A stretch of DNA of 64,000 nucleotides from an uncultured Spirochaetia bacterium (GTDB lineage Bacteria > Spirochaetota > JAHITG01 > CAZBCL01). A program made the position numbers and the translations under genes. The DNA lies in contig CAZBCL010000001.1 of the NCBI GenBank assembly GCA_964490645.1, positions 7,659 through 71,658 of the forward strand, in the 5' to 3' direction. This document shows positions 1 to 64,000 of the stretch, piece after piece. Within the stretch, counting starts at the first letter, position 1, and each line of letters starts with the position of its first letter. A model generated the notes under the pieces. That model was not told the DNA's origin. It did not search any database and saw only the letters and a program-made list of their open reading frames with translations.

Positions 1-676
1 TATTTGCTTCAGTAGTTTTCCCGATAAGACGATATGCCGCCGCAAGAAAGAACCGCACTTTCTGATTTTGCGGCATTAGGCGATACGCTTTCTCAAGGTG
101 AACAATACCGTCGGTCTGTTCCCCTGCATCCAATAATGTCAACCCCCAATAATAATGACAGTCTGCATGATCCGGCATGTGTTTATGTGCTTCCTGAAAT
201 AATTTCAGCGCTGATATTTGATCTTTCTGACTTGCATATATCCTTCCAAGATGTATTAAAACAGGAATATATCTCGGGTTCTCCTGATGAAGTTTTTTAA
301 ATACAATAAAGGCATCACGGATTTTATTCACACTTAAATCAATAAGCCCCAACCGCTCCATGATCACTGAACGGGATACCTTTGAGCTGAGAATATTATG
401 CTTTAGCATTGTCTGATAAACCCGTTTTGCACTGTCAAACGCTTTCGATCGTTCATACAGTTCCGCCAATCGCAACGGGTAATCAGCATTGCGCGGACGT
501 AAGGCAACTAATTTTTTTGCTTCAATAATAGCATTAATAAAATCCTTATTCTTTTCATACTCATTTAGTTTACGTTTATAGCGATCTTCACGCCCGCCAA
601 GTATATGCAGTGTAACCGCAATACCGGTGAGTATAACCGCGCCGGAGATTAACAATGCTAATACCATACCGCTCAT
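1..676 (-). CDS. TPR-repeat protein with N-terminal transmembrane anchor; partial, C-terminus lies beyond the window start
   Basis: Reverse-strand ATG at 676..674. The frame stays open to position 1 (not in the ORF track because no stop lies in the window). Translation begins MSGMVLALLISGAVILTGIAV (hydrophobic anchor) and continues with helical TPR-like repeats (LAELYERSKAFDSAKRVYQTML..., ISALKLFQEAHKHMPDHADCHYYWGLTLLDAG...). Confidence 0.5.
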   Translation of the reverse strand, partial: MSGMVLALLISGAVILTGIAVTLHILGGREDRYKRKLNEYEKNKDFINAIIEAKKLVALRPRNADYPLRLAELYERSKAFDSAKRVYQTMLKHNILSSKVSRSVIMERLGLIDLSVNKIRDAFIVFKKLHQENPRYIPVLIHLGRIYASQKDQISALKLFQEAHKHMPDHADCHYYWGLTLLDAGEQTDGIVHLEKAYRLMPQNQKVRFFLAAAYRLIGKTTEAN

Positions 677-716
677 TAATAGTATCATTATCATTACCGT
701 TATATTAATGTAGTAT

Positions 717-1640
717 TTAAAATAAATACTTTGAAAACACTATCCCTATTGTATGCGTTACTACTTGCAGAATCATATTATATTGTATTGCATAATCAAC
801 ATGAAATGCCTTCGTGCCGGCAGAGCCGCCGAATGAAATATTTTTCCCGTCAATACCGCTGCGTACCGCCATATGATGACTCATTGCATATTCTCCACCA
901 AACATAAATGACGTTCCACGATGTGCAAGCTGCTTTGAAAACCCCAATCCGACGCTGATAACATCGATACCCATTAATCGATATATATACCCGCATCGCA
1001 AAAGCGGATGCAGCGGACGAGGCTGTTTGTCTGCCATATCATACATAATGCCAATATCCGAAATGGTTATACCCACTGTCCCGCCGAGTATCGGCGGTTC
1101 AATATCTGCACCGACATCCCCTCCAATACCAAGACTTTGATATACTGATCCGTTTTCATAAATCCCTTTAATGCCAAATCCAATGCCAATCAGATCATCC
1201 TGCCGGGCATAAACAAATTCCGGTGCCGCGGACAAAAAAGTATATTCCCCATCGGGATTACCGGATGCATCATAGCCCTGAATACCGCCGGTATACATCC
1301 CTTTAACATAAAAGGCAGCAGCACGCTTGAAATTATAATCAACAAGCCATGCTCGCCCCGCTGCAAATGAATATCGATTATCCGGCTGCAATGAAGATGC
1401 AAGTATAATTTCGGAATGATTTAATTCGGTCAGTCCTGCAGGATTATACATTCCCGCATCAAGTGAGTTTATCATTGCACAGAACATGCCGCCCATGCCC
1501 GCCGCTTTTGCACCGTAGACCCCCTGTAAAAATGCTGCCGGTGCACCACCTGATTTACGGGTTGATAAAAGTTCACTCTGGTCGGCAAACACTAATACCG
1601 TAAAGAACAGTATACTGATAAATACACTAACCTGCTTCAT
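717..1640 (-). CDS. outer-membrane beta-barrel protein, possibly type IX secretion PorP/SprF family
   Basis: 307 aa with a signal peptide (MKQVSVFISILFFTVLVFA). Gly/aromatic-rich with alternating-strand character and a C-terminal aromatic (…SKYLF). The size fits PorP/SprF. It is immediately adjacent to a T9SS CTD-bearing protein, which is the typical PorP/SprF context. Confidence 0.45.
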   Translation of the reverse strand: MKQVSVFISILFFTVLVFADQSELLSTRKSGGAPAAFLQGVYGAKAAGMGGMFCAMINSLDAGMYNPAGLTELNHSEIILASSLQPDNRYSFAAGRAWLVDYNFKRAAAFYVKGMYTGGIQGYDASGNPDGEYTFLSAAPEFVYARQDDLIGIGFGIKGIYENGSVYQSLGIGGDVGADIEPPILGGTVGITISDIGIMYDMADKQPRPLHPLLRCGYIYRLMGIDVISVGLGFSKQLAHRGTSFMFGGEYAMSHHMAVRSGIDGKNISFGGSAGTKAFHVDYAIQYNMILQVVTHTIGIVFSKYLF

Positions 1641-1650
1641 ATATTCAATC

Positions 1651-2052
1651 TCATTTCACCAAAATACGACAACTGACAATATGCGTTCCGCCCAGTTCAA
1701 GAATAACTCGGCAGATATACAAACCGTTTGCCACTTCTCGCCCGAAGTCATTTTCACCCCCCCATGATAATTCAAGTTCATTGGTCCCCTGAATGACTGA
1801 TACATTTATTTCCTGCGCCCATACCGCTTCGCCGTTGATATCATATACCAATATCGTCATGGTCCCGGCAGCTGTTCCCGCAGCTTCAACGGTTGTTTTA
1901 ATCGTTGTTACTTCATTCTCATTATCAAAAGGGTTCGGATATGCATATATATCCGTAATGGCAAAATTTTGACGTGCAGCGATAATACCACCGCATACAG
2001 CGGCAATGATAATCATTCCTGCTATATATATAATCCACCGATGTTTTAACAC
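1651..2052 (-). CDS. small membrane-anchored protein ending in a T9SS-type C-terminal sorting domain (Por secretion CTD / FlgD-Ig-like)
   Basis: 133 aa. N-terminal TM segment (IIYIAGMIIIAAVCGGIIAA). C-terminal roughly 80 aa matches the T9SS CTD pattern (…TILVYDINGEAVWAQEINVSVIQGTNELELSWGG…ANGLYICRVILELGGTHIVSCRILVK, ending in Lys). Confidence 0.5.
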   Translation of the reverse strand: MLKHRWIIYIAGMIIIAAVCGGIIAARQNFAITDIYAYPNPFDNENEVTTIKTTVEAAGTAAGTMTILVYDINGEAVWAQEINVSVIQGTNELELSWGGENDFGREVANGLYICRVILELGGTHIVSCRILVK

Positions 2053-2279
2053 ATACTTCTCCGAATACTATTATTCGATAATATCATCTATCGTAATATG
2101 AAAACTATCACGACCATTATAGCCTGTCAAGTAAAGTCGGTTTTCCGGCGGCAGATAATAATTAATAGCATGAGCAGTTAACGTATGCCCGAACTTGGCA
2201 GTAATTACAGTATTATTCTTTTTAATAAAACACGTAGTATATATTGACACTGAAGAATATTTTATTACATTAATGAGTA

Positions 2280-3161
2280 ATGGCTAAAGACAATAAACAA
2301 CCTATGTCCAATTTCGCATATAGTGCGCTTGTAATAATACTGCTTTGTATCGTACTCATCGGATGTGTGCAACAGCATTCATCGGATGAAAACGTTCTGA
2401 CCGTTGCGGTCAGTATTGCACCGCATAAATATATCGTCAATCGAATCGCCGGCAATACCGTTCAGGTCATTGTACTGATACCGCCCGGCGCAAATCCGGC
2501 AACATATGAACCATCTCAAAAACAAATACAGCGCCTTGAGCATACTGCACTGTATATCACAGTCGGTGTCCCGTCATTTCCGTTTGAACATACATGGCGT
2601 AATACCATTGTCAGCCATAATAAAAGCATGATGATTGTTGATACGTCCCGCGGTATACAATTACTCCCCGACGATTCGCATACCTGGACATCACCCCGTG
2701 CAATGAAAATGCAGGCATTGCATATCTTAAATGCTCTGATAACACTGAATCCTGACTATACTGAATTGTATGAGAAAAACTTTACACAATTGCAAACTGA
2801 TATTGATACACTGCATCATACTATCAGCAACCGTCTCAGTACCGTTTCAAAAAAACAATTCATCGTCTTTCATCCCGCATGGGGATATTTTGCACATGAT
2901 TACGGTTTACAACAAATTGCCATTGAACATGAACATAAAAGCCCCGGTTTTGCATACATGGAAGAAATAACAGCACTGATTCAATCAGAACATATTTCAG
3001 CATTGTTTGTCCAACCGCAATTTGATACCCGTCATGCCCATACGATTGCTGATAGCGCCGGCATACCGGTCATTATGACACATCCACTTGCTGAAAACTG
3101 GATTGAATCTCTTGACACATTCAGTAAAAACCTTGCTGAGGCATTACAATCACATGAATAA
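2280..3161 (+). CDS. znuA: zinc/manganese ABC transporter substrate-binding lipoprotein (ZnuA/TroA family, cluster 9 SBP)
   Basis: Signal peptide plus lipobox (LIGC). Conserved SBP9 motifs (HPAWGYFAHDYGL; PQFDTRHAHTIADSAGIPV). Followed by ABC ATPase and permease genes. Confidence 0.8.
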   Translation: MAKDNKQPMSNFAYSALVIILLCIVLIGCVQQHSSDENVLTVAVSIAPHKYIVNRIAGNTVQVIVLIPPGANPATYEPSQKQIQRLEHTALYITVGVPSFPFEHTWRNTIVSHNKSMMIVDTSRGIQLLPDDSHTWTSPRAMKMQALHILNALITLNPDYTELYEKNFTQLQTDIDTLHHTISNRLSTVSKKQFIVFHPAWGYFAHDYGLQQIAIEHEHKSPGFAYMEEITALIQSEHISALFVQPQFDTRHAHTIADSAGIPVIMTHPLAENWIESLDTFSKNLAEALQSHE

Positions 3162-3924
3162 ACCAGCTGTATATCCTCCGATACATATTGAAAATATGTC
3201 GGTGCAATTAGGTACGGTACGTATTCTTGAAAATATTAATATTACTGTTGAAACAAATGATTTTATTGCCATTATTGGTCCAAACGGCGGAGGGAAAACA
3301 ACTTTATTAAAAACAATACTTGGACTTATTACACCCCTTTCAGGATCACTTGCACTTTGGGGGCACGCACCGAAAGTAACACGCCGGCATATCGGATATG
3401 TTCCGCAGATAATACATACTCCTGCCGCTTTCCCGATATCCGTATGGGAAACCGTTGCACTCGGCCGTTTATATCATCACCGAACCGGTCAAAAGTTGAC
3501 TGATCATGATAATACGGTTATTCAGCAATCTTTAGAGAGCGTCGGATTGTATAATAAACGTGATACTCCAATAGAAATCCTTTCAGGAGGTGAACGCCGA
3601 CGGGTCTATATTGCACGTGCACTTGCCACTGAACCGAAACTCCTCCTCCTTGATGAACCAACTGCAAATATTGATGCACAAACCGTAAATGACATTTATG
3701 CATTATTTAAGGAACTCAATGAAACGATACCTATTGTTATTGTATCACATGATTTAACCGGTATAACAACACATGTAAAAACAATTGCCTGTCTTAATAG
3801 AAAACTGTTTTACCATAATTCAAAAGAACTCACCGGCACGATGATCAATCAAACATACGGCTGTCCGGTTGATTTAATCGCACATGGTCTGCCGCATCGC
3901 GTTTTAGGTCATCACGAACAATGA
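3154..3924 (+). CDS. znuC: zinc ABC transporter ATP-binding protein
   Basis: Walker A GPNGGGKTTLLK, ABC signature LSGGERRRV, Walker B LLLLDEP. The track ORF starts at 3088, but the in-frame ATG at 3154 (MNKPAVYPP…) overlaps the znuA stop by 8 nt and is the likely start. Confidence 0.85.
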   Translation: MNKPAVYPPIHIENMSVQLGTVRILENINITVETNDFIAIIGPNGGGKTTLLKTILGLITPLSGSLALWGHAPKVTRRHIGYVPQIIHTPAAFPISVWETVALGRLYHHRTGQKLTDHDNTVIQQSLESVGLYNKRDTPIEILSGGERRRVYIARALATEPKLLLLDEPTANIDAQTVNDIYALFKELNETIPIVIVSHDLTGITTHVKTIACLNRKLFYHNSKELTGTMINQTYGCPVDLIAHGLPHRVLGHHEQ

Positions 3925-3940
3925 TAAAGGATTCACACTA

Positions 3941-4768
3941 ATGGAATTATTTGAAAGCAGCTTCTTATTCAATTCATTGAGTGCCGCACTGCTTGCAAGT
4001 ATTGCAGCGGGGATTATCGGCACCTATGTTGTTGTCAAACGCCTTGTATTCATTACCGGCGGAATCGCACATAGCTGCTATGGAGGTATCGGGCTTGGAT
4101 ACTTCCTCGGAATCCCTCCCATGATTGGTGCGGCGGGTTTCGGGCTGCTTTCATCGTTTATTATTGGTGCGGCAAACCGCCGTTTACAACAAAACGCTGA
4201 TACCGTCATTGGTGTACTGTGGGCAGCCGGCATGGCAATTGGTATGATTTTTATTTATCTGACACCGGGATATGCCCCTGATTTAATGTCATACCTTTTC
4301 GGGAATATTATCCTCATTCAATCAAGCGACCTCGTTATTATTGGTATTACCGATATCGTAATTGTCGGTCTTGTTATTTTATTATATCGCGAGTTTAGAG
4401 CAATCCTATTTGATGAAGAATTTGCAACAGTCGGCAACCTGCCCGTTGGCTTTTTATATATGCTGCTCCTTGCGCTTATCGGCATTACCGTTGTTTTATT
4501 AGTTCGTATCATCGGCATCATTATGGCAATCGCTCTGCTGACCATTCCTGCCGCCACTGCACGCCTCTTTACGCATCGTCTTTCAACAATGATGGTTATT
4601 GCCGTACTGCTGAGTGCTGTTTTTAGTGCCGGGGGATTGTTATTGTCATTTTTCCTCGAAAAAGCCGGCGTGAGTATACAGGCAACTCCCGTTATAATTT
4701 TAACCGCAAGTATCACCTACGGCATCACTGCAATCATTGCCGCCAAGAAAACAAGAACCGCCCGATAA
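3941..4768 (+). CDS. znuB: zinc ABC transporter permease (ABC-3 family)
   Basis: 275 aa polytopic membrane protein (8-9 predicted TM) immediately downstream of the ATPase. Typical ABC-3 permease composition. Confidence 0.8.
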   Translation: MELFESSFLFNSLSAALLASIAAGIIGTYVVVKRLVFITGGIAHSCYGGIGLGYFLGIPPMIGAAGFGLLSSFIIGAANRRLQQNADTVIGVLWAAGMAIGMIFIYLTPGYAPDLMSYLFGNIILIQSSDLVIIGITDIVIVGLVILLYREFRAILFDEEFATVGNLPVGFLYMLLLALIGITVVLLVRIIGIIMAIALLTIPAATARLFTHRLSTMMVIAVLLSAVFSAGGLLLSFFLEKAGVSIQATPVIILTASITYGITAIIAAKKTRTAR

Positions 4769-5037
4769 TTCCCGATTTTATTAATAAACCCTCAGATATA
4801 ATACTATTCGATAGAGCATACCATGCAGATACTCAAACGTCGTATATAATCATTTGTCCCCGTATTGACAGTACTCTATGAAGGGGCATAACGTAGAGTG
4901 CTCTATTAATACAATTATTATCAGTAATGAATGTATAAACGAGATATGTATATCTTGCCTGTATCGTGAGGACACTACTATAACGTCTGTATCGCAGTAC
5001 AGCGTATTTCCCTATATTTCATATTCGTACAGCAGTG

Positions 5038-5991
5038 TTACGAATCGGAAATACCGTTTTCCGCCAGCCAATTCCCTGCATCAATCGCCGCCGCGCAACC
5101 CATACCGGCGGATGTTATCGCTTGCTGATACAAAGCATCAACGCAATCACCGGCAGCAAAAATACCTTCAACTGACGTACGGCTGTGATCTGATACAATA
5201 ATATATTTCTTTTCATTCAGATCAACGACCCCGTGTAAAAACTCTGTAGCCGGAATATGTCCGATACCAAAGAACACCCCATCAATATCCATATCACGTT
5301 CTTCATCTGTTTTGGTATCTTTCAATCGAACACCGGTTACTTTCCCTTTTTCAATATCATAAATATCTGCAAGAACAGAATTCCATAACACTTCAATTTT
5401 ATTATTTGCCGCAACACGATCCGCCATAATACGCGAAGCGCGTAATTGATCCCGCCGATGCACCATATACACTTTTTCAGCAAACCGCGTTAAAAAAAGA
5501 GCTTCTTCGGCAGCACTGTCTCCGCCACCGACAACAATAACCTTTTTCCCCTTATAAAAAAAACCATCACAGGTAGCACATGCACTGACACCGTGCCCCA
5601 TCAGTGCATCAACTGCCGGCAGCGGCAACAGACGCGCACGAGCTCCCGTTGCAATAATAATTGAACGTGCTTTAATCTGTGTTTCATCAGTAAGCGTAAT
5701 AATAAATCCTTCTTTGATGGGATCATCCGGCACTTGTATACTCTGCACCGATCCCGAATGAAATTGCGTGCCAAATCGTTCAGCCTGCGTGGTCATATTT
5801 TCGATTAACTGCGGTCCCATAATCCCTTCATGAAACCCGGGAAAGTTCTCAACATCATTCGTTATCATAAGCTGCCCGCCGGCAGATACGCCCTTTATAA
5901 CTAAGGGGACAAACTCACTGCGCGCGGCATAAATCGCCGCAGTAAGCCCTGCCGGTCCCGAACCGATTATTACAATGTTATAGGTTTTCAT
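5038..5991 (-). CDS. trxB: thioredoxin-disulfide reductase
   Basis: FAD-binding motif IIGSGPAGLTAAIYAAR, redox-active CATCDG motif, NADPH-binding GGGDSAAEEA, and a length of 317 aa. Confidence 0.9.
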   Translation of the reverse strand: MKTYNIVIIGSGPAGLTAAIYAARSEFVPLVIKGVSAGGQLMITNDVENFPGFHEGIMGPQLIENMTTQAERFGTQFHSGSVQSIQVPDDPIKEGFIITLTDETQIKARSIIIATGARARLLPLPAVDALMGHGVSACATCDGFFYKGKKVIVVGGGDSAAEEALFLTRFAEKVYMVHRRDQLRASRIMADRVAANNKIEVLWNSVLADIYDIEKGKVTGVRLKDTKTDEERDMDIDGVFFGIGHIPATEFLHGVVDLNEKKYIIVSDHSRTSVEGIFAAGDCVDALYQQAITSAGMGCAAAIDAGNWLAENGISDS

Positions 5992-6138
5992 TATTATCTC
6001 CGCGTTTTATGTTATGTATTAAATTAATATCATTTCAATCAATTAGCAAGCTGTTCGGCTGATTTTATTAATTGAATTCTTCATAAAAAACAGAAAGAAA
6101 GTATACCATGATACCTGCATTACAGTAGTTGTTGCAGA

Positions 6139-6486
6139 TTATTGGAATAATCTTTCAATTTCCAATATGCTTTTTATACATTGATTGACTGATTGCGGAT
6201 TGTTTGACAAACGTTCGCATTTTTTCAGAAATGTATTTTTATTAAACTTAAATTGATTTACATCTTTTAAAAATAAATCGCTTACAAAAACATCTAATGC
6301 ACGTGCAATTTTCTCAATTGTAAATATTGTAATATTTGTATTTCCTCGTTCAATTTCACCGAGATACGCTGCTCCAAGATCAGCTTTTTCTGCAAGAGCT
6401 TCAATAGTTATATTATTGCTTTTCCGGTACTTTCTGATATTATTTCCGACAAGTCTTGCCAAACCTGATGATGTTTTGCGGGTCAT
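6139..6486 (-). CDS. XRE-family helix-turn-helix transcriptional regulator
   Basis: HTH_XRE signature (…IRKYRKSNNITIEALAEKADLGAAYLGEIERGNTNITIFTIEKIARALDV). The track ORF begins at 6543, but the internal ATG at 6486 (MTRKTSSG…) gives a typical XRE N-terminus. Confidence 0.7.
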   Translation of the reverse strand: MTRKTSSGLARLVGNNIRKYRKSNNITIEALAEKADLGAAYLGEIERGNTNITIFTIEKIARALDVFVSDLFLKDVNQFKFNKNTFLKKCERLSNNPQSVNQCIKSILEIERLFQ

Positions 6487-6717
6487 CCTTATTAAAACTC
6501 CCAGTTTAAATATTATTTTACTATAATTAAAACCACTTTCCACTTCTTATAACGAATAATATTGTCATATATACTTGACATATTGACTATTTTTATATAT
6601 TGTATTCAATATACAGGTTATTATAACTATTAATGATAGATATAGTAATGAATATAAACTTGTATTAAATTTTCTTAATTGACCTTTTAATACAAGCAAT
6701 CCTGTGAGGAGAACTAC

Positions 6718-7182
6718 ATGAAAACATTTTTATACATTATTACTATTGTATTAATTCTATTAACAACATCATGTGCCCCAAAAATTCGATTAGAAAATCA
6801 GACAGGGTATAATGGGGATTATATTATGGATGCAATGTCAATTTATTATTATAATGCAAAGGGATATGTTCAAGATATGAAGTTTTCATTTAATAATTCC
6901 GAACAGCTTTCCTTAAAAACATTAAATGTGGGAGAAAAAAGTGATTACGTAAAATGTGAAGCGGGGAAATTATCAGCAACACAATATACATATTATACAT
7001 TTGATCCAAATGAATATTATAATGCAACATCTGAAGAAACGTTAGGTGAATACAAAAAACTAAAGCGCATGAAAAAATATACATATTCTTTAAGAATGGG
7101 AACTCATGATTCAATATCCAGTCCGACATCATTGCACTATATTATTGAAGAAGAGCCTGCCGGCATTGGTATCTTTAAGTAA
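6718..7182 (+). CDS. hypothetical lipoprotein
   Basis: GAGGAG RBS 8 nt upstream. Signal peptide with lipobox (LLTTSC). No recognisable domain. Confidence 0.45.
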   Translation: MKTFLYIITIVLILLTTSCAPKIRLENQTGYNGDYIMDAMSIYYYNAKGYVQDMKFSFNNSEQLSLKTLNVGEKSDYVKCEAGKLSATQYTYYTFDPNEYYNATSEETLGEYKKLKRMKKYTYSLRMGTHDSISSPTSLHYIIEEEPAGIGIFK

Positions 7183-7262
7183 GAAATAGTGAATGGATGA
7201 AAGCAAAATAATAATGATGGAAAAGCATCTTCAAGCAATAAGCGTAATTATTGTAATTCTGA

Positions 7263-7817
7263 TTAAAAATAATACACTGATGTCAGGTAAATACTGCAAT
7301 ATGATTTCTTATAAAACAACGGTTTAAACCAATGCTGTTCATCATCGGTAAGGAAATAATTATATCGAATACCGGCTGAAAGCATCAAATCCCGCCATAT
7401 ATTAAACTCATATCCTGTGCCGGTGTTAATATAGTAATTCAATTCATCTTCTTTACCAAGAACCCCCGCACCGGTATCAAAGTGCCAATTCCAATACCAC
7501 TGAATATAACTTAAAAACTCAAATACCGTATACCATACTGCCGGCGAAGCTGCGGATGAATAAAAATTACCTCCGATTTCTATTAAAGCGCCGTTATAAA
7601 ACAATCCGTTATTTTCTTTTCCGAGCATGCGATACAATAATCCGCCACCGAACGTGGTATTCCCGTCACAAAAGACTATTGTTTCGGTTGAGATCCCCAA
7701 ACCAAGAGTACTATCAGGAAAACGATTGACCCCGAGCGAAGGCGCTTGTGCTAAACAGGGGGGTATGACACAAGCTATTCCGATAAAAAGTAAATAATAA
7801 CGTATGTTCATATTCAT
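7263..7817 (-). CDS. hypothetical secreted protein
   Basis: N-terminal signal peptide (MNMNIRYYLLFIGIACVIPPCLA). Aromatic/Gly-rich, 184 aa. Confidence 0.4.
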   Translation of the reverse strand: MNMNIRYYLLFIGIACVIPPCLAQAPSLGVNRFPDSTLGLGISTETIVFCDGNTTFGGGLLYRMLGKENNGLFYNGALIEIGGNFYSSAASPAVWYTVFEFLSYIQWYWNWHFDTGAGVLGKEDELNYYINTGTGYEFNIWRDLMLSAGIRYNYFLTDDEQHWFKPLFYKKSYCSIYLTSVYYF

Positions 7818-8023
7818 ACTCTAATAGTATACTGAAATTACGAAAAATGAAAAATATACTGTTGTATTCGGTTATATTTCTCCGGCAGTGCTGCCGAATG
7901 TATCAGTCCGTATCATACTCTAACAACTACTGCAGAATTAAATACCGCCTGCCGGAATTACGTACGATATAATAATATTTTACATGTTATTCCAACGCTC
8001 AGTTCAAATACTGATTATTATTA

Positions 8024-8395
8024 TCAGGAGCCGCGCATAAACCGTATCATATCAAATAAACCGAGCGGCTTTTCTTGTATTTCAGCTTTCAGCATTGTTA
8101 CCATTGCCTGAGCTTTAACATAATCATGTTCATCAATCATCAGTAGTATTCGTGTTGCATCCAGTTCTTCTTTTTGGCGGATATGCATGATAACATCAAT
8201 ACCATTACCGGGAGGGCAGACATAATCAATGATTGCAAAATTCGGGTGAAATCCCGATTTAATTACATTTCTGCATTCTTGTGCAGTGGAACAGAGCTGA
8301 TAAGTTACTTTTAACTTCATCTGCAAGGCATGAAACTGACGCATTTGTATTTCTTTATCAGGGCTGCATAATAATATATTCATTAACACTCCCAT
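8024..8395 (-). CDS. stand-alone atypical (possibly pseudo-) receiver domain protein
   Basis: Aligns to CheY-like receivers: phospho-acceptor Asp in AIIDYV and a KP motif in EIQEKP. The N-terminal acidic pair is replaced (LLCSPD versus VVDDF) and the conserved Thr/Ser is Ile (LLMID). Confidence 0.4.
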   Translation of the reverse strand: MGVLMNILLCSPDKEIQMRQFHALQMKLKVTYQLCSTAQECRNVIKSGFHPNFAIIDYVCPPGNGIDVIMHIRQKEELDATRILLMIDEHDYVKAQAMVTMLKAEIQEKPLGLFDMIRFMRGS

Positions 8396-8596
8396 ACTGT
8401 TACTGTGTTAATTAACCCACAGTATATATATAATCAATACCATCATTCCCAATATCTCAACCAGCATTCGAATATATAATAAGAATAATTCATTAAAATC
8501 AATAATGCAATATAAAACTTTCATATTTTTTTGTCATAAATGACGATTTTTTTTACCTTAATAATCAATACAGCAAATCAGAAAGGAGTTATCCGT

Positions 8597-9355
8597 ATGA
8601 ATGACAACAATAGAACCGTATACTATCTTATTCTATGCAGCATCATACTTATGTTATCCGCATGTGCTGAAATAACTCACCATAATTATCATACTGATTT
8701 TTATAATCAAATGCAGGTGAAAAGCATTGTTCGTGAATATGTTCATCTTTCATTACTCACCAATAAATCACACCATGAAAGACTTTGTCTTTACGCACAT
8801 CCCGGTCGATTATCTGAACGTACCATCACCAATACAATTATTCGATTATGGAATATATGTTCGACTGCAACAAATAATAGTTATACTATACGAAAAATAA
8901 TTGTTTATTATCCGCCATTAATAAGCACCATACCAATACAACCCTCACCGAAAAAAAACGCATTTAACCCAAACGGCGGGGTATTGTTTTCATATAACGG
9001 CAGAAAATTCCTCCTGAACCGTTATTCTGTTGTACATGATCTGTACCGCCAGAAAATCACCGCTTCCCGTATTGCAGCTATTGTAAAACCGAAGTCACAG
9101 AGCATTGAACTTCATAATCGGTGCAAATACATAACCGTCCGTTTAAAGCCGAACCACCTCAGATTATATAAAAAGGGCAGCGGAAAAATTGGCGATACCT
9201 CAGAAATCAAAAATATTATTTCTCCACGTATTTCTCCACACAAGCTGATTACTCTTGCGCCGGGCGAGTCAATAAACATTTCCTTAAAAGATAATCTGCC
9301 GATTGAATCAATTAACGGGTACTATGCGCAAATAGCAAAAGTCATTGTACAATAA
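8597..9355 (+). CDS. hypothetical lipoprotein
   Basis: AAAGGAG RBS at 8582-8588. Start MNDNNRTVYYLILCSIILMLSAC (lipobox). The track ORF starts upstream at 8540 without an RBS. Confidence 0.45.
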   Translation: MNDNNRTVYYLILCSIILMLSACAEITHHNYHTDFYNQMQVKSIVREYVHLSLLTNKSHHERLCLYAHPGRLSERTITNTIIRLWNICSTATNNSYTIRKIIVYYPPLISTIPIQPSPKKNAFNPNGGVLFSYNGRKFLLNRYSVVHDLYRQKITASRIAAIVKPKSQSIELHNRCKYITVRLKPNHLRLYKKGSGKIGDTSEIKNIISPRISPHKLITLAPGESINISLKDNLPIESINGYYAQIAKVIVQ

Positions 9356-9456
9356 TAGTATTATCCATAAATCATCACGTATGCGAATGACAGTATCCCT
9401 ACTGCAGAGTATTAAAGGAATATTGCATATGACGGCAATAATGGTATACTATACCA

Positions 9457-10371
9457 ATGAACGCTCAATTACATGATCACAACAGTAAAAACAAGTCAAC
9501 ATCAGATTCTGTATCACCGATTGATGTGCTTAGAAAAATGCTTTTAAAATACATCTCACGTACAATAAAAAAACTCCGGCGGAGAATGCAGAATATCAAT
9601 AATGACATGCGCGATGCTGAAAACGCTGATACCTTAAAAAGACATGGCGAATTGATAAAATCAATGCTCAGCTCTATAACTCCCGGACAGAAATCACTGA
9701 CCGTAACTGATTATTCATGTATCCCGCCAAAAACAATCACACTGCCGCTGGATGAAAAAAAAGACCCGGCAAATATCATGAATGAGTATTTTACCCGTTA
9801 TAAAAAACTTCGTCGTAAAGCTGCTGCTGCCCAAAAACGCGCTCGGGAAACACAAGCCGAACTTGAGGAATGGGAAAAACGTAAACGCCTTTGCAGTGTA
9901 ACTGAAAACATTGAAACACTGCACACATTAAAACAAAATATCTTTCCCGAATCTCTAAAAATTAAAAAAAAAGATACTCCTTTCTCCGGTATCGGGAAAC
10001 GATACCGCATTAATGATGCCCTTATCATTGTCGGTCGCAATGATTTGGAAAATGACATTATCAGTAAACGACTCGGACGCGGCAATGATTGGTGGTTCCA
10101 TGCCCATAATTACCCGGGATCACATGTTTTAGTAATCCTCTCAAAAAGTGAGCTTGCTGCTGAACAACTGCATGCTGCTGCGATGCTTGCAGGTTGGAAC
10201 TCAAAAGTAAAATCAGCCGGTCATGGTGAAATTGTTTATACGCGAAAAAAATACCTTACACGACCGCGTGGGACACCGCCAGGAACAATTACTTTCTCAA
10301 AAAGTAAAACCATTCATATAACCTTCACCGCCGACGATATTAAACAGCTTGAAAAACATCGTATACATTAA
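9457..10371 (+). CDS. NFACT-R (DUF814) domain protein related to the C-terminal module of RqcH/FbpA; lacks the NFACT-N domain
   Basis: Residues about 185-295 match the DUF814 signature (GRNDLENDIISKRLGRGNDWWFHAHNYPGSHVLVILS…GEIVYTRKKYLTRPRGTPPGTITFSKSKTIHI). The N-terminal half is a basic, coiled-coil-like segment. The protein is only 304 aa. Confidence 0.55.
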   Translation: MNAQLHDHNSKNKSTSDSVSPIDVLRKMLLKYISRTIKKLRRRMQNINNDMRDAENADTLKRHGELIKSMLSSITPGQKSLTVTDYSCIPPKTITLPLDEKKDPANIMNEYFTRYKKLRRKAAAAQKRARETQAELEEWEKRKRLCSVTENIETLHTLKQNIFPESLKIKKKDTPFSGIGKRYRINDALIIVGRNDLENDIISKRLGRGNDWWFHAHNYPGSHVLVILSKSELAAEQLHAAAMLAGWNSKVKSAGHGEIVYTRKKYLTRPRGTPPGTITFSKSKTIHITFTADDIKQLEKHRIH

Positions 10372-10414
10372 CCCTCTGAGTATATTTCCCTTCTTATGAT
10401 AAAATACATCTAGT

Positions 10415-12562
10415 TTGACTAAACGAAAACATCACCGTGCCGATAAACATAGTATCATGGAAAAACGTTTAACACGAACACTCATCAAGATTGTTTTAAT
10501 CACGCTTACCGCAATTATTATCATCGGAAATATTGCTTTTATTATCTCATCGAAACCGGTACTTAATATGTCCGTCAGCCCGAAAAAAATACTCTGGCCG
10601 TGGATTCACCGCCCTCAATCCGATATAATCATTATCACAACGAATAATCAATTATTGGCATTATATAATAATTCTGTAACGGATATAACTCCTTCATTAC
10701 AAAACACCTTAAACGCTCCTCGTAATATACCGCTGAATACTATCCGCATTATTGATATTCTGCGCACTTCAAATGCATTATTTGCAACCACCCGGCATCA
10801 TGGATTATTTTTCTCTGATGACAATGGACTGAGTTGGCGAATATGCAATACAGGTTTAGAATACAGCGATTATAAAAACAAAGAACCCCGTTATCATGAG
10901 ATAACTTCCATAAGCATTAACAATAAACATATGATTCTGACAACACGCTTTCACGTTTATTATTCGACTAATAATGCGCAATCATGGCAGCAGCTTCATA
11001 ACAACGGCATGTCCGGTAATACTCGTTTTACGGCATCTGTTCTATATCACCCGACTCCGGATGAGACGTGGGTTGTTGTCGGTACAACATTCAATGGGAC
11101 ATGGCGGTTAAAACAAAATGCCGACAAATGGAAAAAAATGCGCGCATACCAGCCAAGCAGAGTATACTCCGATGATCGTCGGCGGTTCTGGGATGAAATC
11201 ACCGGTTTATCAGTTGACCCCCAGCATCCTGAAATACTGTATTCATCAAGCGGATATCATAACACCATCTGCCGCTATAGTTATACTCAGGACCGCTGGT
11301 TTCGTATCGGCAGCTTTAATGAACTTGCCGCTGACATTCACTATCTTACCTGTTCGTCAAATAGCATATCATTTATTGCTGATAATGTACACTATACCTG
11401 CAGCTTCTCATCAAATCGTTCTGCGCTTGCATTAATAACCGCAACTCCCGGCAATACTTTTGGAATTAATAATTATATCGCATTATATAATAAAACCGAA
11501 TGCATGGCACGACGTATAATACCTCGTGAAATTGTACATTCAAAAAAATTACGTGCTGACAACGTCCGCTCACTGTATATAAACCCGTATTCAATCACAC
11601 CAAAAACAATCGCACATGTTATGAATCTCATTAAACATGGCGATTTTAATGCGGTTGTATTTGATTTTAAAGATGATGCCGGAAACCTTCTCTATGGCAG
11701 TAAACTCAAAATAACTGACGCAGTCGGCGCTAATCGCCCTTATCCGCGACTTATTAATGCAATTAAAAAAATGCATGATGCCGGCGTCTATATTATCGCA
11801 CGATGTGTTGTTTTTAAAGACAAACGGCTTTTCTCATACGATAATAATGCTTATGCGGTATGGGATACTCAGCAGCAGGCACCATGGCAATATAATGATT
11901 CTGAATTCTGGGTTGATCCATATTCTGATTTTGTAAAGTCATATAATGTCAGTATTGTAAAAGAAATCGCTGAAAGCGGCAATGTTGATGAAATACAATT
12001 TGATTATATTCGTTTTCCCTCTGACCCGGGGAAATATCGATTCTACCGACATCGCCCTGACAAGATGAAAAAAATTGAAACAATGGAAGATTTTCTCAGT
12101 CGTGCTCGTGCAGCAATTACTATTCCGATCTCAGTTGATGTATATGGATATAATGGCATTTACCGTATGGGAAATTGGATAGCACAGGATATTGATACCT
12201 TCGGAAAATATGTTGATGTAATTTGCCCGATGATTTATCCGTCCCATTACCATAATGCTTATTTTGAAGAGTTTGAAGGTTTAAAGCGCGATTATAATAT
12301 TGTATATCATTCCGTCAGGCGCGCACAGCGTATTGTACATGGAACGGTCATTCGCCCGTACCTGCAGGCATTTGCATGGCATGCTTCTCATTGGGGAACT
12401 GAATATATCATGACACAGGTCAATGCTGTTCGGGATAATGGTGTTGCAACTTTTTCAATGTGGAATGCGCGGGGAAATTATACAATATTTAATGATATAC
12501 AATTATCTCCGAAATCAGATATCGCCATAACTGAAACAACATCATCTTCAAACGCATTATAA
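10415..12562 (+). CDS. membrane-anchored protein with BNR/sialidase-type repeats and a C-terminal DUF4015-like TIM-barrel glycoside-hydrolase-like domain
   Basis: N-terminal TM helix. BNR-like motifs (SDDNGLSW, YYSTNNAQSW). C-terminal region has DUF4015/GHL-type motifs (NAVVFDFKDDAGNLLYGS, YIIARCVVFKD, IQFDYIRFPSD). Confidence 0.5.
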   Translation: MTKRKHHRADKHSIMEKRLTRTLIKIVLITLTAIIIIGNIAFIISSKPVLNMSVSPKKILWPWIHRPQSDIIIITTNNQLLALYNNSVTDITPSLQNTLNAPRNIPLNTIRIIDILRTSNALFATTRHHGLFFSDDNGLSWRICNTGLEYSDYKNKEPRYHEITSISINNKHMILTTRFHVYYSTNNAQSWQQLHNNGMSGNTRFTASVLYHPTPDETWVVVGTTFNGTWRLKQNADKWKKMRAYQPSRVYSDDRRRFWDEITGLSVDPQHPEILYSSSGYHNTICRYSYTQDRWFRIGSFNELAADIHYLTCSSNSISFIADNVHYTCSFSSNRSALALITATPGNTFGINNYIALYNKTECMARRIIPREIVHSKKLRADNVRSLYINPYSITPKTIAHVMNLIKHGDFNAVVFDFKDDAGNLLYGSKLKITDAVGANRPYPRLINAIKKMHDAGVYIIARCVVFKDKRLFSYDNNAYAVWDTQQQAPWQYNDSEFWVDPYSDFVKSYNVSIVKEIAESGNVDEIQFDYIRFPSDPGKYRFYRHRPDKMKKIETMEDFLSRARAAITIPISVDVYGYNGIYRMGNWIAQDIDTFGKYVDVICPMIYPSHYHNAYFEEFEGLKRDYNIVYHSVRRAQRIVHGTVIRPYLQAFAWHASHWGTEYIMTQVNAVRDNGVATFSMWNARGNYTIFNDIQLSPKSDIAITETTSSSNAL

Positions 12563-12568
12563 TCATAT

Positions 12569-13318
12569 TCATTCTATATGATATGAATACTCGCCACGCC
12601 GCATCGTCGGTTTGACCAAATAATATGCAATAACCGCACCAAATATAAATCCTCCGACATGCGCAGAAAAAGCAATTCCGCCGATTCTCATTCCGCCGGC
12701 AAACGATGATGATATCATACTGAAAAAATCAACAATAAACATAAATCCAAGAAAATAAATCGCCGGAATAAATACCGGAATTATAAGAAAAAAGAATAAA
12801 AGACATCGTATACGTGCTTTTGGATACAGCACTGCATAGGCACCGGCAACACCCATAATCGCCCCGGATGCGCCTAATGACGGAACCGGCGAACGAAAAC
12901 ACATCAGTACGTAAAGCAAGTTTGCCGCTATACCGGCAAACAGATAAAAAACGGTAAAACCAAACTTCCCCATTGCATCTTCGACATTATCACCGAGAAT
13001 CCAGAGTAGCCACATATTCCCGACAAGATGCATCAAACCGCCATGAAGCCAAACTGAAGTAAAAATCGTCCACCATGGTATAACACCGGGTGTCGGAGGA
13101 ATATATCCCCCGGATTTCAGTAAAACAGAAACTATTAGATCGTTCTCAACGCCGGTCAAATGACTCGGTATCATTGTCCAGAATGAATAAATCGTATTAT
13201 GATATAATCCCGGCGCTATTTGACTGAGCAAATATATAAACACATTGATTGCAATAATAGCAATGGTAACCGTTGGTTTCGTTCGTGAAGGATTTTCATC
13301 GCTGATTGGAATAAGCAT
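12569..13318 (-). CDS. rhomboid family intramembrane serine protease
   Basis: Polytopic, with the catalytic GxSG motif (GASGAIMG) and a downstream His (AHVGG). Conserved WTIFTSVWLHGG segment. Confidence 0.75.
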   Translation of the reverse strand: MLIPISDENPSRTKPTVTIAIIAINVFIYLLSQIAPGLYHNTIYSFWTMIPSHLTGVENDLIVSVLLKSGGYIPPTPGVIPWWTIFTSVWLHGGLMHLVGNMWLLWILGDNVEDAMGKFGFTVFYLFAGIAANLLYVLMCFRSPVPSLGASGAIMGVAGAYAVLYPKARIRCLLFFFLIIPVFIPAIYFLGFMFIVDFFSMISSSFAGGMRIGGIAFSAHVGGFIFGAVIAYYLVKPTMRRGEYSYHIE

Positions 13319-13506
13319 AGACCCGTTTTTCCTTAAAATAAAATATATCGACTACTCTACCATTGAAGTATATTGTGTCAAGATATAAAAAAAACACTCT
13401 TGTATCACCTCTCCATCATACTGACGGCATATATTTAACCTCGTATTTCCGTTGACCATTTAATATTTTTTGATACACTGCTGGTATTATTTTACGGGAG
13501 GGCATC

Positions 13507-14289
13507 GTGTCCGACATTATTATCCACCGCACACCATCAACATCATATTCAACCGATCAAATTCCGGTACATAATCATGGTTTCATACAATTGGTTGATT
13601 TCATGGGAAGCGACCTGCGTATTCTTCAGGCAGCACGAGTATCAACCGGGACTGCTGTGAGTAAAGGTGAAGAGAAGGATCGCCGATTAATTCATTATCT
13701 GATGAAAAACCATCATACCTCTCCCTTTGAAATGGTTGAATTTCTCTGGCATGTGCGCGCTCCAATGTTTGTTGCACGCCAATGGGTTCGTCATCGTATC
13801 TGTGAATGGAATGAAGAATCCGGTCGGTATAAAGAACTGCGAACTGATTTTTTTCTCCCTGATACATTTCGCCTGCAGGGAACACATCATAATGCACAAA
13901 AAAGTGATGCTGCCTTCGATGATACAACCAATACCCGGCTGCGCGAACAATATAATAATGTATTCATGGATAATAAAAAGTGTTATCAGTCAACACTTGA
14001 ACAAAACGGTGCGCGAGAACTTGCACGTATTGCATTACCGCTGGCAACCTATACCGAATGGTACTGGAAAGTGAACGGTCATGCATTAATGAACTTTTTA
14101 AAACTGCGATGCGACCGTGATCATGCACAACCGGAAATTGCTGATTATGCTGATATCATGCTCGACATTTTCAAACAACTCATGCCGATAACCGCTGAAG
14201 CTTTTCAAACCTATATACTTGATACCTATAGTGTTTCTAAAACTGACTGGAATGAGTTTCAGGAATTTAAAAGCAAGAATCAGGATTGA
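13507..14289 (+). CDS. thyX: FAD-dependent thymidylate synthase
   Basis: ThyX signature RHRxxxxxxxSxRY (RHRICEWNEESGRY), plus the conserved RVSTG and HHTSPFEMV segments. Confidence 0.85.
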   Translation: MSDIIIHRTPSTSYSTDQIPVHNHGFIQLVDFMGSDLRILQAARVSTGTAVSKGEEKDRRLIHYLMKNHHTSPFEMVEFLWHVRAPMFVARQWVRHRICEWNEESGRYKELRTDFFLPDTFRLQGTHHNAQKSDAAFDDTTNTRLREQYNNVFMDNKKCYQSTLEQNGARELARIALPLATYTEWYWKVNGHALMNFLKLRCDRDHAQPEIADYADIMLDIFKQLMPITAEAFQTYILDTYSVSKTDWNEFQEFKSKNQD

Positions 14290-14463
14290 TAATAACGTTA
14301 TTCGCACTGCGCGCATTATACTGAAACACATACAGAACACGTTTACCGCTGTCAAAATAGGCAGTGTATAATCTTATGAGCAGAATAACCGACACCTATC
14401 CGCATGTATCATGAGTAATCTTTTTTCTGAATATGCTATTTCCCGTATAGAGTATTTACTGTT

Positions 14464-15489
14464 TTAAAAAAGCTTTTCCTGTGATTCACTGCTGTTGATT
14501 AGTTTACCGAAAAATCGAAATGCTTTTTCGGTAGCAGTCCGTCCGCGCGGGGTACGATTAATAAATCCAAGGCGTAAAAGATACGGTTCAATTTCATCCT
14601 CAAGAGTACCGCTATCCTCACTCAAAGTCGCTGCAATCGTATCAATCCCGACAGGACCGCCGCGATGATGTTCGATAATAACATTCAAATATGCACGGTC
14701 GAGCCGCGTCAATCCGCTTTCATCAATATCAAGTTCTTTAAATCCATATACGGCACTATCATTCGTAATGCACCCATTACCGTGTACTTGTGCAAAATCA
14801 CGCAGACGACGTAAATAACGATTTACCAATCGCGGCGTACCGCGAGACCGTTTCGCAATTTCATACACGCCATTCTCATCAATTTTAACGCGAAGAATTT
14901 TTGATGACCGTATAACAATAGTTTTTAATTCTTCGGGAGGATAAAAATCAATCCGTTCAACAATACCAAAACGAGTACGCATTGGTCCGGTCAGCATCCC
15001 GACACGGGTTGTCGCACCAATTAAGGTAAACGGAGCAATACGATAATTAACTGAACGCGCGCCAACACCTGAATCTAAAACAATATCAATACGCATATCT
15101 TCCATTGCCGGATATAAAAACTCTTCAATATTCGGACGCAGACGATGAATCTCATCAATGAAAAGCACATCATGCGGCTGAAGGTTTAGAAGAATCGAAA
15201 CCAAATCACCGGGTTTTTCCAATGTCGGTGCTGCATGCTGATAAAAACCGACATTCAGTTCATGCGCAATAATAACTGCCATCGTTGTTTTTCCGAGTCC
15301 CGGCGGACCTGAAAGCAATACATGATCAAGCGTCCGCTTACCCTTCCGTGCAGCTTCAATATATGTCCACATATTTCTTTTTAATTGTTCCTGACCGACA
15401 AATTCAGCCAGTGTTGCCGGACGCAGTGAAGGGTCATCATCAAAAGCATTCGCCGGTTGTTTTGTATGTTTTATTTCGCCGTTTGACAT
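14464..15489 (-). CDS. ruvB: Holliday junction branch migration ATPase RuvB
   Basis: AAA+ Walker A LSGPPGLGKTT, sensor motifs, and a RuvB C-terminal winged-helix region. Positioned after ruvA. Confidence 0.95.
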   Translation of the reverse strand: MSNGEIKHTKQPANAFDDDPSLRPATLAEFVGQEQLKRNMWTYIEAARKGKRTLDHVLLSGPPGLGKTTMAVIIAHELNVGFYQHAAPTLEKPGDLVSILLNLQPHDVLFIDEIHRLRPNIEEFLYPAMEDMRIDIVLDSGVGARSVNYRIAPFTLIGATTRVGMLTGPMRTRFGIVERIDFYPPEELKTIVIRSSKILRVKIDENGVYEIAKRSRGTPRLVNRYLRRLRDFAQVHGNGCITNDSAVYGFKELDIDESGLTRLDRAYLNVIIEHHRGGPVGIDTIAATLSEDSGTLEDEIEPYLLRLGFINRTPRGRTATEKAFRFFGKLINSSESQEKLF

Positions 15490-15492
15490 TGT

Positions 15493-16098
15493 TTATCCGC
15501 TTATTATGTGTAATGCAGCACGGACAATATCCTGTAACTGCATTTCCGATGTAATCGTTACCGACTGCAAGGCTCGTATTGCCTCCGGGCGCGTATAGCC
15601 AAGTGCAATAAGTGCTGCAAGAGCATCCTGTCGGATAGATGGTGTCTGGAATGATGCGGCATCCTGACTATCAGCTGTTGTAATATCCTCAAACTTTTCA
15701 CGTAATTCAAATAGTATCTTTTCCGCTTTCTTTTTGCCAATACCTTTCATACGCGTGAGCAACCTCATGTCCCCCGATACAACCGCTTTTTTAAATGCTC
15801 CAACATCTGCCTGTGATACTATCGTAACAGCAAGCCGCGGTCCGACTCCCTGAACGGATATTAATACCATAAATAATTCACGTTCACTCCGTGTTTTAAA
15901 CCCGAACAATCGTGGTGTAATGGCACTTTGTGATGCAGCCATATGCAAATAAACATACAGTGTATCTTCCTGCCCCGTATCCGCAAGTTGTTCATAGGTT
16001 GTAAGCGGGATACCAAGTGTAAATCCAATGCCGCCGCATTCAATAACCACATTTGCCGGTGATTTATGCAGTATAATACCACGTAATAGTTCAATCAT
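15493..16098 (-). CDS. ruvA: Holliday junction DNA helicase subunit RuvA
   Basis: Canonical N-terminus MIELLRGIILHKSPANVVIECGGIGF. The start ATG at 16098 overlaps the ruvC stop (ATGA). The track ORF extends 19 codons further upstream. Confidence 0.9.
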   Translation of the reverse strand: MIELLRGIILHKSPANVVIECGGIGFTLGIPLTTYEQLADTGQEDTLYVYLHMAASQSAITPRLFGFKTRSERELFMVLISVQGVGPRLAVTIVSQADVGAFKKAVVSGDMRLLTRMKGIGKKKAEKILFELREKFEDITTADSQDAASFQTPSIRQDALAALIALGYTRPEAIRALQSVTITSEMQLQDIVRAALHIISG

Positions 16099-16628
16099 AA
16101 CGGCATCACCGTGTGGGCAACATGCCCTGCACTTTCCAAATAAAATTGATGGCATACCGCAACCGCAAGTGCATCGGCAATATCATCCGGTTGTGGAATC
16201 GGATGCAATCCTAATAATAATGATATAGCACGCTGAACTTGTTGTTTCCCCGCACGAATTGAGGTTGTTACGGCGCGCTTCACCTGGTTCGGATGATATT
16301 CATAAACCGCAATACCGGACTGCTCTGCCGCCAGCAGCATTGTTCCGCGTGCCTGAGCAACTTCAATTGCCGTTGTACGGTTTTTAGAAAAGAATAATCG
16401 TTCAATTGCCATAATATCAGGTTTATATTTTCGCAGTATCTTTTTAATCCCTTTATAAGTTATATGAATACGATTTAAATACCGGTTTGGTTCCTTTGTT
16501 TTTTTATCACGCGGATGTGTTATAATCGCCCCATAATCAATGCACCGTATATGCTGTCCCCGACGTTTTCGTTCAATAATCCCCCAACCGGTAATCGCAT
16601 ATCCGGGGTCAACACCTAAAATCAGCAT
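16095..16628 (-). CDS. ruvC: crossover junction endodeoxyribonuclease RuvC
   Basis: [19 protein letters not shown]-terminus with catalytic Asp, 177 aa. Confidence 0.9.
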   Translation of the reverse strand: MLILGVDPGYAITGWGIIERKRRGQHIRCIDYGAIITHPRDKKTKEPNRYLNRIHITYKGIKKILRKYKPDIMAIERLFFSKNRTTAIEVAQARGTMLLAAEQSGIAVYEYHPNQVKRAVTTSIRAGKQQVQRAISLLLGLHPIPQPDDIADALAVAVCHQFYLESAGHVAHTVMPL

Positions 16629-17371
16629 TATGCATCAGCCAGAACAGCATCGGAAATATCAGCATTGGTATATACCTGTTGAACATCATCATGATCATCA
16701 AGCATTTCCATCAGTTTGACCATCTGCTTCCCCTTTGCATCATCAAGTTCAACCATTGTTTTTGGTATCTTCGTTAATTCAGCAATTTCTGTTTTCCAGC
16801 CTTTGTTTTTTACAACCTCATACACCGCATCAAAAGAATCCGGTTCAGTGAGAATTTCAAATACATCGCCAAGATTTTTCATATCATCAGCACCGGCAGC
16901 GACGACGGTATCAAAAACATCCTCTTCCGAAAGACCGTCTGTTGGAACAGTAATCATGCCCTTTCGTTCAAAAATCCACGAAACACAACCGCTCTCACCA
17001 AGGTTGCCGTTATACTTACTGAATAAATGTCTGACATTTGCTGCCGTTCGATTTCGGTTATCTGATAATGTTTCAACCAATACAGCAACCCCGCCGGGTC
17101 CGTATCCTTCATAGACGATTTCTTCGTAATTAACTCCTTCTAATTCTCCGGTTCCTTTTTTAATCGCACGTTCAATATTTTCACTCGGCATGTTTGCATC
17201 TTTTGCTTTTTGAATAACAGCCCGTAATGACGGATTTGCTTCAGGATCCCCACCGCCGCTCCGCGCCGAGACGGTAATCTCACGAATTATTTTTGTAAAC
17301 AGCTTCCCGCGTTTTGCATCAACTGCTGCCTTTTTATGTTTAATTGATGCCCATTTGCTGTGGCCGGACAT
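16628..17371 (-). CDS. yebC: YebC/PmpR family DNA-binding transcriptional regulator
   Basis: [28 protein letters not shown] signature, 247 aa. Conserved yebC-ruvC synteny. Confidence 0.9.
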
Positions 17372-17526
17372 TTTTTACCTCCGGAGAATGTTATTTACTG
17401 CAGAATAGTTTACAGTTATCAGTATCATAATACACTATTTTCATTTTTCAAGTGTAAATATACTCAATATCATAATCATACTGCTGTTTATAATACCGTA
17501 TGTGTTTTCATTAATGATTTAAAAAA

Positions 17527-17556
17527 TAAAAAGCGGTGCATGACCGCTTTTTTAAA
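17527..17556. terminator. bidirectional rho-independent terminator between rpsU and yebC
   Basis: Hairpin aaaGCGGTgcatgACCGCttttt with A-run upstream and T-run downstream, so it reads as a terminator on both strands. It sits in a 200-bp gap between the convergent-like rpsU (-) end and yebC (-) start. Confidence 0.5.
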
Positions 17557-17575
17557 CATTACAATATTTTTTAAT

Positions 17576-17803
17576 TTAATACCGCGTCTTATTACGTGTG
17601 CGGCGTTCCTGCCGGCGGCGTTTCTGTATAGCTTTTTTTATTGCCATCTGCCGTTCTTCACTCGGCTTCATATAATACCGCCGCTTTTTCAGTTCTTGTG
17701 TTAACCCGGATTTATTAACCTGATTTTTTAGTTTTTTCAGCGCAATTTCTATATCACCGGTAACTTCAACTCGTGCGTGCGAAATCTTCTCTTTTATCGC
17801 CAT
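17576..17803 (-). CDS. rpsU: 30S ribosomal protein S21
   Basis: 75 aa, highly basic. Pattern …RRYYMKPSEERQMAIKKAIQKRRRQERR… matches bS21 (…REFYEKPTTERKRA…). Confidence 0.8.
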   Translation of the reverse strand: MAIKEKISHARVEVTGDIEIALKKLKNQVNKSGLTQELKKRRYYMKPSEERQMAIKKAIQKRRRQERRTRNKTRY

Positions 17804-17953
17804 GTAATCTGCTCACCACACTTTCTGTTTAAACTATCCGCCTGTAACGGAACGGACATTGTATCATAATACGATTATTACTGTCAACCCGATAGAAAAA
17901 CATTTCCTGAGTATATTCGATTATTCCGAACACGAAACCATGAGCCCCGCATC

Positions 17954-18724
17954 TTATTTCACCGGTGTTTCCGGCATACTATGTATAAAATAATCAGAAA
18001 ATGTATATTCCGTAACAACCATTCCTTGGAAAACCGGTACAGTATTTTGTGTGATTTCGATATTCATTTCCGTCGTATCATGCACCGGATACCATGACCC
18101 ATTCGTGCTTGTTGAATATATAAATGTTTCTGTAAATCCGGTCATTGTTAAATTGCCTTCCGTATATGGAACACTTTGCATAGTAAGGATAAGTGTGCTG
18201 GGCGTTCCGGTTGCCGTATCAAGCCATGTTGTACCGGAAAATAATTGATTTTTATCAGAAAGACGATACGTATATTTATTACAGACACGATCATTAATCG
18301 TATCAACAATATGAGTATTACTACTGGTGATTTTATTCTGTTCAGCGCGTCGAAACAAATTCGCATTATGTTCAAGAAATAATGCATCAATATCCATTGA
18401 AGCGGCTTTTTCTATCTGCTGCTCCGTAACATCCGCCCCATCCCGATACGCTTTATTAAGCGAAATTGAAAGATTTCCCGAAATTGCAGTAACCGTAAAA
18501 TACATTTCCGATACTTCAATAATACTGCCGTTATTATCAAAAACTGTTTCCTTTTCAATAATAGCCCCCGGACACCATGATGCATTGTTTTCAGCATTTT
18601 GTACAGCTTTCAGCCATAATGCATCCTCAGCAGTCAGCAATGCATATGGCATACAATATATAATAACGAATACCACGATACTCAGTTTAAGATAAAATAT
18701 TTTCCTCATGATTGTTGTTCTCAA
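17954..18724 (-). CDS. hypothetical secreted/membrane-anchored protein
   Basis: 256 aa with an N-terminal hydrophobic segment (IFYLKLSIVVFVIIYCMPYALLTA). No recognisable domain. Confidence 0.4.
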   Translation of the reverse strand: MRTTIMRKIFYLKLSIVVFVIIYCMPYALLTAEDALWLKAVQNAENNASWCPGAIIEKETVFDNNGSIIEVSEMYFTVTAISGNLSISLNKAYRDGADVTEQQIEKAASMDIDALFLEHNANLFRRAEQNKITSSNTHIVDTINDRVCNKYTYRLSDKNQLFSGTTWLDTATGTPSTLILTMQSVPYTEGNLTMTGFTETFIYSTSTNGSWYPVHDTTEMNIEITQNTVPVFQGMVVTEYTFSDYFIHSMPETPVK

Positions 18725-18742
18725 TTAATAAATAGTATACAG

Positions 18743-19111
18743 TTATATGCAATCAATATGTATTATAAGCTCACCGGTTATATCCGCTATCATATCCGGA
18801 CTACTGATAAGATGACCGATAACCGTTACCGCTGATGCCGGTCGAATCTCCGCTGCTGTTGAAATTGGCGTCTTTCCGAAAAAAACACACAATGCATTCC
18901 CCGGCGGCCAATAAGCAATATCACCAATGTGAACTGTTTCTGCCGGATTTTCAAGCTGAACGGACAATGGCACTGTACAATATATTTCATCTCCCCAACG
19001 AGCAGCAGATGCTTTGAGCGGAAGCACTTCTCTAAGCTGCCGTGCAGTCGCCGTGCCATTTAATGCGGCTTCAAAAACAACGTCATTTACGGTAATACTG
19101 ATTTTTTTCAT
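18743..19111 (-). CDS. cyclophilin-like fold (TM1367-like) protein
   Basis: Roughly 120 aa with the motif GDIAYWPPGNALCVFFG, reminiscent of the cyclophilin-like superfamily. The track ORF begins at a TTG (19147). ATG at 19111 (MKKISITV) is the alternative start. Confidence 0.35.
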   Translation of the reverse strand: MKKISITVNDVVFEAALNGTATARQLREVLPLKASAARWGDEIYCTVPLSVQLENPAETVHIGDIAYWPPGNALCVFFGKTPISTAAEIRPASAVTVIGHLISSPDMIADITGELIIHIDCI

Positions 19112-19240
19112 TATACCCAGTATGTCGGATAATAACAATATCGTCAATACTGATTACCAATACAGCATGGAATACAATAACGAATGCATTGTTGTCTCTA
19201 TTATAACTCTATCGTAATTATATCGCACTGCAAAAATTAA

Positions 19241-19639
19241 TTAGGAAGCAATATCCTTTGAATACTGATTGAGGTCATGAAATACTTTTTGTATTAAACT
19301 AATCAATTGGCTGGGAATAAACGGTTTCGTGATATAATATATAATCCCGCGCGTACGGGCTTTATTAAACATTTTTTCCTCCGCACGAGCAGTAATAAAA
19401 ACAATCGGAACATGAGCATCCGGATAACGTTTATGCAGGGTATCCACAAACTCAAAGCCATTCATAACCGGCATCATAATATCAGTAATAATTAAATCAC
19501 AATGGACATACGGAAATGCCCCTATTGCATCATAACCATTACCGAAAACCGTTGTTCGATATCCGGCACTATTCAAATTATACTCAAGCAATGCTTGTAA
19601 TTGTACATCATCATCAATTATCATTACTGTTTTTTGCAT
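19241..19639 (-). CDS. single-domain response regulator (CheY-like receiver)
   Basis: MIIDDD… acidic pocket, phospho-acceptor in LIITDIMMP, conserved T (FITA) and K (YITKPF). 132 aa. Confidence 0.8.
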   Translation of the reverse strand: MQKTVMIIDDDVQLQALLEYNLNSAGYRTTVFGNGYDAIGAFPYVHCDLIITDIMMPVMNGFEFVDTLHKRYPDAHVPIVFITARAEEKMFNKARTRGIIYYITKPFIPSQLISLIQKVFHDLNQYSKDIAS

Positions 19640-20282
19640 ATGCCGCTGCCTATACTATCGTACCTGCCGGCACGATTAATATTACGATAATCCAAGTAAT
19701 CATGCATCTTCACAGACTGCATATCTCTATTACTGCATTTAAAAGTATACGGGTTTTATAATTCGGCAACGTAAAGCTGTCTAATAATACAAATATATTG
19801 TTGTTTCGATCGCCACTGATATTGCAGAGGGCAATAATTATCAATTCCATCATGGAAACAGCGTTCTTCTTAAATGGGAATACTGTTAAAAATAAAAACC
19901 AGCTAATCTCAAAGTACACCATTCCAGCGCTTCAAATGCATTTATCAATAATACATCAGCATATAATAATAAGAATGATTGTATCATACATCTCAAAAAT
20001 TATACTATTCCTTTTTCTATATCGGTCATTGCACCAACCATACTATCTATTATTTCAATATCGTTTGAACTAAAATGAGTACTGCGTATCATAACAAACC
20101 CGTATACTGAAATTATCAGGAATTTAATTGTGTTCACAGGAATAGTATATTCCCATTGAAAAGTATTATATTGTATGCAACATTTGCAGCATTTATTCGT
20201 CTAAAGTTTATACTATTAAAGTGTTCATAATAGTTCTGCTACTATAGAGCATTAATAACGTACTATATAAGGAGTATAGCAT

Positions 20283-21149
20283 ATGCGTTTTTTAAAAAAC
20301 AATCGTTTTCGTTTTGTTGTGTATGTTTCACTATTAATTGCTGTTTTTGCCGCCATACACACATTACAAATCAAAGCCCAAAACACAGTGAATAACGGAA
20401 CAACTGAATTAATTACTTCAAATTCAACAGACTCCACACCAACAAATACACAATATATGCTATCAGAAGAAGAAGCCGAAGAAGCACTACAAACCCCAAC
20501 ATCGCTTTTCTCATTATTCAAAATGGGTGGACCGTTTATGTGGGCATTACTGCTTGTCTCTGTTTTCGGACTTGCCTTTATTATCGAACGAACTGTTTTT
20601 TATATTCGTAATACCGAAAACATCCCGCAATTTCAGGATGAGCTTTCTGCTGCAATTAAACAACACGGGAAAGATTATATTCGTCCGTTTTGTAATAATC
20701 ATCAAAGTGCCGTATCGCGTATCGTATTAGAAGGGTATATTGCTCATGATGAAGGGTTAGAAAACTTTGAAAAAGAACTTTCCCGAGCAACAAGTATTGA
20801 AGTAACAAAAATGGAAAAAGGTTTGAACATGATTGCCAGTATTTCAAATATTGCTCCAATGCTTGGTTTTCTTGGCACCGTTTCCGGTATGATTCACGCA
20901 TTTACTGATATTGCCAATGCTGATCAGGTAAGCGCCCGTATTGTTGCCGGCGGTATCAGTGAAGCTCTGATCACCACAGCAACCGGATTGATTATCGCCA
21001 TCCCCACAAGTTTTGCATTCAATACATTCGTCTCTCTGACCAATACCTTCATTGCAAATATCGAACGCCTTTCATCTCAACTGGTAAAGCAAATCTTCCG
21101 AGGTGATAAAATTTCGAAAAATGATATCATCAATCATTCTTCAGAATAA
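20283..21149 (+). CDS. exbB: MotA/TolQ/ExbB proton-channel family protein
   Basis: C-terminal TM2-TM3 signature (LGFLGTVSGMIHAF…ALITTATGLIIAIP). N-terminal signal/TM plus a roughly 70-aa Thr/Ser-rich extension. Confidence 0.8.
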   Translation: MRFLKNNRFRFVVYVSLLIAVFAAIHTLQIKAQNTVNNGTTELITSNSTDSTPTNTQYMLSEEEAEEALQTPTSLFSLFKMGGPFMWALLLVSVFGLAFIIERTVFYIRNTENIPQFQDELSAAIKQHGKDYIRPFCNNHQSAVSRIVLEGYIAHDEGLENFEKELSRATSIEVTKMEKGLNMIASISNIAPMLGFLGTVSGMIHAFTDIANADQVSARIVAGGISEALITTATGLIIAIPTSFAFNTFVSLTNTFIANIERLSSQLVKQIFRGDKISKNDIINHSSE

Positions 21150-21163
21150 ACGGAATACGAGTT

Positions 21164-21574
21164 ATGCATATCCGCAGAACACAAAAATTATCAGCATCAA
21201 TGCCGATATCCTCACAATCGGACATCGCATTCCTGTTGATAATATTCTTTATGGTAACTGCTGTTTTTACTACACAAGAAGGATTGAGTATCTTTCTGCC
21301 GAAAAAGGATGCGCAAAAACGCACCGTTTCTGCCCACGACCTGCTTATCCTTAATCTTGAGGCAGACGGAACATTAATACTCAATGATCGTACAATTAGC
21401 ACGAAAGAAATTTGCCCGCGTATTACAGAAATCAAGGATGCTAATCCGCAAACAATCCTTCTATTCAAAATTAGTAATCATTGTCCGTACGGTACTGTGG
21501 TAACTGTAATAAATGAAATTCAACGTGTTCCTGATCTGCGTCTCTCATTAAAAACGGTTGGAGATACCCAATGA
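21164..21574 (+). CDS. exbD: biopolymer transport protein ExbD/TolR
   Basis: 136 aa, N-terminal SQSDIAFLLIIFFMVTAVF TM segment typical of ExbD. Confidence 0.8.
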   Translation: MHIRRTQKLSASMPISSQSDIAFLLIIFFMVTAVFTTQEGLSIFLPKKDAQKRTVSAHDLLILNLEADGTLILNDRTISTKEICPRITEIKDANPQTILLFKISNHCPYGTVVTVINEIQRVPDLRLSLKTVGDTQ

Positions 21575-21981
21575 ATATAAAACGCGGAAAAAAAATCGAA
21601 AGTGCAATACCGGTATCATCAATGGCAGATATTGCATTTCTGCTGCTTATTTTTCTTATTGTAACCAGTGCCATTAATATGCAACGAGAGCAGCCGATAA
21701 CATTACCCTCAGCCACTGATAGCGAATTGGTTGAAGATGCGCATAAGTGCTTTGTTTGGGTTAACGCCGACGGTCGTATTGTTATCAACAACGATGTTAT
21801 TACACCGGATGATGTTGAAATGGCAATTCTGAAACAACGCGCTCTTCATCCTGATTTAGTTATTCTCCTGCACGGTGATGAAAACAGCCCCTATATGCTC
21901 ATTAGTGATATTCTTGATCGAATAAAAAACGCCGGTGTTCAGAAAGTTATCTTTGTCGCCAGGAGAAAAACAGAAAAATGA
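21571..21981 (+). CDS. exbD: biopolymer transport protein ExbD/TolR (second copy)
   Basis: 136 aa, SSMADIAFLLLIFLIVTSA TM segment. 4-nt overlap with the previous gene. Confidence 0.8.
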   Translation: MNIKRGKKIESAIPVSSMADIAFLLLIFLIVTSAINMQREQPITLPSATDSELVEDAHKCFVWVNADGRIVINNDVITPDDVEMAILKQRALHPDLVILLHGDENSPYMLISDILDRIKNAGVQKVIFVARRKTEK

Positions 21982-22571
21982 GCAGTATAAAACGGTTTGA
22001 ATCTGTTTATACATTTTTTAAGTATCGCCCTGTTTTATTCTATGTAACAATTTCAGCATGCATCCAATTACTGATACTCTTTCTCTGGCAGCTTCCGCAG
22101 GCAGGTAATGAATACTTTGACCAAACTGAATTGCTTGAAGTCATTGATATCACCGCACCGCCTGAATCATCACAAAAAGTTGATGAAGAAATAGAAATTA
22201 CTGACGACATTTCCGATGAGCCGAAGGAAGTATCGCCAAAACCATTAACAAAAATGACGCGCTCAACATTTGAAAGCTTTCTTTCACAATATCAGGTTAC
22301 CTCACTGCCGCGTCCACTCGGCTATCCCCCTAAACCCAAATATCCCGCAGCGGCACGTAATGCACAGATTGAGGGCACCGTTATTATTATGGCTGCATTT
22401 GATAGAAACGGACGCTTGATTCTCTACAAAGTCATGAAATCACTCGGATACGGGTGTAATGAAGCCGCCATTCAGGCTTTAAAAGCAACACAATTCGCAC
22501 CTGCATTAAAAGACGGTAAACCGGTACCGGCGCGAATGAATATTCGCTATGAGTTTACATTTGAGGATTAA
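21978..22571 (+). CDS. tonB: energy transducer TonB
   Basis: N-terminal TM, Pro/Glu-rich linker, C-terminal TonB domain (PKYPAAARNAQIEGTVIIMAAFDRNGRL…). Confidence 0.7.
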   Translation: MSSIKRFESVYTFFKYRPVLFYVTISACIQLLILFLWQLPQAGNEYFDQTELLEVIDITAPPESSQKVDEEIEITDDISDEPKEVSPKPLTKMTRSTFESFLSQYQVTSLPRPLGYPPKPKYPAAARNAQIEGTVIIMAAFDRNGRLILYKVMKSLGYGCNEAAIQALKATQFAPALKDGKPVPARMNIRYEFTFED

Positions 22572-22584
22572 GCAAGATTATATT

Positions 22585-25413
22585 ATGAAGCTGTTAATAA
22601 TTATTACTGTTACTGCTATTCTATTAATGCTGCCGATTATTGTATTCGCCGCTGACGGCACAATAACCGGTTCCATTACCGATTATGAAAGTGGAGACCC
22701 GCTTTGGGACGTTCTCATTAAGGTTCCCACCGCTCATGTTATAACAAACTCTGACTTTCAGGGAAACTATCAATTCACTTTGCCGGAAGGGAAACATGTC
22801 ATTACGTTCTCGGTTATGGGATATTCAACACTGATAAAACATATTACCATTACCGCTGATAAAACGGTCCTACTCAATGCTCGTATGTCCGTTTCAGAAC
22901 TCGCGACAGGACTTACTGTACAATCAACAACAACCGCACGTGAAGTAACCGTCTCACAAACAACCATAGAGAAAAAGCGTATTGACCATACCTCACGCGC
23001 AGGTTTTACCAGTGACATTACAACAACACTTAAAAAACTTCCCGGTGTTGCTTCAGACGGTACATTTTCCGGTGAACTGTATATACGCGGCGGAATGCCG
23101 CAGGAAAACCTTTTTATTCTCGATCGTGTTATTTTAACCTCCCCGTATAAATGGGACGGAATGATGACGCTGATTAATCCCGATGTTGTGAAAAAGGTAA
23201 ACTTTTATACCGGCGGTTTCCCCGCTGAATACGGACAGGCAATGTCAGGATTAATCCATTGCGAAACGCTCGACCCGCCGAAAGATCGTAAAACACATGG
23301 TCGGCTGAAAATGGATCCGGCAAATTTTAATTATTATCAGTACGGACCGCTCGCCGGTCCCGGCAATAACTCCGGCTATGTCGTCTCAAGCCGTGTTACC
23401 TATTATGATTTGGTTGCGGGGCTTTTCTTAAAATTAATGGAAGATGAAGATTTATACTCCTCAGGCACCCGTTTACCTTGGTTTTATGATGCATTCGGAA
23501 AGGTGTATTTAGATGTGCATCGTAAACATAAATTATTTTTCTCATCATTATGGTTTAATAACGGCACGAAATTAAAGTTTACTGAAAACGAAGTTGAAGA
23601 AAATACAAATAGCAACGATACATACACTTCCACCTATTCCATTAATGAACTTTTTAAATTCAGCGATACGACAACATATATTTCGGGAACATGGAAATAC
23701 ATCCCGGGAGATAAACTGACGGTATACACGACAACCAGCTGGGTCAGACAATCCGGATATAATATCTCTATTGATGATTATACCGATGACTGGTTTGAAA
23801 ATATTTCCGCATTCGGAATTACCAATATACTTCATGGGTATATCAGAAGTTATGAATATACAACCAATGAATTAAAACGTGATGAATATCAATTCTACGC
23901 TAATGCTCATTATGCTCCGGCAGCGTGGTACACCATCAATATTGGAACAACTATCATACCGTATACCATGACCTCCCGCGATATATCGGGATCATTCAAC
24001 GACGAATATGAGCATTATCAATTAGGCACCAATAGTGATAGCGTGCACGACAAGACAACGAAATATTCCTCTTTCAAAGATAAATTTAATAGTGTCTATG
24101 GTGCAGCTTTTGTTGAAAATGAAATCAGTATTATTCCGCAGCATTGGGTATTTCATCTCGGTATTCGTGAAACATATTATGAACGTACTCACCAGGCACT
24201 AACTGACCCGCGGTTGATGACAAAAATTACACTCTTTGACAATTGGGCTGTAAAACTCGCCGCCGGACAGTTCTCGCAATATTCGTTTGAAGAGACCAGT
24301 GATTCAAAATACGGCAATACGAAATTAAAAGCTGAAGAGTCACATCATTATATCGGAGGCATTGAAAAAATTATTGTGCCGCTTGATTTAAAAATCCGTT
24401 CGGAAGTTTTTTACAAGACGTATAACAATCTCATCGTTGAAGTTGAACAAAAAGAAGGAAACTATCAAAACTGGGCAATTGGTGAAACAAAAGGGTATGA
24501 ACTCTTTCTTGAAAAGTCGCTCAGTGAACATTTTGAAGGCTGGGTTGCCTATACGTATACCGATGCATGGCGAAAAATAACTTCAAAAGCACGAAACTCA
24601 AGTCTTGATACTGTTGACTTTTTTGAAAATACCTCACGAGTCAATGTCAAGTATGCTCCTAATAATCTTCAAAAACATATTTTGAGTGTCAATGTCGATT
24701 GCTACCTCACTGACTGGCTTATGGTAACAGCTGATTTTCGTTATCATACCGGCGCACCGTATACAAAAGTAGTCGGTCGAAAATATAAATATTATTCAGT
24801 AACAAATTTCATCTATAACGGTACACTGATTATTACAAACATTTCGACTGAAAGCAATCCCATGCCTAATTTTTCCGGTAACTTTCATGACGGAGCGATG
24901 CGCGATTATCACCGACTTAATCTCGGACTGAATATCAATACTACCTTACTCAAGGAAAAACATCGGGAAAAATATACCAATTCCATCGGCACAACAGAAC
25001 TCGCTCTCTATAACATGAGAGTTTCAAACATACTGAAACAATTATCAGAAACAACAAATAAAAAACAACGTTCAAAACTGCATAAAACATTAATAAAATA
25101 TATACAAGAGTATGATACTGTCCAAAATAAACTATGGAAATTTTCTGAAAACCCGCAATTACATAATCGCCTGCTCATGCGTGCAGAATATGCAGAAAAT
25201 AAAGAAAAAGCAGCACGGCTTTTCAAACGCTATGATCAAAAATTACAACCGAAACCGCATCTCCGCAAATCAACACTCTTTATTGATGTGATGAATGCAT
25301 ATAAAAACAAATCTCTTGAAATCGGCAAGTGGTATGATGCTCATTCCGGACAGTATAGATCACAAAACGATCTGCCGTTTATGGTTTTGGCCGGATTTAT
25401 GATTAAGTATTAA
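22585..25413 (+). CDS. TonB-dependent outer-membrane receptor with N-terminal carboxypeptidase-regulatory-like domain
   Basis: Signal peptide. CarbopepD_reg-like segment (GTITGSITDYESGDPLWDVLIKVP…GNYQFTLPEGKHVITFSVMGYS). Plug motifs (LKKLPGVASDG…LYIRGG…FILDRVIL). Long beta-barrel and a C-terminal aromatic (…GFMIKY). Likely start ATG at 22585 (MKLLIII…). Confidence 0.7.
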   Translation: MKLLIIITVTAILLMLPIIVFAADGTITGSITDYESGDPLWDVLIKVPTAHVITNSDFQGNYQFTLPEGKHVITFSVMGYSTLIKHITITADKTVLLNARMSVSELATGLTVQSTTTAREVTVSQTTIEKKRIDHTSRAGFTSDITTTLKKLPGVASDGTFSGELYIRGGMPQENLFILDRVILTSPYKWDGMMTLINPDVVKKVNFYTGGFPAEYGQAMSGLIHCETLDPPKDRKTHGRLKMDPANFNYYQYGPLAGPGNNSGYVVSSRVTYYDLVAGLFLKLMEDEDLYSSGTRLPWFYDAFGKVYLDVHRKHKLFFSSLWFNNGTKLKFTENEVEENTNSNDTYTSTYSINELFKFSDTTTYISGTWKYIPGDKLTVYTTTSWVRQSGYNISIDDYTDDWFENISAFGITNILHGYIRSYEYTTNELKRDEYQFYANAHYAPAAWYTINIGTTIIPYTMTSRDISGSFNDEYEHYQLGTNSDSVHDKTTKYSSFKDKFNSVYGAAFVENEISIIPQHWVFHLGIRETYYERTHQALTDPRLMTKITLFDNWAVKLAAGQFSQYSFEETSDSKYGNTKLKAEESHHYIGGIEKIIVPLDLKIRSEVFYKTYNNLIVEVEQKEGNYQNWAIGETKGYELFLEKSLSEHFEGWVAYTYTDAWRKITSKARNSSLDTVDFFENTSRVNVKYAPNNLQKHILSVNVDCYLTDWLMVTADFRYHTGAPYTKVVGRKYKYYSVTNFIYNGTLIITNISTESNPMPNFSGNFHDGAMRDYHRLNLGLNINTTLLKEKHREKYTNSIGTTELALYNMRVSNILKQLSETTNKKQRSKLHKTLIKYIQEYDTVQNKLWKFSENPQLHNRLLMRAEYAENKEKAARLFKRYDQKLQPKPHLRKSTLFIDVMNAYKNKSLEIGKWYDAHSGQYRSQNDLPFMVLAGFMIKY

Positions 25414-25471
25414 TCAATACAGATGGTTCTCGGTACTGATTTATTATTGATCTTTAAGTAAGGAGGACATT

Positions 25472-28309
25472 ATGAAACTCACTATTCTTCTCACTGCGGC
25501 ATCTATTCTATTAATGCTGCCGATTATTATATTCGCCGCTGACGGCACAATAACCGGTTCCGTTACCGATTATGAAAGCGGAGACCCGCTCTGGGATGTT
25601 CTCATTAACGTTCCGACCGCACATTTTACAACAAACTCTGATTTTCAGGGAAACTATCAATTCACCCTGCCGGAAGGAAAACATGTCATCAAGTTTTCGG
25701 TTATGGGATATTCAACACTCGTGAAGCATGTTACGATTACCGCTGATACAACATTAACACTCAACGCCCCCCTATCCGTTTCAGAACTGGCAACCGGGCT
25801 TATTGTACGATCAACAACAACAGCACGTGAAGTAACCGTTTCACAAACAACGATAGAAAAATCTCGTATCGATAATACCTCACGCGCAGGTTTTACCAGT
25901 GACATTACAACAACACTTAAAAAACTTCCCGGCGTTGCTTCAGACGGCACATTTTCCGGCGCCTTATATATTCGCGGGGGATCGCCATGGGAAAACCTCT
26001 TTATTCTCGACCGTGTTATTCTAACGTTTCCGTATAAATGGGGCGGATTAATAACGATGATTAATCCCGATATTGTAAAAAAGGTTAATTTTTATACCGG
26101 CGGTTTCCCCGCTGAATACGGACAGGCAATGTCAGGATTAATTCATTGTGAAACGCTTGATCCGCCGAAAGACCGTAAAACACATGGTCGCTTGAAAATG
26201 GATCCGGCAAATTTCAACTATTATCAGTACGGACCGCTCACCGGTATCGGCAACAATTCCGGTTATGTTATCTCAAGTCGTGCCACCTATTATGATCTGA
26301 TAGCACCAATCTTTATAAAAATGAGTGGAGATGGAGATATGAATACCGAGGGAATTCGATTTCCGTGGTTTTATGATGCATTCGGCAAAGTGTTTTTAGA
26401 TATTCATCGCAAACATAAATTAATATTCTCGTCATTATGTTTCAATGACGGGATGAAAATGACTTTTGACTCAACTCCCCCGGGACAAAATGATGATACA
26501 TATGGGAACGATGCATATAAGAGCATTGATGTTTCAGGATCGTTTCGATATAGTGATACAACAATGTACATGTCGGGAACATGGAAATACATCCCGGGAG
26601 ACAAACTGACGCTATACACAACAAGCAGCTGGATCCGCCAGTGGGGGCATTATAAATATAAACAAGGTGTTTACTTTTATGAATTGGACAACTTCACTGA
26701 AAACGGGACTAATTACGGACCGCACTATTCCTTCAAAGGTGATTATGACTATTGGATTGCGCATTTCCAACGCGATGAGTATCAGATTTATGCAAATGCG
26801 CATTACTCGCCGGCTGAGTATTATACCATCAATATTGGTACAACAATAATCCCATATCAGATAACGTATTGCGATAAAGAGGGTTTTTTACTTGATGACT
26901 ATGAAATCCATGGTAACGGCACAAACAGTTATTTAATACGCACACAAAAAATAGAACATTTCGGTTCAACCAATAATAATAAGAGTCTTTATGGAGCCGT
27001 TTTTCTTGAAAATGAGATTAGTATTATCCCACAGCGATGGATACTGCATGTGGGTATTCGTGAACATATTTTTCAACAAACCGGGCAGTCAATAACTGAG
27101 CCGCGCCTCATGACAAAAATAACCCTTTTTGATGGTTGGGATTTTAAACTTTCCGGCGGACGCTTCTCACAATTCCCCTTTATCGAAGCTAATAGTGATA
27201 CACAAGGAAATACAAAATTGCATGCTGAAGAATCATATCATTATATCGGCGGCATTGAAAAAATCATTCCATTCATAGATTTAAAAATCCGTTCAGAAGT
27301 TTTTTACAAGACCTATAATAATATCATTGTCGCAGTAGAACAAAAAGAAGGAAACTATCAAAATTGGGCAATCGGTGAAGCAAAAGGATATGAGCTTTTT
27401 CTTGAAAAGGCTTTAAGCAAACGCATTGAAGGCTGGTTTGCATATACCTATACTGAAGCATGGCGGAAGGTAACGTCAAAAGCAAATAATTCAAGTCTTG
27501 CAAATATCGCATTCTATCAAGATGCGCCACGTATCAATGTCAAATATGCCCCGGATAATCATCAAAAACATATTATAAATATCAATATTGATTATCATAT
27601 TACCAAATGGCTTATGGTTAATGCTGATTTTCGATATCATACCGGCGCCCCATATACCAAAATAGATAGCGTATATGCTGATTATTCATCAGTAACAAAT
27701 TTTTATGTCAGTAATGCAACACTCCTTTCGACCAATGTTATTACCGAAACGAATTATATTCCTACGTATTCTGATACATACCACGGCGAACGATTGAATG
27801 ATTATTATTGTCTTAATCTCGGTGTTAATTTCAACCAAACCCTATTTGAAGAACGACAGTATAAACGATATACAAATACTCTCGGTCCGAAAAAGCTTAT
27901 GGAGTATAACGACAAAATTGATATATATTTAAAACAGCTTTCCGAAACAACAAATAAACGAAAACAACACAAAATAAACACCGAATTATCACGCGCCATA
28001 ACGTGTTATGATAAAATTCAAAATAAACTATGGAAGTTTTCCGAAAACCCGCAACTGCATAATCGCCTGCTCATGCGAGCACAATACGAGGAAAACAAAC
28101 ACAAAGCGGCTCGTCTTGTTAAACGCTATGACAGAAAAATTCAACCGAAAGCACATCGGCAACAATGGACTATATATTTGAATGCAATCAATGCCCTCAA
28201 CAGTAAAAATGTCGAGCTTGGAAAATGGTTTGACAGCAGCAGCGGTGAAAATAAATCAGAGAAAGATCTGCCTTTAATTATACTCAGCGGATTTATGTTA
28301 AAATACTAG
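25472..28309 (+). CDS. TonB-dependent outer-membrane receptor, tandem paralog of the upstream gene
   Basis: Same architecture. The N-terminal roughly 250 aa are nearly identical to the upstream receptor. Strong RBS (AAGGAGG) before the ATG. Confidence 0.7.
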   Translation: MKLTILLTAASILLMLPIIIFAADGTITGSVTDYESGDPLWDVLINVPTAHFTTNSDFQGNYQFTLPEGKHVIKFSVMGYSTLVKHVTITADTTLTLNAPLSVSELATGLIVRSTTTAREVTVSQTTIEKSRIDNTSRAGFTSDITTTLKKLPGVASDGTFSGALYIRGGSPWENLFILDRVILTFPYKWGGLITMINPDIVKKVNFYTGGFPAEYGQAMSGLIHCETLDPPKDRKTHGRLKMDPANFNYYQYGPLTGIGNNSGYVISSRATYYDLIAPIFIKMSGDGDMNTEGIRFPWFYDAFGKVFLDIHRKHKLIFSSLCFNDGMKMTFDSTPPGQNDDTYGNDAYKSIDVSGSFRYSDTTMYMSGTWKYIPGDKLTLYTTSSWIRQWGHYKYKQGVYFYELDNFTENGTNYGPHYSFKGDYDYWIAHFQRDEYQIYANAHYSPAEYYTINIGTTIIPYQITYCDKEGFLLDDYEIHGNGTNSYLIRTQKIEHFGSTNNNKSLYGAVFLENEISIIPQRWILHVGIREHIFQQTGQSITEPRLMTKITLFDGWDFKLSGGRFSQFPFIEANSDTQGNTKLHAEESYHYIGGIEKIIPFIDLKIRSEVFYKTYNNIIVAVEQKEGNYQNWAIGEAKGYELFLEKALSKRIEGWFAYTYTEAWRKVTSKANNSSLANIAFYQDAPRINVKYAPDNHQKHIININIDYHITKWLMVNADFRYHTGAPYTKIDSVYADYSSVTNFYVSNATLLSTNVITETNYIPTYSDTYHGERLNDYYCLNLGVNFNQTLFEERQYKRYTNTLGPKKLMEYNDKIDIYLKQLSETTNKRKQHKINTELSRAITCYDKIQNKLWKFSENPQLHNRLLMRAQYEENKHKAARLVKRYDRKIQPKAHRQQWTIYLNAINALNSKNVELGKWFDSSSGENKSEKDLPLIILSGFMLKY

Positions 28310-28546
28310 CTTGAAGATGAAAATAATATAATAAGCACCATTTAAAAAATAAAGCCGTATACAGAATAATCCATATATTATGACAATAATTAAGCCGGGA
28401 TACTGTCTTGTTCATTGTATCGCATAACGCTCTGCATTAGAAACCTATTGACGCATCGCTTCTTACATTCATACCTTCGCATAAAACCCTTTACTCTATC
28501 CTCAGAAGACATGCTTTACATATTAGTACCGTTGTTACTGTGCAGA

Positions 28547-29938
28547 TTAAAAATATACCTTCACACGAATTTGTGCTTGTGATTGACCGGCATAATACTC
28601 ACTGTTTACGGTTCCTGTTGTAATCAGACCAAACACCGTTAAATCAAAATTTTCTGCAAGACTCCAATCAAGCCGCGGTATAAGTCCGACGGAATTATCA
28701 TCCACGTTGTATAATACCGAAGTACTGCCCTTTCCAAATGCACCGATATTTTGCTGTATCATATAAAATAAATAATGCTGTGCAAGTGAATCTGTTTCTC
28801 CGATATAATATCGAAGCCAATCATTAAAGGTATACTCATCAGCACCGGCTCGCCCTGCCGAATTATAAAAATATTCCGTCATCATCATCATACCGATAGA
28901 AAAGAAATATTGCATACCCCCTAATGCTTCCCAGTATTCCTGACCGTCAGCATTACCGCTGAGTATATACACCCCTTCGCCGCGTATTTCCAAGCCATGA
29001 ATATCACCGACAAAATCCCCTCCCGCTCTCTTTTCGATACGTTGTTCAACCGCAATGGGAACATCAACAAGCGTATACATCCCGGGTATCGTCATATGAG
29101 GAACCGTCATCGGCATATTTTTCCATGTAAGGAAACTTGTTGCTGCAGGTGTTTCACAATAACTGGCGGTCCATGTAAATCCAAGCTTTTGCTGCAATAT
29201 AAGTTCTTTTTTCATATATTTGCCCTGCTCAGCGGGAGTGAGAATGATATTTGCATTGCCGCCATGTTTCCATGTACGCGTAATGACTGCTGCGGTAACT
29301 CCGGGCTTTTCATACGTTGGATCAAAAGCATTTTTAGTATTGAACACATCCGTTGGATTCCATACATACCCGGTCCCTCTGTTAATCGTCTGTTTTCCAA
29401 TTTTAAATTGTAAAAAATCAGGGCTCCAAACGATATATGCATTATCAAGAACAATACTGTCTTTAAAAGTATAATTAAAATATTGCCAATACTCAGATGA
29501 AATACCGGCTGTATCAACAACATGGCGCGGCAATAATTGTATATACGGAAACGATTTTAATCCAAGGTAGTTATTACCAATGAAACCTATCCGTGTCATA
29601 ACATGCTTTGACGGTTTCGATTCAATATCAATTCGTATGCGATTATAATCCTGTGTCAATACTTCATCTGAAATAAGATACATATTAAAATCATTCTCAT
29701 AATATCCACTGATATGAAGATTATTGATTATTGCATACTGATTATTGTTTACCGGACCGGAAGTATTTTCTATCGTTATTGATGCATTGCCGACCGGAGG
29801 TTCTATCAATACCGCATTTGATGAAAACTCATTATCATCCAATGGGATACCGCCTCCGTCTATCGGCACGCCCGTTCCCTGTCCGAATAATAACGATGAG
29901 AGCATTAATACTGTAAGTAGCACACTATAATACCGCAC
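28547..29938 (-). CDS. outer-membrane beta-barrel protein (DUF1302-like partner of the MMPL/LolA-like module)
   Basis: Signal peptide (MRYYSVLLTVLMLSSLLFGQGTG), 463 aa, C-terminal …RVKVYF beta-signal. Downstream in the same orientation as the LolA-like and MMPL genes. Confidence 0.45.
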   Translation of the reverse strand: MRYYSVLLTVLMLSSLLFGQGTGVPIDGGGIPLDDNEFSSNAVLIEPPVGNASITIENTSGPVNNNQYAIINNLHISGYYENDFNMYLISDEVLTQDYNRIRIDIESKPSKHVMTRIGFIGNNYLGLKSFPYIQLLPRHVVDTAGISSEYWQYFNYTFKDSIVLDNAYIVWSPDFLQFKIGKQTINRGTGYVWNPTDVFNTKNAFDPTYEKPGVTAAVITRTWKHGGNANIILTPAEQGKYMKKELILQQKLGFTWTASYCETPAATSFLTWKNMPMTVPHMTIPGMYTLVDVPIAVEQRIEKRAGGDFVGDIHGLEIRGEGVYILSGNADGQEYWEALGGMQYFFSIGMMMMTEYFYNSAGRAGADEYTFNDWLRYYIGETDSLAQHYLFYMIQQNIGAFGKGSTSVLYNVDDNSVGLIPRLDWSLAENFDLTVFGLITTGTVNSEYYAGQSQAQIRVKVYF

Positions 29939-29953
29939 ATCCGTCCTCCTTAT

Positions 29954-30718
29954 TTAGTGAGTCATACCATGTTTATATTCACTTGGATTAAATACATTCG
30001 CTGATAATGATACATCATAATACGCTTTATCAATATAAAACTCAGTCGTACTTCCCTTTTGAAGATTTGTCATACTTATTTTACAGGCAACAATATACTG
30101 ACCAAACATACGATAATTCCCGATAATCATTCGTTTAATCGGTTCTTTTTTACCGTTATCATAAATTTCAGCCTGCACGGGAATAAACCTATCCTTCCGC
30201 ACCCATATAATTTCTTTATCACAATCAGGACCTTTTTCATTCGGAATACATTCAATTTTATAACACATCTTCCATTGGCATAACTCTTCTCCCAGTAATC
30301 GAAAGGAATAACGTCCTGTTTTTTTTTGTGAACTCATATCATCATACGTAAAATCACTGCCCATTACTTTTTGATTTTTTGATGAAGCTGCAAGCTGCCG
30401 CAATCGTTTTGAATCAGAAAAATATGTCCATATTTCATCGCCGCCATGCAGCATAACAAATACCGTTCCTTGAACCGATGCCGGTGAAAGATATACCATG
30501 GTTTGATTATCATTTTTATTATCACCCCATACTGCAATGGTAAAGTTTCTCTCTCTACCTGTTGATGTAATAATCTTCTGCCGGCATGTCATAATGGTTG
30601 TTGTCTGCGGGACCATTGCATCAACACGATCAATAATTTTATCAATAGTCATATCAGCAGCATATCCAACCCCGCAGAATAAAACAGCAATCATTATTAT
30701 AATTATTATTTTTCTCAT
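29954..30718 (-). CDS. LolA-like outer-membrane lipoprotein-sorting-fold protein (DUF1329/PF17131-like, MMPL-associated)
   Basis: The ATG at 30718 is preceded by an AGGAGG RBS at -8. Signal peptide MRKIIIIIMIAVLFCGVGYA. The roughly 230-aa mature protein has a LolA-like pattern. The track ORF (to 30784) would overlap the MMPL gene. Confidence 0.55.
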   Translation of the reverse strand: MRKIIIIIMIAVLFCGVGYAADMTIDKIIDRVDAMVPQTTTIMTCRQKIITSTGRERNFTIAVWGDNKNDNQTMVYLSPASVQGTVFVMLHGGDEIWTYFSDSKRLRQLAASSKNQKVMGSDFTYDDMSSQKKTGRYSFRLLGEELCQWKMCYKIECIPNEKGPDCDKEIIWVRKDRFIPVQAEIYDNGKKEPIKRMIIGNYRMFGQYIVACKISMTNLQKGSTTEFYIDKAYYDVSLSANVFNPSEYKHGMTH

Positions 30719-30770
30719 TCTGAACATCCTCCTGTTTAATTGAGTTATCCCATTACCGAGAATGGTTTTT

Positions 30771-33512
30771 TTATTTTGTGTCATTGTTGAGAGCCTTCTT
30801 ATTTTTACAGAACAAAACCGGATGTAAATTCATCCCCCATTTTTCTACCGCAAATATTGTTAACGCAGGAACAAAGATCAATGAATTAAATAAACACCAG
30901 ACAACCCCTTCACATAAAATAATACCCATTTCTGCTATCCCTTGGAATTTTGCGACCGCAAGTGCGCCGAATCCAAGTGCAGTAGTAGCAGTTGTCATAA
31001 TAACCGCACGCCCCGTTGATGCCAGCACATTCGGCATTGAGCCTATTCCTTCTTTCAAATAGCGATGGGCAATATGAACACCGTCATCAATACCAATACC
31101 GATAATGACCGGCACCACTAGAACTGTTACCATATTAAATTGTAATCCAAGAAATACCATTGTCCCTAACATAGATACGGTTCCTGCAACAAGCGGAACA
31201 ATAGCAATCATCACCTGCAGTAAGTTACGAAAATCTATTATCAATAACAGTGTTACCAGAACAAGCGCCAATAATACCGCTTTTGCGCCTTCAGCACGCG
31301 CAACAATAAGCAAATCCTGCATAAGCGGTGCCATGCCGGTTACATTCTCGGCTAAACCTCGCACTGTATTGATAAACGGATTATTATACATATCTTCAAA
31401 TATAGATCTTTTCGCATAGCAATTTATAAGATATTCATTTCCATCCTTACTGATAAACTGCTCTTTCACCGATTGTGGAACATCATTGAGAGTAATACGT
31501 GTCGGTGCTGCACTGCGTATCAGTAATTCCTTACCCGTTGCAAAAAATGTTTTTCTGAAATCAAACATCCATTTTTCAGAAGCAGCATTAATCCCCTGCA
31601 CTGAAGCCTGCAGTAGATTCACTCCTTCTGTATTTGTTTCATTTTCAAGATATCGATTACAGACAGCAACAATACGGTCAAGACCGGAAATAACCGCAAG
31701 TTGTCGAACATCACGGATATTCATCTCAAAACGTTGTATCTGATGAATCATTTCATTTTTAGTACCGGTCTCCTGCCACGACATCGTTTGAAATTGCTGT
31801 TGTAATTTTCGTACAACCGGTATGCGGCGTTTTTGTTCTTCGGTTGACGGCAGCATCAAAGCAAGTGATGAAACCATACCGACATTAGGCTCATCATCAA
31901 GCGTTCGTGTCAACGCTACCATCTCATTATAATTCGTTAGTGAAACGGATATATTTTGAGGGGATACTGAAAAGTCACGTTCAATTTGCCGTTGTAATTG
32001 TACCGCATCAAGTGATTGATCTTCGATATTTAAAAAATCAGTGTCAAATCCAACCCTGCTCCCAAAATATCCCAGCACGACGGTTATACCGAAACATATT
32101 ACAATAATGATTGCCGCATGCTTCTTAATATACCTGCCAAAGTCCTCAAGTTTTTTAAACCGAACATCAATCGGTTTTATCGTTGTTCCCTTACGTTGTC
32201 TCATCCCCTTTCCGAATAATGACAACATTGCCGGTAAAATCGTCATTGATACTATTAATGTAATCAAAATACCACTCGCCATTGCAAATCCAAACTCTTC
32301 CATCATTTTAAATCGTAATAACATTAACGTTGCAAATGCTAATGCAGTGGTCCCGCCGCCGGTTATCAGACCCGGTCCAACGGTCATTAAGGTACGGGGA
32401 ATGATTTCATCTTCCCTATAATTGCCAAAACGGAATTCCGAATATAATGAGATGATATGAATTGAAAAGTCAACTCCCAGCCCGATAAGTATTATTGAAC
32501 AAAACGCCGTCATTATATTAAGCTGGCCAATGGTAAGCCCCAATAGACCAAGTGCCAATATAACTGAAATTATCAGCGTTGCACCGGCAAGCAACGGTGC
32601 ATATACTTTTCGATATGTAAGTAAAAAAAGTATTAAAATAACCAAAAACGCAAATGGGGTCAGTCCGATCATATCCGTTTCACTTGTTTCCATTTCATCA
32701 CGTGCAAGCGGATGCATACCTGTTGCGCGAATACGAACACCGGGGTAGTGTTTTAAAATCTCCGCTCGGATTTTATCAAACCCTCTCATCATATTTATTG
32801 TTGCGTCCATATCATTCATCGTAATGACCGGTTGAGCAAACATAATCAGCATGCTTCTATCCTGTGACCAATACTCCATCGGTCCGATAACACAATCACG
32901 GATATCCTGCTGCAGTTCCGCTCTATTAATCGTTGTTGCCGGATGCGCAATACGTGAAAATATATCAGAGAGCTCATTGAGCACAGTAACAAGCTGATAT
33001 TCATCATCACTGACCGCATCTTCATTACCGCTGTATTCACGCTCAAAATCATCATTAATGTTTTTTAAATATTCCGCAAAGTTCATGTTTTTATTGATAC
33101 GAAAAAACCGATGTGCATCATTTGTTTTCATCATCATCAGTAAATGATGAGAATAAAAACCTCCTTCATTACGCCATTCACAATATTTAAACCATTGCTT
33201 TTCGGCACTAAGCCGATTACACAATTCAGCAGCAACAGCACGTATTTCTTTTTTATCCTCCCCTTCAATGCCAATAGTCATTTGCTGAAATGAACCATAT
33301 ATTTTCGATAATCGCTTGAATTCCTGCATTGAGGATGATGCATCCGGTATTATATCAAACCATGTCATTTTCAGCTCAAGTCGCATTGCGCCGATAACGG
33401 CAAGTGCAACCAATACAACGCCGATACCAATAATAACCCATGGATGCTTATGAATACATTCACCCATATTCCAAAAAAAACTATCCCGTGGTCGCAGATT
33501 GTTCTGTGTCAT
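30771..33512 (-). CDS. MMPL/RND-superfamily exporter (HpnN-like lipid transporter)
   Basis: 913 aa with two 6-TM bundles, each followed by a large periplasmic domain. SSD-like TM regions (…LTPFAFLVILILFLLTY…). Adjacent to TetR and the LolA-like lipoprotein. Confidence 0.8.
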   Translation of the reverse strand: MTQNNLRPRDSFFWNMGECIHKHPWVIIGIGVVLVALAVIGAMRLELKMTWFDIIPDASSSMQEFKRLSKIYGSFQQMTIGIEGEDKKEIRAVAAELCNRLSAEKQWFKYCEWRNEGGFYSHHLLMMMKTNDAHRFFRINKNMNFAEYLKNINDDFEREYSGNEDAVSDDEYQLVTVLNELSDIFSRIAHPATTINRAELQQDIRDCVIGPMEYWSQDRSMLIMFAQPVITMNDMDATINMMRGFDKIRAEILKHYPGVRIRATGMHPLARDEMETSETDMIGLTPFAFLVILILFLLTYRKVYAPLLAGATLIISVILALGLLGLTIGQLNIMTAFCSIILIGLGVDFSIHIISLYSEFRFGNYREDEIIPRTLMTVGPGLITGGGTTALAFATLMLLRFKMMEEFGFAMASGILITLIVSMTILPAMLSLFGKGMRQRKGTTIKPIDVRFKKLEDFGRYIKKHAAIIIVICFGITVVLGYFGSRVGFDTDFLNIEDQSLDAVQLQRQIERDFSVSPQNISVSLTNYNEMVALTRTLDDEPNVGMVSSLALMLPSTEEQKRRIPVVRKLQQQFQTMSWQETGTKNEMIHQIQRFEMNIRDVRQLAVISGLDRIVAVCNRYLENETNTEGVNLLQASVQGINAASEKWMFDFRKTFFATGKELLIRSAAPTRITLNDVPQSVKEQFISKDGNEYLINCYAKRSIFEDMYNNPFINTVRGLAENVTGMAPLMQDLLIVARAEGAKAVLLALVLVTLLLIIDFRNLLQVMIAIVPLVAGTVSMLGTMVFLGLQFNMVTVLVVPVIIGIGIDDGVHIAHRYLKEGIGSMPNVLASTGRAVIMTTATTALGFGALAVAKFQGIAEMGIILCEGVVWCLFNSLIFVPALTIFAVEKWGMNLHPVLFCKNKKALNNDTK

Positions 33513-33529
33513 ACTATTCCTCCAATATA

Positions 33530-34174
33530 TTATTTACTTGGTTTAACGAGTGCTCGTTTAATAATTTCCAGTGCTACCTTTTGATATTTCTTTGCATCAA
33601 ATTTCTGCCCCAATAATATTTTAATTGAAAGGCTGTCAATCATACCAAATAAAAGAAACGCAACCCGTTCCACATCGACACGATGAAACTCTCCTTTTTT
33701 GATGCCTTCATTAATTATTGTACTAAAAAACCGAACATGCCGATTATAAATACCGACCATCCCCTTAAGCGCATGCTTGCTTATTTTAGAACTCGTGATC
33801 ATTAATTCCATAAACAGCATAATATCATCCGAATTACTGAACGTAGAAAAAATGTTTATTATATATGTCCTTACTTTATCCCATACCGTTGGATATTCTA
33901 TTTCCTTCATGAATAAATTTTGTATTGTGCTCTCCATTACCGAGTGTGCAATTGAGAAAAATATTGTTTCTTTAGAATCAAAATATTCATATATTGTCCC
34001 TTTTGCTATTCCGGCGCGATCCGCAATATCAGAAATTTTCATATTATGAAATCCCTTTTCATAATAAACCTGCATTGCCGCCGTTAAAATATTTTGCCGT
34101 CGTTCTTCCTTATCAACATGCTTTGCATTCATCATTTTTTTGCATTGATCCTTTTTGTATTTCGTTTTATACAA
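33530..34174 (-). CDS. TetR/AcrR family transcriptional regulator
   Basis: TetR_N HTH (RRQNILTAAMQVYYEKGFHNMKISDIADRAGIAKGTIYEYFDSKETIF), 214 aa. Confidence 0.85.
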   Translation of the reverse strand: MYKTKYKKDQCKKMMNAKHVDKEERRQNILTAAMQVYYEKGFHNMKISDIADRAGIAKGTIYEYFDSKETIFFSIAHSVMESTIQNLFMKEIEYPTVWDKVRTYIINIFSTFSNSDDIMLFMELMITSSKISKHALKGMVGIYNRHVRFFSTIINEGIKKGEFHRVDVERVAFLLFGMIDSLSIKILLGQKFDAKKYQKVALEIIKRALVKPSK

Positions 34175-34375
34175 TACCGGTATAGAGGCATTCTATAATT
34201 TAATTAACTTTTAAAACATGTCCTATATTATTCTGCTGCATTTTTCCTCTGCTGCAATCAACAATTAGTGAATTGTGCAATTGGCGATAAAACATTTTAG
34301 CCTTCCACCGTTGTTGCCATCAACATTACGCACAATGCATTCATGCATCAGCACATACTGCCGATAACGTGCCTT

Positions 34376-34407
34376 TTATAAATGACTGACCAGTCAGTCA
34401 TTTATAA
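34376..34407. promoter_or_regulatory. 15-bp perfect inverted repeat; candidate TetR operator
   Basis: TTATAAATGACTGAC-ca-GTCAGTCATTTATAA, about 200 bp upstream of the tetR start, in the tetR/repeat-element intergenic region. Confidence 0.4.
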
Positions 34408-34509
34408 ATATATCCACGCCCTCCCATTATGTCAAGTATAATCTCAAGATATTTAGTGTAACGCTATACAATTAAAAAACGATTTGCCATGAATCAGCAT
34501 GAATGAGAA

Positions 34510-34795
34510 AAGACGATGCCCGGATATTTTTTTATTGAACGTTTTAGAGCATTACAGTATGAAAAGATTTTTATTCGATTGTCTGAAAACGTGTTTGAGA
34601 CGAGAAAGCAGATTGCGAAGTTTATTAATTTTACAATCGACAGCGGCTATACCAATCACTTGGCTATCAAACACCGAATGAATAATATTATCGAAACCAA
34701 AAATGCAGGGCGGCATAATGAAGAATTGCACCTTAAAAATCAAAAATAGTGGTCTTGACATATTGTGCCACTACATTAATATAATATTTTTAAGT
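34510..34795 (+). repeat. copy 1 of a roughly 275-bp dispersed direct repeat (about 92% identical to copy 2)
   Basis: Direct sequence comparison of 34517-34793 with 36045-36318. The conserved core is cgattgt(c/a)tgaaaacgtgtttgagacgagaaagcagattgcgaagtttatt…, ending in the hairpin-like agtggtcttgaCAtattgtGccact. Confidence 0.6.
34516..34749 (+). CDS. small hypothetical protein encoded in repeat copy 1 (coding status uncertain)
   Basis: 77-aa ORF (…FETRKQIAKFINFTIDSGYTNHLAIKHRMNNIIETKNAGRHNEELHLKNQK). Two synonymous differences (TAT/TAC Tyr, ACC/ACT Thr) in this frame relative to copy 2, but the N-termini differ through homopolymer indels. Confidence 0.3.
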   Translation: MPGYFFIERFRALQYEKIFIRLSENVFETRKQIAKFINFTIDSGYTNHLAIKHRMNNIIETKNAGRHNEELHLKNQK

Positions 34796-34927
34796 TAAAT
34801 TATTCCCCTATTAATTGAGCAAAGAATATGTTGAATGATTATTACTTATTAAGCACATTATTGAATTATCAGCCGATACGTTTGGAAATAAAATTAAGTA
34901 TTAAGTAAAGAGGAATAATATCGAATT

Positions 34928-35764
34928 ATGAAAAATATTATATTTATTTTATGTTTTCTAATGACGGGGCAATTGTTATTTTCGCAATCTGATTCAATAA
35001 ATAGTTTAATTAATGAAACAATGCTACATCCGGCAGATTCTTTTACCGGATACGTTTATAAAAAACATGAATGGGGGTATAATCAAGCATTAACACCATA
35101 CCCGAGTTGGGCTTGGTGGGGGATTACAGATAGGATTACGGCAGAACTTGATTTTGAAGCGTGGTTGGGAGGAGTTCCCAGTTTCAATTTTAGAATCGGA
35201 ATTATTAAAAATAATGATTGGATGCCTGCTATTGCTTTTGAGACTATGTATCAATTCTTAAGTGAAGAAAGAGACCAATTTGACAATCTTTCATATTTGA
35301 AAATTAGCAGGAAAGGGTCAAGCTGGTATAATCATATTAATTTGAGCTGGAAAATTAAAAATTCTATTCATTTTCACATTATGAACGGGGCTACTTATTC
35401 CGAAAATATTTTAATTTCAAATGGAGATAGTACAAATCATATTGGAAACTCTTATAAAAATATGCTTCATCCTGATTATTCATTTGGTATTGGTTGGAGA
35501 ATTCAAAAATGGATAACTTTGCATTCAACATATTCTTACGGTTCAACATTTCTTTATGCTGATAATATTCCGAGAAAACAACAATTTGTATTGGCAACAC
35601 GAGTGGCACCGTTTATAAAAAGTAAAAAAGGATTTTTCAACAGTTTCAGGTTTGAACTTGCTTTTTTATATGCAAAATTTATAGATGCAGATCAGTATAT
35701 ATCAGGACCAATAGGATTTTTTTATTGGCAATGGAATTGGGGTAAAAAAGACAGACAAAAATAG
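34928..35764 (+). CDS. hypothetical secreted (possibly outer-membrane) protein
   Basis: Signal peptide MKNIIFILCFLMTGQLLFS. Trp/Tyr-rich, 278 aa. Flanked by the two repeat copies. Confidence 0.45.
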   Translation: MKNIIFILCFLMTGQLLFSQSDSINSLINETMLHPADSFTGYVYKKHEWGYNQALTPYPSWAWWGITDRITAELDFEAWLGGVPSFNFRIGIIKNNDWMPAIAFETMYQFLSEERDQFDNLSYLKISRKGSSWYNHINLSWKIKNSIHFHIMNGATYSENILISNGDSTNHIGNSYKNMLHPDYSFGIGWRIQKWITLHSTYSYGSTFLYADNIPRKQQFVLATRVAPFIKSKKGFFNSFRFELAFLYAKFIDADQYISGPIGFFYWQWNWGKKDRQK

Positions 35765-36035
35765 AGTCGCACAACAATGTATATAAGATATAGCTCAAGT
35801 AGTTGTATACCGGATTACAATGAGAATATATTTAACAGAAAGAAATTGTTTTGAAATGCAACATATTTTATACTCACCATTAGAGGTCTAAACGCTCTCC
35901 ACTCTCCATTCCGATGTAAATTCATCACCTTCCTGTTTGAATTTACTGTTTTTATGGCGTAACTCCATATAATATAAAAAAGAAATTACCGTTAATTTTG
36001 AATGAAGCAAATATTTCAATCACCATAAACAGGAA

Positions 36036-36320
36036 AGGATGAGGTCCGGATATTTTTTTTATTGAACGTTTTTATAGTATTGCAGTATGAAAATATTTTT
36101 ATTCGATTGTATGAAAACGTGTTTGAGACGAGAAAGCAGATTGCGAAGTTTATTCATTTTACAATCGACAGCGGCTACACTAATCACTTGGCTATCAAAC
36201 ACCGAATGAAGTATATTATCGAAACCAAAAATGCAGGACAGCATAATGAAGAATTGCACCTTAAAAATTAAAAACAGTGGTCTTGATATATTGTACCACT
36301 ATAATAATACTTTTTTAAAG
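36036..36320 (+). repeat. copy 2 of the roughly 275-bp dispersed direct repeat
   Basis: See copy 1. Same orientation, 1.5 kb downstream. Confidence 0.6.
36062..36271 (+). CDS. small hypothetical protein encoded in repeat copy 2 (paralog of 34516..34749; coding status uncertain)
   Basis: 69-aa ORF (…YENVFETRKQIAKFIHFTIDSGYTNHLAIKHRMKYIIETKNAGQHNEELHLKN). Confidence 0.3.
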   Translation: MNVFIVLQYENIFIRLYENVFETRKQIAKFIHFTIDSGYTNHLAIKHRMKYIIETKNAGQHNEELHLKN

Positions 36321-36674
36321 AAAACTTACATTTAAATCGTTGCCCTTTATAATCCGATACTGTGTATATACGCAGCACTACCACGTAATGGTATTATTTA
36401 CCGATGGTTACTTGATAATAACAATATAAAATAGATTTGCAAATAAGTATTGCAAACAGCATGTATGATAACATATGAGTGTATGGTTTGTTTTTACCTT
36501 TTTGTTATCTACTTTTAATGAAGTGTTGGAACAAAATAACCGCATTAACAGTAATTGTCTTTGAATATTCGTCCTTTTATCGAACCACGGTTATGTATAC
36601 TCTGAACGTATGTATAACAATAAATGCCGATATTATTGATTCACCCTCTCTGCGAGACTCCTTGAATACTTCTA

Positions 36675-37025
36675 TCACATCCATTTACTGCGAAAAACAA
36701 AGTATACCGCACCTACCAAACATAAACCGGCCCAGAGATAATCCAATTTCAACGGTTCTTTCATATACATTACTGAAAATGGTATAAAAACACTGATGGT
36801 AATTATTTCCTGTATTACTTTTAGTTGTCCTAAATTTAAAACGGTAAAACCGATACGATTCGCCGGTATCTGCAGAATATATTCAAATAAAGCTATCCCC
36901 CAGCTAATGAAAATGACAATAAGTATTGGTTTATCATTATAATTTTTTAAATGCGCATACCAGGCAAATGTCATTATTATATTACTGCCAATTAGCAATA
37001 ATATTGTTGTTAAAACCGGTTTCAT
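36675..37025 (-). CDS. small DMT-superfamily membrane protein (DUF486-like)
   Basis: 116 aa, 4 TM, N-terminus MKPVLTTILLLIGSNIIMTFAWYAHLK typical of DUF486/DMT small proteins. Confidence 0.5.
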   Translation of the reverse strand: MKPVLTTILLLIGSNIIMTFAWYAHLKNYNDKPILIVIFISWGIALFEYILQIPANRIGFTVLNLGQLKVIQEIITISVFIPFSVMYMKEPLKLDYLWAGLCLVGAVYFVFRSKWM

Positions 37026-37251
37026 AATATACTTCTTTACTCATACACGATGAATTTATTTTTTCGTTTTATTTATTACAATAGAATGCTGCATGATAGT
37101 CATGCAGCGTATCTGATTATACAGCTTTATATATCATACCGGTAAAAGTCAATTATAAAATAAACCCGGATCGATATATTTTTGTCAAGCAAACTCTTAT
37201 AGCAACTATAAACAATACAGCGTAAAACAACAAAAAAAGGAACAACAAACC

Positions 37252-37300
37252 CTTGACAGATAGTTATATATAATATATTTATACACGTATAATATATATT
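37252..37300 (+). promoter_or_regulatory. sigma70-like promoter elements upstream of 37317 gene
   Basis: TTGACA at 37252, downstream TATAAT-like hexamers, then a strong RBS AAGGAGG 7 nt before the ATG at 37317. Confidence 0.3.
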
Positions 37301-37316
37301 AAGGAGGTTTCATCTA

Positions 37317-37973
37317 ATGAAACTAAAATCACTGGTATTAGTAAGCATATTTGTTTTGTATGCACAACTCTTTGGGATCGATACGACTGAAGTATTTGAA
37401 CCGGGACTATCCGATATTGAATATGCCGTGTCATGGAACTCACTATCAAAATTATTTGGTAATGAATTTCTTATCGGTTACGGATTTAAAAACTCCGTCT
37501 GTATCGGATTATCATGTGCTGCTGATGATTCAGATACCCACAGTGCAGGTGTTAGTGTTATCTATACCTGTATCGATAATGTCTTTTCACTTGATATTAT
37601 ATCAGGCTATACAAAAAAACTCGCCGTATCTGACGGAAAATATGCATTAGGGAGTGAAGCCGCATATAGAATTCATAATCACTATACCCCGTATACACGA
37701 ATTACTGCTGCAGCTGATACTACATTGAAGAGCTATTCCGGTACTATTGATCTCGGTTTTTCAGCAATACTGAATGATAAAACTGAAAGTTTACTGGAAT
37801 ATACGCTTGAATCCACAGGAAACAAAAACAAACTCGCGTCATCAATCGCCGTCGGTCTTAATATTGTCCTGACAGATACGATTGAAATGGTAGATGAGAT
37901 TCGGTACTTTTCATCGCCCGATAATACCATAAATCCTATATCAATCACCATTGGTATTATTGCAACAGTATAA
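37317..37973 (+). CDS. hypothetical secreted/outer-membrane protein
   Basis: Strong RBS. Signal peptide MKLKSLVLVSIFVLYAQLFG. 218 aa with alternating beta-strand-like pattern. Confidence 0.45.
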   Translation: MKLKSLVLVSIFVLYAQLFGIDTTEVFEPGLSDIEYAVSWNSLSKLFGNEFLIGYGFKNSVCIGLSCAADDSDTHSAGVSVIYTCIDNVFSLDIISGYTKKLAVSDGKYALGSEAAYRIHNHYTPYTRITAAADTTLKSYSGTIDLGFSAILNDKTESLLEYTLESTGNKNKLASSIAVGLNIVLTDTIEMVDEIRYFSSPDNTINPISITIGIIATV

Positions 37974-38186
37974 TTACCATTAAACGTATACGCGTGATCT
38001 CAGCACAATCAATTATTTGTAATACCTCGACAGTCCTGATAATTGATTATGCGTTTTACACTCGTTTCAATACGATATCTGCATGGGAGGTAATGTATTC
38101 TTTTACGAGCATGAGTATTATTCGTGAATGATAAAACAATCAGCATTATCGCAATCGTATCGGTTTCGGGCTAATCCAATACCCGT

Positions 38187-39074
38187 TTAGTCCATTTTTT
38201 CAATACGAATTTGATTTATTTGTTCTGAAATTAAGCCGAGCAAAAATATCAGAATTGATGTTATAAATAAGGTCAATGTTGTATTGGTAATTGAACTGGA
38301 TAAATAAAAGACTCGCCATAAACCATGTCCGATACTTCCCAACAAAATCAAAATAGATATTGGCAAAAATATTTTCATTGGACTATATAAGGTAATAATT
38401 CTCAGCATAATAAGAATAAACTTTACCCCGTCATGAAATGGACGTATTTTACTTTTTCCGACACGTCGATCAACAAATATCGGCTCATACCGCACCGCAT
38501 AACCGGCACGAATAACGGTTAGTGTAATTGTCGTCGGATATGAAAATCCATTGGGCAGTAATGAAACAAATTTTATAACAATAGCACGTTTGAAAATACG
38601 AAACCCCGAGGTAAGATCAACAATTTTTCTATTCGTTAAGTATGTAGCAAGCATATTATATATGCTGTTTGCAAAGTTTCGATGTAATGAAGCACGTTTT
38701 TTTGATTTTTTCATGCGAGCGCCGACAACCATGTCATATTCCGGAAGATAACGCACCAGACGAATAATATCATTCGGGTCATGCTGCCCATCACTATCCA
38801 TAAGTGCAACAAATTCACCGCGGGCATTTCGAATACCGGTTTTCACCGCAGCTCCGTTACCCATGTTATACGCATGATTAATAATGCGAATACCCTGTAT
38901 TTTTTTTAGTACAGCAGTCGTCCCATCATCACTGCCGTCATTTACAATGATAATTTCAGCGGCTTTTTTATATTTTTTAAGGGCTGTTTTAAGTTTCGTT
39001 ATTACTGTGCCGACAATTTCTTTTTCATTGTATACCGGCATTATAATCGATAACATTATTTTTTTTGATGCCAT
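38187..39074 (-). CDS. GT2-family polyprenyl-phosphate glycosyltransferase (DPM1/GtrB-like) with C-terminal TM helices
   Basis: IIMPVYNE…IIIVNDGSDDGT…DSDGQHDP catalytic motifs (DxD and DGS). C-terminal hydrophobic segments. 295 aa. Confidence 0.75.
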   Translation of the reverse strand: MASKKIMLSIIMPVYNEKEIVGTVITKLKTALKKYKKAAEIIIVNDGSDDGTTAVLKKIQGIRIINHAYNMGNGAAVKTGIRNARGEFVALMDSDGQHDPNDIIRLVRYLPEYDMVVGARMKKSKKRASLHRNFANSIYNMLATYLTNRKIVDLTSGFRIFKRAIVIKFVSLLPNGFSYPTTITLTVIRAGYAVRYEPIFVDRRVGKSKIRPFHDGVKFILIMLRIITLYSPMKIFLPISILILLGSIGHGLWRVFYLSSSITNTTLTLFITSILIFLLGLISEQINQIRIEKMD

Positions 39075-40090
39075 AAACCGAGTTCCTTTCGTATTGTATA
39101 ATCACGCCGTACTGATGCTGAATATACAATATACTCGGCAACCAACCCGGTACTAAACAATTGAATTCCAACAAGAATAAACAGAAGACTAATCATAATC
39201 ATCGGAAGACGCTGTCCGATTGTTACAACATCCCCCGGATCACCCCCCATACCAAGATTGAAGAGTGCTTTTGATACCAACCAGAGTGCTTTTGGCAAAT
39301 ATATATATATCCAATTAATAAAACCAAATAGAAAAAATACTATTCCGGTAACACCAAATAGTTTGATTGGTTTCTGACCAAATTTCCAAAGATACCACAG
39401 TGTCAATAAATCCATAAAACCCGGAATATATCGACGTACTCCGTATTTTGATTTTCCAACTGTCCGCGGATGATGTTTGACTTTAATTTCAGTAACACGA
39501 AATCCGCGCCAATGCGCCATTGCCGGAATAAAGCGATGGAAAGAACCGTATACATCAAGTTCTTTTACTACTTCTGTACGATATGCTTTCAACCCGCAGT
39601 TAAAATCATGAATTTTAACACCGGAAACAAAACTGACTGCACGATTAAATATTTTTGATGGAATTGTTTTTGTTATCGGGTCATATCGTTTATATTTCCA
39701 TCCCGATACCAAATCATAACCTTCATTAATTTTAGCAATGAGTCTTGAAATTTCATTCGGATCATCCTGTAAATCAGCATCCATGGTAATAATAATATCT
39801 CCGCGGGCATATTCAAATCCGCATGCCAAAGCTGCGGCTTTTCCAAAATTTCGCCGAAAGGTTATTGATACAACATGTTTCATATCGCGTTTATAGAGTT
39901 TTTCCACAACTGCCGCGCCATTATCCGTACTGCCATCATCAATAAAAATTATTTCATGAGGGAATCCGCCTTTTTGCAGATTACGTTTCACACTGTTATA
40001 AAGCTTCTGCAAAGTCCCTTCTTCATCAAGAAATGGAATCACAATTGAAATAAACGGTTTTTTATTTTTTTTTGTTTTACGTGCTTTCAT
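39056..40090 (-). CDS. GT2-family polyprenyl-phosphate glycosyltransferase (ArnC/GtrB-like) with C-terminal TM helices
   Basis: ISIVIPFLDEE…IFIDDGSTDNG…DADLQDDP motifs. Two C-terminal TM segments. Overlaps the downstream GT2 by 19 nt. Confidence 0.75.
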   Translation of the reverse strand: MKARKTKKNKKPFISIVIPFLDEEGTLQKLYNSVKRNLQKGGFPHEIIFIDDGSTDNGAAVVEKLYKRDMKHVVSITFRRNFGKAAALACGFEYARGDIIITMDADLQDDPNEISRLIAKINEGYDLVSGWKYKRYDPITKTIPSKIFNRAVSFVSGVKIHDFNCGLKAYRTEVVKELDVYGSFHRFIPAMAHWRGFRVTEIKVKHHPRTVGKSKYGVRRYIPGFMDLLTLWYLWKFGQKPIKLFGVTGIVFFLFGFINWIYIYLPKALWLVSKALFNLGMGGDPGDVVTIGQRLPMIMISLLFILVGIQLFSTGLVAEYIVYSASVRRDYTIRKELGLWHQKK

Positions 40091-40133
40091 ATAACTATTA
40101 TACTCTATTGGTTTTAATACAGCCCTGCCGGTA

Positions 40134-42431
40134 TTACAATCGTTTGAGTTCCCATTCAGCCGCCAAACGACTTTTTACATAACGATCACGATCCGGTGCA
40201 TACAGGTCATACCCTTCATTACCATGTTCAATAAGTTCTTGCAAGTATTTCCTTGCATTCGTTCTATCGCCAAGTTTTTTATAGGTCAGCGCTAAATAAT
40301 ATGTTGCTTCTTCCCACCATTTTGTTTTCCCCATACTACGAACCTGCTCAAAATAATTAATCCCTTTTTGTTGACTTGATTTATTATAGGTATACGCATA
40401 ATAATAAAATCCCTGATGAAATACCGCACCGGCACGCATATCCACAGACGGGGTGTTTTCTTCCGCGGCATGCGCAAAACAGCTTTTATACTCAGTCCGA
40501 TAGGTCTCAAGAATCGCATCATTCTTTTCGGTTCGAAGATGATACAGTGCTACCTGACCTTTAATGAAATTGTATTCCTGCCAGCCGTATTCATCTGAAG
40601 AAAATGACATTTTATTAATCCAGTACTCAGTATCATTATACTCTGCTTTTTTAACCCAGATAGAAAACTTTCGTAGTTCTGCTTCTTTTTTCGCATTACG
40701 GCGACCTGTCCAATTTATATTTTGACTTTCGACTTCTTTCGGCGCTTCGGTTGTTTCTGTTTCCGCAACCACTATTGGTTCAGATACCGTTTCCGTATCA
40801 GAGCTATCTATTGTATCGGATTCGGGTATATTTTCCGGTTCCGGTTCTGCAAACGCCGCCGGAACTACTGCAGATTCCGTATCCAAACTATTTGTTGCAT
40901 CGGATTCAGGTATATTTTCCGGTTCCGCTTCTGTAAGCGCTGCCGGTATTGCTGAAGATTCCGTATCTGTTGTATCTGCTGCTATGGATTCAGGAATGCT
41001 TGCCGGTTCCGGTTCTGCAAGCGCTGCCGGTACTGCTGAGGATTCCGTATTTGTAGTATCTGCTGCTGTAGATTCGGGAATGCTTGCAGGTTCCGGCATA
41101 ACAATCGGTATCGGTGAAGGTGGTTCCGAAACGCCATTCACTGCAATAACCGGTACTGCACCATATAAAATACTCATTCCTGATATATCAAATGCAGGAT
41201 TGATGTATCCCGCAATATCACTAACCATTTCTTTATCAGTAACCCAATTTTTATGCCCTTCCTGCATTCTGAAATTTACACTGCGTTGTACAGTGGTCGT
41301 ATATTCACCACGACTTTTCCCGGTAAAGCTTACCGTGTATTCTGCAGAACCAACATCCATCAACGGCGTTATTGACCATTGCGAAAATAAATATGATTGT
41401 CCGATAGAAAGACGATTTATGTCAATGGAGGATGCCGCGCCCTTTATTGCAGCCCCACCTGATGTTTCATTAATAGCAAGCGTTATTTTTTTCAGTGAGT
41501 TTTGCCCGGTGTTTTCAATCAAACCAACAACCTGCGCGCGATTACGATGCGTATCCTGTAAAGCGGTAACAAATCCATCAATGCCGAGATCACTTCCATC
41601 AAATGACGTTACCTCAAGAGCACCGATAAGAATTCGAATTGTTCCAATAGTTTTCGGTGCAAAGGTTTGCGGTTTCCAAAAATATGCAACACCGGAATCC
41701 GGTTCATCAAGACCTTTTCGGAATCCGCGTTTTGTATCGATAGCATAATCATAGTCTGCAACAAACATATTATCATAACCGGCAAACACTAATTTATCAG
41801 GCACGGTATCACTGAATACTCCCGCCGCCCAATACGATGCATTCGCTCCCGGACGATCAACCATCAGATACATATCCGGAACCCCCTCACCTTCAAAGCT
41901 TCTTTCCTTATCGAGCCGTTCAAGTGCACCCGGAATAAGAAAATTACCTTTATCGCTTTCTCCGAGTGTATCGAGAAGTATTCGCATGCCTATTTCATGG
42001 GCAGTTTCATCAAGATTAATAATTTGATACTCAATTGCAATCATTGTTTCATTTCCCGGTGATAGCGGATTATCTTCAAAAGAAATACGTTGTCCAACTG
42101 CAATGTTTTTATATTCCCATTGCGACACGATAGCTTTCCCGTCATCGCTCAATCGGGGAGCAACATTAAAGTCATTTACCGGTGAGGCATATTTTATTAC
42201 TTCACCATCAATTTTTATCTTTGCAAAACTGCGCGGCGGTGTGCTCGTATCAAGCACTACCAATCCGTCATCAGCAGGTGTGCTCATTGATCCAGATTTA
42301 GTAACAACACCGAATCGACCGGTTGATTCATTAACCAATACCTGAAACGATCCATTCTCAAGCGTTACATCAGCATAGGCAATAACCGCTATACTAAACA
42401 TACATACAAAGATTAGACTACTTACTTTCAT
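40134..42431 (-). CDS. large secreted protein with central acidic tandem repeats and C-terminal TPR-like region
   Basis: Signal peptide (MKVSSLIFVCMFSIAVIAYA). Three or more copies of a 28-aa repeat (PEPASIPESTAADTTNTESSAVPAALAE). C-terminal helical repeats (…YYLALTYKKLGDRTNARKYLQELIEHG…). Confidence 0.5.
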   Translation of the reverse strand: MKVSSLIFVCMFSIAVIAYADVTLENGSFQVLVNESTGRFGVVTKSGSMSTPADDGLVVLDTSTPPRSFAKIKIDGEVIKYASPVNDFNVAPRLSDDGKAIVSQWEYKNIAVGQRISFEDNPLSPGNETMIAIEYQIINLDETAHEIGMRILLDTLGESDKGNFLIPGALERLDKERSFEGEGVPDMYLMVDRPGANASYWAAGVFSDTVPDKLVFAGYDNMFVADYDYAIDTKRGFRKGLDEPDSGVAYFWKPQTFAPKTIGTIRILIGALEVTSFDGSDLGIDGFVTALQDTHRNRAQVVGLIENTGQNSLKKITLAINETSGGAAIKGAASSIDINRLSIGQSYLFSQWSITPLMDVGSAEYTVSFTGKSRGEYTTTVQRSVNFRMQEGHKNWVTDKEMVSDIAGYINPAFDISGMSILYGAVPVIAVNGVSEPPSPIPIVMPEPASIPESTAADTTNTESSAVPAALAEPEPASIPESIAADTTDTESSAIPAALTEAEPENIPESDATNSLDTESAVVPAAFAEPEPENIPESDTIDSSDTETVSEPIVVAETETTEAPKEVESQNINWTGRRNAKKEAELRKFSIWVKKAEYNDTEYWINKMSFSSDEYGWQEYNFIKGQVALYHLRTEKNDAILETYRTEYKSCFAHAAEENTPSVDMRAGAVFHQGFYYYAYTYNKSSQQKGINYFEQVRSMGKTKWWEEATYYLALTYKKLGDRTNARKYLQELIEHGNEGYDLYAPDRDRYVKSRLAAEWELKRL
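40791..41100. repeat. about 3.5 tandem copies of an 84-nt repeat inside the 40134..42431 CDS
   Basis: Unit ggattc(a/g)gg(t/a)at…ccggttccgg(t/c)tctg(c/t)aa(a/g)cgc(c/t)gccgg(a/t)a(c/t)tgc(a/t)ga(t/g)gattccgtat… repeated in phase, encoding the 28-aa acidic repeats. Reading the other strand produces the artefactual RFRFCKRRR ORF. Confidence 0.55.
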
Positions 42432-42611
42432 GATAACACCTTTACATTTATTACAACGGGCAGCATATACTACTCAATCGCTATTATATGAAACATATAA
42501 TAACAAATTCCGCTATACCTATACTATCGGGGATTTTTATATTCTGATTAGTCCGTTTTGACATACCTGACACTGACGGAAACATATATAAAGCACATAT
42601 ATCCGTATAAT

Positions 42612-42646
42612 AATAACGGTTCAGGCATATACGTATACCTGAACCG
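42612..42646 (-). terminator. hairpin plus U-rich tract immediately 3' of rnpB
   Basis: On the minus strand: ACGGTTCAGG-tatacgtatatg-CCTGAACCGT followed by tattattat (10-bp perfect stem). Confidence 0.4.
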
Positions 42647-43008
42647 TAGTGAATACGGAGTATAAGCCGAATTCTGTCGTGGATCATCATTAATCTAGGA
42701 TGATTGTTGCCAATCACCTCATGCACCCTACCCGGGGTATCACGACGGGCAGCCGTGTATGTATAATACATATCCCCTGCTTGGGCTTGCTCCGAATGAG
42801 GTTTACCCTGCCGATGATGTTGCCATCAAAGCGGTGCGCTCTTACCGCACCATTTCACCCTTACCTGCAAAGCATAGGCGGTTTATTTTCTGCGGCACTG
42901 TCTGTAACGTGTGCACGTTCCCGGGAATTACCCGGCATCCTGCCCTGCGGAGTTCGGACTTTCCTCCATTATGTAATGTACATAACGGCGATGATCTCTC
43001 CGTATCCA
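42646..43008 (-). ncRNA. rnpB: RNase P RNA, bacterial type A
   Basis: The reverse complement shows the universally conserved elements: P4 5' strand GGAGGAAAGTCCGAACTCCGCAGGGCAGGATGCCGGGTAA; GGTAAGGGTGAAATGGTGCGGTAAGAGCGCACCG; GGTAAACCTCATTCGGAGCAAGCCCAAGCAGGGG; CCCGGGTAGGGTGCATGAGG; and the 3' CTAGATTAATGATGATCCACGACAGAATTCGGCTTATA. P1 pairing runs GGATACGGAG/CTCCGTATTC, and P3 is the hairpin TTATGTACATTACATAA. Confidence 0.88.
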
Positions 43009-43215
43009 TTATTAATATAATGGCAGAACGGGTATCTGTCGAGTAGTATATACGTATACTTCCGAATCTTATAATTATACAATATTAATTCCGGTATTGT
43101 TTATGCTGCAGTATAATAATCAGATCAGAACGTACTATTGCCGAATGCGGCAGATACAGTCTATTTCCTCATATCCTATATTGACCGATAGTATGCGGTA
43201 TGCTACTCTCCAGCC

Positions 43216-45201
43216 ATGACAGAAAAAAAACCACTTATACGTTTGTTTTCATATATCCGTGGACATATCCCACGGCTTATTGCGACCGTCTTTATTATCA
43301 TGCTTATTGGCACTTTTGAAGGAATCACGGTTATCGGAATTGAACGCATTGCATATGTTTTTGAAAAAGTCGGTCAGCAGGTTCAAAACCATACCCGTCC
43401 TGAAATTAATCTTCGTTTTGTTCTGCCGAAACCGTCCCCCCCGCATATTCCGGGACTTGATAATGATAGTGCGCCCCCCCCCTCAACCAATAGCTTTTCT
43501 ACTGATGTACAAACTGCTATTGCCATAATGGATGAAAAAGTTTCCGCTATGATTGGTCCGAAACCGGAAATATTGAAGTTTTCATTTCGACCGGTGCCCA
43601 CGTTTAATGCTATCGGCAAAAAGAATGTTATTTCCATGCTGTTTATTATTGCAGGCTTTTTATTAATTGTCTTTTTTATTAAAAACTTTTTTTGGTACGG
43701 CAAGGATTATTTATCCCAATCGGTTGGTCATAAAATACTCCGCACTATCCGCAAGCAATTACATGATAAATTAATCACCTTACCGATGCGTTTTTTTGAT
43801 GCAACAAAAACCGGCGAGCTGCAATCACGCATTACCAATGATGTACAGACAGTGCAAAATATTATTGTAACCATAACAAACTTTTCGACAAATATTCTTA
43901 AAAGTCTTATTTATTTCGGATTAATGCTTTCGTTTTCCATTGAATTATCAATTATCGCCATTGCAATGGCGCTTGTTTTTGTACCGGTAATCAATCGCTT
44001 TGCAAAACCGCTTCGACGTGCAAATCAGAAAGTACTCGAAAATATTGGAGATGTTACCAGTTATTTGCAGGAAACCATTCTCGGTATTAAAGTGCTTAAA
44101 ATTTTTAATAAGGAAACCGATGAACGAGAGTTCTTCCATCAACTTACCTATAGTACCTATGCCCGTTCAATGCGCACTGTACGATTGAATGCAATACAAC
44201 AGCCGCTTGTACAGTTCATCGGAGAATTTGCTATTGTTACCCTTCTTGCTTTAACCGGCTACCTTATTATATCAAGTGATATGACAATATCACGGCTTAT
44301 TGGTTTTGTTAGTTGTGTAACACTTGGTTTCCAGCCCTTACAACAGCTTGGAAAAGTAAATACCGCGCTGCAAAGCGCCGGCAGTGCCAGTACGAGATTT
44401 TTTGAGTTAATGGATATGGAGCCCGAAAAAAATGTTATCGGTACTCCGCATATTCCTGAAACAATTTACGGTCATATACAATTTGAGAATGTCAGCTTCA
44501 GTTATGATAATCAAAACACTATTCTCAGCAATATTTCAATTAATGCCAACCCCGATCAAATCATTGCCATTGTCGGTCCAAGTGGTTCCGGAAAAACAAC
44601 TCTGGTCAATCTTATTCCCCGATTTTATGAAATCAGTCATGGCACGATAACCCTTGACGGGTGTGATATTCGCAGCATTCCTCTAACGACATTGCGCAAA
44701 TACATCGCTCTTGTTCCACAAGAAAGTATCTTATTCTCCGGAAGTATTGCCGATAATATTCGCTATGGTAAACTAAACGCTTCGGAATATGAATTAGCAA
44801 CTGCAGCGAAAGCCGCCAATGCACATAATTTCATTACCGCTCTTCCCAACGGATATGCAACAGAAATTGGCGAACGGGGGGTACAGCTTTCCGGAGGTCA
44901 ACAGCAACGTATCTCAATTGCGCGTGCAATATTAAAAGACCCGCGAATTCTTATTCTTGATGAAGCGACCAGTGCACTTGATACGGAATCAGAATTACTT
45001 GTCCAACAAGCGTTGAATAATCTTATGCAGGGTCGTACAACATTTGTGATTGCACACCGGCTTTCCACAATAAAACATGCGGATCGTATTATCGTTATTG
45101 ACGATGGTAAAAAAGTTCAGGAAGGAACACATACCGAACTGCTCCAACGTCCGGGATTGTATGCCGAATTGATTAAAAAACAATTTGTTTTGAACCAATA
45201 G
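43216..45201 (+). CDS. ABC transporter permease/ATPase fusion (MsbA-like type I exporter) with an enlarged TM1-TM2 periplasmic loop
   Basis: 6-TM domain plus NBD (Walker A GPSGSGKTT, signature LSGGQQQRISIARA, Walker B ILILDEATSALD). Roughly 110-aa hydrophilic Pro-rich segment between TM1 and TM2 (…KPSPPHIPGLDNDSAPPPSTNSF…). Confidence 0.85.
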   Translation: MTEKKPLIRLFSYIRGHIPRLIATVFIIMLIGTFEGITVIGIERIAYVFEKVGQQVQNHTRPEINLRFVLPKPSPPHIPGLDNDSAPPPSTNSFSTDVQTAIAIMDEKVSAMIGPKPEILKFSFRPVPTFNAIGKKNVISMLFIIAGFLLIVFFIKNFFWYGKDYLSQSVGHKILRTIRKQLHDKLITLPMRFFDATKTGELQSRITNDVQTVQNIIVTITNFSTNILKSLIYFGLMLSFSIELSIIAIAMALVFVPVINRFAKPLRRANQKVLENIGDVTSYLQETILGIKVLKIFNKETDEREFFHQLTYSTYARSMRTVRLNAIQQPLVQFIGEFAIVTLLALTGYLIISSDMTISRLIGFVSCVTLGFQPLQQLGKVNTALQSAGSASTRFFELMDMEPEKNVIGTPHIPETIYGHIQFENVSFSYDNQNTILSNISINANPDQIIAIVGPSGSGKTTLVNLIPRFYEISHGTITLDGCDIRSIPLTTLRKYIALVPQESILFSGSIADNIRYGKLNASEYELATAAKAANAHNFITALPNGYATEIGERGVQLSGGQQQRISIARAILKDPRILILDEATSALDTESELLVQQALNNLMQGRTTFVIAHRLSTIKHADRIIVIDDGKKVQEGTHTELLQRPGLYAELIKKQFVLNQ

Positions 45202-45239
45202 TTGCCGAATCTGCTGTGCTATGATATAATGGTGCTATT

Positions 45240-46226
45240 ATGCGTGTCGTAAAACGTAAAGAAAAGTTAAACCTGCTGATTACCGGTGCTGCCGGTTATT
45301 TTGCATCACGGTATATACAATCAGTACTCCGCGATCCTGATAATCGTCATAATATGATACTCATTGATGACCTCACGAACGCCGGCAGAGAATCTGTTCC
45401 GCAAGGAGCACCTTTTTTCCAAATCGGTTTAAATGATCGTCGTAAAATGACTGAACTTTTTCTTGATTATCAATTTGACGCAGTGATCCACTTCGCCGGA
45501 TATGCGGATGGACAGAATTCTTTTGCTGATCCGGTATATGATGCAATGAAAAATGTCCTCGGATCACTCAACTTGCTTGAACAATGTAAAGAACAGCAAG
45601 TCCCGAAATTTATTTATATTTCAACAACTGATGTATACGGGTTAACCCATAAAGCCGTTACTGACAGTTCCTGGCCACATCCGATATCACCGCATGCTGC
45701 ATCAAAATTCGCCATTGAACAATATCTGCCCATTTATCAGCAAAATTATGATATGGATTTTTGGGTTTTACGATTTGGCTCATTGTACGGATATGGCCAG
45801 CAAAAAAATGATTCCGTTATTGCTTCAATCATGTATCAGATCCTCACTGAAAAGCACGTCTCTCTCTTTGGCAATGATGAAACAAAATATGATTTATTAT
45901 TTATTGATGATGCTATTTTTGCCGTTAATCTTGCACTCTTTACCGAGCAGCCGCATATCTTTATTGGCGATCGTTCATTACATGTTATAAATATTGTCAG
46001 CGGTGAGTCAGTCTCCAGTACTGTTCTCTATCAAAAAATTGCACAATATATGGACTGCTCGATCATACCAACATACACAGAATCCAAACATCCAATTCCA
46101 TCAAGAGATATTGACAATAATTGGGCGCGAACTATTCTCGGATGGAAACCGAATGTTACGCTTGATGACGGTATACTCAGAACCCTTGAATGGATTCGAC
46201 AGCATGCGGTAAAGAAAGAAAAATGA
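45240..46226 (+). CDS. NAD-dependent epimerase/dehydratase (extended SDR) with non-canonical active site
   Basis: Rossmann motif ITGAAGYFAS and GalE-like layout. The YxxxK motif reads PHAASK (His at the catalytic Tyr position, codon CAT 45693-45695). Confidence 0.7.
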   Translation: MRVVKRKEKLNLLITGAAGYFASRYIQSVLRDPDNRHNMILIDDLTNAGRESVPQGAPFFQIGLNDRRKMTELFLDYQFDAVIHFAGYADGQNSFADPVYDAMKNVLGSLNLLEQCKEQQVPKFIYISTTDVYGLTHKAVTDSSWPHPISPHAASKFAIEQYLPIYQQNYDMDFWVLRFGSLYGYGQQKNDSVIASIMYQILTEKHVSLFGNDETKYDLLFIDDAIFAVNLALFTEQPHIFIGDRSLHVINIVSGESVSSTVLYQKIAQYMDCSIIPTYTESKHPIPSRDIDNNWARTILGWKPNVTLDDGILRTLEWIRQHAVKKEK

Positions 46227-46245
46227 TAACGAAAAGCAGTAGACA

Positions 46246-47040
46246 ATGAATATTCAATTTGAAGACTTACATATCCATAGTCATATCAGTGATGATGCAT
46301 ACGGATCCATGCTTGAAAAAGCAGAAAAAGCACTCCAGTATGGATTTACGGCAATCGGATTTGCCGATCATTTAGAGATTAATTCCAACTGGGGATATGA
46401 TGTTGAAGAATACTTCAACGCTCTGAATGAAGTACGTCGTGTATTTGATAAACGCCTGCATATTTACAGCTCTGTTGAAATCGGCTTCACTGATAAACGA
46501 CTTCCACTCATACAAGAGCATTTACAACACTATCAGTATGATTATGTCATTGGATCAATTCATGCGATCAACGGCATTATCGCATCTGAAATGAAATCCG
46601 CGTATACCTCCCACGAACACATTATGAACATGTACCAACAATATTTTGATATGATTTATAAAACCGTTGCTTGTGGTCTTTTTGATATCATTGCACATAT
46701 AAACTTTATACGCCGCTGGATTCCCGAGGAGTTTCAAGCAATAGAGGTTTGGCATATTCCCGCCTTATCTCATCGCCTTGATATGATACTTGATCTTATT
46801 ATTGAAAAGAAAAGCATTCTTGAAATCAATTGCGCTTCATTGCGGAAAGGATATTCCTATACTCTTCCTGAAGAAGAAATTATCGCACGCTATGCGCAAC
46901 GCGGCGGCACATTAGTTTCCTATGCATCCGATACGCATATACCGGATGATATCGGAACGGGTATTGAAGTATATAGCTCTCTTCTCGCGCGCTATAATCT
47001 TACTTCATACTCCCCCCGCTCAATACCGGCGCGATTATGA
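46246..47040 (+). CDS. PHP-domain metal-dependent phosphoesterase (HisJ-like)
   Basis: N-terminal LHIHSHISDD His-cluster, ADHLE, and later His/Asp ligands (GSIHAING…IAHINF). 264 aa. Confidence 0.6.
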   Translation: MNIQFEDLHIHSHISDDAYGSMLEKAEKALQYGFTAIGFADHLEINSNWGYDVEEYFNALNEVRRVFDKRLHIYSSVEIGFTDKRLPLIQEHLQHYQYDYVIGSIHAINGIIASEMKSAYTSHEHIMNMYQQYFDMIYKTVACGLFDIIAHINFIRRWIPEEFQAIEVWHIPALSHRLDMILDLIIEKKSILEINCASLRKGYSYTLPEEEIIARYAQRGGTLVSYASDTHIPDDIGTGIEVYSSLLARYNLTSYSPRSIPARL

Positions 47041-48140
47041 TGCTGAACATTATTCATATTGATACCGGCATTACATGGCGTGGAGGTCAAAAACAAGTTT
47101 CCCTGCTCTGCCGCTATTTACAGTCAAAACAATACAATATTCATCTCATCGTTAATCCGCATAGTGCATTAGCTGAATACGCCCGCAAACACAGTATCCC
47201 ATTCACTACAATTGCAATGCCGTGTGAATATACACCGAACGCAATACGACAAATAAAAAAAATAATTGCCGCATTTAATGCGAATATTGTCCATTTACAT
47301 GATAGCCGTGCCCATACACTCGGCAGTATTGCAGCACGGCGCGCCGGTGTTCCTGTTATTATTGTATCACGTCGTGTTATATTTCCGCCCAAGGGGTGGC
47401 CGTTCAAAAAATTAAAATATACGTTGCCGACGCATTATATTGCTGTTTCCACTGCCGTACAAAAAGTCCTGCAGCACAGCGGCGTTCTTCATAATAATAT
47501 AACGACAATATACAGCGGCATCGACATTCAATCACAAACAAATAACACAAACAATATACCGGTGCAGCGAACAACGTTCGGATTATCAAATACTGATTTT
47601 GTTGTCGGTTCAATTGGTGCACTCACACAAGAAAAAGATACTCTAACATTACTGAAAGCAGGGGCATTACTGAAAACAGCGATTCCGAATCTGCGTATTA
47701 TCATTATCGGGGATGGTAAAGAACGAAAACATCTTGAAGAAACAACACGACAGCTTGGCATACCATCAATGGTTTCTTTTTTAGGTTTTCGTAATGATAT
47801 ACATGCTATTTATCAAATAATAAATTGCTTCGTTACGTGCAGTATACAGGAAGGACTTGGCAATACCGTGCTTGAAGCAGCTCTCCATGCACTTCCAATT
47901 ATCGCAACACGGACGGGAGGTATTCCTGAAATAGTACAACACCAAAAAACAGGATTACTGTTCAACCCCGGTGATGTCGATACTCTCGCTGCTTATATTT
48001 CCTATATCAACACTCATCCGACAGCAGCACATACATTCGGCAATGCTGCATATGATTCTATTACAGCACGCTTTGATTATCATATAACTGGTGCACAAAC
48101 GGCTGCCCTGTATACGCAACTCCTGAACAATACTATCTAA
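47037..48140 (+). CDS. GT4-family (GT-B fold) glycosyltransferase
   Basis: C-terminal EX7E-type motif region (SIQEGLGNTVLEAALHALPIIATRTGGIPEIV). 367 aa. 4-nt overlap with the PHP gene. Confidence 0.75.
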   Translation: MMLNIIHIDTGITWRGGQKQVSLLCRYLQSKQYNIHLIVNPHSALAEYARKHSIPFTTIAMPCEYTPNAIRQIKKIIAAFNANIVHLHDSRAHTLGSIAARRAGVPVIIVSRRVIFPPKGWPFKKLKYTLPTHYIAVSTAVQKVLQHSGVLHNNITTIYSGIDIQSQTNNTNNIPVQRTTFGLSNTDFVVGSIGALTQEKDTLTLLKAGALLKTAIPNLRIIIIGDGKERKHLEETTRQLGIPSMVSFLGFRNDIHAIYQIINCFVTCSIQEGLGNTVLEAALHALPIIATRTGGIPEIVQHQKTGLLFNPGDVDTLAAYISYINTHPTAAHTFGNAAYDSITARFDYHITGAQTAALYTQLLNNTI

Positions 48141-49575
48141 CTGTTTCTTTTTTTAATATTGCGATTATTCGTTCCATGATTTTTTTTAACCCCTGTATAT
48201 TCCAGCGCCAGTCAAATATACGTATTTTACTCACTAAATACCAAAACCGCAGCACTAGTTTTCTATACACCACTGTACGGGCTTCTATTAAATCTTCTTT
48301 ACTCATTGCTTCAGTACGCACCACCGGTTCTGGATATAATGAAGAATATTTTGTCCAATCTTCCGTTAATAAATATCCATTCTCTTTATACCAATGATAA
48401 TTCGGCGTATTCGGAAGTGGTGTCGAAAAACAAAACTGCGTATAAAATGGATTGATTTCTTTAATAAAAGTTATTGTTTGATGTACCGTATCCCATGTTT
48501 CTCCGGGCAATCCAATAATACACATACCGTAAAACAGCACCCCTTCCCGTCTGCATAATTCCGCTGCACGCCTAATATCATCTTTCGAAACTCCTTTTCG
48601 GGTGCGTTCAAGAACCTGCTCGGCACCTGATTCTATACCGAATGCAATTTCTTCACATCCGGCACGTTTCATTAATTTTAATTGCTCGGCAGTCAATAAA
48701 TCCGCTCGTGTGCAGCATGACCATTTTAGGTTCAATTTTTCTTCAATCATTAACCGACAAATATTTTCAAGACGCCCTTTTTTTAATCCCATGACATCAT
48801 CAAAAAAAAGAAACGTTTTAAGTCCATGCACTGTAATGAGCCTTTTTAATTCATTGACAACTCGTTGAGGGCTGTATGTGCGATATTTATTTTTTCGATA
48901 TGCGCAAAATTGGCAGCCGTACGGACATCCGCGTGATGTTTGTACCGTTGCAAACGGTGATTCCAAAACACCGGTATGATACGGTTGTAATGTCGGTAAT
49001 AAATGCCACGCCGGCAATGCTGTTTCATCTAAATGCTCCGGATATTCCGGCTGCTTTGTTATCCGCAGCGTACCTGCTGCATCACGAACGGCAATTCCCG
49101 CTGTATGCAGATCCCCTGCCGATGCGTTATTTTTTAGATCCGCTAATAATGAAACAATAATTGCATCCGGTTCGGTCATTAGAAAGATATCAACTGCCGG
49201 ATATGTTTGCATGTATTGCTGCAATACAAATTGCGCTTCAGCAATAACTTTGCAGCGTGTAATCGTTATTGCCCCGCATTCCTGTTTTGCATATTCAATA
49301 ACCGCATAGTCATATGGCTGACAATCAAAAGCAATTCGCGTAATAACGACATCAGGATGGTATTCCTTCATTTTTTTAAAAACAGCTTCATTCGTGAGAT
49401 TAAATCCGTTCGCATCAAGAAATAACAATTCATACCCGGCTGCTTCAATTTCACCGGCCGTCTGCAACAATGAGAGCGGCGGATAACACGATCCGATATC
49501 ACGATGCTCAAAGCGTTCTTCCCGCACAACGGTACAACCGTCAACGCGTGGCGGATTAATAAGCATTACTTTCAT
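48133..49575 (-). CDS. B12-binding (class B) radical SAM enzyme
   Basis: N-terminal cobalamin-binding Rossmann-like region (MKVMLINPP…). Canonical CxxxCxxC (SRGCPYGCQFCAY). 480 aa. Confidence 0.8.
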   Translation of the reverse strand: MKVMLINPPRVDGCTVVREERFEHRDIGSCYPPLSLLQTAGEIEAAGYELLFLDANGFNLTNEAVFKKMKEYHPDVVITRIAFDCQPYDYAVIEYAKQECGAITITRCKVIAEAQFVLQQYMQTYPAVDIFLMTEPDAIIVSLLADLKNNASAGDLHTAGIAVRDAAGTLRITKQPEYPEHLDETALPAWHLLPTLQPYHTGVLESPFATVQTSRGCPYGCQFCAYRKNKYRTYSPQRVVNELKRLITVHGLKTFLFFDDVMGLKKGRLENICRLMIEEKLNLKWSCCTRADLLTAEQLKLMKRAGCEEIAFGIESGAEQVLERTRKGVSKDDIRRAAELCRREGVLFYGMCIIGLPGETWDTVHQTITFIKEINPFYTQFCFSTPLPNTPNYHWYKENGYLLTEDWTKYSSLYPEPVVRTEAMSKEDLIEARTVVYRKLVLRFWYLVSKIRIFDWRWNIQGLKKIMERIIAILKKETVR

Positions 49576-49579
49576 AAAA

Positions 49580-51139
49580 TTATACGTTCCCCTGATCGTC
49601 TTTTTTTATATCCGCAACAGTATGCTGTGCGGTATGGTCATAATCCTTCAAATGCCCGAATAGTGATCGCAGTCCGTATAATGCCTGCTTTATATCATCC
49701 CACGAGCGCAGAGTAAAAAACGATTTAATAATAAAAAGCGGATGCAGCATAATACGCCACATTTTCCGACACCAATAGGTTGTATCAACATCTGTTTTCA
49801 TAACCGCTTCTGCCTGATCAAAGCGGTCATAATTATGCGCATCAATACAAAAATAATCATTACGCAATGCATACCGATACAACGGCGTCCCCGGATAGGG
49901 CAACACAACACTTGATTGCAATGAATCCCCAAATTTTGTTCGATACAGCATCATTTCCTTTGTTGCCAGCCATGTTTTCCGTGCTCCTTCACGAGTTTCC
50001 CACGGATAGCCAACCATCGTCGTCAGCAACACTACCATACCATGACGTTTTGCACGTTTCACCCCGTCAATTATTTCTTCGATCGTTTCATCCTTTTGTA
50101 ATCGCACTAAGGTTTCATTACTGCCGGATTCAACACCGATTTTTAACAATCGTGTCCCAATACGTTCACAGAGCGTACACATTTCCTCATCAAGGTTATC
50201 ACCCCGAGCATTCGTTGAGAAGGCAACCTTACCGTATAAACCGCGGCTTTCAAATTCATCAGCGAACGCCCGCATCCATTCTTTATTCCATACGGGACCG
50301 TCTTCATTATCATCAAACACTTCGACAACACCATACTTCTTATAGAGCATTTCAATTTCATCAACAACATCCTTAACCGGGCGCATACGAGCGGTATTCC
50401 GCCAGAAAGAATGCTGCCAAATACAAAATGTACAGCGCCCTGCCAGTGTCGAACCATATTTTTCTTTTTTTGCTTTGCTGCCGTCAATAGGATTTCGCCC
50501 CCCGCATCCGCGTCCGGTTAAAATATACGCACAGGGATGCTGCAAATATGCTTCACCGTAATTATACCATTGTGTTAAATCGCGATCAATTTGCGGTGAT
50601 GTTGAGAGATCATATAATGCTGCGCAGCCGGTTGTCTGCATAGCGTTGTTTTCAAACCAATACACGCCGCCGGGACGCGCAGAACGTGATCCGGTTTCAA
50701 ATTCCAATAATTCCGATATAATAAAATCATAATCCCCTCCGACAATAACATAGTCAGGGTTTGAACGCTCAAAGTTTTCTTCAGTTTTATACCATAAATG
50801 ATCACCAACTAATATCAGCCGAGCATCAGTTTGTTTCTTTAATTTCGGGATATAATCCCAATGCATGGTAATCAAGGGAGTTTTCGTTTCCATTACAATC
50901 CAATCAGGATTAAATGAACGTAAACGGTTCTCATAATCATCCCACTGAATACGTGCATTGATCGCATCAAGCCAGAGGACCTCATGTCCTTGTTTTTTTA
51001 ACATGGTTGCCAGATATGCCATCACCAATGGAAAAATACGAACTTCCAGTGATTTACTAAACTTTGTCTGCCGATTCTGTGATAATAACGGAAACGCATT
51101 ATCACGCATAAAAGGCGGGTAGATAAGAGCAATTTTCAT
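49580..51139 (-). CDS. B12-binding (class B) radical SAM enzyme with a roughly 20-aa insertion inside the cluster-binding Cys motif
   Basis: N-terminal B12-binding-like region (MKIALIYPPF…VLWLDA). The Cys motif reads GRGC-GGRNPIDGSKAKKEKYGSTLAGR-CTFC (Cx23Cx2C) at 50423-50506, confirmed by translating the DNA. Confidence 0.65.
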   Translation of the reverse strand: MKIALIYPPFMRDNAFPLLSQNRQTKFSKSLEVRIFPLVMAYLATMLKKQGHEVLWLDAINARIQWDDYENRLRSFNPDWIVMETKTPLITMHWDYIPKLKKQTDARLILVGDHLWYKTEENFERSNPDYVIVGGDYDFIISELLEFETGSRSARPGGVYWFENNAMQTTGCAALYDLSTSPQIDRDLTQWYNYGEAYLQHPCAYILTGRGCGGRNPIDGSKAKKEKYGSTLAGRCTFCIWQHSFWRNTARMRPVKDVVDEIEMLYKKYGVVEVFDDNEDGPVWNKEWMRAFADEFESRGLYGKVAFSTNARGDNLDEEMCTLCERIGTRLLKIGVESGSNETLVRLQKDETIEEIIDGVKRAKRHGMVVLLTTMVGYPWETREGARKTWLATKEMMLYRTKFGDSLQSSVVLPYPGTPLYRYALRNDYFCIDAHNYDRFDQAEAVMKTDVDTTYWCRKMWRIMLHPLFIIKSFFTLRSWDDIKQALYGLRSLFGHLKDYDHTAQHTVADIKKDDQGNV

Positions 51140-51147
51140 GGGCTTTC

Positions 51148-53211
51148 CTAAATAAATCGTTCCAGTGCAGTATATCCGACTGCAGCTAATAATACGGCAA
51201 TAAGTGTTAATCCGGTATTCACCACCCCATCACCAAGCATAACTTTCTTTCCCCATCGTGCACCAATGTAGCTTTCAGCAAATACCGCACCATGGACAGC
51301 AAGTAAAACAATTAATGCTGCTATTATATCATTGCCATAAAAATAATTACGTATAACTGCAACAGCAAGAATAATTCCTATTACGATTAAACCGCCAAAC
51401 ATTCCATCAGCAGAAAGCGCCCCTTCCTGTTCACCGGCACATGGCCGTAATCTGTATGCACTGATATAAATATGATCATGACGAATTCCTAATCGGCCGA
51501 TACGCCCCTGTGCAAAATCAAGTAATGCTGCTCCGAATGCTGCAATAAATAAAAACCGTACATATGAAATAGAAACATTAAAAACACTCATCGCGCTTAA
51601 AAACAATGGAATTACCATATAGGCGGAAAACCGATGAAGATTACCGACATGATAATCAGCACCATGTGTTGTCGAACGTAAAAGCGCCAATCCTTTCAGT
51701 TTGAGGACTCCCTTTACAAACGCATTGATAATCATAATAAACAAGTTTACCGTATGAATACCATAGGCAATAAAAATCGCACAATACCACGGTTGATTAA
51801 ACCGTCCATTCTCTTCTTCAAACACACCGCGATCAATTATATTCATCGCGACATACATCAGGGTAAACATCCCCCAACCGCGTCGTCCGATTCCATGAAG
51901 AATAATAATATTAATTATATATAAACCCAGCAGTCGCCGCAATGACACCATATCATATAAAAAATATAACAATAACAATGCCGGAATCCAAAGCACGATA
52001 TGCACCAATTCCGGAGATGGTACATCAAATATCGGACGCATTAATGACGCTGCTAATGCACCAATAAAACCGACCAATGTTAAATGAACAACATCACTGA
52101 CGCCTTTAAACGGTATACTAAATAAAATGATAATCAGAAGTGTACTCATACATGCATACAGACAATGAAATGCTGCCACATCAGGCAGTATTTTTGTATA
52201 TAAGGTTCTGTATTTCATCCGTACCGGCGAGTACGATACATGCGAAGACGTTTTTGTATTCCCCGTATCCGGCATGCTTGCTGAATCAGCAGTCTGTTGA
52301 GAAGTATTAGGTGTTTTGGTTTTTTGTACAGCACGGGGAGTTAATATATGACTATATTTATGAAATAACCATGTACAATAAGCGACATTATAAAATGCAG
52401 GCTGCCCTTTTCCTTCATCAAACGCCTGCGGCGGTGTTCGTCCGGCATAAACACTATACCCCTGCACACCATTTGCGGATAAATACGGTGCATATACTTT
52501 TAACGGCAGTAACAGCATCCCAATAAATAATACACTGAATAGTATAACAGCGAACAATACCTGTTTTCGTTTTATTACAATATTCTGATGAGCAATACGG
52601 GCTGAAAATAATCGTCCCCCCGTATCCGGCAATATCCGAAAAACAAACCATCCGACTGTACTAACCATAAGAGCAGTAAAAAAAACAAGTGCCGGAACAA
52701 ATAATGCAGTACCCGCCATGATTACTGAATAAGATAATGAAAAGTTTGAAAACCACGCATCACTCTCGCGTGAAGTATTAATCCGTCCTGACTGAATCAA
52801 CGACAATATAACAACATTAAGTTGTGCGACTATTATTAATAGCAATATGCTGAAGCGTATTTCTTTGATAACATCAAGTGTTGTTTTCGCTAGAGCAAAT
52901 AAAAATCTATTCTGCAGTGTAGCGGCACTTTTTTCCAACGCTGTATGCCAGTGCGGATTAAACAAATATACGACAATACCTGCACCTGCTATGACTAAAC
53001 TAATATGTATTACTAAATAAATCGTCTCCCTTTTTAAAAAAGTCTTCGTTAGGATTTTACGTCGTGTACGAATTAAAATGACATGCGTTATACCAACAGC
53101 AATGGTTAATATCGCCGTCATAACCGGTGGCCCAACAAGCACATTCAGCAGCGGCAGCATATATAAAAGCCACCATATCTGAAATTTTTTATGTACAGGT
53201 CTATCGAGCAT
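51148..53211 (-). CDS. large polytopic integral membrane protein of unknown function
   Basis: 687 aa, more than 14 predicted TM segments, with a central hydrophilic Ser/Thr-rich loop (…KTPNTSQQTADSASMPDTGNTKTSSHVSY…). 11-nt overlap with the downstream gene. Confidence 0.45.
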   Translation of the reverse strand: MLDRPVHKKFQIWWLLYMLPLLNVLVGPPVMTAILTIAVGITHVILIRTRRKILTKTFLKRETIYLVIHISLVIAGAGIVVYLFNPHWHTALEKSAATLQNRFLFALAKTTLDVIKEIRFSILLLIIVAQLNVVILSLIQSGRINTSRESDAWFSNFSLSYSVIMAGTALFVPALVFFTALMVSTVGWFVFRILPDTGGRLFSARIAHQNIVIKRKQVLFAVILFSVLFIGMLLLPLKVYAPYLSANGVQGYSVYAGRTPPQAFDEGKGQPAFYNVAYCTWLFHKYSHILTPRAVQKTKTPNTSQQTADSASMPDTGNTKTSSHVSYSPVRMKYRTLYTKILPDVAAFHCLYACMSTLLIIILFSIPFKGVSDVVHLTLVGFIGALAASLMRPIFDVPSPELVHIVLWIPALLLLYFLYDMVSLRRLLGLYIINIIILHGIGRRGWGMFTLMYVAMNIIDRGVFEEENGRFNQPWYCAIFIAYGIHTVNLFIMIINAFVKGVLKLKGLALLRSTTHGADYHVGNLHRFSAYMVIPLFLSAMSVFNVSISYVRFLFIAAFGAALLDFAQGRIGRLGIRHDHIYISAYRLRPCAGEQEGALSADGMFGGLIVIGIILAVAVIRNYFYGNDIIAALIVLLAVHGAVFAESYIGARWGKKVMLGDGVVNTGLTLIAVLLAAVGYTALERFI

Positions 53212-54346
53212 TTTTTTCCTTATATAATAAAAGCAGTCCGCCTAACAATGAGACGAACACCAATGCGACATGACTGATAAACATAATTAAAATACCATTT
53301 ACTTCACTGATGCCAAAATGCGTCAGCACTGATTTTCCGATAAATTCACGCACCCCAATCCCATTCACCGATATCGGCGGCGCCGAGGTAAATCCGACAA
53401 TTGGAATAACAAAGAAAAAACTACGCAATTCAATAGATTGAATAAATAACGCCCGTGCAACTAAATAATTCATCAGTATACGAACCCCCTGACTTGCCAG
53501 ACTCATTAATCCTATCTGAGCAAGAAACCGCTTTTTACGAAACAGATACATTGATTGTATAAACTTTATAACAACACTCTTTAATTTCCCTTTTTTCAAT
53601 AATCCTGCAAGTGCCATAAACCACTTCTTACTCGGACCGATTAAATAAACAATCCCCCCGATACACGTCATCGCCGCAATACCAAATATCAATACGCTCC
53701 ATTTCTCAACAACCGGTGTATCCCAATATAATAAGCATGAAACAACTATTAAAATAAGCCCGAGACTGCAAAAATGAAATACGCGGTCAACGATAATACC
53801 GGCAGCAATTGTCTCCCCATGATGTTTTTTACGCCCTAACATAACACCTTTAACTAAATCCCCCCCTATTGAACCGGGAAGAACATTATTAAAAAATAAT
53901 CCAATAAAATAATAGCGTATTCCATCCCACAGCGTAACCTTAATTTTACTAAACCGCAGTAATAAAAACCATTGTACTGATGCAATAAGCATGGAAATAA
54001 AATAAACGAATACGCCGATAAAAAACAGTCCGAAATCAAACCGTTCCAAACGTAGTGCAATTAAATCAATACCGCGTATTCGATATACTGTTTCCGGATC
54101 TCCGGCATCAGTATTCCGCGTTATTACTTCGTATTTAATTGTTTCAGTATCTATTCGTTCCTGCAGTGTCGGCCAGTCATCTTTAATACTGTCAGCATTA
54201 ATTTCTTCTTTATTATCAATAATACCAAACCAGACCACAACAATCATTGCAGCAATACTTACGGTAAATTGTACTACCGTCCAGAACATACGTTTTTTAT
54301 TATTATTCCGCTTTGTCATAAGACATTTCCGTATATGAAATAACAT
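53201..54346 (-). CDS. flippase-like TM-domain protein (UPF0104 / LPG-synthase-TM family)
   Basis: Roughly 8 TM segments. Conserved C-terminal motif of the family (PISVNGIGVREFIG). 381 aa. Confidence 0.5.
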   Translation of the reverse strand: MLFHIRKCLMTKRNNNKKRMFWTVVQFTVSIAAMIVVVWFGIIDNKEEINADSIKDDWPTLQERIDTETIKYEVITRNTDAGDPETVYRIRGIDLIALRLERFDFGLFFIGVFVYFISMLIASVQWFLLLRFSKIKVTLWDGIRYYFIGLFFNNVLPGSIGGDLVKGVMLGRKKHHGETIAAGIIVDRVFHFCSLGLILIVVSCLLYWDTPVVEKWSVLIFGIAAMTCIGGIVYLIGPSKKWFMALAGLLKKGKLKSVVIKFIQSMYLFRKKRFLAQIGLMSLASQGVRILMNYLVARALFIQSIELRSFFFVIPIVGFTSAPPISVNGIGVREFIGKSVLTHFGISEVNGILIMFISHVALVFVSLLGGLLLLYKEKNAR

Positions 54347-54424
54347 TGATCGTATACATAGAACGGTATTATATCAAACGAATAAAATGCTGTAAAGAAT
54401 ACGAATTACAAATATAAGCATCTA

Positions 54425-55627
54425 TTATTGAATCGGTTTTTCATATGCACGGAAAGTCATCCATACACCGGTACTAAACGGTTCAACCCCCCGCCGCATC
54501 GGTATATTTGATTCTAATATCCATGACAGCTCACCTTCTTTGATATTGTGTTTTTTCCCTGCTTCATATAATTTTTCAATTAACGGAGCTTCCAACCCGC
54601 GTTTTTGAAATTTCTTTTTAATGCCCATGAGCAGACAACGACTGCGATTGTAGCTTTTCGCAACCTTGAGCCCCCAGAGTAATTTAATAATACCAAACGG
54701 GAGAAGCCGTCCGTTAATTTTTGACTGCACTTCATTCAGATCGGGCAGTGCCATAATAAAGCCGGCAACTTCATTATTCACAAAGACAAACCAAATAAAA
54801 TCCTCTTCAACCAGCATTTTTAAGTCTTTGCCTTCATGATCAAACTCTTCTTTTGTCCATGCAACCGTCCCCCAATTTGTTTCCCATGCATCACAATGAA
54901 TTTCCCAAACATATTCTATTAATTCATCCCATTGCTTCAGATCACCGCGTCGGTATTCTATCCGGCCGGATTTACGTTCAAGCCGCTGTTCAACCAATCG
55001 TGCAACACGCCGAACACGATCCGATATTCCTTTTTCCATATCAAGATGATATGAATATAAATCCTGTGCTTTGGTCATTGCATACTGCGTACATAATTCA
55101 TTATAATACGGCGGGTTATGCGGCATCATAACCATCGGCATTATCTCATATCCCGCCGGATAATCCGCCCCCCCATCGCATTTCATACCAAAGGTATCAT
55201 TGATGGTAAAACTATATGGTCCGAGCATTCGTTTCATCCCTTTTTGTTTTAACCAATCCTGCGCACGATTGAATAATGCCTCCGCAACCGCCTGATCATT
55301 AATACATTCAAACCATCCCCAAAATCCGGTACTATCATTAAATGTTTCAAGATGACCATGGTATATTTGTGCGGTAATACGACCAACGACTTCACCATCG
55401 CGTTCAGCAATAAATGCCTGAAAATCAATGCGTTTTAATTTGACATTTATCTTAGTATTAAACTTATCCATTACATCAATAATCAGTGGCGGACACCATG
55501 CTTTCGCCCATGGTTTTGCACGGTTCTCTTTCGAGCGATAAATTTTCCATGGAAATAATACAAACTTCTTTTTAAACACGCCGGGGGTTGCCATACGATC
55601 AATAGGGATAATGTTAATGTTGCTCAT
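54425..55627 (-). CDS. hypothetical protein, possible dual GNAT-fold acyl/aminoacyl-transferase
   Basis: 400 aa soluble protein. The C-terminal region has a GNAT motif-A-like segment (KKKFQKRGLEAPLIEKLYEAG) and a VAGFIMALPD beta-strand. Assignment is tentative. Confidence 0.3.
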   Translation of the reverse strand: MSNINIIPIDRMATPGVFKKKFVLFPWKIYRSKENRAKPWAKAWCPPLIIDVMDKFNTKINVKLKRIDFQAFIAERDGEVVGRITAQIYHGHLETFNDSTGFWGWFECINDQAVAEALFNRAQDWLKQKGMKRMLGPYSFTINDTFGMKCDGGADYPAGYEIMPMVMMPHNPPYYNELCTQYAMTKAQDLYSYHLDMEKGISDRVRRVARLVEQRLERKSGRIEYRRGDLKQWDELIEYVWEIHCDAWETNWGTVAWTKEEFDHEGKDLKMLVEEDFIWFVFVNNEVAGFIMALPDLNEVQSKINGRLLPFGIIKLLWGLKVAKSYNRSRCLLMGIKKKFQKRGLEAPLIEKLYEAGKKHNIKEGELSWILESNIPMRRGVEPFSTGVWMTFRAYEKPIQ

Positions 55628-55702
55628 ATACGGTCTCCTAAATTATTTTATCATAATATACTAACTGACTTTATCGATACAATAAAGCCACTCATGCTGA
55701 TA

Positions 55703-56890
55703 TTAAATAATACCGAGTTTTTTCCCAAATGTTTTAAATGTATCCAGCAAATAATCAAGCTGCTCATCAGTATGATTCGCCATATAACTGGTCCGAATAA
55801 GACAGCGTCCTTCCGGTACGCCGGGCGGAACAACCGGATTAATAAAAACCCCGGCTTCGGAAAGCGCTTTTGATAATTCAAATGTTTTTTCCAGTGGTCC
55901 GATGACAAGCGGAATAATCGGAGTTTCTGCCGTACCGGTTTCATAACCAAGCATTTTAAATTCATTAAGCATACGATGAGTAATTTCCCATAAGCGTTCA
56001 ATCCGTTCAGGTTCTTTCAGCATAATATCCAACGCAGCATCAACCGCAGCAACACTTGCCGGCGGCATTGAAGCACTAAAAATAAGCGCCCGACTTCTAT
56101 GCTTTAAATATTCAATGATATTCTTTGAGCCGGCAACAAAACCGCCTAATGAAGCAAATGACTTGCTGAATGTCCCCATAATAAGACTAACTTCGGTATC
56201 CAAACCGAAATGATTCGCGGTTCCGCGTCCGTTTTTCCCAAGAACCCCCAATGAATGAGCGTCATCAACATAAACATATGTATTATTAAATTTCTTTGCA
56301 AGTGCAACAATTTCAGGAAGTTTCGCAATATCACCTTCCATTGAGAATACGCCGTCAACAACAATAAGCTTACCGGCTTCTTCGGGAGCGTTTTTCAACT
56401 TCATTTCAAGGTCGGTCATATCATTATGCTTAAAGCGCCACGTTTTACCAAATGCAAGGCGCGTTGCATCAATGATTGAGGCATGGTCAAGAGCATCAAT
56501 GAGTATATAATCTTTCGGACCGATAACCGGAGCAATAGCACCAAGATTTGATTGAAACCCGGTTGAAAATAAAAGCGCATCTTCCTGATGTGTAAACTCA
56601 GCTAAACGCTGCTCAAGCTTTTCATGAATATCAAGTGTCCCGTTTAAAAATCGTGACCCGGCATTCCCGGTGCCATATTTTTCAATCGCTTTAATTGCCG
56701 CTTCTTTTACCCGCGGATCATTGGTTAATCCGAGATAACTGTTTGATCCGAACATAAGGTATTTTTTACCGTCAATATATACTTCAGTATCCTGTTCCGA
56801 TTCAATTGGTCGAAAATACGGATAGATTCCTATTTGACGAAGCTCCTCGGCTTGTGTAAACTCACGACATTTATCCCAAAGATCTGGCAT
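55703..56890 (-). CDS. PLP-dependent alpha-oxoamine synthase, serine-palmitoyltransferase-like
   Basis: Fold-type I AOS family: HASIIDA, DDAHSLGVLG, and PLP-lysine motif GTFSKSFASLGGFVAG (the TFSKS form is typical of Spt-like members rather than Kbl/BioF). Confidence 0.75.
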   Translation of the reverse strand: MPDLWDKCREFTQAEELRQIGIYPYFRPIESEQDTEVYIDGKKYLMFGSNSYLGLTNDPRVKEAAIKAIEKYGTGNAGSRFLNGTLDIHEKLEQRLAEFTHQEDALLFSTGFQSNLGAIAPVIGPKDYILIDALDHASIIDATRLAFGKTWRFKHNDMTDLEMKLKNAPEEAGKLIVVDGVFSMEGDIAKLPEIVALAKKFNNTYVYVDDAHSLGVLGKNGRGTANHFGLDTEVSLIMGTFSKSFASLGGFVAGSKNIIEYLKHRSRALIFSASMPPASVAAVDAALDIMLKEPERIERLWEITHRMLNEFKMLGYETGTAETPIIPLVIGPLEKTFELSKALSEAGVFINPVVPPGVPEGRCLIRTSYMANHTDEQLDYLLDTFKTFGKKLGII

Positions 56891-56955
56891 TGGAAACTCC
56901 TTATTAATGATTCACTTAAAAGAAACTCTTCTTTTTATACAATTGATTCACTCGG

Positions 56956-57963
56956 TTATTGTTCAACAATGGTTTCGTCAATTGCAATACCAAAATGACG
57001 TGCTTGTTTTTCAACATATCCCAGCACTTTAGAACCACAGCGAAGTTGTACAACCGATATTGGTTCACCTTTTGGTGTTGTTAAGCGTATTGTTTCAGCA
57101 TTCTGCAACACGATTGAACACGGCATTTTTGAACGAACCTCAACCGCATCAACAACTAATAGCGGACGCTTCTCAACTTTTGAACGTCCGACATATGCCG
57201 TTATTGATTTTCCGGTATGATCGGTAATTAAAACAGGATCACCGGATTTTAATTCGCCAAGATACCGCGTCGTGCCGCCCGGCGCATGAAAATATGCATG
57301 TACCGCGCCCGCATTTATCCGAAACGGACGTGCAGCGACATACGGGTTGTCAATATTTTCTGCATGAACAAGAAACATCCCCTTACTTGAATTGCCAACC
57401 AGCATCCCCTGACTACCCGTTAAATTTGAACAGGTGTCAACACAAACACGATCGCCAATTCCGATTGTTGTTACTTTTGTAATACGTAATGTTTTCAGGT
57501 TAAATTTCATTGCTGATAATGACGTAATAAATGAAACTGATTTTTTTATTATTGCCGGATCAGTCGTTTCTAACACAATCCCTGCAACACCGGTTTCAAG
57601 AATTTCTGCAGCTAATTTTACGTCTTTATACGTCCGTGCAAATGTGTACAAGGTTTCTCCGGCTGCTGCAATAAGATTCTCTAACGGAATAATACTCCAG
57701 TCGGTTGTACGTACAACAACGATTTTTTTTCGTAAAACCCGTGCAGCTTCCTGTTCATCTTTTTTATTTTTTATTACACGAATATCAACATCCGTAGGAA
57801 TTTTTAAATCGCCGGATGATGGCGCAATAACCGTAATACGACCAAGCTGGCGAACTTTTGACACCAGCTCTTTCGTCGTCATTATTGCATCAATACCGGA
57901 TTCTAACGCTGTGGTAACTGCTTTTTTATTCCATATCGGCAGATTCAGCCAAATTTTCTTCAT
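56956..57963 (-). CDS. 3-dehydroquinate synthase II (archaeal-type AroB')
   Basis: 335 aa. N-terminal [28 protein letters not shown]… resembles the DHQS-II (PF01959) family. Overlaps the upstream DhnA-type aldolase by 4 nt. Confidence 0.55.
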
Positions 57964-58724
57964 GTATTCTCTCCATGAACAATATCAGCAATCATGCGTA
58001 CTATTTCCTTCACATTATCATGCTGAAAAACATTGCGTCCGATTGAACATCCTGCCCCACCGGCTGCAATAGCACTTTTAATCATTGTCAATAATTCCTC
58101 GTCAGTTTCCATTTTCTCACCGCCGGCAATAACCACCGGAATAGGACAGCCCTCAACTACTTCACGAAATGATTCAGTTGAACCCGTATAATTAACTTTT
58201 ACAATATCCGCACCAAGCTCTGCACCAACACGTGCAGCATGTTTCACAACAGCGGCATCATATTCATTTTTAATTTTTTTGCCGCGTGTATACATCATCG
58301 CAATAAGCGGCATCCCCCACATCATACACGATCGGCTGACTTTCCCCATATCATGAAGCATTTCAGCTTCAGTATCAGCACCAAGATTCACATGTACTGA
58401 TACTGCATCAGCTCCTAAGCAAACCGCTTCTTCAACTGAACACACCATTGTTTTCGCATTCGGGTCACCCGACAATGAAGTACTGGCTGATAAATGAACA
58501 ATAAGACCAATATCACGCCCATGATTACGATGCCCGCTTTTCACCAGCCCTTTATGCATAAGAATTGCATTGACGCCGCTATTTGCAATGGTATCAACAG
58601 TATTTTGAATATCAATTAAACCGTGAATCGGACCAAGCGTAACCCCGTGATCAATGGGGACAATAATCGTCCGGTTATTATTTCGATTTAAAATACGTTC
58701 AATACGTATTTCTTTACCTATCAT
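57960..58724 (-). CDS. DhnA-type class I aldolase, likely 2-amino-3,7-dideoxy-D-threo-hept-6-ulosonate synthase (AroA')
   Basis: 254 aa with DeoC/LacD-family motifs ([13 protein letters not shown]…, [20 protein letters not shown]). Pairing with the DHQS-II gene favours AroA' over a glycolytic FBA. Confidence 0.55.
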
Positions 58725-58728
58725 TGTA

Positions 58729-59427
58729 TTACTCCTTGGACTTTTCTTGTGATAACATCGTTATCGCTTGTTTTGCTGCTTCATATTCAGGGTTTTTCGA
58801 CAAAACCGCATTCCATTCTTCACGCGCACGATCATACTGATGCATGAGATAATACGTCATACCCCGATTAAATCGATAGTCCGCATTTTCCGGGGCTATG
58901 GTTAATGCATTTGAAAAATATGACTGCGCCTCATCATAGGTTCCAATTTCAATATATGCTGAACCGATATAATTATAAATCTCCGCATTATTCGTTGTGA
59001 ACATCTGTGCTCGTTTGAAAAACAATAATGCGCTTTCCGGTTCCCGTAAGTATATCAAACTGATATACCCCGTATTGCATAATGCACCAAAATGGTTGCT
59101 GTCGATAGTTGTAACTGATTTAAAATTACTCAATGCTTCAAAGAACTTATAGTCCCGCAAATAAACAACGCCGGTTGTATAGAGCAATGTTGTATTGCTT
59201 CTGCCGATAACCTCCTGTGCTTGTTCCAGCACTTCTAACGCGCGGGCGGAGTTTCCATTCGTTGCAAACAGCATTGCCAGTCGTATGCGCGGATTAACCG
59301 CTGTCGGCATTTTTACGATCATCTCCTGCAACGCATTCGTTGCGGTCAGCGGTGATATCTCCTGCTGCGCACATACCATTCCGACACCAAGAGCAAATAT
59401 AATCAATACTATACTGTATATGCGCAT
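58729..59427 (-). CDS. secreted TPR-repeat protein
   Basis: Signal peptide ([20 protein letters not shown]). Several TPR-like repeats (…[46 protein letters not shown]…). Confidence 0.6.
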
Positions 59428-59501
59428 TATACCGTTGTTACCTCAATCGTAATTTTATTCGCGAGAGTATATCACTATCATGATATGAAAACAAGAGTAT
59501 T

Positions 59502-62489
59502 TCAGGGTAAAAAATCATTTACCGTAAGAGTAAAATAATACGAATTTTCAGTTTTCCCGGCAGGTTTGAATCCTTTTGTTTTATTCAATACCATTACAAT
59601 TCCCGGTCCGATACAATTATATACATCCTGATCATAATCAACCCGCACTGACACCATTGCCAATTTTTTATCCTTTGCCTGCAGCGGTATTTGTACTTTG
59701 CGAATACTATACGAACTACCCGGCTCGCTGACGGCAATACTGGTATTATTAAATTCCATATACCCATTCTCAAATCCAAATTCCCCTGAAAATGAATAAT
59801 TAATAATATGCTCCAGCATCAAACAGTCCAGAATATTTTTTGAAAACGGCAGTTTACTTCCTTCAATTGATTGAATCATTGCCCGCTGAAAAAAAGTATT
59901 GCGAAGTTCTCTTCCTGATGTTGATTTAAAAGAACCGCTGCCTTTCAGATTACGTGCCATTGCATCAGGATGCAGTCCCCATCCCTCAAGCGCAACTTCA
60001 AAATCAATAATACAGGTTGCTTTCTCATGTTCAACGTGTTTGTATCCTTCGTATAACGAATCAAGATTTACTTTTTTTGCTTCAAAGCTCATAGTATATG
60101 AAGGATCGGCTGCATTCAAATCAATGCGTGTCTTCCCATATACCGTACCGCCATGAAACATTCCGTTTAAATTGTTTATTGCAATAGTCCCTTTCTCCAT
60201 CGCAATGTCAGCAGAATAATCATCCAGTGACATTTTATTAAATCCGATCTGAGACCCGTTTAACGAACCATGCACAACAAGATTTTTAAAAATATCATCA
60301 GACGCCTCACCACGCGTTGAACCCGACAAGGTAAAGTTCAAATCCCCTTTCATCACTGAACGCAATGACGCCTCATAACCGCTGACTAAATCGCTCAGAC
60401 GGCAGCGCGATCCGGTAATGGTAAAGTCATATGCCGGCAGAATCTGATTTAAATCAAGATGAAAAGAACCGTTTATCGGACCGCGGCAAAAACGAGCGTT
60501 TATACGCTCCGCAGATATTATTTTCTTTCGCACGGTTATATTCGCTGTAAAGTCCTTAAAAGTCAGCTGATTAATGTGTACCTCTGATTTTTGTATATCA
60601 ATCTTAGCTGTTAATCTGCTTATACTATCATCATCATTCGGATGCAGTGTTATATGCACCGACCCATTAACGACACCATCTATTCCGCTGTCTGTATCAT
60701 TCAACACGTTCAATAATGGTTTGAGGTGTATGCCTTTCATTGTTCCGTTTATTTGCAATTCCGGTTCATTATCGGAATATGGAAACTGCAATGCAGCGGT
60801 TAACGACCCGTTGTATGCTTTGCCGAAAAAACGAGTAACATGCACTGAATGCGAAGTAATCTGAACCTTTCCATCAATCGCATGAAAGGTCTGATGCTGA
60901 TATACTGCTGCAGGAGCACGAACGGCTGCAGTAATTTTCCATGCACCGCCGCTGTTTCCGGTTTCTGTTTTTTTCTTCTTTCCTTCCTGAGTATTTGGCA
61001 AAGGAATAAAATTTTCAACAATAACAGAATCATGCGCGCGAATATCAGCATAAATATTCAAAGCGGTAATTTTCGGTATACGTACAGTACAGTGATACTG
61101 AGCAGCACCATACCATACCGGCAATGCATTCAGGATAATTGATTGTCCATTAAAACTCACGGTACTTTTTCCGAGAATAAATGCATTGGTAAAACCGTCA
61201 ATGCGTACAGTCCCTTTTTGAAAAGCAAACCTGCCGGTTAGAGAAATATGTTCCATATCTCCCAATGGCACCCTGCCTGATACATCCAATGAACCGGGTA
61301 TGCTCAGCGCAACACCGCTCCCGCTTACGGGGATAATATCCTTTAAATTAAGTTCAGGACATTGAAGAGTAAATTGAATGGACTGTTCCTGAACATCATC
61401 CACTGCCGCAGTAAAGGTAACAGGAATAGTGCGATACTGTAAATTGGATGACATTAAATACGCCGTATTAGAACGACGATCAAACTGTCCTTGTAATGTT
61501 CCGTTAAATAACGCTTTACTGGTAATAGTTCCATTTAGATCAAACACCTGTAAATCCGATGACTGTAATGAAAGAACACTATTAACCGGAAGATTATTTA
61601 TCACCCCTGTTGTATTTGCCGTTGCAGTAAGATTATTCTGCCGTGCATCAAAAATACCGGTAATATCAGTTGTAAGATATGATTTCGATCCGCCGCCGTA
61701 ATCCGTTTTATCCGCGCCTAAATGTATTTTAAACCGCAGCGGCAACATTGTTGCACGCCCGAGTGTCAGTTTATAAACCTCAATATCCCCGCTGATAACC
61801 GTTGGCACGCGTGACCCTTTTGTCATATCAAGATATGCAACACGCGCATCATTGAATATAAGTTTATTAATAAACCCTCGCATGATAACGGAAGGAAGTT
61901 TATTCCCCTGTGCAGTAATATTTGTTTCCGAATTCGCACGGGCAATAACGGATTGTATATTTATTGTTCCGTCAGCAGTTTTAATTATATTCACCATGGG
62001 ACGAATCAACTGCACTTTTTGTAAAGCAGCGCCATGCAAGAGAATGGTTATAATGTTATAGCGAATAATAATTTTACCGCAGGAAAGTATAATCGTATTT
62101 GATGATTTTACCGAATCATAAACAACAACATTGGATAATTGTATACCGCTAAGCACACTATACTGCAAACCGGCACATTCAATCGGCAGGTTTGTTGCAT
62201 CCTCCGCCGCATGTACCAATACCGTACGTAGTGTATCGGGGGTAATAATGAGTGGTGGAACAATATGAATAAAAAGAGCGGCAAATGTGCAAATAATTAA
62301 AAACGTAATCCATGCCGGCAGCTTTGTGTGTTTTTTCGATAGTGAAGAGTTCTTACGAGTAGTTTTGTTACGCTTCGGTTTCGTCGGTATAGTATGGGAT
62401 CCGCTCAATAAGCGATTAAAACGACGGCGGACTTTCCGCACGCGTTCCTGATGTCGGACATGCCGATTATTTTCGTGAGGAAGCCTCAC
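59502..62489 (-). CDS. large membrane-anchored AsmA/TamB-like protein
   Basis: 995 aa. Basic N-terminus, a single TM (LPAWITFLIICTFAALFIHIV), then a long beta-rich periplasmic region. Assignment by architecture only. Confidence 0.35.
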   Translation of the reverse strand: MRLPHENNRHVRHQERVRKVRRRFNRLLSGSHTIPTKPKRNKTTRKNSSLSKKHTKLPAWITFLIICTFAALFIHIVPPLIITPDTLRTVLVHAAEDATNLPIECAGLQYSVLSGIQLSNVVVYDSVKSSNTIILSCGKIIIRYNIITILLHGAALQKVQLIRPMVNIIKTADGTINIQSVIARANSETNITAQGNKLPSVIMRGFINKLIFNDARVAYLDMTKGSRVPTVISGDIEVYKLTLGRATMLPLRFKIHLGADKTDYGGGSKSYLTTDITGIFDARQNNLTATANTTGVINNLPVNSVLSLQSSDLQVFDLNGTITSKALFNGTLQGQFDRRSNTAYLMSSNLQYRTIPVTFTAAVDDVQEQSIQFTLQCPELNLKDIIPVSGSGVALSIPGSLDVSGRVPLGDMEHISLTGRFAFQKGTVRIDGFTNAFILGKSTVSFNGQSIILNALPVWYGAAQYHCTVRIPKITALNIYADIRAHDSVIVENFIPLPNTQEGKKKKTETGNSGGAWKITAAVRAPAAVYQHQTFHAIDGKVQITSHSVHVTRFFGKAYNGSLTAALQFPYSDNEPELQINGTMKGIHLKPLLNVLNDTDSGIDGVVNGSVHITLHPNDDDSISRLTAKIDIQKSEVHINQLTFKDFTANITVRKKIISAERINARFCRGPINGSFHLDLNQILPAYDFTITGSRCRLSDLVSGYEASLRSVMKGDLNFTLSGSTRGEASDDIFKNLVVHGSLNGSQIGFNKMSLDDYSADIAMEKGTIAINNLNGMFHGGTVYGKTRIDLNAADPSYTMSFEAKKVNLDSLYEGYKHVEHEKATCIIDFEVALEGWGLHPDAMARNLKGSGSFKSTSGRELRNTFFQRAMIQSIEGSKLPFSKNILDCLMLEHIINYSFSGEFGFENGYMEFNNTSIAVSEPGSSYSIRKVQIPLQAKDKKLAMVSVRVDYDQDVYNCIGPGIVMVLNKTKGFKPAGKTENSYYFTLTVNDFLP

Positions 62490-63693
62490 GCTTGCGTTCC
62501 ATTTCTTCCATTTTTACAAAATACTGAGCCTGCTTTTCCAGTTCTTCTAAATCATCAACATGCAGTTTTTCACTGACAATACGAAACTTGTTATTTTCCA
62601 GCAGTTTACGAATCAGCATTTCTCCCTTTTCAATAGACAATCCGACCATTTTTATCAGTTCTTTTGCCCCGAATTCAAATGTATACTGCTTACGATGCTC
62701 AATGGTAATACGATTTTTTAATACCTGTGTCAGCAGCGTATCATAAATACGCCCGAGCGGGTCACGCATCATAATATTTGAAAGTTGTTTATGGGCTATC
62801 CAAATACGTTCAGACAGCAATTGAATAAGCCGTGTTGCTATTTGCGGTTTACTGATAACCATTTGCTCAAAGTTAGAACGGTTAACCGTCAACATAACTA
62901 CATCACCATAGGCAATTGCTGATGCGGAACGCGGTTTATTATCAAGCAGTGCCATTTCACCAAAAATATCTCCCGGCTGCAGTACCGCCAGCATTATTTC
63001 ATTATCATTGATAACTTTTGTTATTTTCACTTTCCCCTGTTGAATAATATACAGTTCATTACCGGGTTCATGTTCTGAAAATATCATATCATCATTTGCA
63101 TATGAACGATTCATACCGGCATTTTGCGGATCAACAATCGGAGTCTCCGGAGCATTCAATGCCTGCAGGCGCATCTTTGAAGCGGAAATATTATTGCCGG
63201 ACGAATTATGCTGAATATATTTCTGATAACAATATGCAGCATGCTGAAAATTCTTTTTCTTAAAATAAAACTCCCCTAAATCAAAAAGTCGCATCGGATG
63301 TTCAAAAACCTCATCCTGAAATGATAGACGCGCTATTGATTGATCATAATAGCGAAGTTTTACACTAAATTGTTTAATTATTTTCATAGCAACCGGTGCG
63401 TTTTTTTGAATAAGATCACCAAATTGCTCACGTAAAATCGAAATCAATGAGACATCGGAAAGCGCCATAACTGTTTCAATGCGCGGATGCTGACTCATAC
63501 AGGAAACAACACCAAAAAAATCTCCGGGACCTAAGCGTGAAGCAGAATGATCATCAACAATACTCCGTTCACGACTTAGCTGAACATGACCCTGCCGAAT
63601 AATATAAAAATTACGGGAATTCTTTTTCCCTTCAATAACAATATATGAACCGGCTTTATAATTTTCAGAACCGAGTTGCAGTCCCATGTACAC
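62467..63693 (-). CDS. tandem cyclic-nucleotide-binding-domain protein
   Basis: Two cNMP-binding (Crp-effector-like) domains (…RLGPGDFFGVVSCM…; …LQPGDIFGEMALLDNKPRSASAIA…) separated by a TPR-like linker. 408 aa. Confidence 0.65.
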   Translation of the reverse strand: MYMGLQLGSENYKAGSYIVIEGKKNSRNFYIIRQGHVQLSRERSIVDDHSASRLGPGDFFGVVSCMSQHPRIETVMALSDVSLISILREQFGDLIQKNAPVAMKIIKQFSVKLRYYDQSIARLSFQDEVFEHPMRLFDLGEFYFKKKNFQHAAYCYQKYIQHNSSGNNISASKMRLQALNAPETPIVDPQNAGMNRSYANDDMIFSEHEPGNELYIIQQGKVKITKVINDNEIMLAVLQPGDIFGEMALLDNKPRSASAIAYGDVVMLTVNRSNFEQMVISKPQIATRLIQLLSERIWIAHKQLSNIMMRDPLGRIYDTLLTQVLKNRITIEHRKQYTFEFGAKELIKMVGLSIEKGEMLIRKLLENNKFRIVSEKLHVDDLEELEKQAQYFVKMEEMERKREASSRK

Positions 63694-63806
63694 TCCTACT
63701 TAATATAACCGCTGACAATACAAAGTATCTCTAATTTCAATACTGGTACATTCTGTATTATTACCCGTATACTTAAAATCCATTGTATCCATGGATAATG
63801 AAAAAA

Positions 63807-64000
63807 TCAATGCTTTTTTTTATAAAGACAGCGTTTTAATGAAGTACGATACGGCGCATATACAATACCCTTTTCGGTAATAATCCCATGAATGAGCTTT
63901 GCCGGTGTAACATCGAACGCCGGATTATATACCGCTACGTTTTTCGGTGCCGTAAATCTTCCTGAAAACTTTCTCACTTCATCAGGATGACGCTCTTCAA
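63807..64000 (-). CDS. mtnA: S-methyl-5-thioribose-1-phosphate isomerase / eIF-2B family protein, C-terminal fragment (N-terminus beyond window end)
   Basis: Minus-strand frame open from 63998 to a TGA stop at 63809..63807. It encodes …[30 protein letters not shown]…, matching the conserved MtnA/eIF2B C-terminus (NPAFDVTPA…IITE.G). Confidence 0.55.

What the first reader, a model, noticed from the sequence alone, without database searches (positions are those of the whole stretch)
34510..36320. Two copies of a roughly 275-bp direct repeat, each with a conserved small ORF, bracketing a secreted-protein gene
34517-34793 and 36045-36318 are about 92% identical over roughly 275 bp, in the same orientation, 1.5 kb apart, flanking the 278-aa secreted protein gene. 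Each copy encodes a 65-75-aa ORF with a conserved core (…ENVFETRKQIAKFI.FTIDSGYTNHLAIKHRM…IETKNAG.HNEELHLKN) and ends in a hairpin-like element containing TTGACA…TATAAT-like hexamers reading toward the downstream gene. Substitutions include synonymous changes in the + frame (weak evidence of coding). All three forward frames are nonetheless open across the core, and the N-termini differ by T-run indels. It could be a duplicated small gene, a miniature repeat element, or a structured RNA. No transposase or TIRs were recognised.
Basis: seen in the sequence. Interest (0 to 1): 0.55.

Follow-up and report, generated by a model that had tools for sequence, protein, structure and literature searches.

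The report
Orphan 300-bp local duplication flanking a gene
A 300-base stretch of DNA has been copied once, 1.5 kb away, on either side of an outer-membrane protein gene in one uncultured Bacteroidota genome; nothing shows it to be a gene family, a mobile element or a structured RNA, so it is best read as an ordinary local duplication.

Summary
34492-34802 and 36018-36328 are direct repeats: 90% identity over 292 ungapped-like columns, 88% over 313 with gaps, 1526-1528 bp apart. They bracket a 278-aa gene that I predict to be an outer-membrane beta-barrel.

The interesting readings find no support:
- **Copy number.** Only these two copies exist in 73 kb of the contig. None was found in GTDB species genomes, JGI metagenomes, viral contigs, plasmids or phages.
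- **Coding.** The 77-aa ORF of copy A matches only itself among 5.8 billion protein clusters and in an exhaustive HMMER scan of 1.84 billion representatives. It has no Pfam, NCBIfam or PHROG match. In copy B the ATG start is lost and two 1-nt T-run insertions break the frame. pN/pS is 0.46 (p=0.24). Codon usage is ambiguous.
- **RNA.** Neither strand folds better than shuffles, and Rfam gives nothing at E<=5.
- **Mobility.** There are no terminal inverted repeats, target-site duplications or recombinase nearby.
- **Promoter.** Sigma-70-like sites occur at chance frequency.
- **Relatives.** Seven relatives carry the barrel gene in seven different neighbourhoods, none with the repeat.

One oddity remains. 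A 186-bp core is less diverged (4.8%) than the flanks (19%; permutation p=0.027). That fits either gene conversion or some constraint.

Verdict: a lineage-private segmental duplication of low interest.

The parts
34492..34802 (+). Repeat copy A (about 311 bp), 125 bp upstream of the 278-aa gene, in the 753-bp divergent intergenic region next to the TetR gene
36018..36328 (+). Repeat copy B (about 311 bp), 253 bp downstream of the 278-aa gene stop, in the 910-bp convergent intergenic region before the DMT_6 gene
34555..34740 (+). Less-diverged core of the repeat in copy A coordinates. It has 9 differences in 186 columns (4.8%) against 20 in 106 (19%) outside. The matching stretch in copy B is 36083-36268.
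   Evidence: scan-statistic permutation p=0.027
34516..34749 (+). Orphan 77-aa ORF of copy A (ATG start). Gene callers called it (P0001). There are no homologs and its coding status is unproven.
36062..36271 (+). 69-aa TTG-start open frame of copy B. The homologous ATG is lost (ATG to AGG). An upstream in-frame ATG at 36039 runs into a stop after 8 codons because of a +1 T insertion. No gene is called here in the public assembly.
34928..35764 (+). Bracketed gene: a 278-aa protein with a signal-peptide-like N-terminus, predicted to be an outer-membrane beta-barrel of an uncharacterised Bacteroidota family
34877..34884 (+). TACGTTTG, a match to the Bacteroidota -7 promoter box. It lies 44 nt upstream of the 278-aa ATG and downstream of copy A, so the gene need not depend on the repeat for transcription (inference).

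Best explanation
This is a lineage-private local segmental duplication.

A segment of about 300 bp of AT-rich, mostly non-coding DNA next to an outer-membrane barrel gene was copied once, in direct orientation, about 1.53 kb away. The likeliest route (inferred) is a tandem duplication of a unit of about 1.53 kb [repeat + barrel gene + spacer], followed by loss of most of the second unit. Alternatively, the barrel gene was placed here by a recombination event that duplicated the flank.

The copies have since drifted to about 10% divergence, with two 1-nt slippage indels in T-runs. The 65-77-codon 'conserved ORF' in both copies follows simply from 95% nucleotide identity in the core. It is not evidence of a gene family. 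Copy B has lost the start codon and the reading frame at its 5' end.

The lower divergence of the core is most simply explained by a gene-conversion tract between the two nearby copies (inferred). The only mechanistic consequence I would predict is passive. With exact matches of up to 43 bp, the two copies are a substrate for RecA-dependent loop-out deletion or tandem amplification of the barrel gene (inferred, not shown).
For: **Repeat and copy number**
- The repeat is real and has exactly two copies in the 64-kb window, with none in a further 9.3 kb of the same contig.
- There is no copy in 185,579 GTDB species genomes or in JGI metagenomes, by exact 20-mer and by degenerate peptide patterns.
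- There is none in viral contigs, plasmids or phages.

**Coding**
- The ORF matches only itself in 5.8 billion clusters and in an exhaustive HMMER scan of 1.84 billion representatives.
- There is no Pfam, NCBIfam or PHROG match for any of the unit's ORFs.
- Copy B's start and frame are disrupted, and no gene is called there.
- No codon-position bias is seen in any frame, and pN/pS of 0.46 is not significant.

**RNA and regulatory signals**
- There is no excess RNA structure: z is +0.7 and +1.7 for the whole unit, and -0.4 to -1.2 for parts.
- Rfam finds nothing, even at E<=5.

**Mobility and context**
- No terminal inverted repeats are found, and no integrase or transposase lies within +/-10 kb.
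- The locus is a GC trough with unusually long non-coding stretches, consistent with a rearranged or decaying region.
- In seven relatives the barrel gene sits in seven different, tightly packed neighbourhoods, without the repeat or any flanking direct repeat.
Against: - Divergence is not uniform: the core is at 4.8% and the flanks at 19% (p=0.027 after correcting for the post hoc choice of window). Pure neutral drift after one duplication predicts uniformity. Gene conversion explains the pattern, but so does constraint on a function.
- Copy A's ORF has codon usage as good as that of the genuine barrel gene (0.076 vs 0.084). Only 7.5% of spurious ORFs score as high.
- Copy number in the rest of this genome (about 260 kb of the contig, plus other contigs) could not be examined.
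- No close relative genome exists in the databases. The neighbouring MMPL gene has no homolog above 33% identity apart from a 100% identical copy. The ancestral state of the locus therefore cannot be reconstructed.
Confidence: 0.6

Rival explanations
1. Copy A encodes a genuine, lineage-specific small protein of 77 aa, predicted all-helical. Copy B is its decaying or alternatively initiated paralog. The repeat is then a duplicated small gene with its weak terminator hairpin.
For: - Prodigal-type callers call the ORF (P0001).
- It is the frame with the best codon usage among the unit's open frames and scores like the neighbouring real gene.
- pN/pS of 0.46 is below 1.
- A hairpin follows directly after the stop codon.
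- A 77-codon open frame in 32%-GC intergenic DNA is moderately unusual (inference).
Against: - There are zero homologs in about 15 billion proteins, by both word-indexed and exhaustive searches. Degenerate-pattern DNA scans also find no uncalled copies.
- Copy B has lost its ATG and is frameshifted twice.
- pN/pS is not significantly different from 1 (p=0.24).
- AF2 gives a single long helix, confident in only 1 of 5 models, which is not a compact fold.
- 7.5% of spurious ORFs score as well on codon usage.
Confidence: 0.2
2. The conserved core is a non-coding functional element. It could be a small RNA or leader, or a protein-binding DNA site, present on both sides of the outer-membrane barrel gene and regulating it or its neighbours.
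For: - The core is significantly less diverged than the flanks without a protein-level selection signature.
- A Bacteroidota-type -7 box lies 18 nt upstream of copy B.
- Two 8-9-nt inverted repeat pairs are kept in both copies.
Against: - Folding energy is no better than shuffles on either strand or for sub-regions.
- There is no Rfam hit at E<=5.
- The 8-mer inverted repeats are at about the number expected by chance in 300 nt (inference), and no compensatory change is seen.
- The -7 box is not shared by copy A, and the motif is not enriched in the window, 66 vs 80 expected.
- With two sequences, covariation cannot be tested.
Confidence: 0.1
3. The unit is a non-autonomous mobile or REP-like interspersed repeat of this genome. 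Two copies happened to land on either side of the gene, or together form a composite that moved the gene.
For: - It is AT-rich, about 300 bp, intergenic and without a transposase, which is in the size range of MITEs (PMC4596501).
- The barrel gene has a different neighbourhood in every relative.
Against: - There are no terminal inverted repeats and no target-site duplications at either boundary.
- Only 2 copies occur in 73 kb, both within 2 kb. None is found in any collection.
- No transposase or integrase lies within +/-10 kb.
- The ends of the two copies fade into dissimilarity rather than stopping sharply.
Confidence: 0.05
4. The repeat is a metagenome assembly artefact, with two strain variants of one locus stitched in series.
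For: The source is a MEGAHIT metagenome contig (k141_461477), and 90% identity is in the range of strain or species variants.
Against: - The longest exact match between the copies is 43 nt, far below k=141. The assembler therefore had no shared k-mer through which to join or confuse them.
- The intervening 1.2 kb is a complete, conserved gene.
- The ORF-A protein with the same neighbours is recorded on 3 contigs, at least one of which breaks at different places (69 kb vs 330 kb). That suggests an independent assembly. Copy B itself could not be verified there.
Confidence: 0.03

Closest known systems
Ordinary segmental or tandem duplication remnants (paralogous intergenic segments) in bacterial chromosomes
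   Same: There are two direct copies close together and no mobility machinery. Divergence is by point changes and homopolymer slippage, and the copies form a recombination substrate bracketing a gene.
   Different: The core-versus-flank divergence gradient needs an extra assumption, either gene conversion or constraint. The duplicated segment carries an intact orphan ORF in one copy.
MITEs of Bacteroidota (for example the BrickBuilt and PgRS elements of Porphyromonas gingivalis, PMC4596501)
   Same: The unit is short (50-1000 bp), AT-rich, intergenic and has no transposase.
   Different: It has no TIRs, no TSDs and no dispersed multi-copy family (typically 10-20 copies per bacterial genome), and it matches no IS element end.
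attL/attR-type direct repeats flanking integrated islets
   Same: Direct repeats bracket a gene whose genomic position is not conserved among relatives.
   Different: att repeats are usually short and identical and come with an integrase or a tRNA target. Here the repeats are 300 bp and 90% identical, no recombinase lies within 10 kb, and Rfam finds no RNA gene next to the repeats (no dedicated tRNA scan was run).
Orphan (taxonomically restricted) small ORFs or de novo genes
   Same: The 77-codon ORF has no detectable homolog, a helical prediction and borderline codon usage.
   Different: There is no expression or selection evidence, and the paralogous copy is already disrupted.

Membership tests
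MITE / non-autonomous transposable element | Terminal inverted repeats at the element ends | tested here: not met
   Inverted-repeat search with 6-nt seeds on both copies finds no pair joining the two ends. The best is a 20-nt, 75% pair in copy B only, with its left arm 51 nt inside the element.
MITE / non-autonomous transposable element | Target-site duplications flanking each copy | tested here: not met
   The flanks, read directly, are CCATG|...|AATAT or TTCCC for copy A, and ATTTC|...|TTTTT or TTGCC for copy B. No duplicated bases appear at either candidate boundary.
MITE / non-autonomous transposable element | Multiple dispersed copies per genome (about 10-20 in bacteria, PMC4596501) | tested here: inconclusive
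   Only 2 copies occur in 73 kb of the contig, both within 2 kb, and none in any public collection searched. The rest of this genome could not be read.
Structured non-coding RNA (any Rfam family or a new one) | Match to a curated covariance model | tested here: not met
   Rfam 15 finds only RNase P elsewhere at gathering thresholds, and gives 0 hits at E<=5 on 34150-37350.
Structured non-coding RNA (any Rfam family or a new one) | Thermodynamic stability above composition-matched shuffles, or covariation | tested here: not met
   z-scores are +0.72 (+ strand) and +1.67 (- strand) for the unit, and -0.4 to -1.2 for the hairpin and core. Covariation is untestable with two 90-95% identical copies.
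Conserved small protein family | Homologs in other genomes, or a purifying-selection signature | tested here: not met
   Only a self-hit appears, and there is no family-library hit. pN/pS is 0.46, p=0.24.
Conserved small protein family | Intact start and frame in each paralog | tested here: not met
   In copy B the ATG is replaced by AGG. The upstream ATG (36039) terminates after 8 codons, and two +1 T insertions are present.
Integrated element with att direct repeats | Site-specific recombinase nearby, or a tRNA/tmRNA target | tested here: not met
   Pfam annotations of all called genes within +/-10 kb show no integrase, recombinase or transposase. The Rfam scans report no RNA gene at or next to the repeats; ARAGORN was not run.
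Sigma-70 promoter module | Hexamer matches above the chance level, conserved in both copies | tested here: not met
   22 sites are found against 22.2 +/- 5.5 in shuffles. Copy A scores 10/12 and copy B 9/12, with different spacing.

The most novel reading that the evidence does not exclude
The less-diverged 186-bp core is under selection as a lineage-specific functional element. It would be either a de novo 77-aa helical small protein or a small RNA or leader, kept on both sides of an uncharacterised outer-membrane barrel gene and controlling that gene. Small RNAs control porins in Proteobacteria in a comparable way. Alternatively, it could serve as a recombination switch that deletes or amplifies the gene.
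Probability: 0.1. Interest if true: 0.4.

Novelty: new member of a known kind. Interest (0 to 1): 0.12.

Why it matters
It matters little as it stands. This is one more private duplication in a rearranged, AT-rich stretch of an uncultured Bacteroidota genome. Its practical value is negative. The 'conserved small ORF' should not be propagated as a gene family. The repeat should not be catalogued as a mobile element or RNA family. If the core turned out to be functional, it would be a rare case of a taxonomically restricted regulator next to an uncharacterised outer-membrane barrel family. With only two copies in one genome there is no comparative handle to pursue that.

Tried and rejected
- **Known RNA family.** Rfam at gathering thresholds on the whole window, and at E<=5 on the locus, found nothing.
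- **Stable RNA structure.** Folds of the whole unit on both strands, the 3' hairpins and the cores were no better than shuffles.
- **Protein homology of the ORF.** I tried a word-indexed search, an exhaustive HMMER profile search, Pfam, NCBIfam and PHROGs, also on the second forward ORF and the reverse-strand ORFs. Only self-hits came back.
- **Structure of the 77-aa ORF.** AF2 gave one long helix in one confident model out of five. This is uninformative, so I did not send it to fold search.
- **More copies by DNA.** I searched the window, 9.3 kb beyond it, GTDB genomes, JGI metagenomes (an exact 20-mer and degenerate patterns), viral contigs, plasmids and phages. There were none.
- **Synteny route to the ancestral state.** The MMPL neighbour has no relative above 33% identity. 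The barrel gene's seven closest relatives all have different neighbourhoods and no repeat.
- **Fragment of another gene.** tblastx of the unit against the window found nothing. The 278-aa and 218-aa flanking secreted proteins are not paralogs.
- **Independent assembly.** The look-up of the JGI/GEM contig through P0077 failed, as did the right-edge extension.
- **Literature.** A search for similar repeat/ORF arrangements in Bacteroidota gave only general MITE work.

Full report
**1. The observation**

The region contains a genuine direct repeat. The repeat finder reports a 258-nt pair at 90% plus a 42-nt extension, with spacing of 1526-1528 bp. BLASTN gives 34492-34781 vs 36018-36309: 292 columns, 90.1%, E about 1e-110. 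A more permissive gapped alignment carries it to 34492-34802 / 36018-36328: 313 columns, 88%. Nothing else in the two intergenic regions is alike.

The copies bracket the 278-aa ORF at 34928-35764. Copy A carries a 77-aa ATG ORF (34516-34749). Copy B carries a 69-aa TTG ORF (36062-36271), 84% identical. Two single-T insertions in T-runs separate the 5' parts.

- One of the three forward frames is full of stops, 9 in copy A and 7 in copy B.
- The 3' hairpins are weak and no better than shuffles.
- Sigma-70-like hexamer pairs occur at exactly the chance rate in this AT-rich stretch, 22 vs 22.2.

**2. Provenance and context**

The window is part of a 330-kb MEGAHIT contig from an ENA metagenome assembly. 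Homologs of the bracketed gene come from Marinilabiliales, Salinivirgaceae, Paludibacteraceae and other Bacteroidales MAGs, so the host is most likely a member of Bacteroidota.

Copy A lies in a 753-bp divergent intergenic region next to a TetR gene. That gene heads a TetR-MMPL-LolA-like operon on the minus strand. Copy B lies in a 910-bp convergent region before a DMT_6 (DUF486) gene. The interval from 33 to 38 kb is a GC trough, about 32% against 39-43% elsewhere, with three unusually long non-coding stretches. No integrase, transposase or recombinase is annotated within +/-10 kb.

**3. Is it a gene?**

Comparative evidence is negative:
- The 77-aa ORF finds only itself among 5.8 billion protein clusters.
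- A profile of both copies finds only that same protein in an exhaustive HMMER pass over 1.84 billion representatives.
- Pfam, NCBIfam and PHROGs give nothing for this ORF, for the alternative forward ORF or for the reverse-strand ORFs.
- Degenerate back-translated patterns, confirmed by tblastn, would also catch uncalled copies. They find nothing in GTDB species genomes, JGI metagenomes or IMG/VR.

The two copies themselves give little:
- They differ by 4 synonymous and 8 non-synonymous changes in the shared frame. pN/pS is 0.46, p=0.24. No frame shows a third-position excess.
- In copy B the ATG is AGG. An in-frame ATG three bases upstream hits a stop after 8 codons because of the first T insertion, and the second insertion shifts the frame again. 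The public gene calls have no gene there.
- Codon usage is the one point in favour. The ORF-A frame scores 0.076, like the genuine barrel gene (0.084) and clearly better than the unit's other open frames. However, 7.5% of spurious open stretches in the window do as well.
- AlphaFold gives one long helix, confident in only one of five models. That is what low-information sequences often give.

My conclusion is that 'conserved ORF in both copies' follows from 95% nucleotide identity. Coding of copy A is unproven but not excluded.

**4. Is it an RNA or a regulatory module?**

- The only Rfam hit in the window is RNase P at 42647-43007. At E<=5 the locus has none.
- The MFE of the unit is no lower than that of dinucleotide shuffles on either strand (z +0.72 and +1.67). 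The cores and the hairpins give z from -0.4 to -1.2.
- A Bacteroidota-type -7 box (TACGTTTG) lies 44 nt upstream of the barrel gene's ATG, downstream of copy A. The gene therefore has a plausible promoter of its own.
- Another such box lies 18 nt upstream of copy B but has no counterpart at copy A. The motif is not enriched in the window overall.

**5. Is it mobile?**

- No terminal inverted repeats join the ends.
- No target-site duplication appears at either candidate boundary.
- The ends fade rather than stop sharply.
- Only two copies occur in 73 kb, both within 2 kb.
- There are no matches in plasmids, phages or viral contigs.

These are the defining MITE features as summarised in PMC4596501. 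Two are tested and not met. Copy number is inconclusive because the rest of the genome is out of reach.

**6. Comparative context of the bracketed gene**

The 278-aa protein belongs to a family of at least 75 clusters with no Pfam domain. With a 42-sequence alignment AlphaFold gives pLDDT 86 and pTM 0.79, an N-terminal signal-like helix and an all-beta barrel. Foldseek's best PDB matches are outer-membrane barrels: FapF and NanC at TM about 0.5, then OpcA, NalP and FadL-type. There is no sequence-level PDB match.

In the seven closest relatives examined, the gene sits in seven different neighbourhoods, usually packed tightly behind an upstream gene. None has the repeat unit or any direct repeat around the gene. 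The neighbouring MMPL gene has no homolog above 33% identity apart from a 100% copy on a 69-kb JGI/GEM contig, and GTDB holds no close relative. The ancestral state of the locus therefore cannot be reconstructed.

**7. The one unexplained feature**

Divergence is uneven: 15 differences in 77 columns at the 5' end, 9 in 175 in the middle and 5 in 40 at the 3' end. A scan statistic with permutation allows for the post hoc choice of window. It picks a 186-column core (34555-34740) and gives p=0.027.

There is no protein-level selection signal, so the simplest account is a gene-conversion tract between two copies 1.5 kb apart. Constraint on an unknown DNA- or RNA-level function is the alternative.

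**8. Artefact check**

The longest exact match between the copies is 43 nt, well below the assembler's k of 141, so the assembly graph could not have confused them. The ORF-A protein with the same neighbours is on three contigs, whose lengths differ between look-ups. That suggests at least one independent assembly. I could not retrieve that contig to verify copy B.

**9. Verdict**

This is a real, non-random repeat and an ordinary one: a lineage-private local duplication in a rearranged, AT-rich patch.

Inferred mechanism: a tandem duplication of a unit of about 1.53 kb with loss of most of the second unit, or a flank-duplicating recombination that placed the barrel gene here. Drift, homopolymer slippage and probably a conversion tract followed.

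Its only predictable activity is passive, as a homologous-recombination substrate for deletion or amplification of the barrel gene. My confidence in this reading is about 0.6. A genuine orphan small gene gets about 0.2, a non-coding functional core about 0.1, a mobile element about 0.05 and an artefact about 0.03. Interest is low.

Noticed in passing
window 34375-34408: A 34-nt near-perfect palindrome (TTTATAAATGACTGAC-CA-GTCAGTCATTTATAAA) lies between the TetR gene and repeat copy A. It is overlapped by the best sigma-70-like site of the region on the minus strand (TTGACA-17-TATATT, 34435 to 34407, 11/12). It is probably the TetR operator and promoter of the TetR-MMPL operon.
   Followed up: partly
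window 34928-35764: The bracketed 278-aa protein belongs to an uncharacterised Bacteroidota family (at least 75 clusters, no Pfam domain). It is confidently predicted to be an outer-membrane beta-barrel (pLDDT 86; FapF/NanC-like by Foldseek, TM about 0.5). Its genomic neighbourhood differs in all seven relatives inspected.
   Followed up: partly
window 30771-33512 (-): This is an MMPL/RND-type transporter in an operon with TetR, a TP_0789/LolA-like protein and a 463-aa unknown. Its best non-self homolog is only 32-33% identical and comes from other phyla (Calditrichaeota, WOR-3, Zixibacteria), so the operon may be horizontally acquired or very fast-evolving.
   Followed up: no
window 33000-38000 and 6000-8000: There are local GC troughs of about 32% against 39-43% elsewhere. 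The first holds three unusually long non-coding stretches (34175-34927, 35765-36674, 37026-37316), suggesting a rearranged or decaying region.
   Followed up: partly
window 42647-43007 (-): A bacterial RNase P RNA class A is present (298.8 bits). It is overlapped by spurious ORF calls, including a 95-aa 'gene' in the public annotation.
   Followed up: no
window 37317-37973 (+): A second signal-peptide-bearing 218-aa protein has no Pfam or NCBIfam match. It is not a paralog of the 278-aa barrel protein.
   Followed up: partly
window 22549-28309 (+): Two tandem TonB-dependent receptor-like genes (CarbopepD_reg_2 + Plug, 954 and 945 aa) lie upstream of the MMPL operon.
   Followed up: no

Follow-up and report, generated by a model that had tools for sequence, protein, structure and literature searches.

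A probable mosaic of a candidate ceramide gene pair and separate envelope operons with an uncharacterised radical SAM cassette in an uncultured bacterium

The interval 38187-58724 of the window (the whole analysed stretch of 64,000 nucleotides) probably breaks up into five or more units that are independent in transcription or function, a mosaic in which a candidate ceramide gene pair lies next to separate envelope operons. The original prediction described the interval as one locus for membrane-lipid biosynthesis and export. This is unsupported, because the gene set is not co-conserved, the encoded SDR has no CerR identity, and rnpB and two aro genes break or flank the set. The gene inventory was nearly all right: 13 of 13 listed gene types were found in their places and the tight packing with 4-19 nt overlaps was verified (19, 4, 8, 11, and 4 nt between neighbouring genes); the gene for RNase P RNA and a pair of aromatic amino-acid genes had been overlooked. 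GC and GC3 are even over all genes, so the stretch has not been pieced together recently from foreign DNA. The host is an uncultured diderm bacterium, with Spirochaetes MAGs as its nearest named relatives.

The ceramide pair (unit 1) is formed by g13 and g12, both on the minus strand. g13 (55703..56890) encodes a 395-aa Spt-like alpha-oxoamine synthase (AOS) with the PLP lysine in a TFSKS motif, as had been predicted. Its best NCBIfam model is the Bacteroidota-type serine palmitoyltransferase SerpalmtaseCFB (NF047600; 589.2 bits, below the curated equivalog cutoff of 640), followed by Kbl (407 bits), BioF (400), and ALAS (246), with the Kbl and BioF cutoffs also missed. The closest solved structure is the Sphingobacterium multivorum Spt (3A2B/8GUH; 463 bits, 56% identity), compared to 313 bits for the Thermus BioF/Kbl enzyme, 272 for Kbl, and 205 for BioF. 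Spt is thus best in both models and structures; judged from sequence, g13 is a member of the Spt clade and not of BioF, Kbl, or ALAS, and the grouping with BioF/Kbl considered in the original prediction did not occur. The anticipated 400-aa GNAT-like protein is encoded by g12 (54425..55627; PF00583, 32.6 bits), which no NCBIfam model matches and which proved to be the conserved neighbour of Spt. Among 85 Spt/GNAT-anchored loci, 60 contain both genes, and in each of these the AOS gene precedes the GNAT gene; the pair's loci include Myxococcota, Bacteroidota, Gemmatimonadota, Zixibacteria, Ignavibacteria, Nitrospirota, and others. The g12 homolog (31-42% identity) is the immediate downstream neighbour of the Spt homolog, on the same strand, in 42 loci, which come from many phyla and include Myxococcus, Corallococcus, and Chitinophaga. 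By synteny, g12 is a candidate bacterial ceramide synthase (bCerS).

Bacterial Spt/bCerS/CerR ceramide genes were reportedly described by Stankeviciute et al. in 2022 and by Olea-Ozuna et al. In Caulobacter these are Spt CC_1162, bCerS CC_1154, and CerR CC_1164 (summarised in PMC11324152, PMC11334938). The likeness consists in a Spt-clade AOS followed by a GNAT-like N-acyltransferase (~370-400 aa), and in the clustering of the pair with an SDR in dozens of genomes, myxobacteria included. In contrast to this system, the window contains no CerR-type SDR (searched with a profile of Spt-associated SDRs), dedicated ACP, or acyl-ACP synthetase, and g13, a Bacteroidota-type AOS, narrowly misses the curated cutoff. 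By family, g13-g12 matches the Spt/ceramide-synthase pair of known type and would represent a conserved bacterial sphingolipid core, with its chemistry taken from the Caulobacter pathway. It is proposed that g13 joins serine (or alanine) to an acyl thioester in a condensation giving a 3-keto long-chain base, which g12 would then N-acylate; the reducing step would be carried out by a CerR-type SDR, which may be encoded elsewhere in the genome.

It is unlikely, in our assessment, that the whole interval encodes one integrated pathway. It would assume that ceramide made by Spt and the N-acyltransferase is glycosylated by the GT4 and GT2 enzymes, modified by the radical SAM enzymes, flipped by the LPG_synthase_TM protein, and exported by the MsbA-like transporter, and it would yield a radical-SAM-modified glycosphingolipid of a new kind. 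This is supported by the tight one-strand packing from g13 to g08 and by the even GC/GC3. Eleven genes, from g18 to g08, share one strand at spacings of 4-78 nt, and this run showed no convincing terminator, so read-through from spt into the radical SAM operon is possible. An LPG_synthase_TM gene also adjoins spt in a second Spirochaetia genome (MAG L007) and lies 6 kb from it in another relative (L176), and the flippase-like gene may therefore be sphingolipid-linked. In Caulobacter, too, the sphingolipid region combines genes for synthesis, head groups, and transport (PMC11324152), and a 2026 review describes no sphingolipid-acting radical SAM enzyme (PMC13459092), which makes the idea new and not contradicted.

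However, co-conservation is zero in both directions, although synteny is blind to a lineage-specific functional fusion: 0/85 Spt/GNAT-anchored loci contain the radical SAM pair, the ABC exporter, the PHP gene, or the 687-aa protein, and 0/83 radical-SAM-anchored loci contain a Spt or GNAT protein. The one exception is a GT4 gene, of which a distant homolog (21-23%) occurs in 2/85 Spt/GNAT-anchored loci. The absence of the other window genes holds also for the closest Spt relatives (66-72% AOS identity), in which their place is taken by a GGDEF gene and an unknown gene. The strongest promoter-like site lies ahead of g11, in the g12-g11 gap (54396..54368; 11/12 matches, extended TG), and is the top sigma-70-like site of a scan that showed no overall enrichment (62 sites vs 71.6 expected from shuffled sequence). 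The set is interrupted by the class A RNase P RNA gene (42647..43007, minus strand; RF00010, 298.8 bits), which is followed by a terminator-like hairpin with a 14-bp stem (42647..42616); together, rnpB and its terminator separate unit 3 (g04-g07) from unit 4 (g03 and the GT2 genes). It is flanked by g14 and g15 (56956..58724, minus strand), proposed as unit 5. NCBIfam identifies them as 3-dehydroquinate synthase II (NF002627, 429.7 bits, cutoff 392) and ADH synthase (TIGR01949, 368.7 bits, cutoff 299), both above cutoff; they are aromatic amino-acid genes (alternative shikimate entry) without a lipid role.

The SDR encoded by g05 (45240..46226, plus strand) also argues against the integrated pathway. 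The third recurring partner of the Spt/GNAT pair is a 320-aa SDR, present in 48 loci. A profile of these 48 proteins found g05 as its sole match in the 64-kb window, at 66 bits, when compared to ~140-280 bits in pairwise BLAST among the Spt-associated SDRs themselves. g05 is a GalE-like extended SDR (137 bits to T. maritima GalE, 4ZRM), and the alignment of its PHPISPHAASK with PHPISPYGIAK of T. maritima GalE bears out the predicted replacement of the catalytic Tyr by His (HxxxK instead of YxxxK). Its role as the ceramide reductase CerR is thereby ruled out, and the reductase/epimerase step that had been assigned to it within a ceramide logic falls away. A link of units 2 or 3 to the ceramide genes is not supported.

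The product of the pair itself could be debated. Another N-acylated amino lipid (sulfonolipid/capnine-type, or with a 1-deoxy or glycine-derived base), or an AOS that is in fact BioF/Kbl, is considered very improbable, even though g13 scores under the curated Spt cutoff, the window has no CerR, sequence does not reveal the substrate specificity of an AOS, and Spt-like enzymes can take alanine to give 1-deoxy bases (PMC11334938). With the structure of cysteate-C-fatty acyltransferase g13 reaches only 246 bits, where Spt gives 463; the Kbl and BioF models rank below the Spt model and their cutoffs are missed as well, and the same pair with the SDR is found in Myxococcus and relatives. PAP2_3 genes, whose superfamily includes sphingolipid head-group transferases, recur near Spt in 14 loci. 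The ceramide-type assignment of g13-g12 is therefore preferred.

Unit 2 is a tight four-gene operon, g11-g10-g09-g08, on the minus strand (junctions of -11, 8, and 4 nt), opened by g11 with its own promoter-like site. g11 (53201..54346) encodes a 381-aa LPG_synthase_TM/flippase-like membrane protein (PF03706, 110.8 bits; TIGR00374, 43.8 bits), in agreement with the predicted MprF-TM/flippase-like protein. PF03706 is its sole domain; a full MprF is ruled out, as the C-terminal aminoacyl-PG synthase domain is missing. The 687-aa polytopic membrane protein g10 (51148..53211), also foreseen, has ~14 TM segments and codon usage native to the window. It is an orphan: no match was obtained in Pfam or NCBIfam, and neither 5.8e9 clusters nor 1.84e9 representatives, the latter searched exhaustively with phmmer, contained a homolog; its AF2 model is unusable (pLDDT 43.8).

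The last two genes encode the radical SAM proteins g09 (49580..51139; 519 aa) and g08 (48133..49575; 480 aa). g09 matches PF04055 (50.7 bits) and, under the cutoff of 32.1, PF02310 (28.2 bits). Its cluster motif is Cx23Cx2C, without CxxxCxxC; more than 1200 relatives were found. The family, which occurs in DPANN archaea and candidate phyla, has Cx9-27Cx2C, and GRGCG..CxFCxWQ is invariant. The AF2 model of g09 (pLDDT 87.6) has AprD4, MgmA, OxsB, and TsrM as best folds. g08 carries the canonical CxxxCxxC (CPYGCQFC), aligns full-length to the BchE and HpnJ models, and weakly matches RiPP methyltransferase models. Its NCBIfam scores are 178.6 bits for BchE, with HpnJ just behind (176.4), and 114 for AprD4, all far under the cutoffs; the top match of g09 is HpnJ. 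A B12-like N-terminal Rossmann domain followed by a radical SAM barrel is thus predicted for g09 by its model and for g08 by alignment. Of the claim of two class B (B12) radical SAM enzymes, this architecture stands for both, while g09 departs from it in having no CxxxCxxC. As to the suggested kinship to lipid-acting enzymes, g08 and g09 miss the cutoff of every such curated family: HpnJ (176 and 106 bits vs 578), HpnR (92 and 50 vs 650), and the ladderane-type B12 model TIGR04072 (112 and 63 vs 360).

Two known systems are worth comparing. AprD4 (PDB 6FD2) is a radical SAM 1,2-diol dehydratase whose substrate is an aminoglycoside sugar, and it carries the B12-like domain yet does not use B12. 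It shares the N-terminal Rossmann domain and the radical SAM barrel, and gave the g09 model its best structural hit (Foldseek E 7e-24, TM 0.68-0.79). However, identity is 16-17%, the AprD4 model, with a cutoff of 500, scores g09 at 46 bits and g08 at 114, and the window has no aminoglycoside gene cluster. The second is the hopanoid side-chain module with HpnI (GT2), HpnK (deacetylase), HpnJ (B12-type radical SAM, ring contraction), and HpnL (LPG_synthase_TM family), beside which the archaeal calditol synthase Cds was considered (PMC13459092). The gene logic is shared with this module, a Rossmann and radical SAM enzyme being accompanied by a GT2 and an LPG_synthase_TM flippase-like protein, and one ortholog locus (L094) combines the radical SAM gene with a polysaccharide deacetylase and a GT2. 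The differences are the HpnJ scores, no hopanoid genes nearby, the Cx(n)Cx2C motif of g09, and the presence of its family in DPANN archaea and candidate phyla.

g09/g08 is a conserved, uncharacterised two-gene cassette with its own gene context. Among 83 loci of the radical SAM family, g08 orthologs (42-58% identity) lie downstream of the g09 ortholog, in the same direction, in 19, or in 14 of the 48 with enough flank. A GT2 lies within 6 kb of the anchor in 38/83 loci, a UXS-like SDR is near it in 18, a GT4-like gene in 10, and GFO/IDH/MocA sugar oxidoreductases in 9. The most likely function would be radical chemistry (dehydration, ring contraction, or methylation) on the sugar of a membrane-anchored carrier or glycolipid. 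There is little probability that the pair is unrelated to lipids or glycans and acts on a peptide, protein, or cofactor, its position being incidental: MgmA (a protein glutamine methylase) and TsrM among the structural neighbours of g09, the RiPP methyltransferase matches of g08, and the M23 peptidases adjoining the cassette in 14 loci speak for it, but the commonest neighbours are the glycosyltransferase and sugar-enzyme genes counted above, in the window g09/g08 show translational coupling with the genes of two polytopic membrane proteins, and no precursor-peptide-like or RiPP genes were seen.

Unit 3, on the plus strand, would be an operon for glycoconjugate assembly and export. Its first gene, g04 (43216..45201), encodes an ABC exporter half-transporter (PF00664, 135.7 bits; PF00005, 111.3 bits). 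Its best NCBIfam match is the MsbA model TIGR02203 (506.4 bits vs 602, beginning at residue 136), and PRK11176 reaches 415 bits vs 867; with both cutoffs missed, a true MsbA equivalog was rejected. The expected MsbA-like character thus holds below cutoff, and the expected abnormal loop is present between TM1 and TM2, with about 90-95 extra residues instead of 110. g04 resembles the MsbA lipid A flippase as a type I exporter, and differs from it in this insertion, in its score, and in its operon partners, which are the SDR g05, a PHP, and a GT4 gene instead of lpxK. The PHP phosphoesterase g06 (46246..47040; PF02811, 71.4 bits) was rightly listed and, as a point not in the original prediction, passes the cutoff of the HisJ-family histidinol-phosphatases (TIGR01856, 120.9 bits vs 90.2). 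The GT4 glycosyltransferase g07 (47037..48140; PF00534, 121.8 bits; PF13439, 63.2 bits), likewise present, reaches no curated NCBIfam equivalog; it is the final gene of the operon and convergent with g08.

Unit 4, on the minus strand, would consist of rnpB, a gene for a secreted TPR protein, and two polyprenyl-phosphate GT2 genes. The TPR protein g03 (40134..42431; 765 aa) has an N-terminal hydrophobic segment, a 28-aa acidic repeat (84 nt x 3.6 copies, 40791-41096), and a C-terminal TPR (TPR_6, 22.8 bits), as the prediction of a secreted repeat/TPR protein had it. The two predicted polyprenyl-phosphate-type GT2 transferases, with C-terminal TM segments, are g02 and g01 (38187..40090), encoded at 39056-40090 and 38187-39074 with a 19 nt overlap (PF00535, 118 and 120 bits for the two proteins); g02 is ArnC-like (178 bits) and g01 matches the AglJ model (110 bits).

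Units 2 and 3 may cooperate, as their functional categories co-occur elsewhere. What is new here is the uncharacterised radical SAM cassette and the orphan membrane protein, rather than a new sphingolipid pathway. A bolder proposal, held to be rather doubtful, is that in this lineage spt/bCerS has been joined to the g11-g08 operon, with the AprD4/HpnJ-like pair remodelling the head group or chain of the sphingolipid; in broader terms, g09/g08, a cassette marked by a Cx(n)Cx2C motif, would represent a widespread, undescribed system for the modification of membrane-anchored sugars in bacteria and DPANN archaea. If true, sphingolipid remodelling by g09/g08 would be the first known radical SAM chemistry on sphingolipids.

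The best-supported reading of the interval 38187-58724, which the original prediction took for one locus making and exporting an unusual lipid, is a known-type pair of serine palmitoyltransferase (Spt) and bacterial ceramide synthase (bCerS) genes beside independent envelope operons, with the SDR reductase of the pathway (CerR) encoded elsewhere. On the same best-supported reading, one of these operons encodes a flippase-like protein, an orphan membrane protein, and a radical SAM cassette that is widespread but uncharacterised. The ORF listing together with Pfam and NCBIfam scans located every predicted gene type at the coordinates given, and the ORF listing confirmed gene overlaps of 4-19 nt. 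The GalE-like SDR (g05) does carry His in place of Tyr (PHPISPHAASK vs PHPISPYGIAK in T. maritima GalE). The ABC exporter is MsbA-like and has an extra loop (~95 residues, TM1 to TM2), but it scores below the MsbA equivalog cutoff. The PHP protein lies above the cutoff for HisJ-family histidinol-phosphatases (NCBIfam). This largely correct inventory had nevertheless overlooked three genes: a class A RNase P RNA gene (42647-43007, minus strand, 298.8 bits), separating the TPR/GT2 genes from the ABC operon and followed by a strong terminator hairpin with a 14-bp stem (42647..42616), and the last two genes, for 3-dehydroquinate synthase II and ADH synthase (56956-58724), both above NCBIfam cutoffs and belonging to aromatic amino-acid synthesis. 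The secreted 765-aa protein (g03) contains 3.6 copies of an 84-nt repeat (40791-41096), whose product is an acidic 28-aa unit with a high content of Pro, Glu, Ser, and Thr. A horizontal transfer island was rejected, because GC and GC3 are even over all genes of the interval.

The ceramide core consists of an alpha-oxoamine synthase (AOS; g13, 55703..56890, minus strand) and the 400-aa GNAT-like protein (g12, 54425..55627, minus strand). The top NCBIfam model for the AOS was the Bacteroidota-type serine palmitoyltransferase, at 589 bits and thus under the cutoff of 640, followed by Kbl (407), BioF (400), and ALAS (246 bits). Among solved structures, Sphingobacterium multivorum Spt was the best match (463 bits, 56% identity), ahead of the Thermus BioF/Kbl enzyme (313), Kbl (272), cysteate-C-fatty acyltransferase (246), and BioF (205 bits). 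Since the Spt scores exceed those of Kbl, BioF, and ALAS among the models and of the BioF/Kbl enzyme and cysteate-C-fatty acyltransferase among the structures, the AOS is Spt-like, as originally predicted; on the structure scores, a sulfonolipid synthase was rejected. Its nearest named relatives are Spirochaetes MAGs, and a flagellin gene is present in the locus of one close relative. The window itself belongs to a 330-kb metagenome contig (ENA ERZ27262693). The GNAT-like protein and two homologs were used as queries in a scan covering one genome per species, and the resulting 80 loci, combined with earlier Spt-anchored ones, gave 85 Spt/GNAT-anchored loci. An Spt homolog was also present in 60 of them, invariably in the order AOS then GNAT, and in 42 the two genes directly adjoin on the same strand. 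Among the taxa represented are Myxococcus, Corallococcus, Pyxidicoccus, Chitinophaga, and Balneola, as well as Gemmatimonadota, Zixibacteria, Ignavibacteria, and Nitrospirota. On this synteny rests the identity of g12 as a candidate bCerS.

Clustering of neighbours across the 85 loci revealed a 320-aa SDR (48 loci) as the sole further frequent partner, and such AOS, GNAT, and SDR neighbourhoods have the same arrangement as the Spt/bCerS/CerR genes of bacteria (PMC11334938, PMC11324152). The original prediction counted an NAD-dependent reductase/epimerase among the enzymes matching ceramide-synthesis logic. A profile of the Spt-associated SDRs, searched over the whole window, matched only g05, at 66 bits, whereas these SDRs score ~140-280 bits among themselves in pairwise BLAST; g05 is therefore rejected as CerR, and by this profile no CerR is encoded within the 64 kb. 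Rarer partners were a PAP2_3 membrane protein that may be a head-group transferase for sphingolipids (14 loci, e.g., L065 11536-12447) and a class IV (branched-chain) aminotransferase (11 loci, e.g., L053 4263-5183); neither gene is present in the window.

The reading of the whole interval as a single pathway fails, in both directions, the synteny check that the original prediction set for itself. Within 10 kb, the 85 Spt/GNAT-anchored loci contain no homologs of g09 and g08 (the radical SAM pair), g10 (the 687-aa protein), the PHP protein, or the ABC exporter, and none of 83 loci collected around g09 relatives contains Spt, the GNAT-like or the 687-aa protein, or the ABC exporter. A GT4 homolog lies within 10 kb in only 2/85 loci (L069, L082) and is distant (21-23% identity); an unrelated B12-type radical SAM gene (21-29% identity) likewise occurs in two. 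One Spt locus, L003 (5147-7693), holds genes for a distinct B12-type radical SAM protein (448 aa, 29% identity with g08) and for an unknown protein of 398 aa at 1.3 kb upstream of SDR-spt-GNAT; an HTH gene and small ORFs lie in between, and the proximity is probably coincidence. The nearest Spt relatives (66-72% identity; L002, L007, L087, L090, L176, L177) show other gene arrangements, for example spt, GGDEF cyclase, unknown gene, GNAT, or spt, GNAT, M20 peptidase. In L007 (3507-8833), L087 (10001-15227), and L177 (10001-15257), a HAMP-GGDEF diguanylate cyclase and a ~350-aa protein without Pfam match stand between spt and GNAT, and the same spt, GGDEF, unknown run is seen in L176 (10001-14114); this is a hint that the regulation of sphingolipid synthesis may be linked to c-di-GMP in these relatives. 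The sole gene of the interval recurring near spt in these relatives encodes the flippase-like LPG_synthase_TM protein (g11 in the window), beside spt in L007, where it comes after waaA and lpxK, and 6 kb off in L176. With 2/87 fetched Spt-anchored loci (these two) and ~3/83 radical-SAM loci having it within 10 kb, it is too rare as a general partner for a decision either way.

Within the interval, the minus-strand genes g11 to g08 are tightly packed (junctions g11/g10, g10/g09, and g09/g08 of -11, 8, and 4 nt), g10 overlapping g11 by 11 nt and ending 8 nt ahead of g09. The best sigma-70-like site of a 20-kb scan (TTTACA, 17-nt spacer, TG-extended TATAAT; 11/12 matches) falls within the 78 nt that separate g12 from g11; such sites are not enriched overall. 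The plus-strand operon g04-g07 (ABC exporter, SDR, PHP, and GT4) converges with g08. Lineage-specific coupling of the g11-g08 operon to the sphingolipid genes is considered unlikely.

The first radical SAM protein, g09 (49580-51139), has >1200 relatives (48-64% identity) in Kiritimatiellia, Spirochaetes, Poribacteria, Chloroflexi, several candidate phyla, and DPANN archaea. In this family (loci L092-L175), CxxxCxxC is replaced by an invariant motif, GRGCG..CxFCxWQ, with 9-27 residues between the first two cysteines; in g09 itself the motif reads Cx23Cx2C. GT2 genes are its usual neighbours. In the 83 loci surveyed, a co-directional g08 ortholog (42-58% identity) is present downstream in 19, i.e., in 14/48 with enough flank. 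A GT2 gene lies within 6 kb in 38, and other neighbours are a UXS-like SDR (18), M23 peptidase (14), GT4-like protein (10), GFO/IDH/MocA oxidoreductase (9), and DUF362 (9). In L096 (71% GC), large ORFs preceding the radical SAM genes were discarded as spurious antisense artefacts. Individual loci resemble the hopanoid HpnI/HpnK/HpnJ/HpnL logic, for example L094, with radical SAM, polysaccharide deacetylase, and GT2, and L093, with polytopic protein, radical SAM, patatin, and LPG_synthase_TM. Membership of the pair in lipid-acting families, suggested originally, was not supported, both proteins falling far under the cutoffs of the HpnJ, HpnR, BchE, and ladderane-type models. A review of lipid-modifying radical SAM enzymes (2026) contains none acting on sphingolipids (PMC13459092). 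Literature searches found neither a description of the g09 family nor a described radical SAM family with GT2 or flippase-like partners. The structural matches of the g09 AF2 model (pLDDT 87.6) are AprD4 first, then MgmA, OxsB, and TsrM. The match to AprD4, which is a 1,2-diol dehydratase of sugars, confirms the Rossmann plus radical SAM architecture and is compatible with a carbohydrate substrate.

The orphan g10 (51148-53211, 687 aa, ~14 TM segments) has no match in Pfam or NCBIfam. Neither a word-index search of 5.8 billion clusters nor exhaustive HMMER over 1.84 billion representative sequences returned a homolog besides itself, and look-up of P0242, a 99%-identical variant, gave nothing. 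Comparison with the positionally equivalent polytopic proteins beside g09 orthologs gave hhalign probabilities of <=1.2%, and the single-sequence AF2 model (pLDDT 43.8) was too poor for a fold search. It is a real gene, because its codon usage is host-like solely in the annotated frame. Together, the g11-g08 operon probably acts on a membrane-anchored glycoconjugate.

Two further groups of genes in the window stand out. At 28547-34174, genes for a TetR regulator, a 913-aa MMPL transporter, a LolA_like protein, and a 463-aa protein without Pfam match form a candidate second lipid-export cluster. The segment 58729-63693, co-directional with the aro and spt genes and immediately upstream of them, encodes a TPR lipoprotein-like protein, a 995-aa AsmA/YhdP-like protein, and one double cNMP-binding protein. 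AsmA-like proteins are linked to outer-membrane lipid transport.

Anaerobic bacteria with Spt/bCerS-type sphingolipid capacity are a growing group, to which the pair adds a Spirochaete-related lineage. Adjacency has to be treated with caution, as tight same-strand packing made a mosaic of envelope operons resemble a single pathway. The real unknowns are the two-gene radical SAM cassette, conserved with its non-canonical motif and accompanied by glycosyltransferases across many phyla, and the 687-aa protein; either could reward work on cell-envelope glycoconjugates.

Follow-up and report, generated by a model that had tools for sequence, protein, structure and literature searches.

An extended cluster-binding loop shared across the family of a predicted B12-architecture radical SAM enzyme from an uncultured spirochete

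RESULTS

rSAM1 carries a noncanonical cluster-binding motif

rSAM1, a gene in a 64,000-nucleotide stretch of DNA from an uncultured Spirochaetia bacterium (the window), encodes a protein whose three motif cysteines are spaced CX23CX2C. Judged by its sequence and predicted structure, it is an intact gene for a radical SAM enzyme with a noncanonical cluster motif. We consider it highly probable that the product is a functional enzyme of B12 architecture, that it belongs to a large family, and that it binds a [4Fe-4S] cluster through C212, C236, and C239 in a loop opened after the first cysteine (Cys1). The x23 spacer is not peculiar to rSAM1; it is a trait of the whole family, and the closest relatives have longer spacers (x27-29). 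The insertion is real and inherited, and its length is fixed per clade. The family, large and previously uncharacterized, is present in many uncultured bacteria and archaea. The features of the gene are as follows.

49580..51139, minus strand: rSAM1, 519-aa radical SAM protein with a B12-binding-like N-terminal domain (ORF, Pfam, AF2, Foldseek)
50690..51139, minus strand: N-terminal Rossmann-like (B12-binding-like) domain, residues ~1-150 (AF2 DSSP, weak Pfam match, invariant columns)
49820..50542, minus strand: radical SAM partial TIM-barrel core, residues ~200-440 (Pfam, AF2 secondary structure, PDB profile matches to MgmA, AprD4, and RimO)
50423..50506, minus strand: cluster-binding motif C212-x23-C236-x2-C239 (translation, Cys conservation)
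50435..50503, minus strand: 23-residue insert G213-R235, GGRNPIDGSKAKKEKYGSTLAGR (loop comparison, AF2 pLDDT, MgmA alignment)

Radical SAM enzymes are usually recognized and annotated by the motif CxxxCxxC. The initial annotation had instead reported Cx23Cx2C at 50423-50506 in a 519-aa ORF. Translation confirmed this claim, and the coordinates bracket the motif exactly: the codon for C212 lies at 50504-50506 and that for C239 at 50423-50425, the spacer is 23 residues, and the region reads YILTGRGC-GGRNPIDGSKAKKEKYGSTLAGR-CTFCIW. In a 50-sequence alignment, C212, C236, and C239 were the sole invariant cysteines of rSAM1, and equivalents of all three were found in 120/120 best homologs.

rSAM1 matched Pfam Radical_SAM (PF04055) over residues 234-384 with 50.7 bits (cutoff, 29.5). 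A structure model, suggested as a check in the initial annotation, was confident (AF2 pLDDT, 91.2; pTM, 0.91), with values below 50 only at the Lys-rich loop tip (residues 221-225) and the C-terminal tail. Many radical SAM structures were matched by Foldseek with a probability of 1.00, the closest being AprD4, MgmA, TsrM, and OxsB. rSAM1 thus has the three-Cys motif (spacing x23), the profile match, and the partial TIM-barrel fold that mark the radical SAM superfamily.

No curated family model claims rSAM1 as a member. The best curated match was HpnJ (TIGR03471; 106.1 bits against a cutoff of 577.6), and BchE (TIGR02026) scored 99.4 bits against 481.35; both matches were broken into two parts at the insert. 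In this family, Cys1 goes undetected by motif-based screens and lies ahead of where HMM matches start: Pfam and most NCBIfam alignments begin only at Cys2.

In the AF2 model, the three motif cysteines fall between strands 203-206/209-211 and helix 240-244. The ends of the insert are conserved (GGxN..., ...[ST]xL[PA]GR), and its center is variable and flexible. A profile alignment with the solved MgmA reads rGC------PGNCTFC, with the gap directly after Cys1, and the second half of the motif, PGxCTFC (AGRCTFC in rSAM1), aligns with the canonical CPGNCTFC of MgmA. In this family, the canonical C-PGx-C-xF-C loop is thus interrupted just behind Cys1, and the PGxCTFC half is retained. From 5 to 26 extra residues bulge out where barrel strand beta-1 ends, ahead of the PGxCTFC half. 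The loop ends would be packed, and the Lys-rich tip, S221-K225, would form a flexible, solvent-exposed flap adjoining the cluster.

The extended spacer is a family-wide trait

The initial annotation had allowed that homologs might lack the insertion, making it specific to one strain. This was not borne out. Homolog alignment revealed a conserved extended spacer, GRGC-x(8..29)-CxFC, in all of the 120 best homologs (46-64% identity), with none at x3. A strain-specific insertion was rejected on these homologs and on species-representative loci, in both of which the loop is a family-wide trait. The family with extended spacers comprises >1000 sequence clusters, about 1200, spanning x8-x29. Among the species-representative loci, 45 have x8-10, 14 have x12, 5 have x17, and 4 have x26; x15, x22, and x29 also occur. 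An ortholog with x22 (locus L040) is present in a MAG of Brevinema andersonii. Reversion to x3 was sought among the 120 best homologs and the species-representative loci, and none was found. We defined the family by the signature GRGC-x(8-29)-CxFC-WQH. rSAM1 shares with it >45% full-length identity, the extended spacer, and the invariant motifs YGEAYL, GDH, FDDNE, and GYPWE.

Relationships were examined in a neighbor-joining (NJ) tree with the loop masked and without bootstrap support. The x>=8 family was monophyletic, and rSAM1 was sister to Kiritimatiellia proteins with x27-29. All 46 long loops (x17 or more), that of rSAM1 included, fell in one 51-leaf clade; strict monophyly of long loops was not obtained, five x9 sequences also lying in this clade (branch length, 0.003). 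The clades sister to the family have spacers of x3, x4, and x7. Together these lengths form a natural series (x3, x4, x7, x8-10, x12, x17, x20, and x26-29) that could serve as a test bed for loop variation and for reductant or partner access.

Proteins of the sister clades have inteins at the same motif. Because inteins occupy the equivalent position there, a degenerate intein remnant was considered as the origin of the loop; it was rejected, since no intein blocks are shared by the loops, which are moreover much too small.

Comparable spacings are few in the literature. RadicalSAM.org lists CXnCX2C variants from CX4 to CX11, for example, the Elp3-like Megacluster-2-4-1 with CX11. Like rSAM1, these variants have a noncanonical Cys1-Cys2 spacing, but none is in the B12-binding megacluster 2-1 and none goes beyond x11, compared with x23 in rSAM1. 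A 2026 review of B12-dependent radical SAM enzymes describes the canonical CXXXCXXC alone. QueE of Burkholderia multivorans has one extended loop, CX14CX2C. It resembles rSAM1 in having an extended Cys1-Cys2 loop in an otherwise canonical cluster site, but it belongs to another radical SAM subgroup, lacks a B12-like domain, and has a shorter loop (14 versus 23-29 residues), so the likeness is one of analogy, not homology. For radical SAM spacings of CX12 to CX26, a literature search yielded nothing but papers on ferredoxins and GATA zinc fingers; one for CX9, CX10, CX11, and CX14 returned only the RadicalSAM.org catalogue and QueE. The view that the insertion is among the longest agrees with these published maxima (CX11 and CX14); it is exceptional against the literature but not within its own family, where the closest relatives are longer. 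The documented range of the cluster loop is extended to x8-29 by this family, which never uses the canonical spacing.

Loop conservation and possible roles

Loop length is constant per clade (17 members at x26, 31 at x10, and 13 at x17). Compared with the remainder of the protein, loop identity is about equal in the x26 clade (0.68 versus 0.70) and higher in the x10 clade (0.78 versus 0.67); it is lower in the x17 clade (0.44 versus 0.64) and the x9 clade (0.31 versus 0.55). The loop ends, GGxN and [aromatic]xSSxPG, are kept across all long-loop clades, and the center differs strongly between clades. Loops are K/N-rich at 28-40% genome GC and R/G/P/A-rich at 64.5% GC, and the net charge varies between about 0 and +5 across the loops compared. 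The insert is Lys-rich, as first described, but this richness is in part a matter of genome GC: in sisters at 64.5% GC, the loop is rich in Arg, Gly, and Pro instead.

Reductant docking, membrane docking, and a tolerated spacer are all possible roles for the loop. The last of these would make the insert an essentially neutral surface element whose length and sequence drift by lineage and which has no specific role. Spacers of 8 to 29 residues in orthologs that are about 50% identical are consistent with such drift, as are the low-complexity (G/P/S/N, 40-50%), low-pLDDT loop center, the dependence of composition on genome GC, and the reduced loop identity of the x9 and x17 clades. Drift does not readily account for the strict constancy of length within clades, for loops conserved as well as or better than the rest of the protein at x26 and x10, for conserved ends in all long-loop clades, or for the finding of zero x3 revertants among the family members compared. 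On balance, we doubt that the loop is neutral, while taking this to be a serious possibility.

A docking role would place the flap where a flavodoxin or ferredoxin approaches as electron donor, or else where a substrate in the membrane or linked to a lipid does so. This suggestion is made by analogy with QueE, in which variable elements around the cluster have been tied to flavodoxin specificity. Weighing against docking are the divergence of the loop center between clades, the reduced loop identity at x17 and x9, the dependence of composition on genome GC, and the spread in net charge. A scan of the window for the ferredoxin-type Cys motif CxxCxxCxxxC[P/A/G] found none encoded.

The N-terminal domain and class B architecture

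The N-terminal domain shows an alternating strand/helix pattern by AF2 DSSP. Its match to the Pfam B12-binding model (residues 33-134; 28.2 bits) is below the cutoff of 32.1, and a precomputed PF02310 match is present in many rSAM1 homologs. The alignment and AF2 DSSP place an invariant G112-D113-H114 where the fourth strand (107-112) of the Rossmann-like domain ends. The initial annotation had assigned rSAM1 to class B. The combination of a B12-binding-like domain with a radical SAM core supports this assignment at the level of fold; the Pfam score is subthreshold, and the closest solved structure, AprD4, binds no cobalamin. Where class B has the canonical CXXXCXXC, rSAM1 has x23 and its family x8-29.

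Among solved structures, rSAM1 is matched best by AprD4 (PDB 6FD2; TMq, 0.70), a radical SAM 1,2-diol dehydratase that acts in apramycin biosynthesis. Both proteins have an N-terminal Rossmann-like domain, a radical SAM barrel, and a C-terminal domain, and the sugar substrate of AprD4 fits the glyco-gene context of rSAM1. AprD4 differs from rSAM1 in its canonical CX3CX2C motif, and identity is just 17-18%; no cobalamin is bound by AprD4. The similarity is structural only, with 45.8 bits against the AprD4 model NF033070 (cutoff, 500). MgmA/QCMT (PDB 9CCB), the B12-dependent glutamine C-methyltransferase of methyl-coenzyme M reductase, is the best PDB profile match (E=1.1e-14). It shares the PGxCTFC half of the motif, and the alignment, over query residues 110-386, covers part of the N-terminal domain and the radical SAM core. 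It differs from rSAM1 in its HRGC-PGN-CTFC motif (x3) and in acting on a protein; rSAM1 scored 60 bits against the MgmA model TIGR04014 (cutoff, 360).

rSAM1 might then be an AprD4-like radical SAM enzyme that works without cobalamin, such as one that dehydrates or rearranges a sugar, with the N-terminal domain a Rossmann-like relic. AprD4 leads the Foldseek matches (E=3.7e-23, with MgmA at 1.4e-21), the Pfam B12-binding score is under the gathering threshold, and the sugar metabolism genes nearby would suit a sugar-modifying reaction. AprD4 itself, according to the review, clusters with B12-dependent radical SAM enzymes despite having no cobalamin. We nevertheless regard a cobalamin-free enzyme as rather unlikely: the top PDB sequence-profile match is a cobalamin enzyme whose alignment enters the N-terminal domain, the invariant G112-D113-H114 argues that this domain is functional, and the top NCBIfam matches are HpnJ and BchE.

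Extra metal ligands and sequencing error are unlikely

An insert supplying an extra metal ligand or second site (a fourth cluster ligand or an auxiliary metal) is very improbable. An additional loop Cys does occur in some short-loop archaeal members (GRGC-GSET-C-GARG-CTFC), and Cys is also present in a few long loops, but the rSAM1 insert has neither Cys nor His, and no loop position has a conserved ligand residue family-wide.

The initial annotation had also warned of two error-prone homopolymer runs, and both fall within insert-coding DNA. The run given as G7 at 50497-50503 is present but has six bases; it is C6 on the plus strand at 50498-50503 and codes for the conserved GG of GRGCGG. Seven bases is the right length for the A7 run placed at about 50464-50470, and its true position is 50465-50471. 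Wrong run lengths from sequencing or assembly would have created a false frame in a protein that really has CxxxCxxC. However, GRGCGGRNP before the runs and GSTLAGRCTFCIWQH after them match homologs in one common frame, and the two alternative frames give stops or nonsense. The gene is also base-for-base the same in ENA ERZ27262693 and Logan SRR8439058; the single SNP that distinguishes the ENA copy is located in the flank, not in the gene. With flanks in frame, two identical assembly copies, and an extended spacer in 120/120 best homologs (x27-29 in the nearest), an artifact is refuted, and we give it practically no weight.

Gene neighborhood

rSAM1 lies among genes for membrane and sugar-related proteins.

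48133..49575, minus strand: rSAM2, 480-aa B12-type radical SAM protein with canonical SRGCPYGCQFC, downstream, 4 nt after rSAM1
51148..53211, minus strand: 687-aa polytopic membrane protein, orphan, upstream, 8 nt before rSAM1
53201..54346, minus strand: flippase-like membrane protein (LPG_synthase_TM; Pfam PF03706, 110.8 bits; TIGR00374)
47037..48140, plus strand: GT4/GT1 glycosyltransferase, convergent with rSAM2 (Pfam Glycos_transf_1, 121.8 bits)
45240..46226, plus strand: NAD-dependent sugar epimerase/dehydratase (Pfam Epimerase, 155 bits)

The canonical motif first noted in the neighbor was verified by translating the ORF at 48133-49575. In 22/80 species-representative loci, an rSAM2 ortholog (at least 440 bits) is located no more than 10 kb from the rSAM1 ortholog, in most cases immediately downstream. 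At least 21 of the 80 loci have an epimerase/dehydratase gene immediately upstream of the rSAM1 ortholog, and other neighbors include GT2 (32 loci), LPG_synthase_TM (14), DPM-like GT2 (12), and GT1 (10). In the Kiritimatiellia-like locus L086, a GT1 gene follows the rSAM1-rSAM2 pair.

These recurrent glyco, flippase-like, and second radical SAM neighbors suggest that rSAM1 modifies a lipid-linked sugar. Because GT2, GT1, sugar epimerase/dehydratase, and flippase-like LPG_synthase_TM genes recur, rSAM1 probably works with the adjacent rSAM2 on a sugar carried by a glycolipid or a lipid-linked glycoconjugate. HpnJ has a similar context, with GT2 (HpnI), a flippase-like protein (HpnL), and a lipid-linked sugar; unlike HpnJ and BchE, rSAM1 has no hopanoid or bacteriochlorophyll genes adjacent to it. 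The conserved association with glycosyltransferase, epimerase, and flippase-like genes suggests that the synthesis of envelope glycolipids or glycans includes a new radical step in phyla that have been little studied. More speculatively, and with low confidence, the loop may be a functional docking module (for a reductant, rSAM2, or a membrane or lipid-linked substrate) that marks a widespread B12-type subclass with undescribed lipid-linked-sugar or glycolipid chemistry. Such a subclass would range over bacterial candidate phyla, Spirochaetes, Kiritimatiellia, Chloroflexi, and DPANN archaea.

The 687-aa membrane protein, whose start is overlapped by the flippase-like gene, had no match in Pfam or NCBIfam, and a search of 5.8 billion proteins returned only itself. 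Orthologs of the x26 clade have upstream proteins of 400-423 aa that belong to no Pfam family. Neither the 687-aa membrane protein (no similarity) nor the 400-aa tandem-GNAT protein of the window (unrelated) could be equated with them, and both candidates were rejected. No orthologs of the window's upstream genes were detected next to other members of the family. When the 80+ loci were searched by BLAST, its GNAT, Spt-like, and 687-aa membrane proteins gave no match, and its flippase-like protein gave one weak match, in locus L083. The neighborhood is heterogeneous across the family, with an M23 peptidase in 17 loci as well as lineage-specific genes.

Spacing of the cluster cysteines in rSAM1

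Two adjacent minus-strand genes in the window encode B12-type radical SAM proteins:
49580-51139 (-): rSAM1, 519 aa, B12-domain-type radical SAM protein
48133-49575 (-): rSAM2, 480 aa, next gene downstream, with the canonical motif SRGCPYGCQFC noted in the initial annotation

The + strand sequence of 50300-50650 and the ORF list show rSAM1 as a single ORF. Its translation, ...PCAYILTGRGC-GGRNPIDGSKAKKEKYGSTLAGR-CTFCIWQHSF..., bore out the proposed 23-residue spacer between the first and second cysteines of the cluster motif (Cys1 and Cys2; spacers of n residues are written xn, and x3 is the canonical CxxxCxxC). The interval originally assigned to the motif, 50423-50506, is bracketed exactly by its outer codons, those of C239 (50423-50425) and C212 (50504-50506). 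C212, C236, and C239 were the only invariant cysteines in a 50-sequence alignment and are strongly supported by sequence as the predicted cluster ligands.

Since homopolymer runs flank this region, the spacer could have reflected a sequencing or frame error. The supposed G7 run is actually six bases (C6 on the + strand, 50498-50503) and codes for both glycines of GRGCGG; the A7 run has the length reported but lies at 50465-50471 rather than at about 50464-50470, in the middle of the insert. GRGCGGRNP, upstream of both runs, and GSTLAGRCTFCIWQH, downstream of both, match homologs in the same frame, and the remaining two frames across the motif give stops or nonsense. The rSAM1 gene was identical in ENA assembly ERZ27262693, where a single SNP lies in flanking sequence, and in the Logan assembly of SRR8439058. 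In-frame homology on both sides and these identical genes exclude a homopolymer artefact and confirm that the extended spacer is real.

An extended-spacer family of radical SAM proteins

A search over 5.8 billion proteins returned 1202 matches at E<=1e-5. The best 120 were full-length (46 to 64% identity) and spanned Kiritimatiellia, Spirochaetes, Poribacteria, Chloroflexi, Goldbacteria, Desantisbacteria, and Woese-/Nanoarchaeota. The homolog alignment suggested in the initial annotation showed GRGC-x(n)-CxFC with an extended spacer in 120/120 and x3 spacing in 0/120.

Spacer lengths among the best 120 homologs
x8: 6 proteins
x9: 36
x10: 30
x17: 13
x18-22: 9
x23: 1 (the query, rSAM1)
x26: 18
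x27-29: 7

With one genome per species, spacers were x8-10 (45 loci), x12 (14), x17 (5), and x26 (4), with x15, x22, and x29 also present. No curated NCBIfam model came near its cutoff for rSAM1 (the top one, HpnJ, scored 106 bits versus 577.6), and source annotations were generic. rSAM1 belongs to an unnamed, widespread radical SAM family of B12 architecture that is defined by an expanded Cys1-Cys2 loop.

Six short-loop members (P0039, P0077, P0078, P0084, P0089, and P0105), several from DPANN archaea, carry an extra loop cysteine (GRGC-GSET-C-GARG-CTFC, or C-x4-C-x4-C-x2-C), which leaves the first ligand ambiguous there.

Insertion site and evolution of the loop

Aligned with the solved MgmA/QCMT, the family profile reads 'rGC------PGNCTFC', with PGxCTFC, the second half of the canonical loop, still in place (AGRCTFC in rSAM1). 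This alignment places the extra residues directly after Cys1. The position of the insertion accounts for the late start of Pfam and most NCBIfam alignments (residue 233-235) and for the break that divides the HpnJ and BchE matches into two parts each.

Among 1.84 billion representatives, a profile search found sister clades at x3 (GRGC-YAK-CTFC and GRDC-PMK-CSFC), x4 (GRDC-WWGK-CTFC), and x7 (GRDC-WWRKDGG-CTFC), beyond which lies the bulk of canonical B12-radical SAM proteins. In a neighbor-joining tree with loop columns masked, all proteins with x>=8 were monophyletic, and 46/46 long-loop proteins (x>=17) fell within one 51-leaf clade, together with five x9 proteins joined by a negligible branch. 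The sister of rSAM1 was a group of five x27-29 proteins from Kiritimatiellia.

Long loops share a start (GG[ASP]N) and an end ([aromatic/hydrophobic]-x-[ST]-[ST]-x-P-G-x-C) around a variable center, and loop length is constant within clades.

Sequence identity of loop versus rest of protein
x26 clade: 0.68, 0.70
x10 clade: 0.78, 0.67
x17 clade: 0.44, 0.64
x9 clade: 0.31, 0.55

Loop composition tracks genome GC, being K/N-rich at loci of 28 to 40% GC (38.9% for the window) and R/G/P/A-rich in the Kiritimatiellia sisters (64.5%); the net charge of the loops lies between about 0 and +5. The loop may serve as a docking flap or be a tolerated spacer.

Five sister-clade proteins from outside the window carry inteins exactly inside the Cys motif. 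The insertion is at the third Cys in P0127, P0129, P0130, and P0133 (GRDCWYGKCTF|C...N|CVW) and at the first in P0131, whose predicted spliced motif is CX18CX2C; four have Intein_splicing and LAGLIDADG endonuclease domains, and P0129 has the splicing domain only. Sister-clade P0136, P0142, P0144, and P0163 have lost cluster cysteines (e.g., ARGSLYNSYNSVSS) despite good full-length scores and may be pseudo-enzymes.

Predicted fold and comparison with known enzymes

An AlphaFold2 model of rSAM1, run with a 50-sequence alignment (mean pLDDT 91.2, pTM 0.91), has an N-terminal Rossmann-like domain (about 150 residues), in which G112-D113-H114 is invariant, together with the radical SAM barrel and a helical C-terminal domain. 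pLDDT fell below 50 only at the loop tip (residues 221-225, SKAKK) and in the C-terminal tail. A single bridge residue assigned by DSSP, position 229, suggests anchoring of the modeled loop in its C-terminal part. The best Foldseek match in the PDB was AprD4 (E=3.7e-23, TMq 0.70); MgmA, TsrM, OxsB, CysS, and TokK were also among the top matches. AprD4 has the domain yet binds no cobalamin, according to a 2026 review that describes B12-radical SAM enzymes as carrying the canonical CXXXCXXC.

RadicalSAM.org lists spacings of CX4 up to CX11 and places none of these variants in the B12 megacluster. In QueE the motif is CX14CX2C, with 'one extended loop,' compared with CX23CX2C in rSAM1, and variable elements around the QueE cluster have been tied to flavodoxin specificity and even a moonlighting function. 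We found no description of x17-x29 spacings in radical SAM enzymes in the literature.

Gene neighborhood and putative role

rSAM1 and rSAM2 end a minus-strand run with overlaps or gaps of 4 to 11 nt:
53201-54346 (-): LPG_synthase_TM flippase-like protein
51148-53211 (-): orphan polytopic membrane protein of 687 aa, immediately before rSAM1 (8-nt gap)

The 687-aa protein had no Pfam or NCBIfam match and, among 5.8 billion proteins, matched only itself. Convergent + strand genes encode a GT4 glycosyltransferase, a PHP phosphatase, a sugar epimerase, and an MsbA-like exporter. Upstream, the region 54425-56890 (-) contains a BioF/Kbl-family acyltransferase, near-threshold for serine palmitoyltransferase (CFB type; 589 bits, cutoff 640), followed by a 400-aa tandem-GNAT protein and a flippase-like membrane protein. 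Ahead of the radical SAM pair, these genes may form a module of sphingolipid or aminolipid type.

Across 80 related loci, neighbors included membrane GT2 (32 loci), an rSAM2 ortholog (22), SDR epimerase/dehydratase (21), M23 peptidase (17), LPG_synthase_TM (14), DPM/ArnC-like GT2 (12), and GT1 (10); the pattern was also seen on inspection of individual loci, and archaeal loci hold additional B12-radical SAM genes. The logic of these neighborhoods resembles that of polyprenyl-phosphate-sugar pathways or HpnI/J/L. This context and the nearest relatives, AprD4 and HpnJ, suggest a putative role in radical modification of a lipid-linked sugar.

Within the x26 clade, loci L002, L004, L005, L083, and L087 keep a gene trio in which Lactamase_B_2 and an unannotated protein of 400-423 aa, with no Pfam family, accompany the rSAM1 ortholog; L003 and L006 show just the 400-423-aa member upstream. 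Nearby glycerolipid genes are PlsY, GpsA, and PlsC in L087 and patatin and LPG_synthase_TM in L083.

Other features of the window

[quoted passage not shown]
30771-33512 (-): HpnN-like HAE3/RND lipid transporter (349 bits, below cutoff)
43216-45201 (+): MsbA-like ABC exporter (506 bits, below cutoff)

A full-length bacterial RNase P RNA, class A, lies at 42647-43007 (-) (298.8 bits); no tRNA gene was detected anywhere across the 64-kb window. At 56956-58724 (-), 3-dehydroquinate synthase II and 2-amino-3,7-dideoxy-D-threo-hept-6-ulosonate synthase, both above NCBIfam cutoffs, constitute an archaeal-type aromatic amino acid route in an apparent bacterium.
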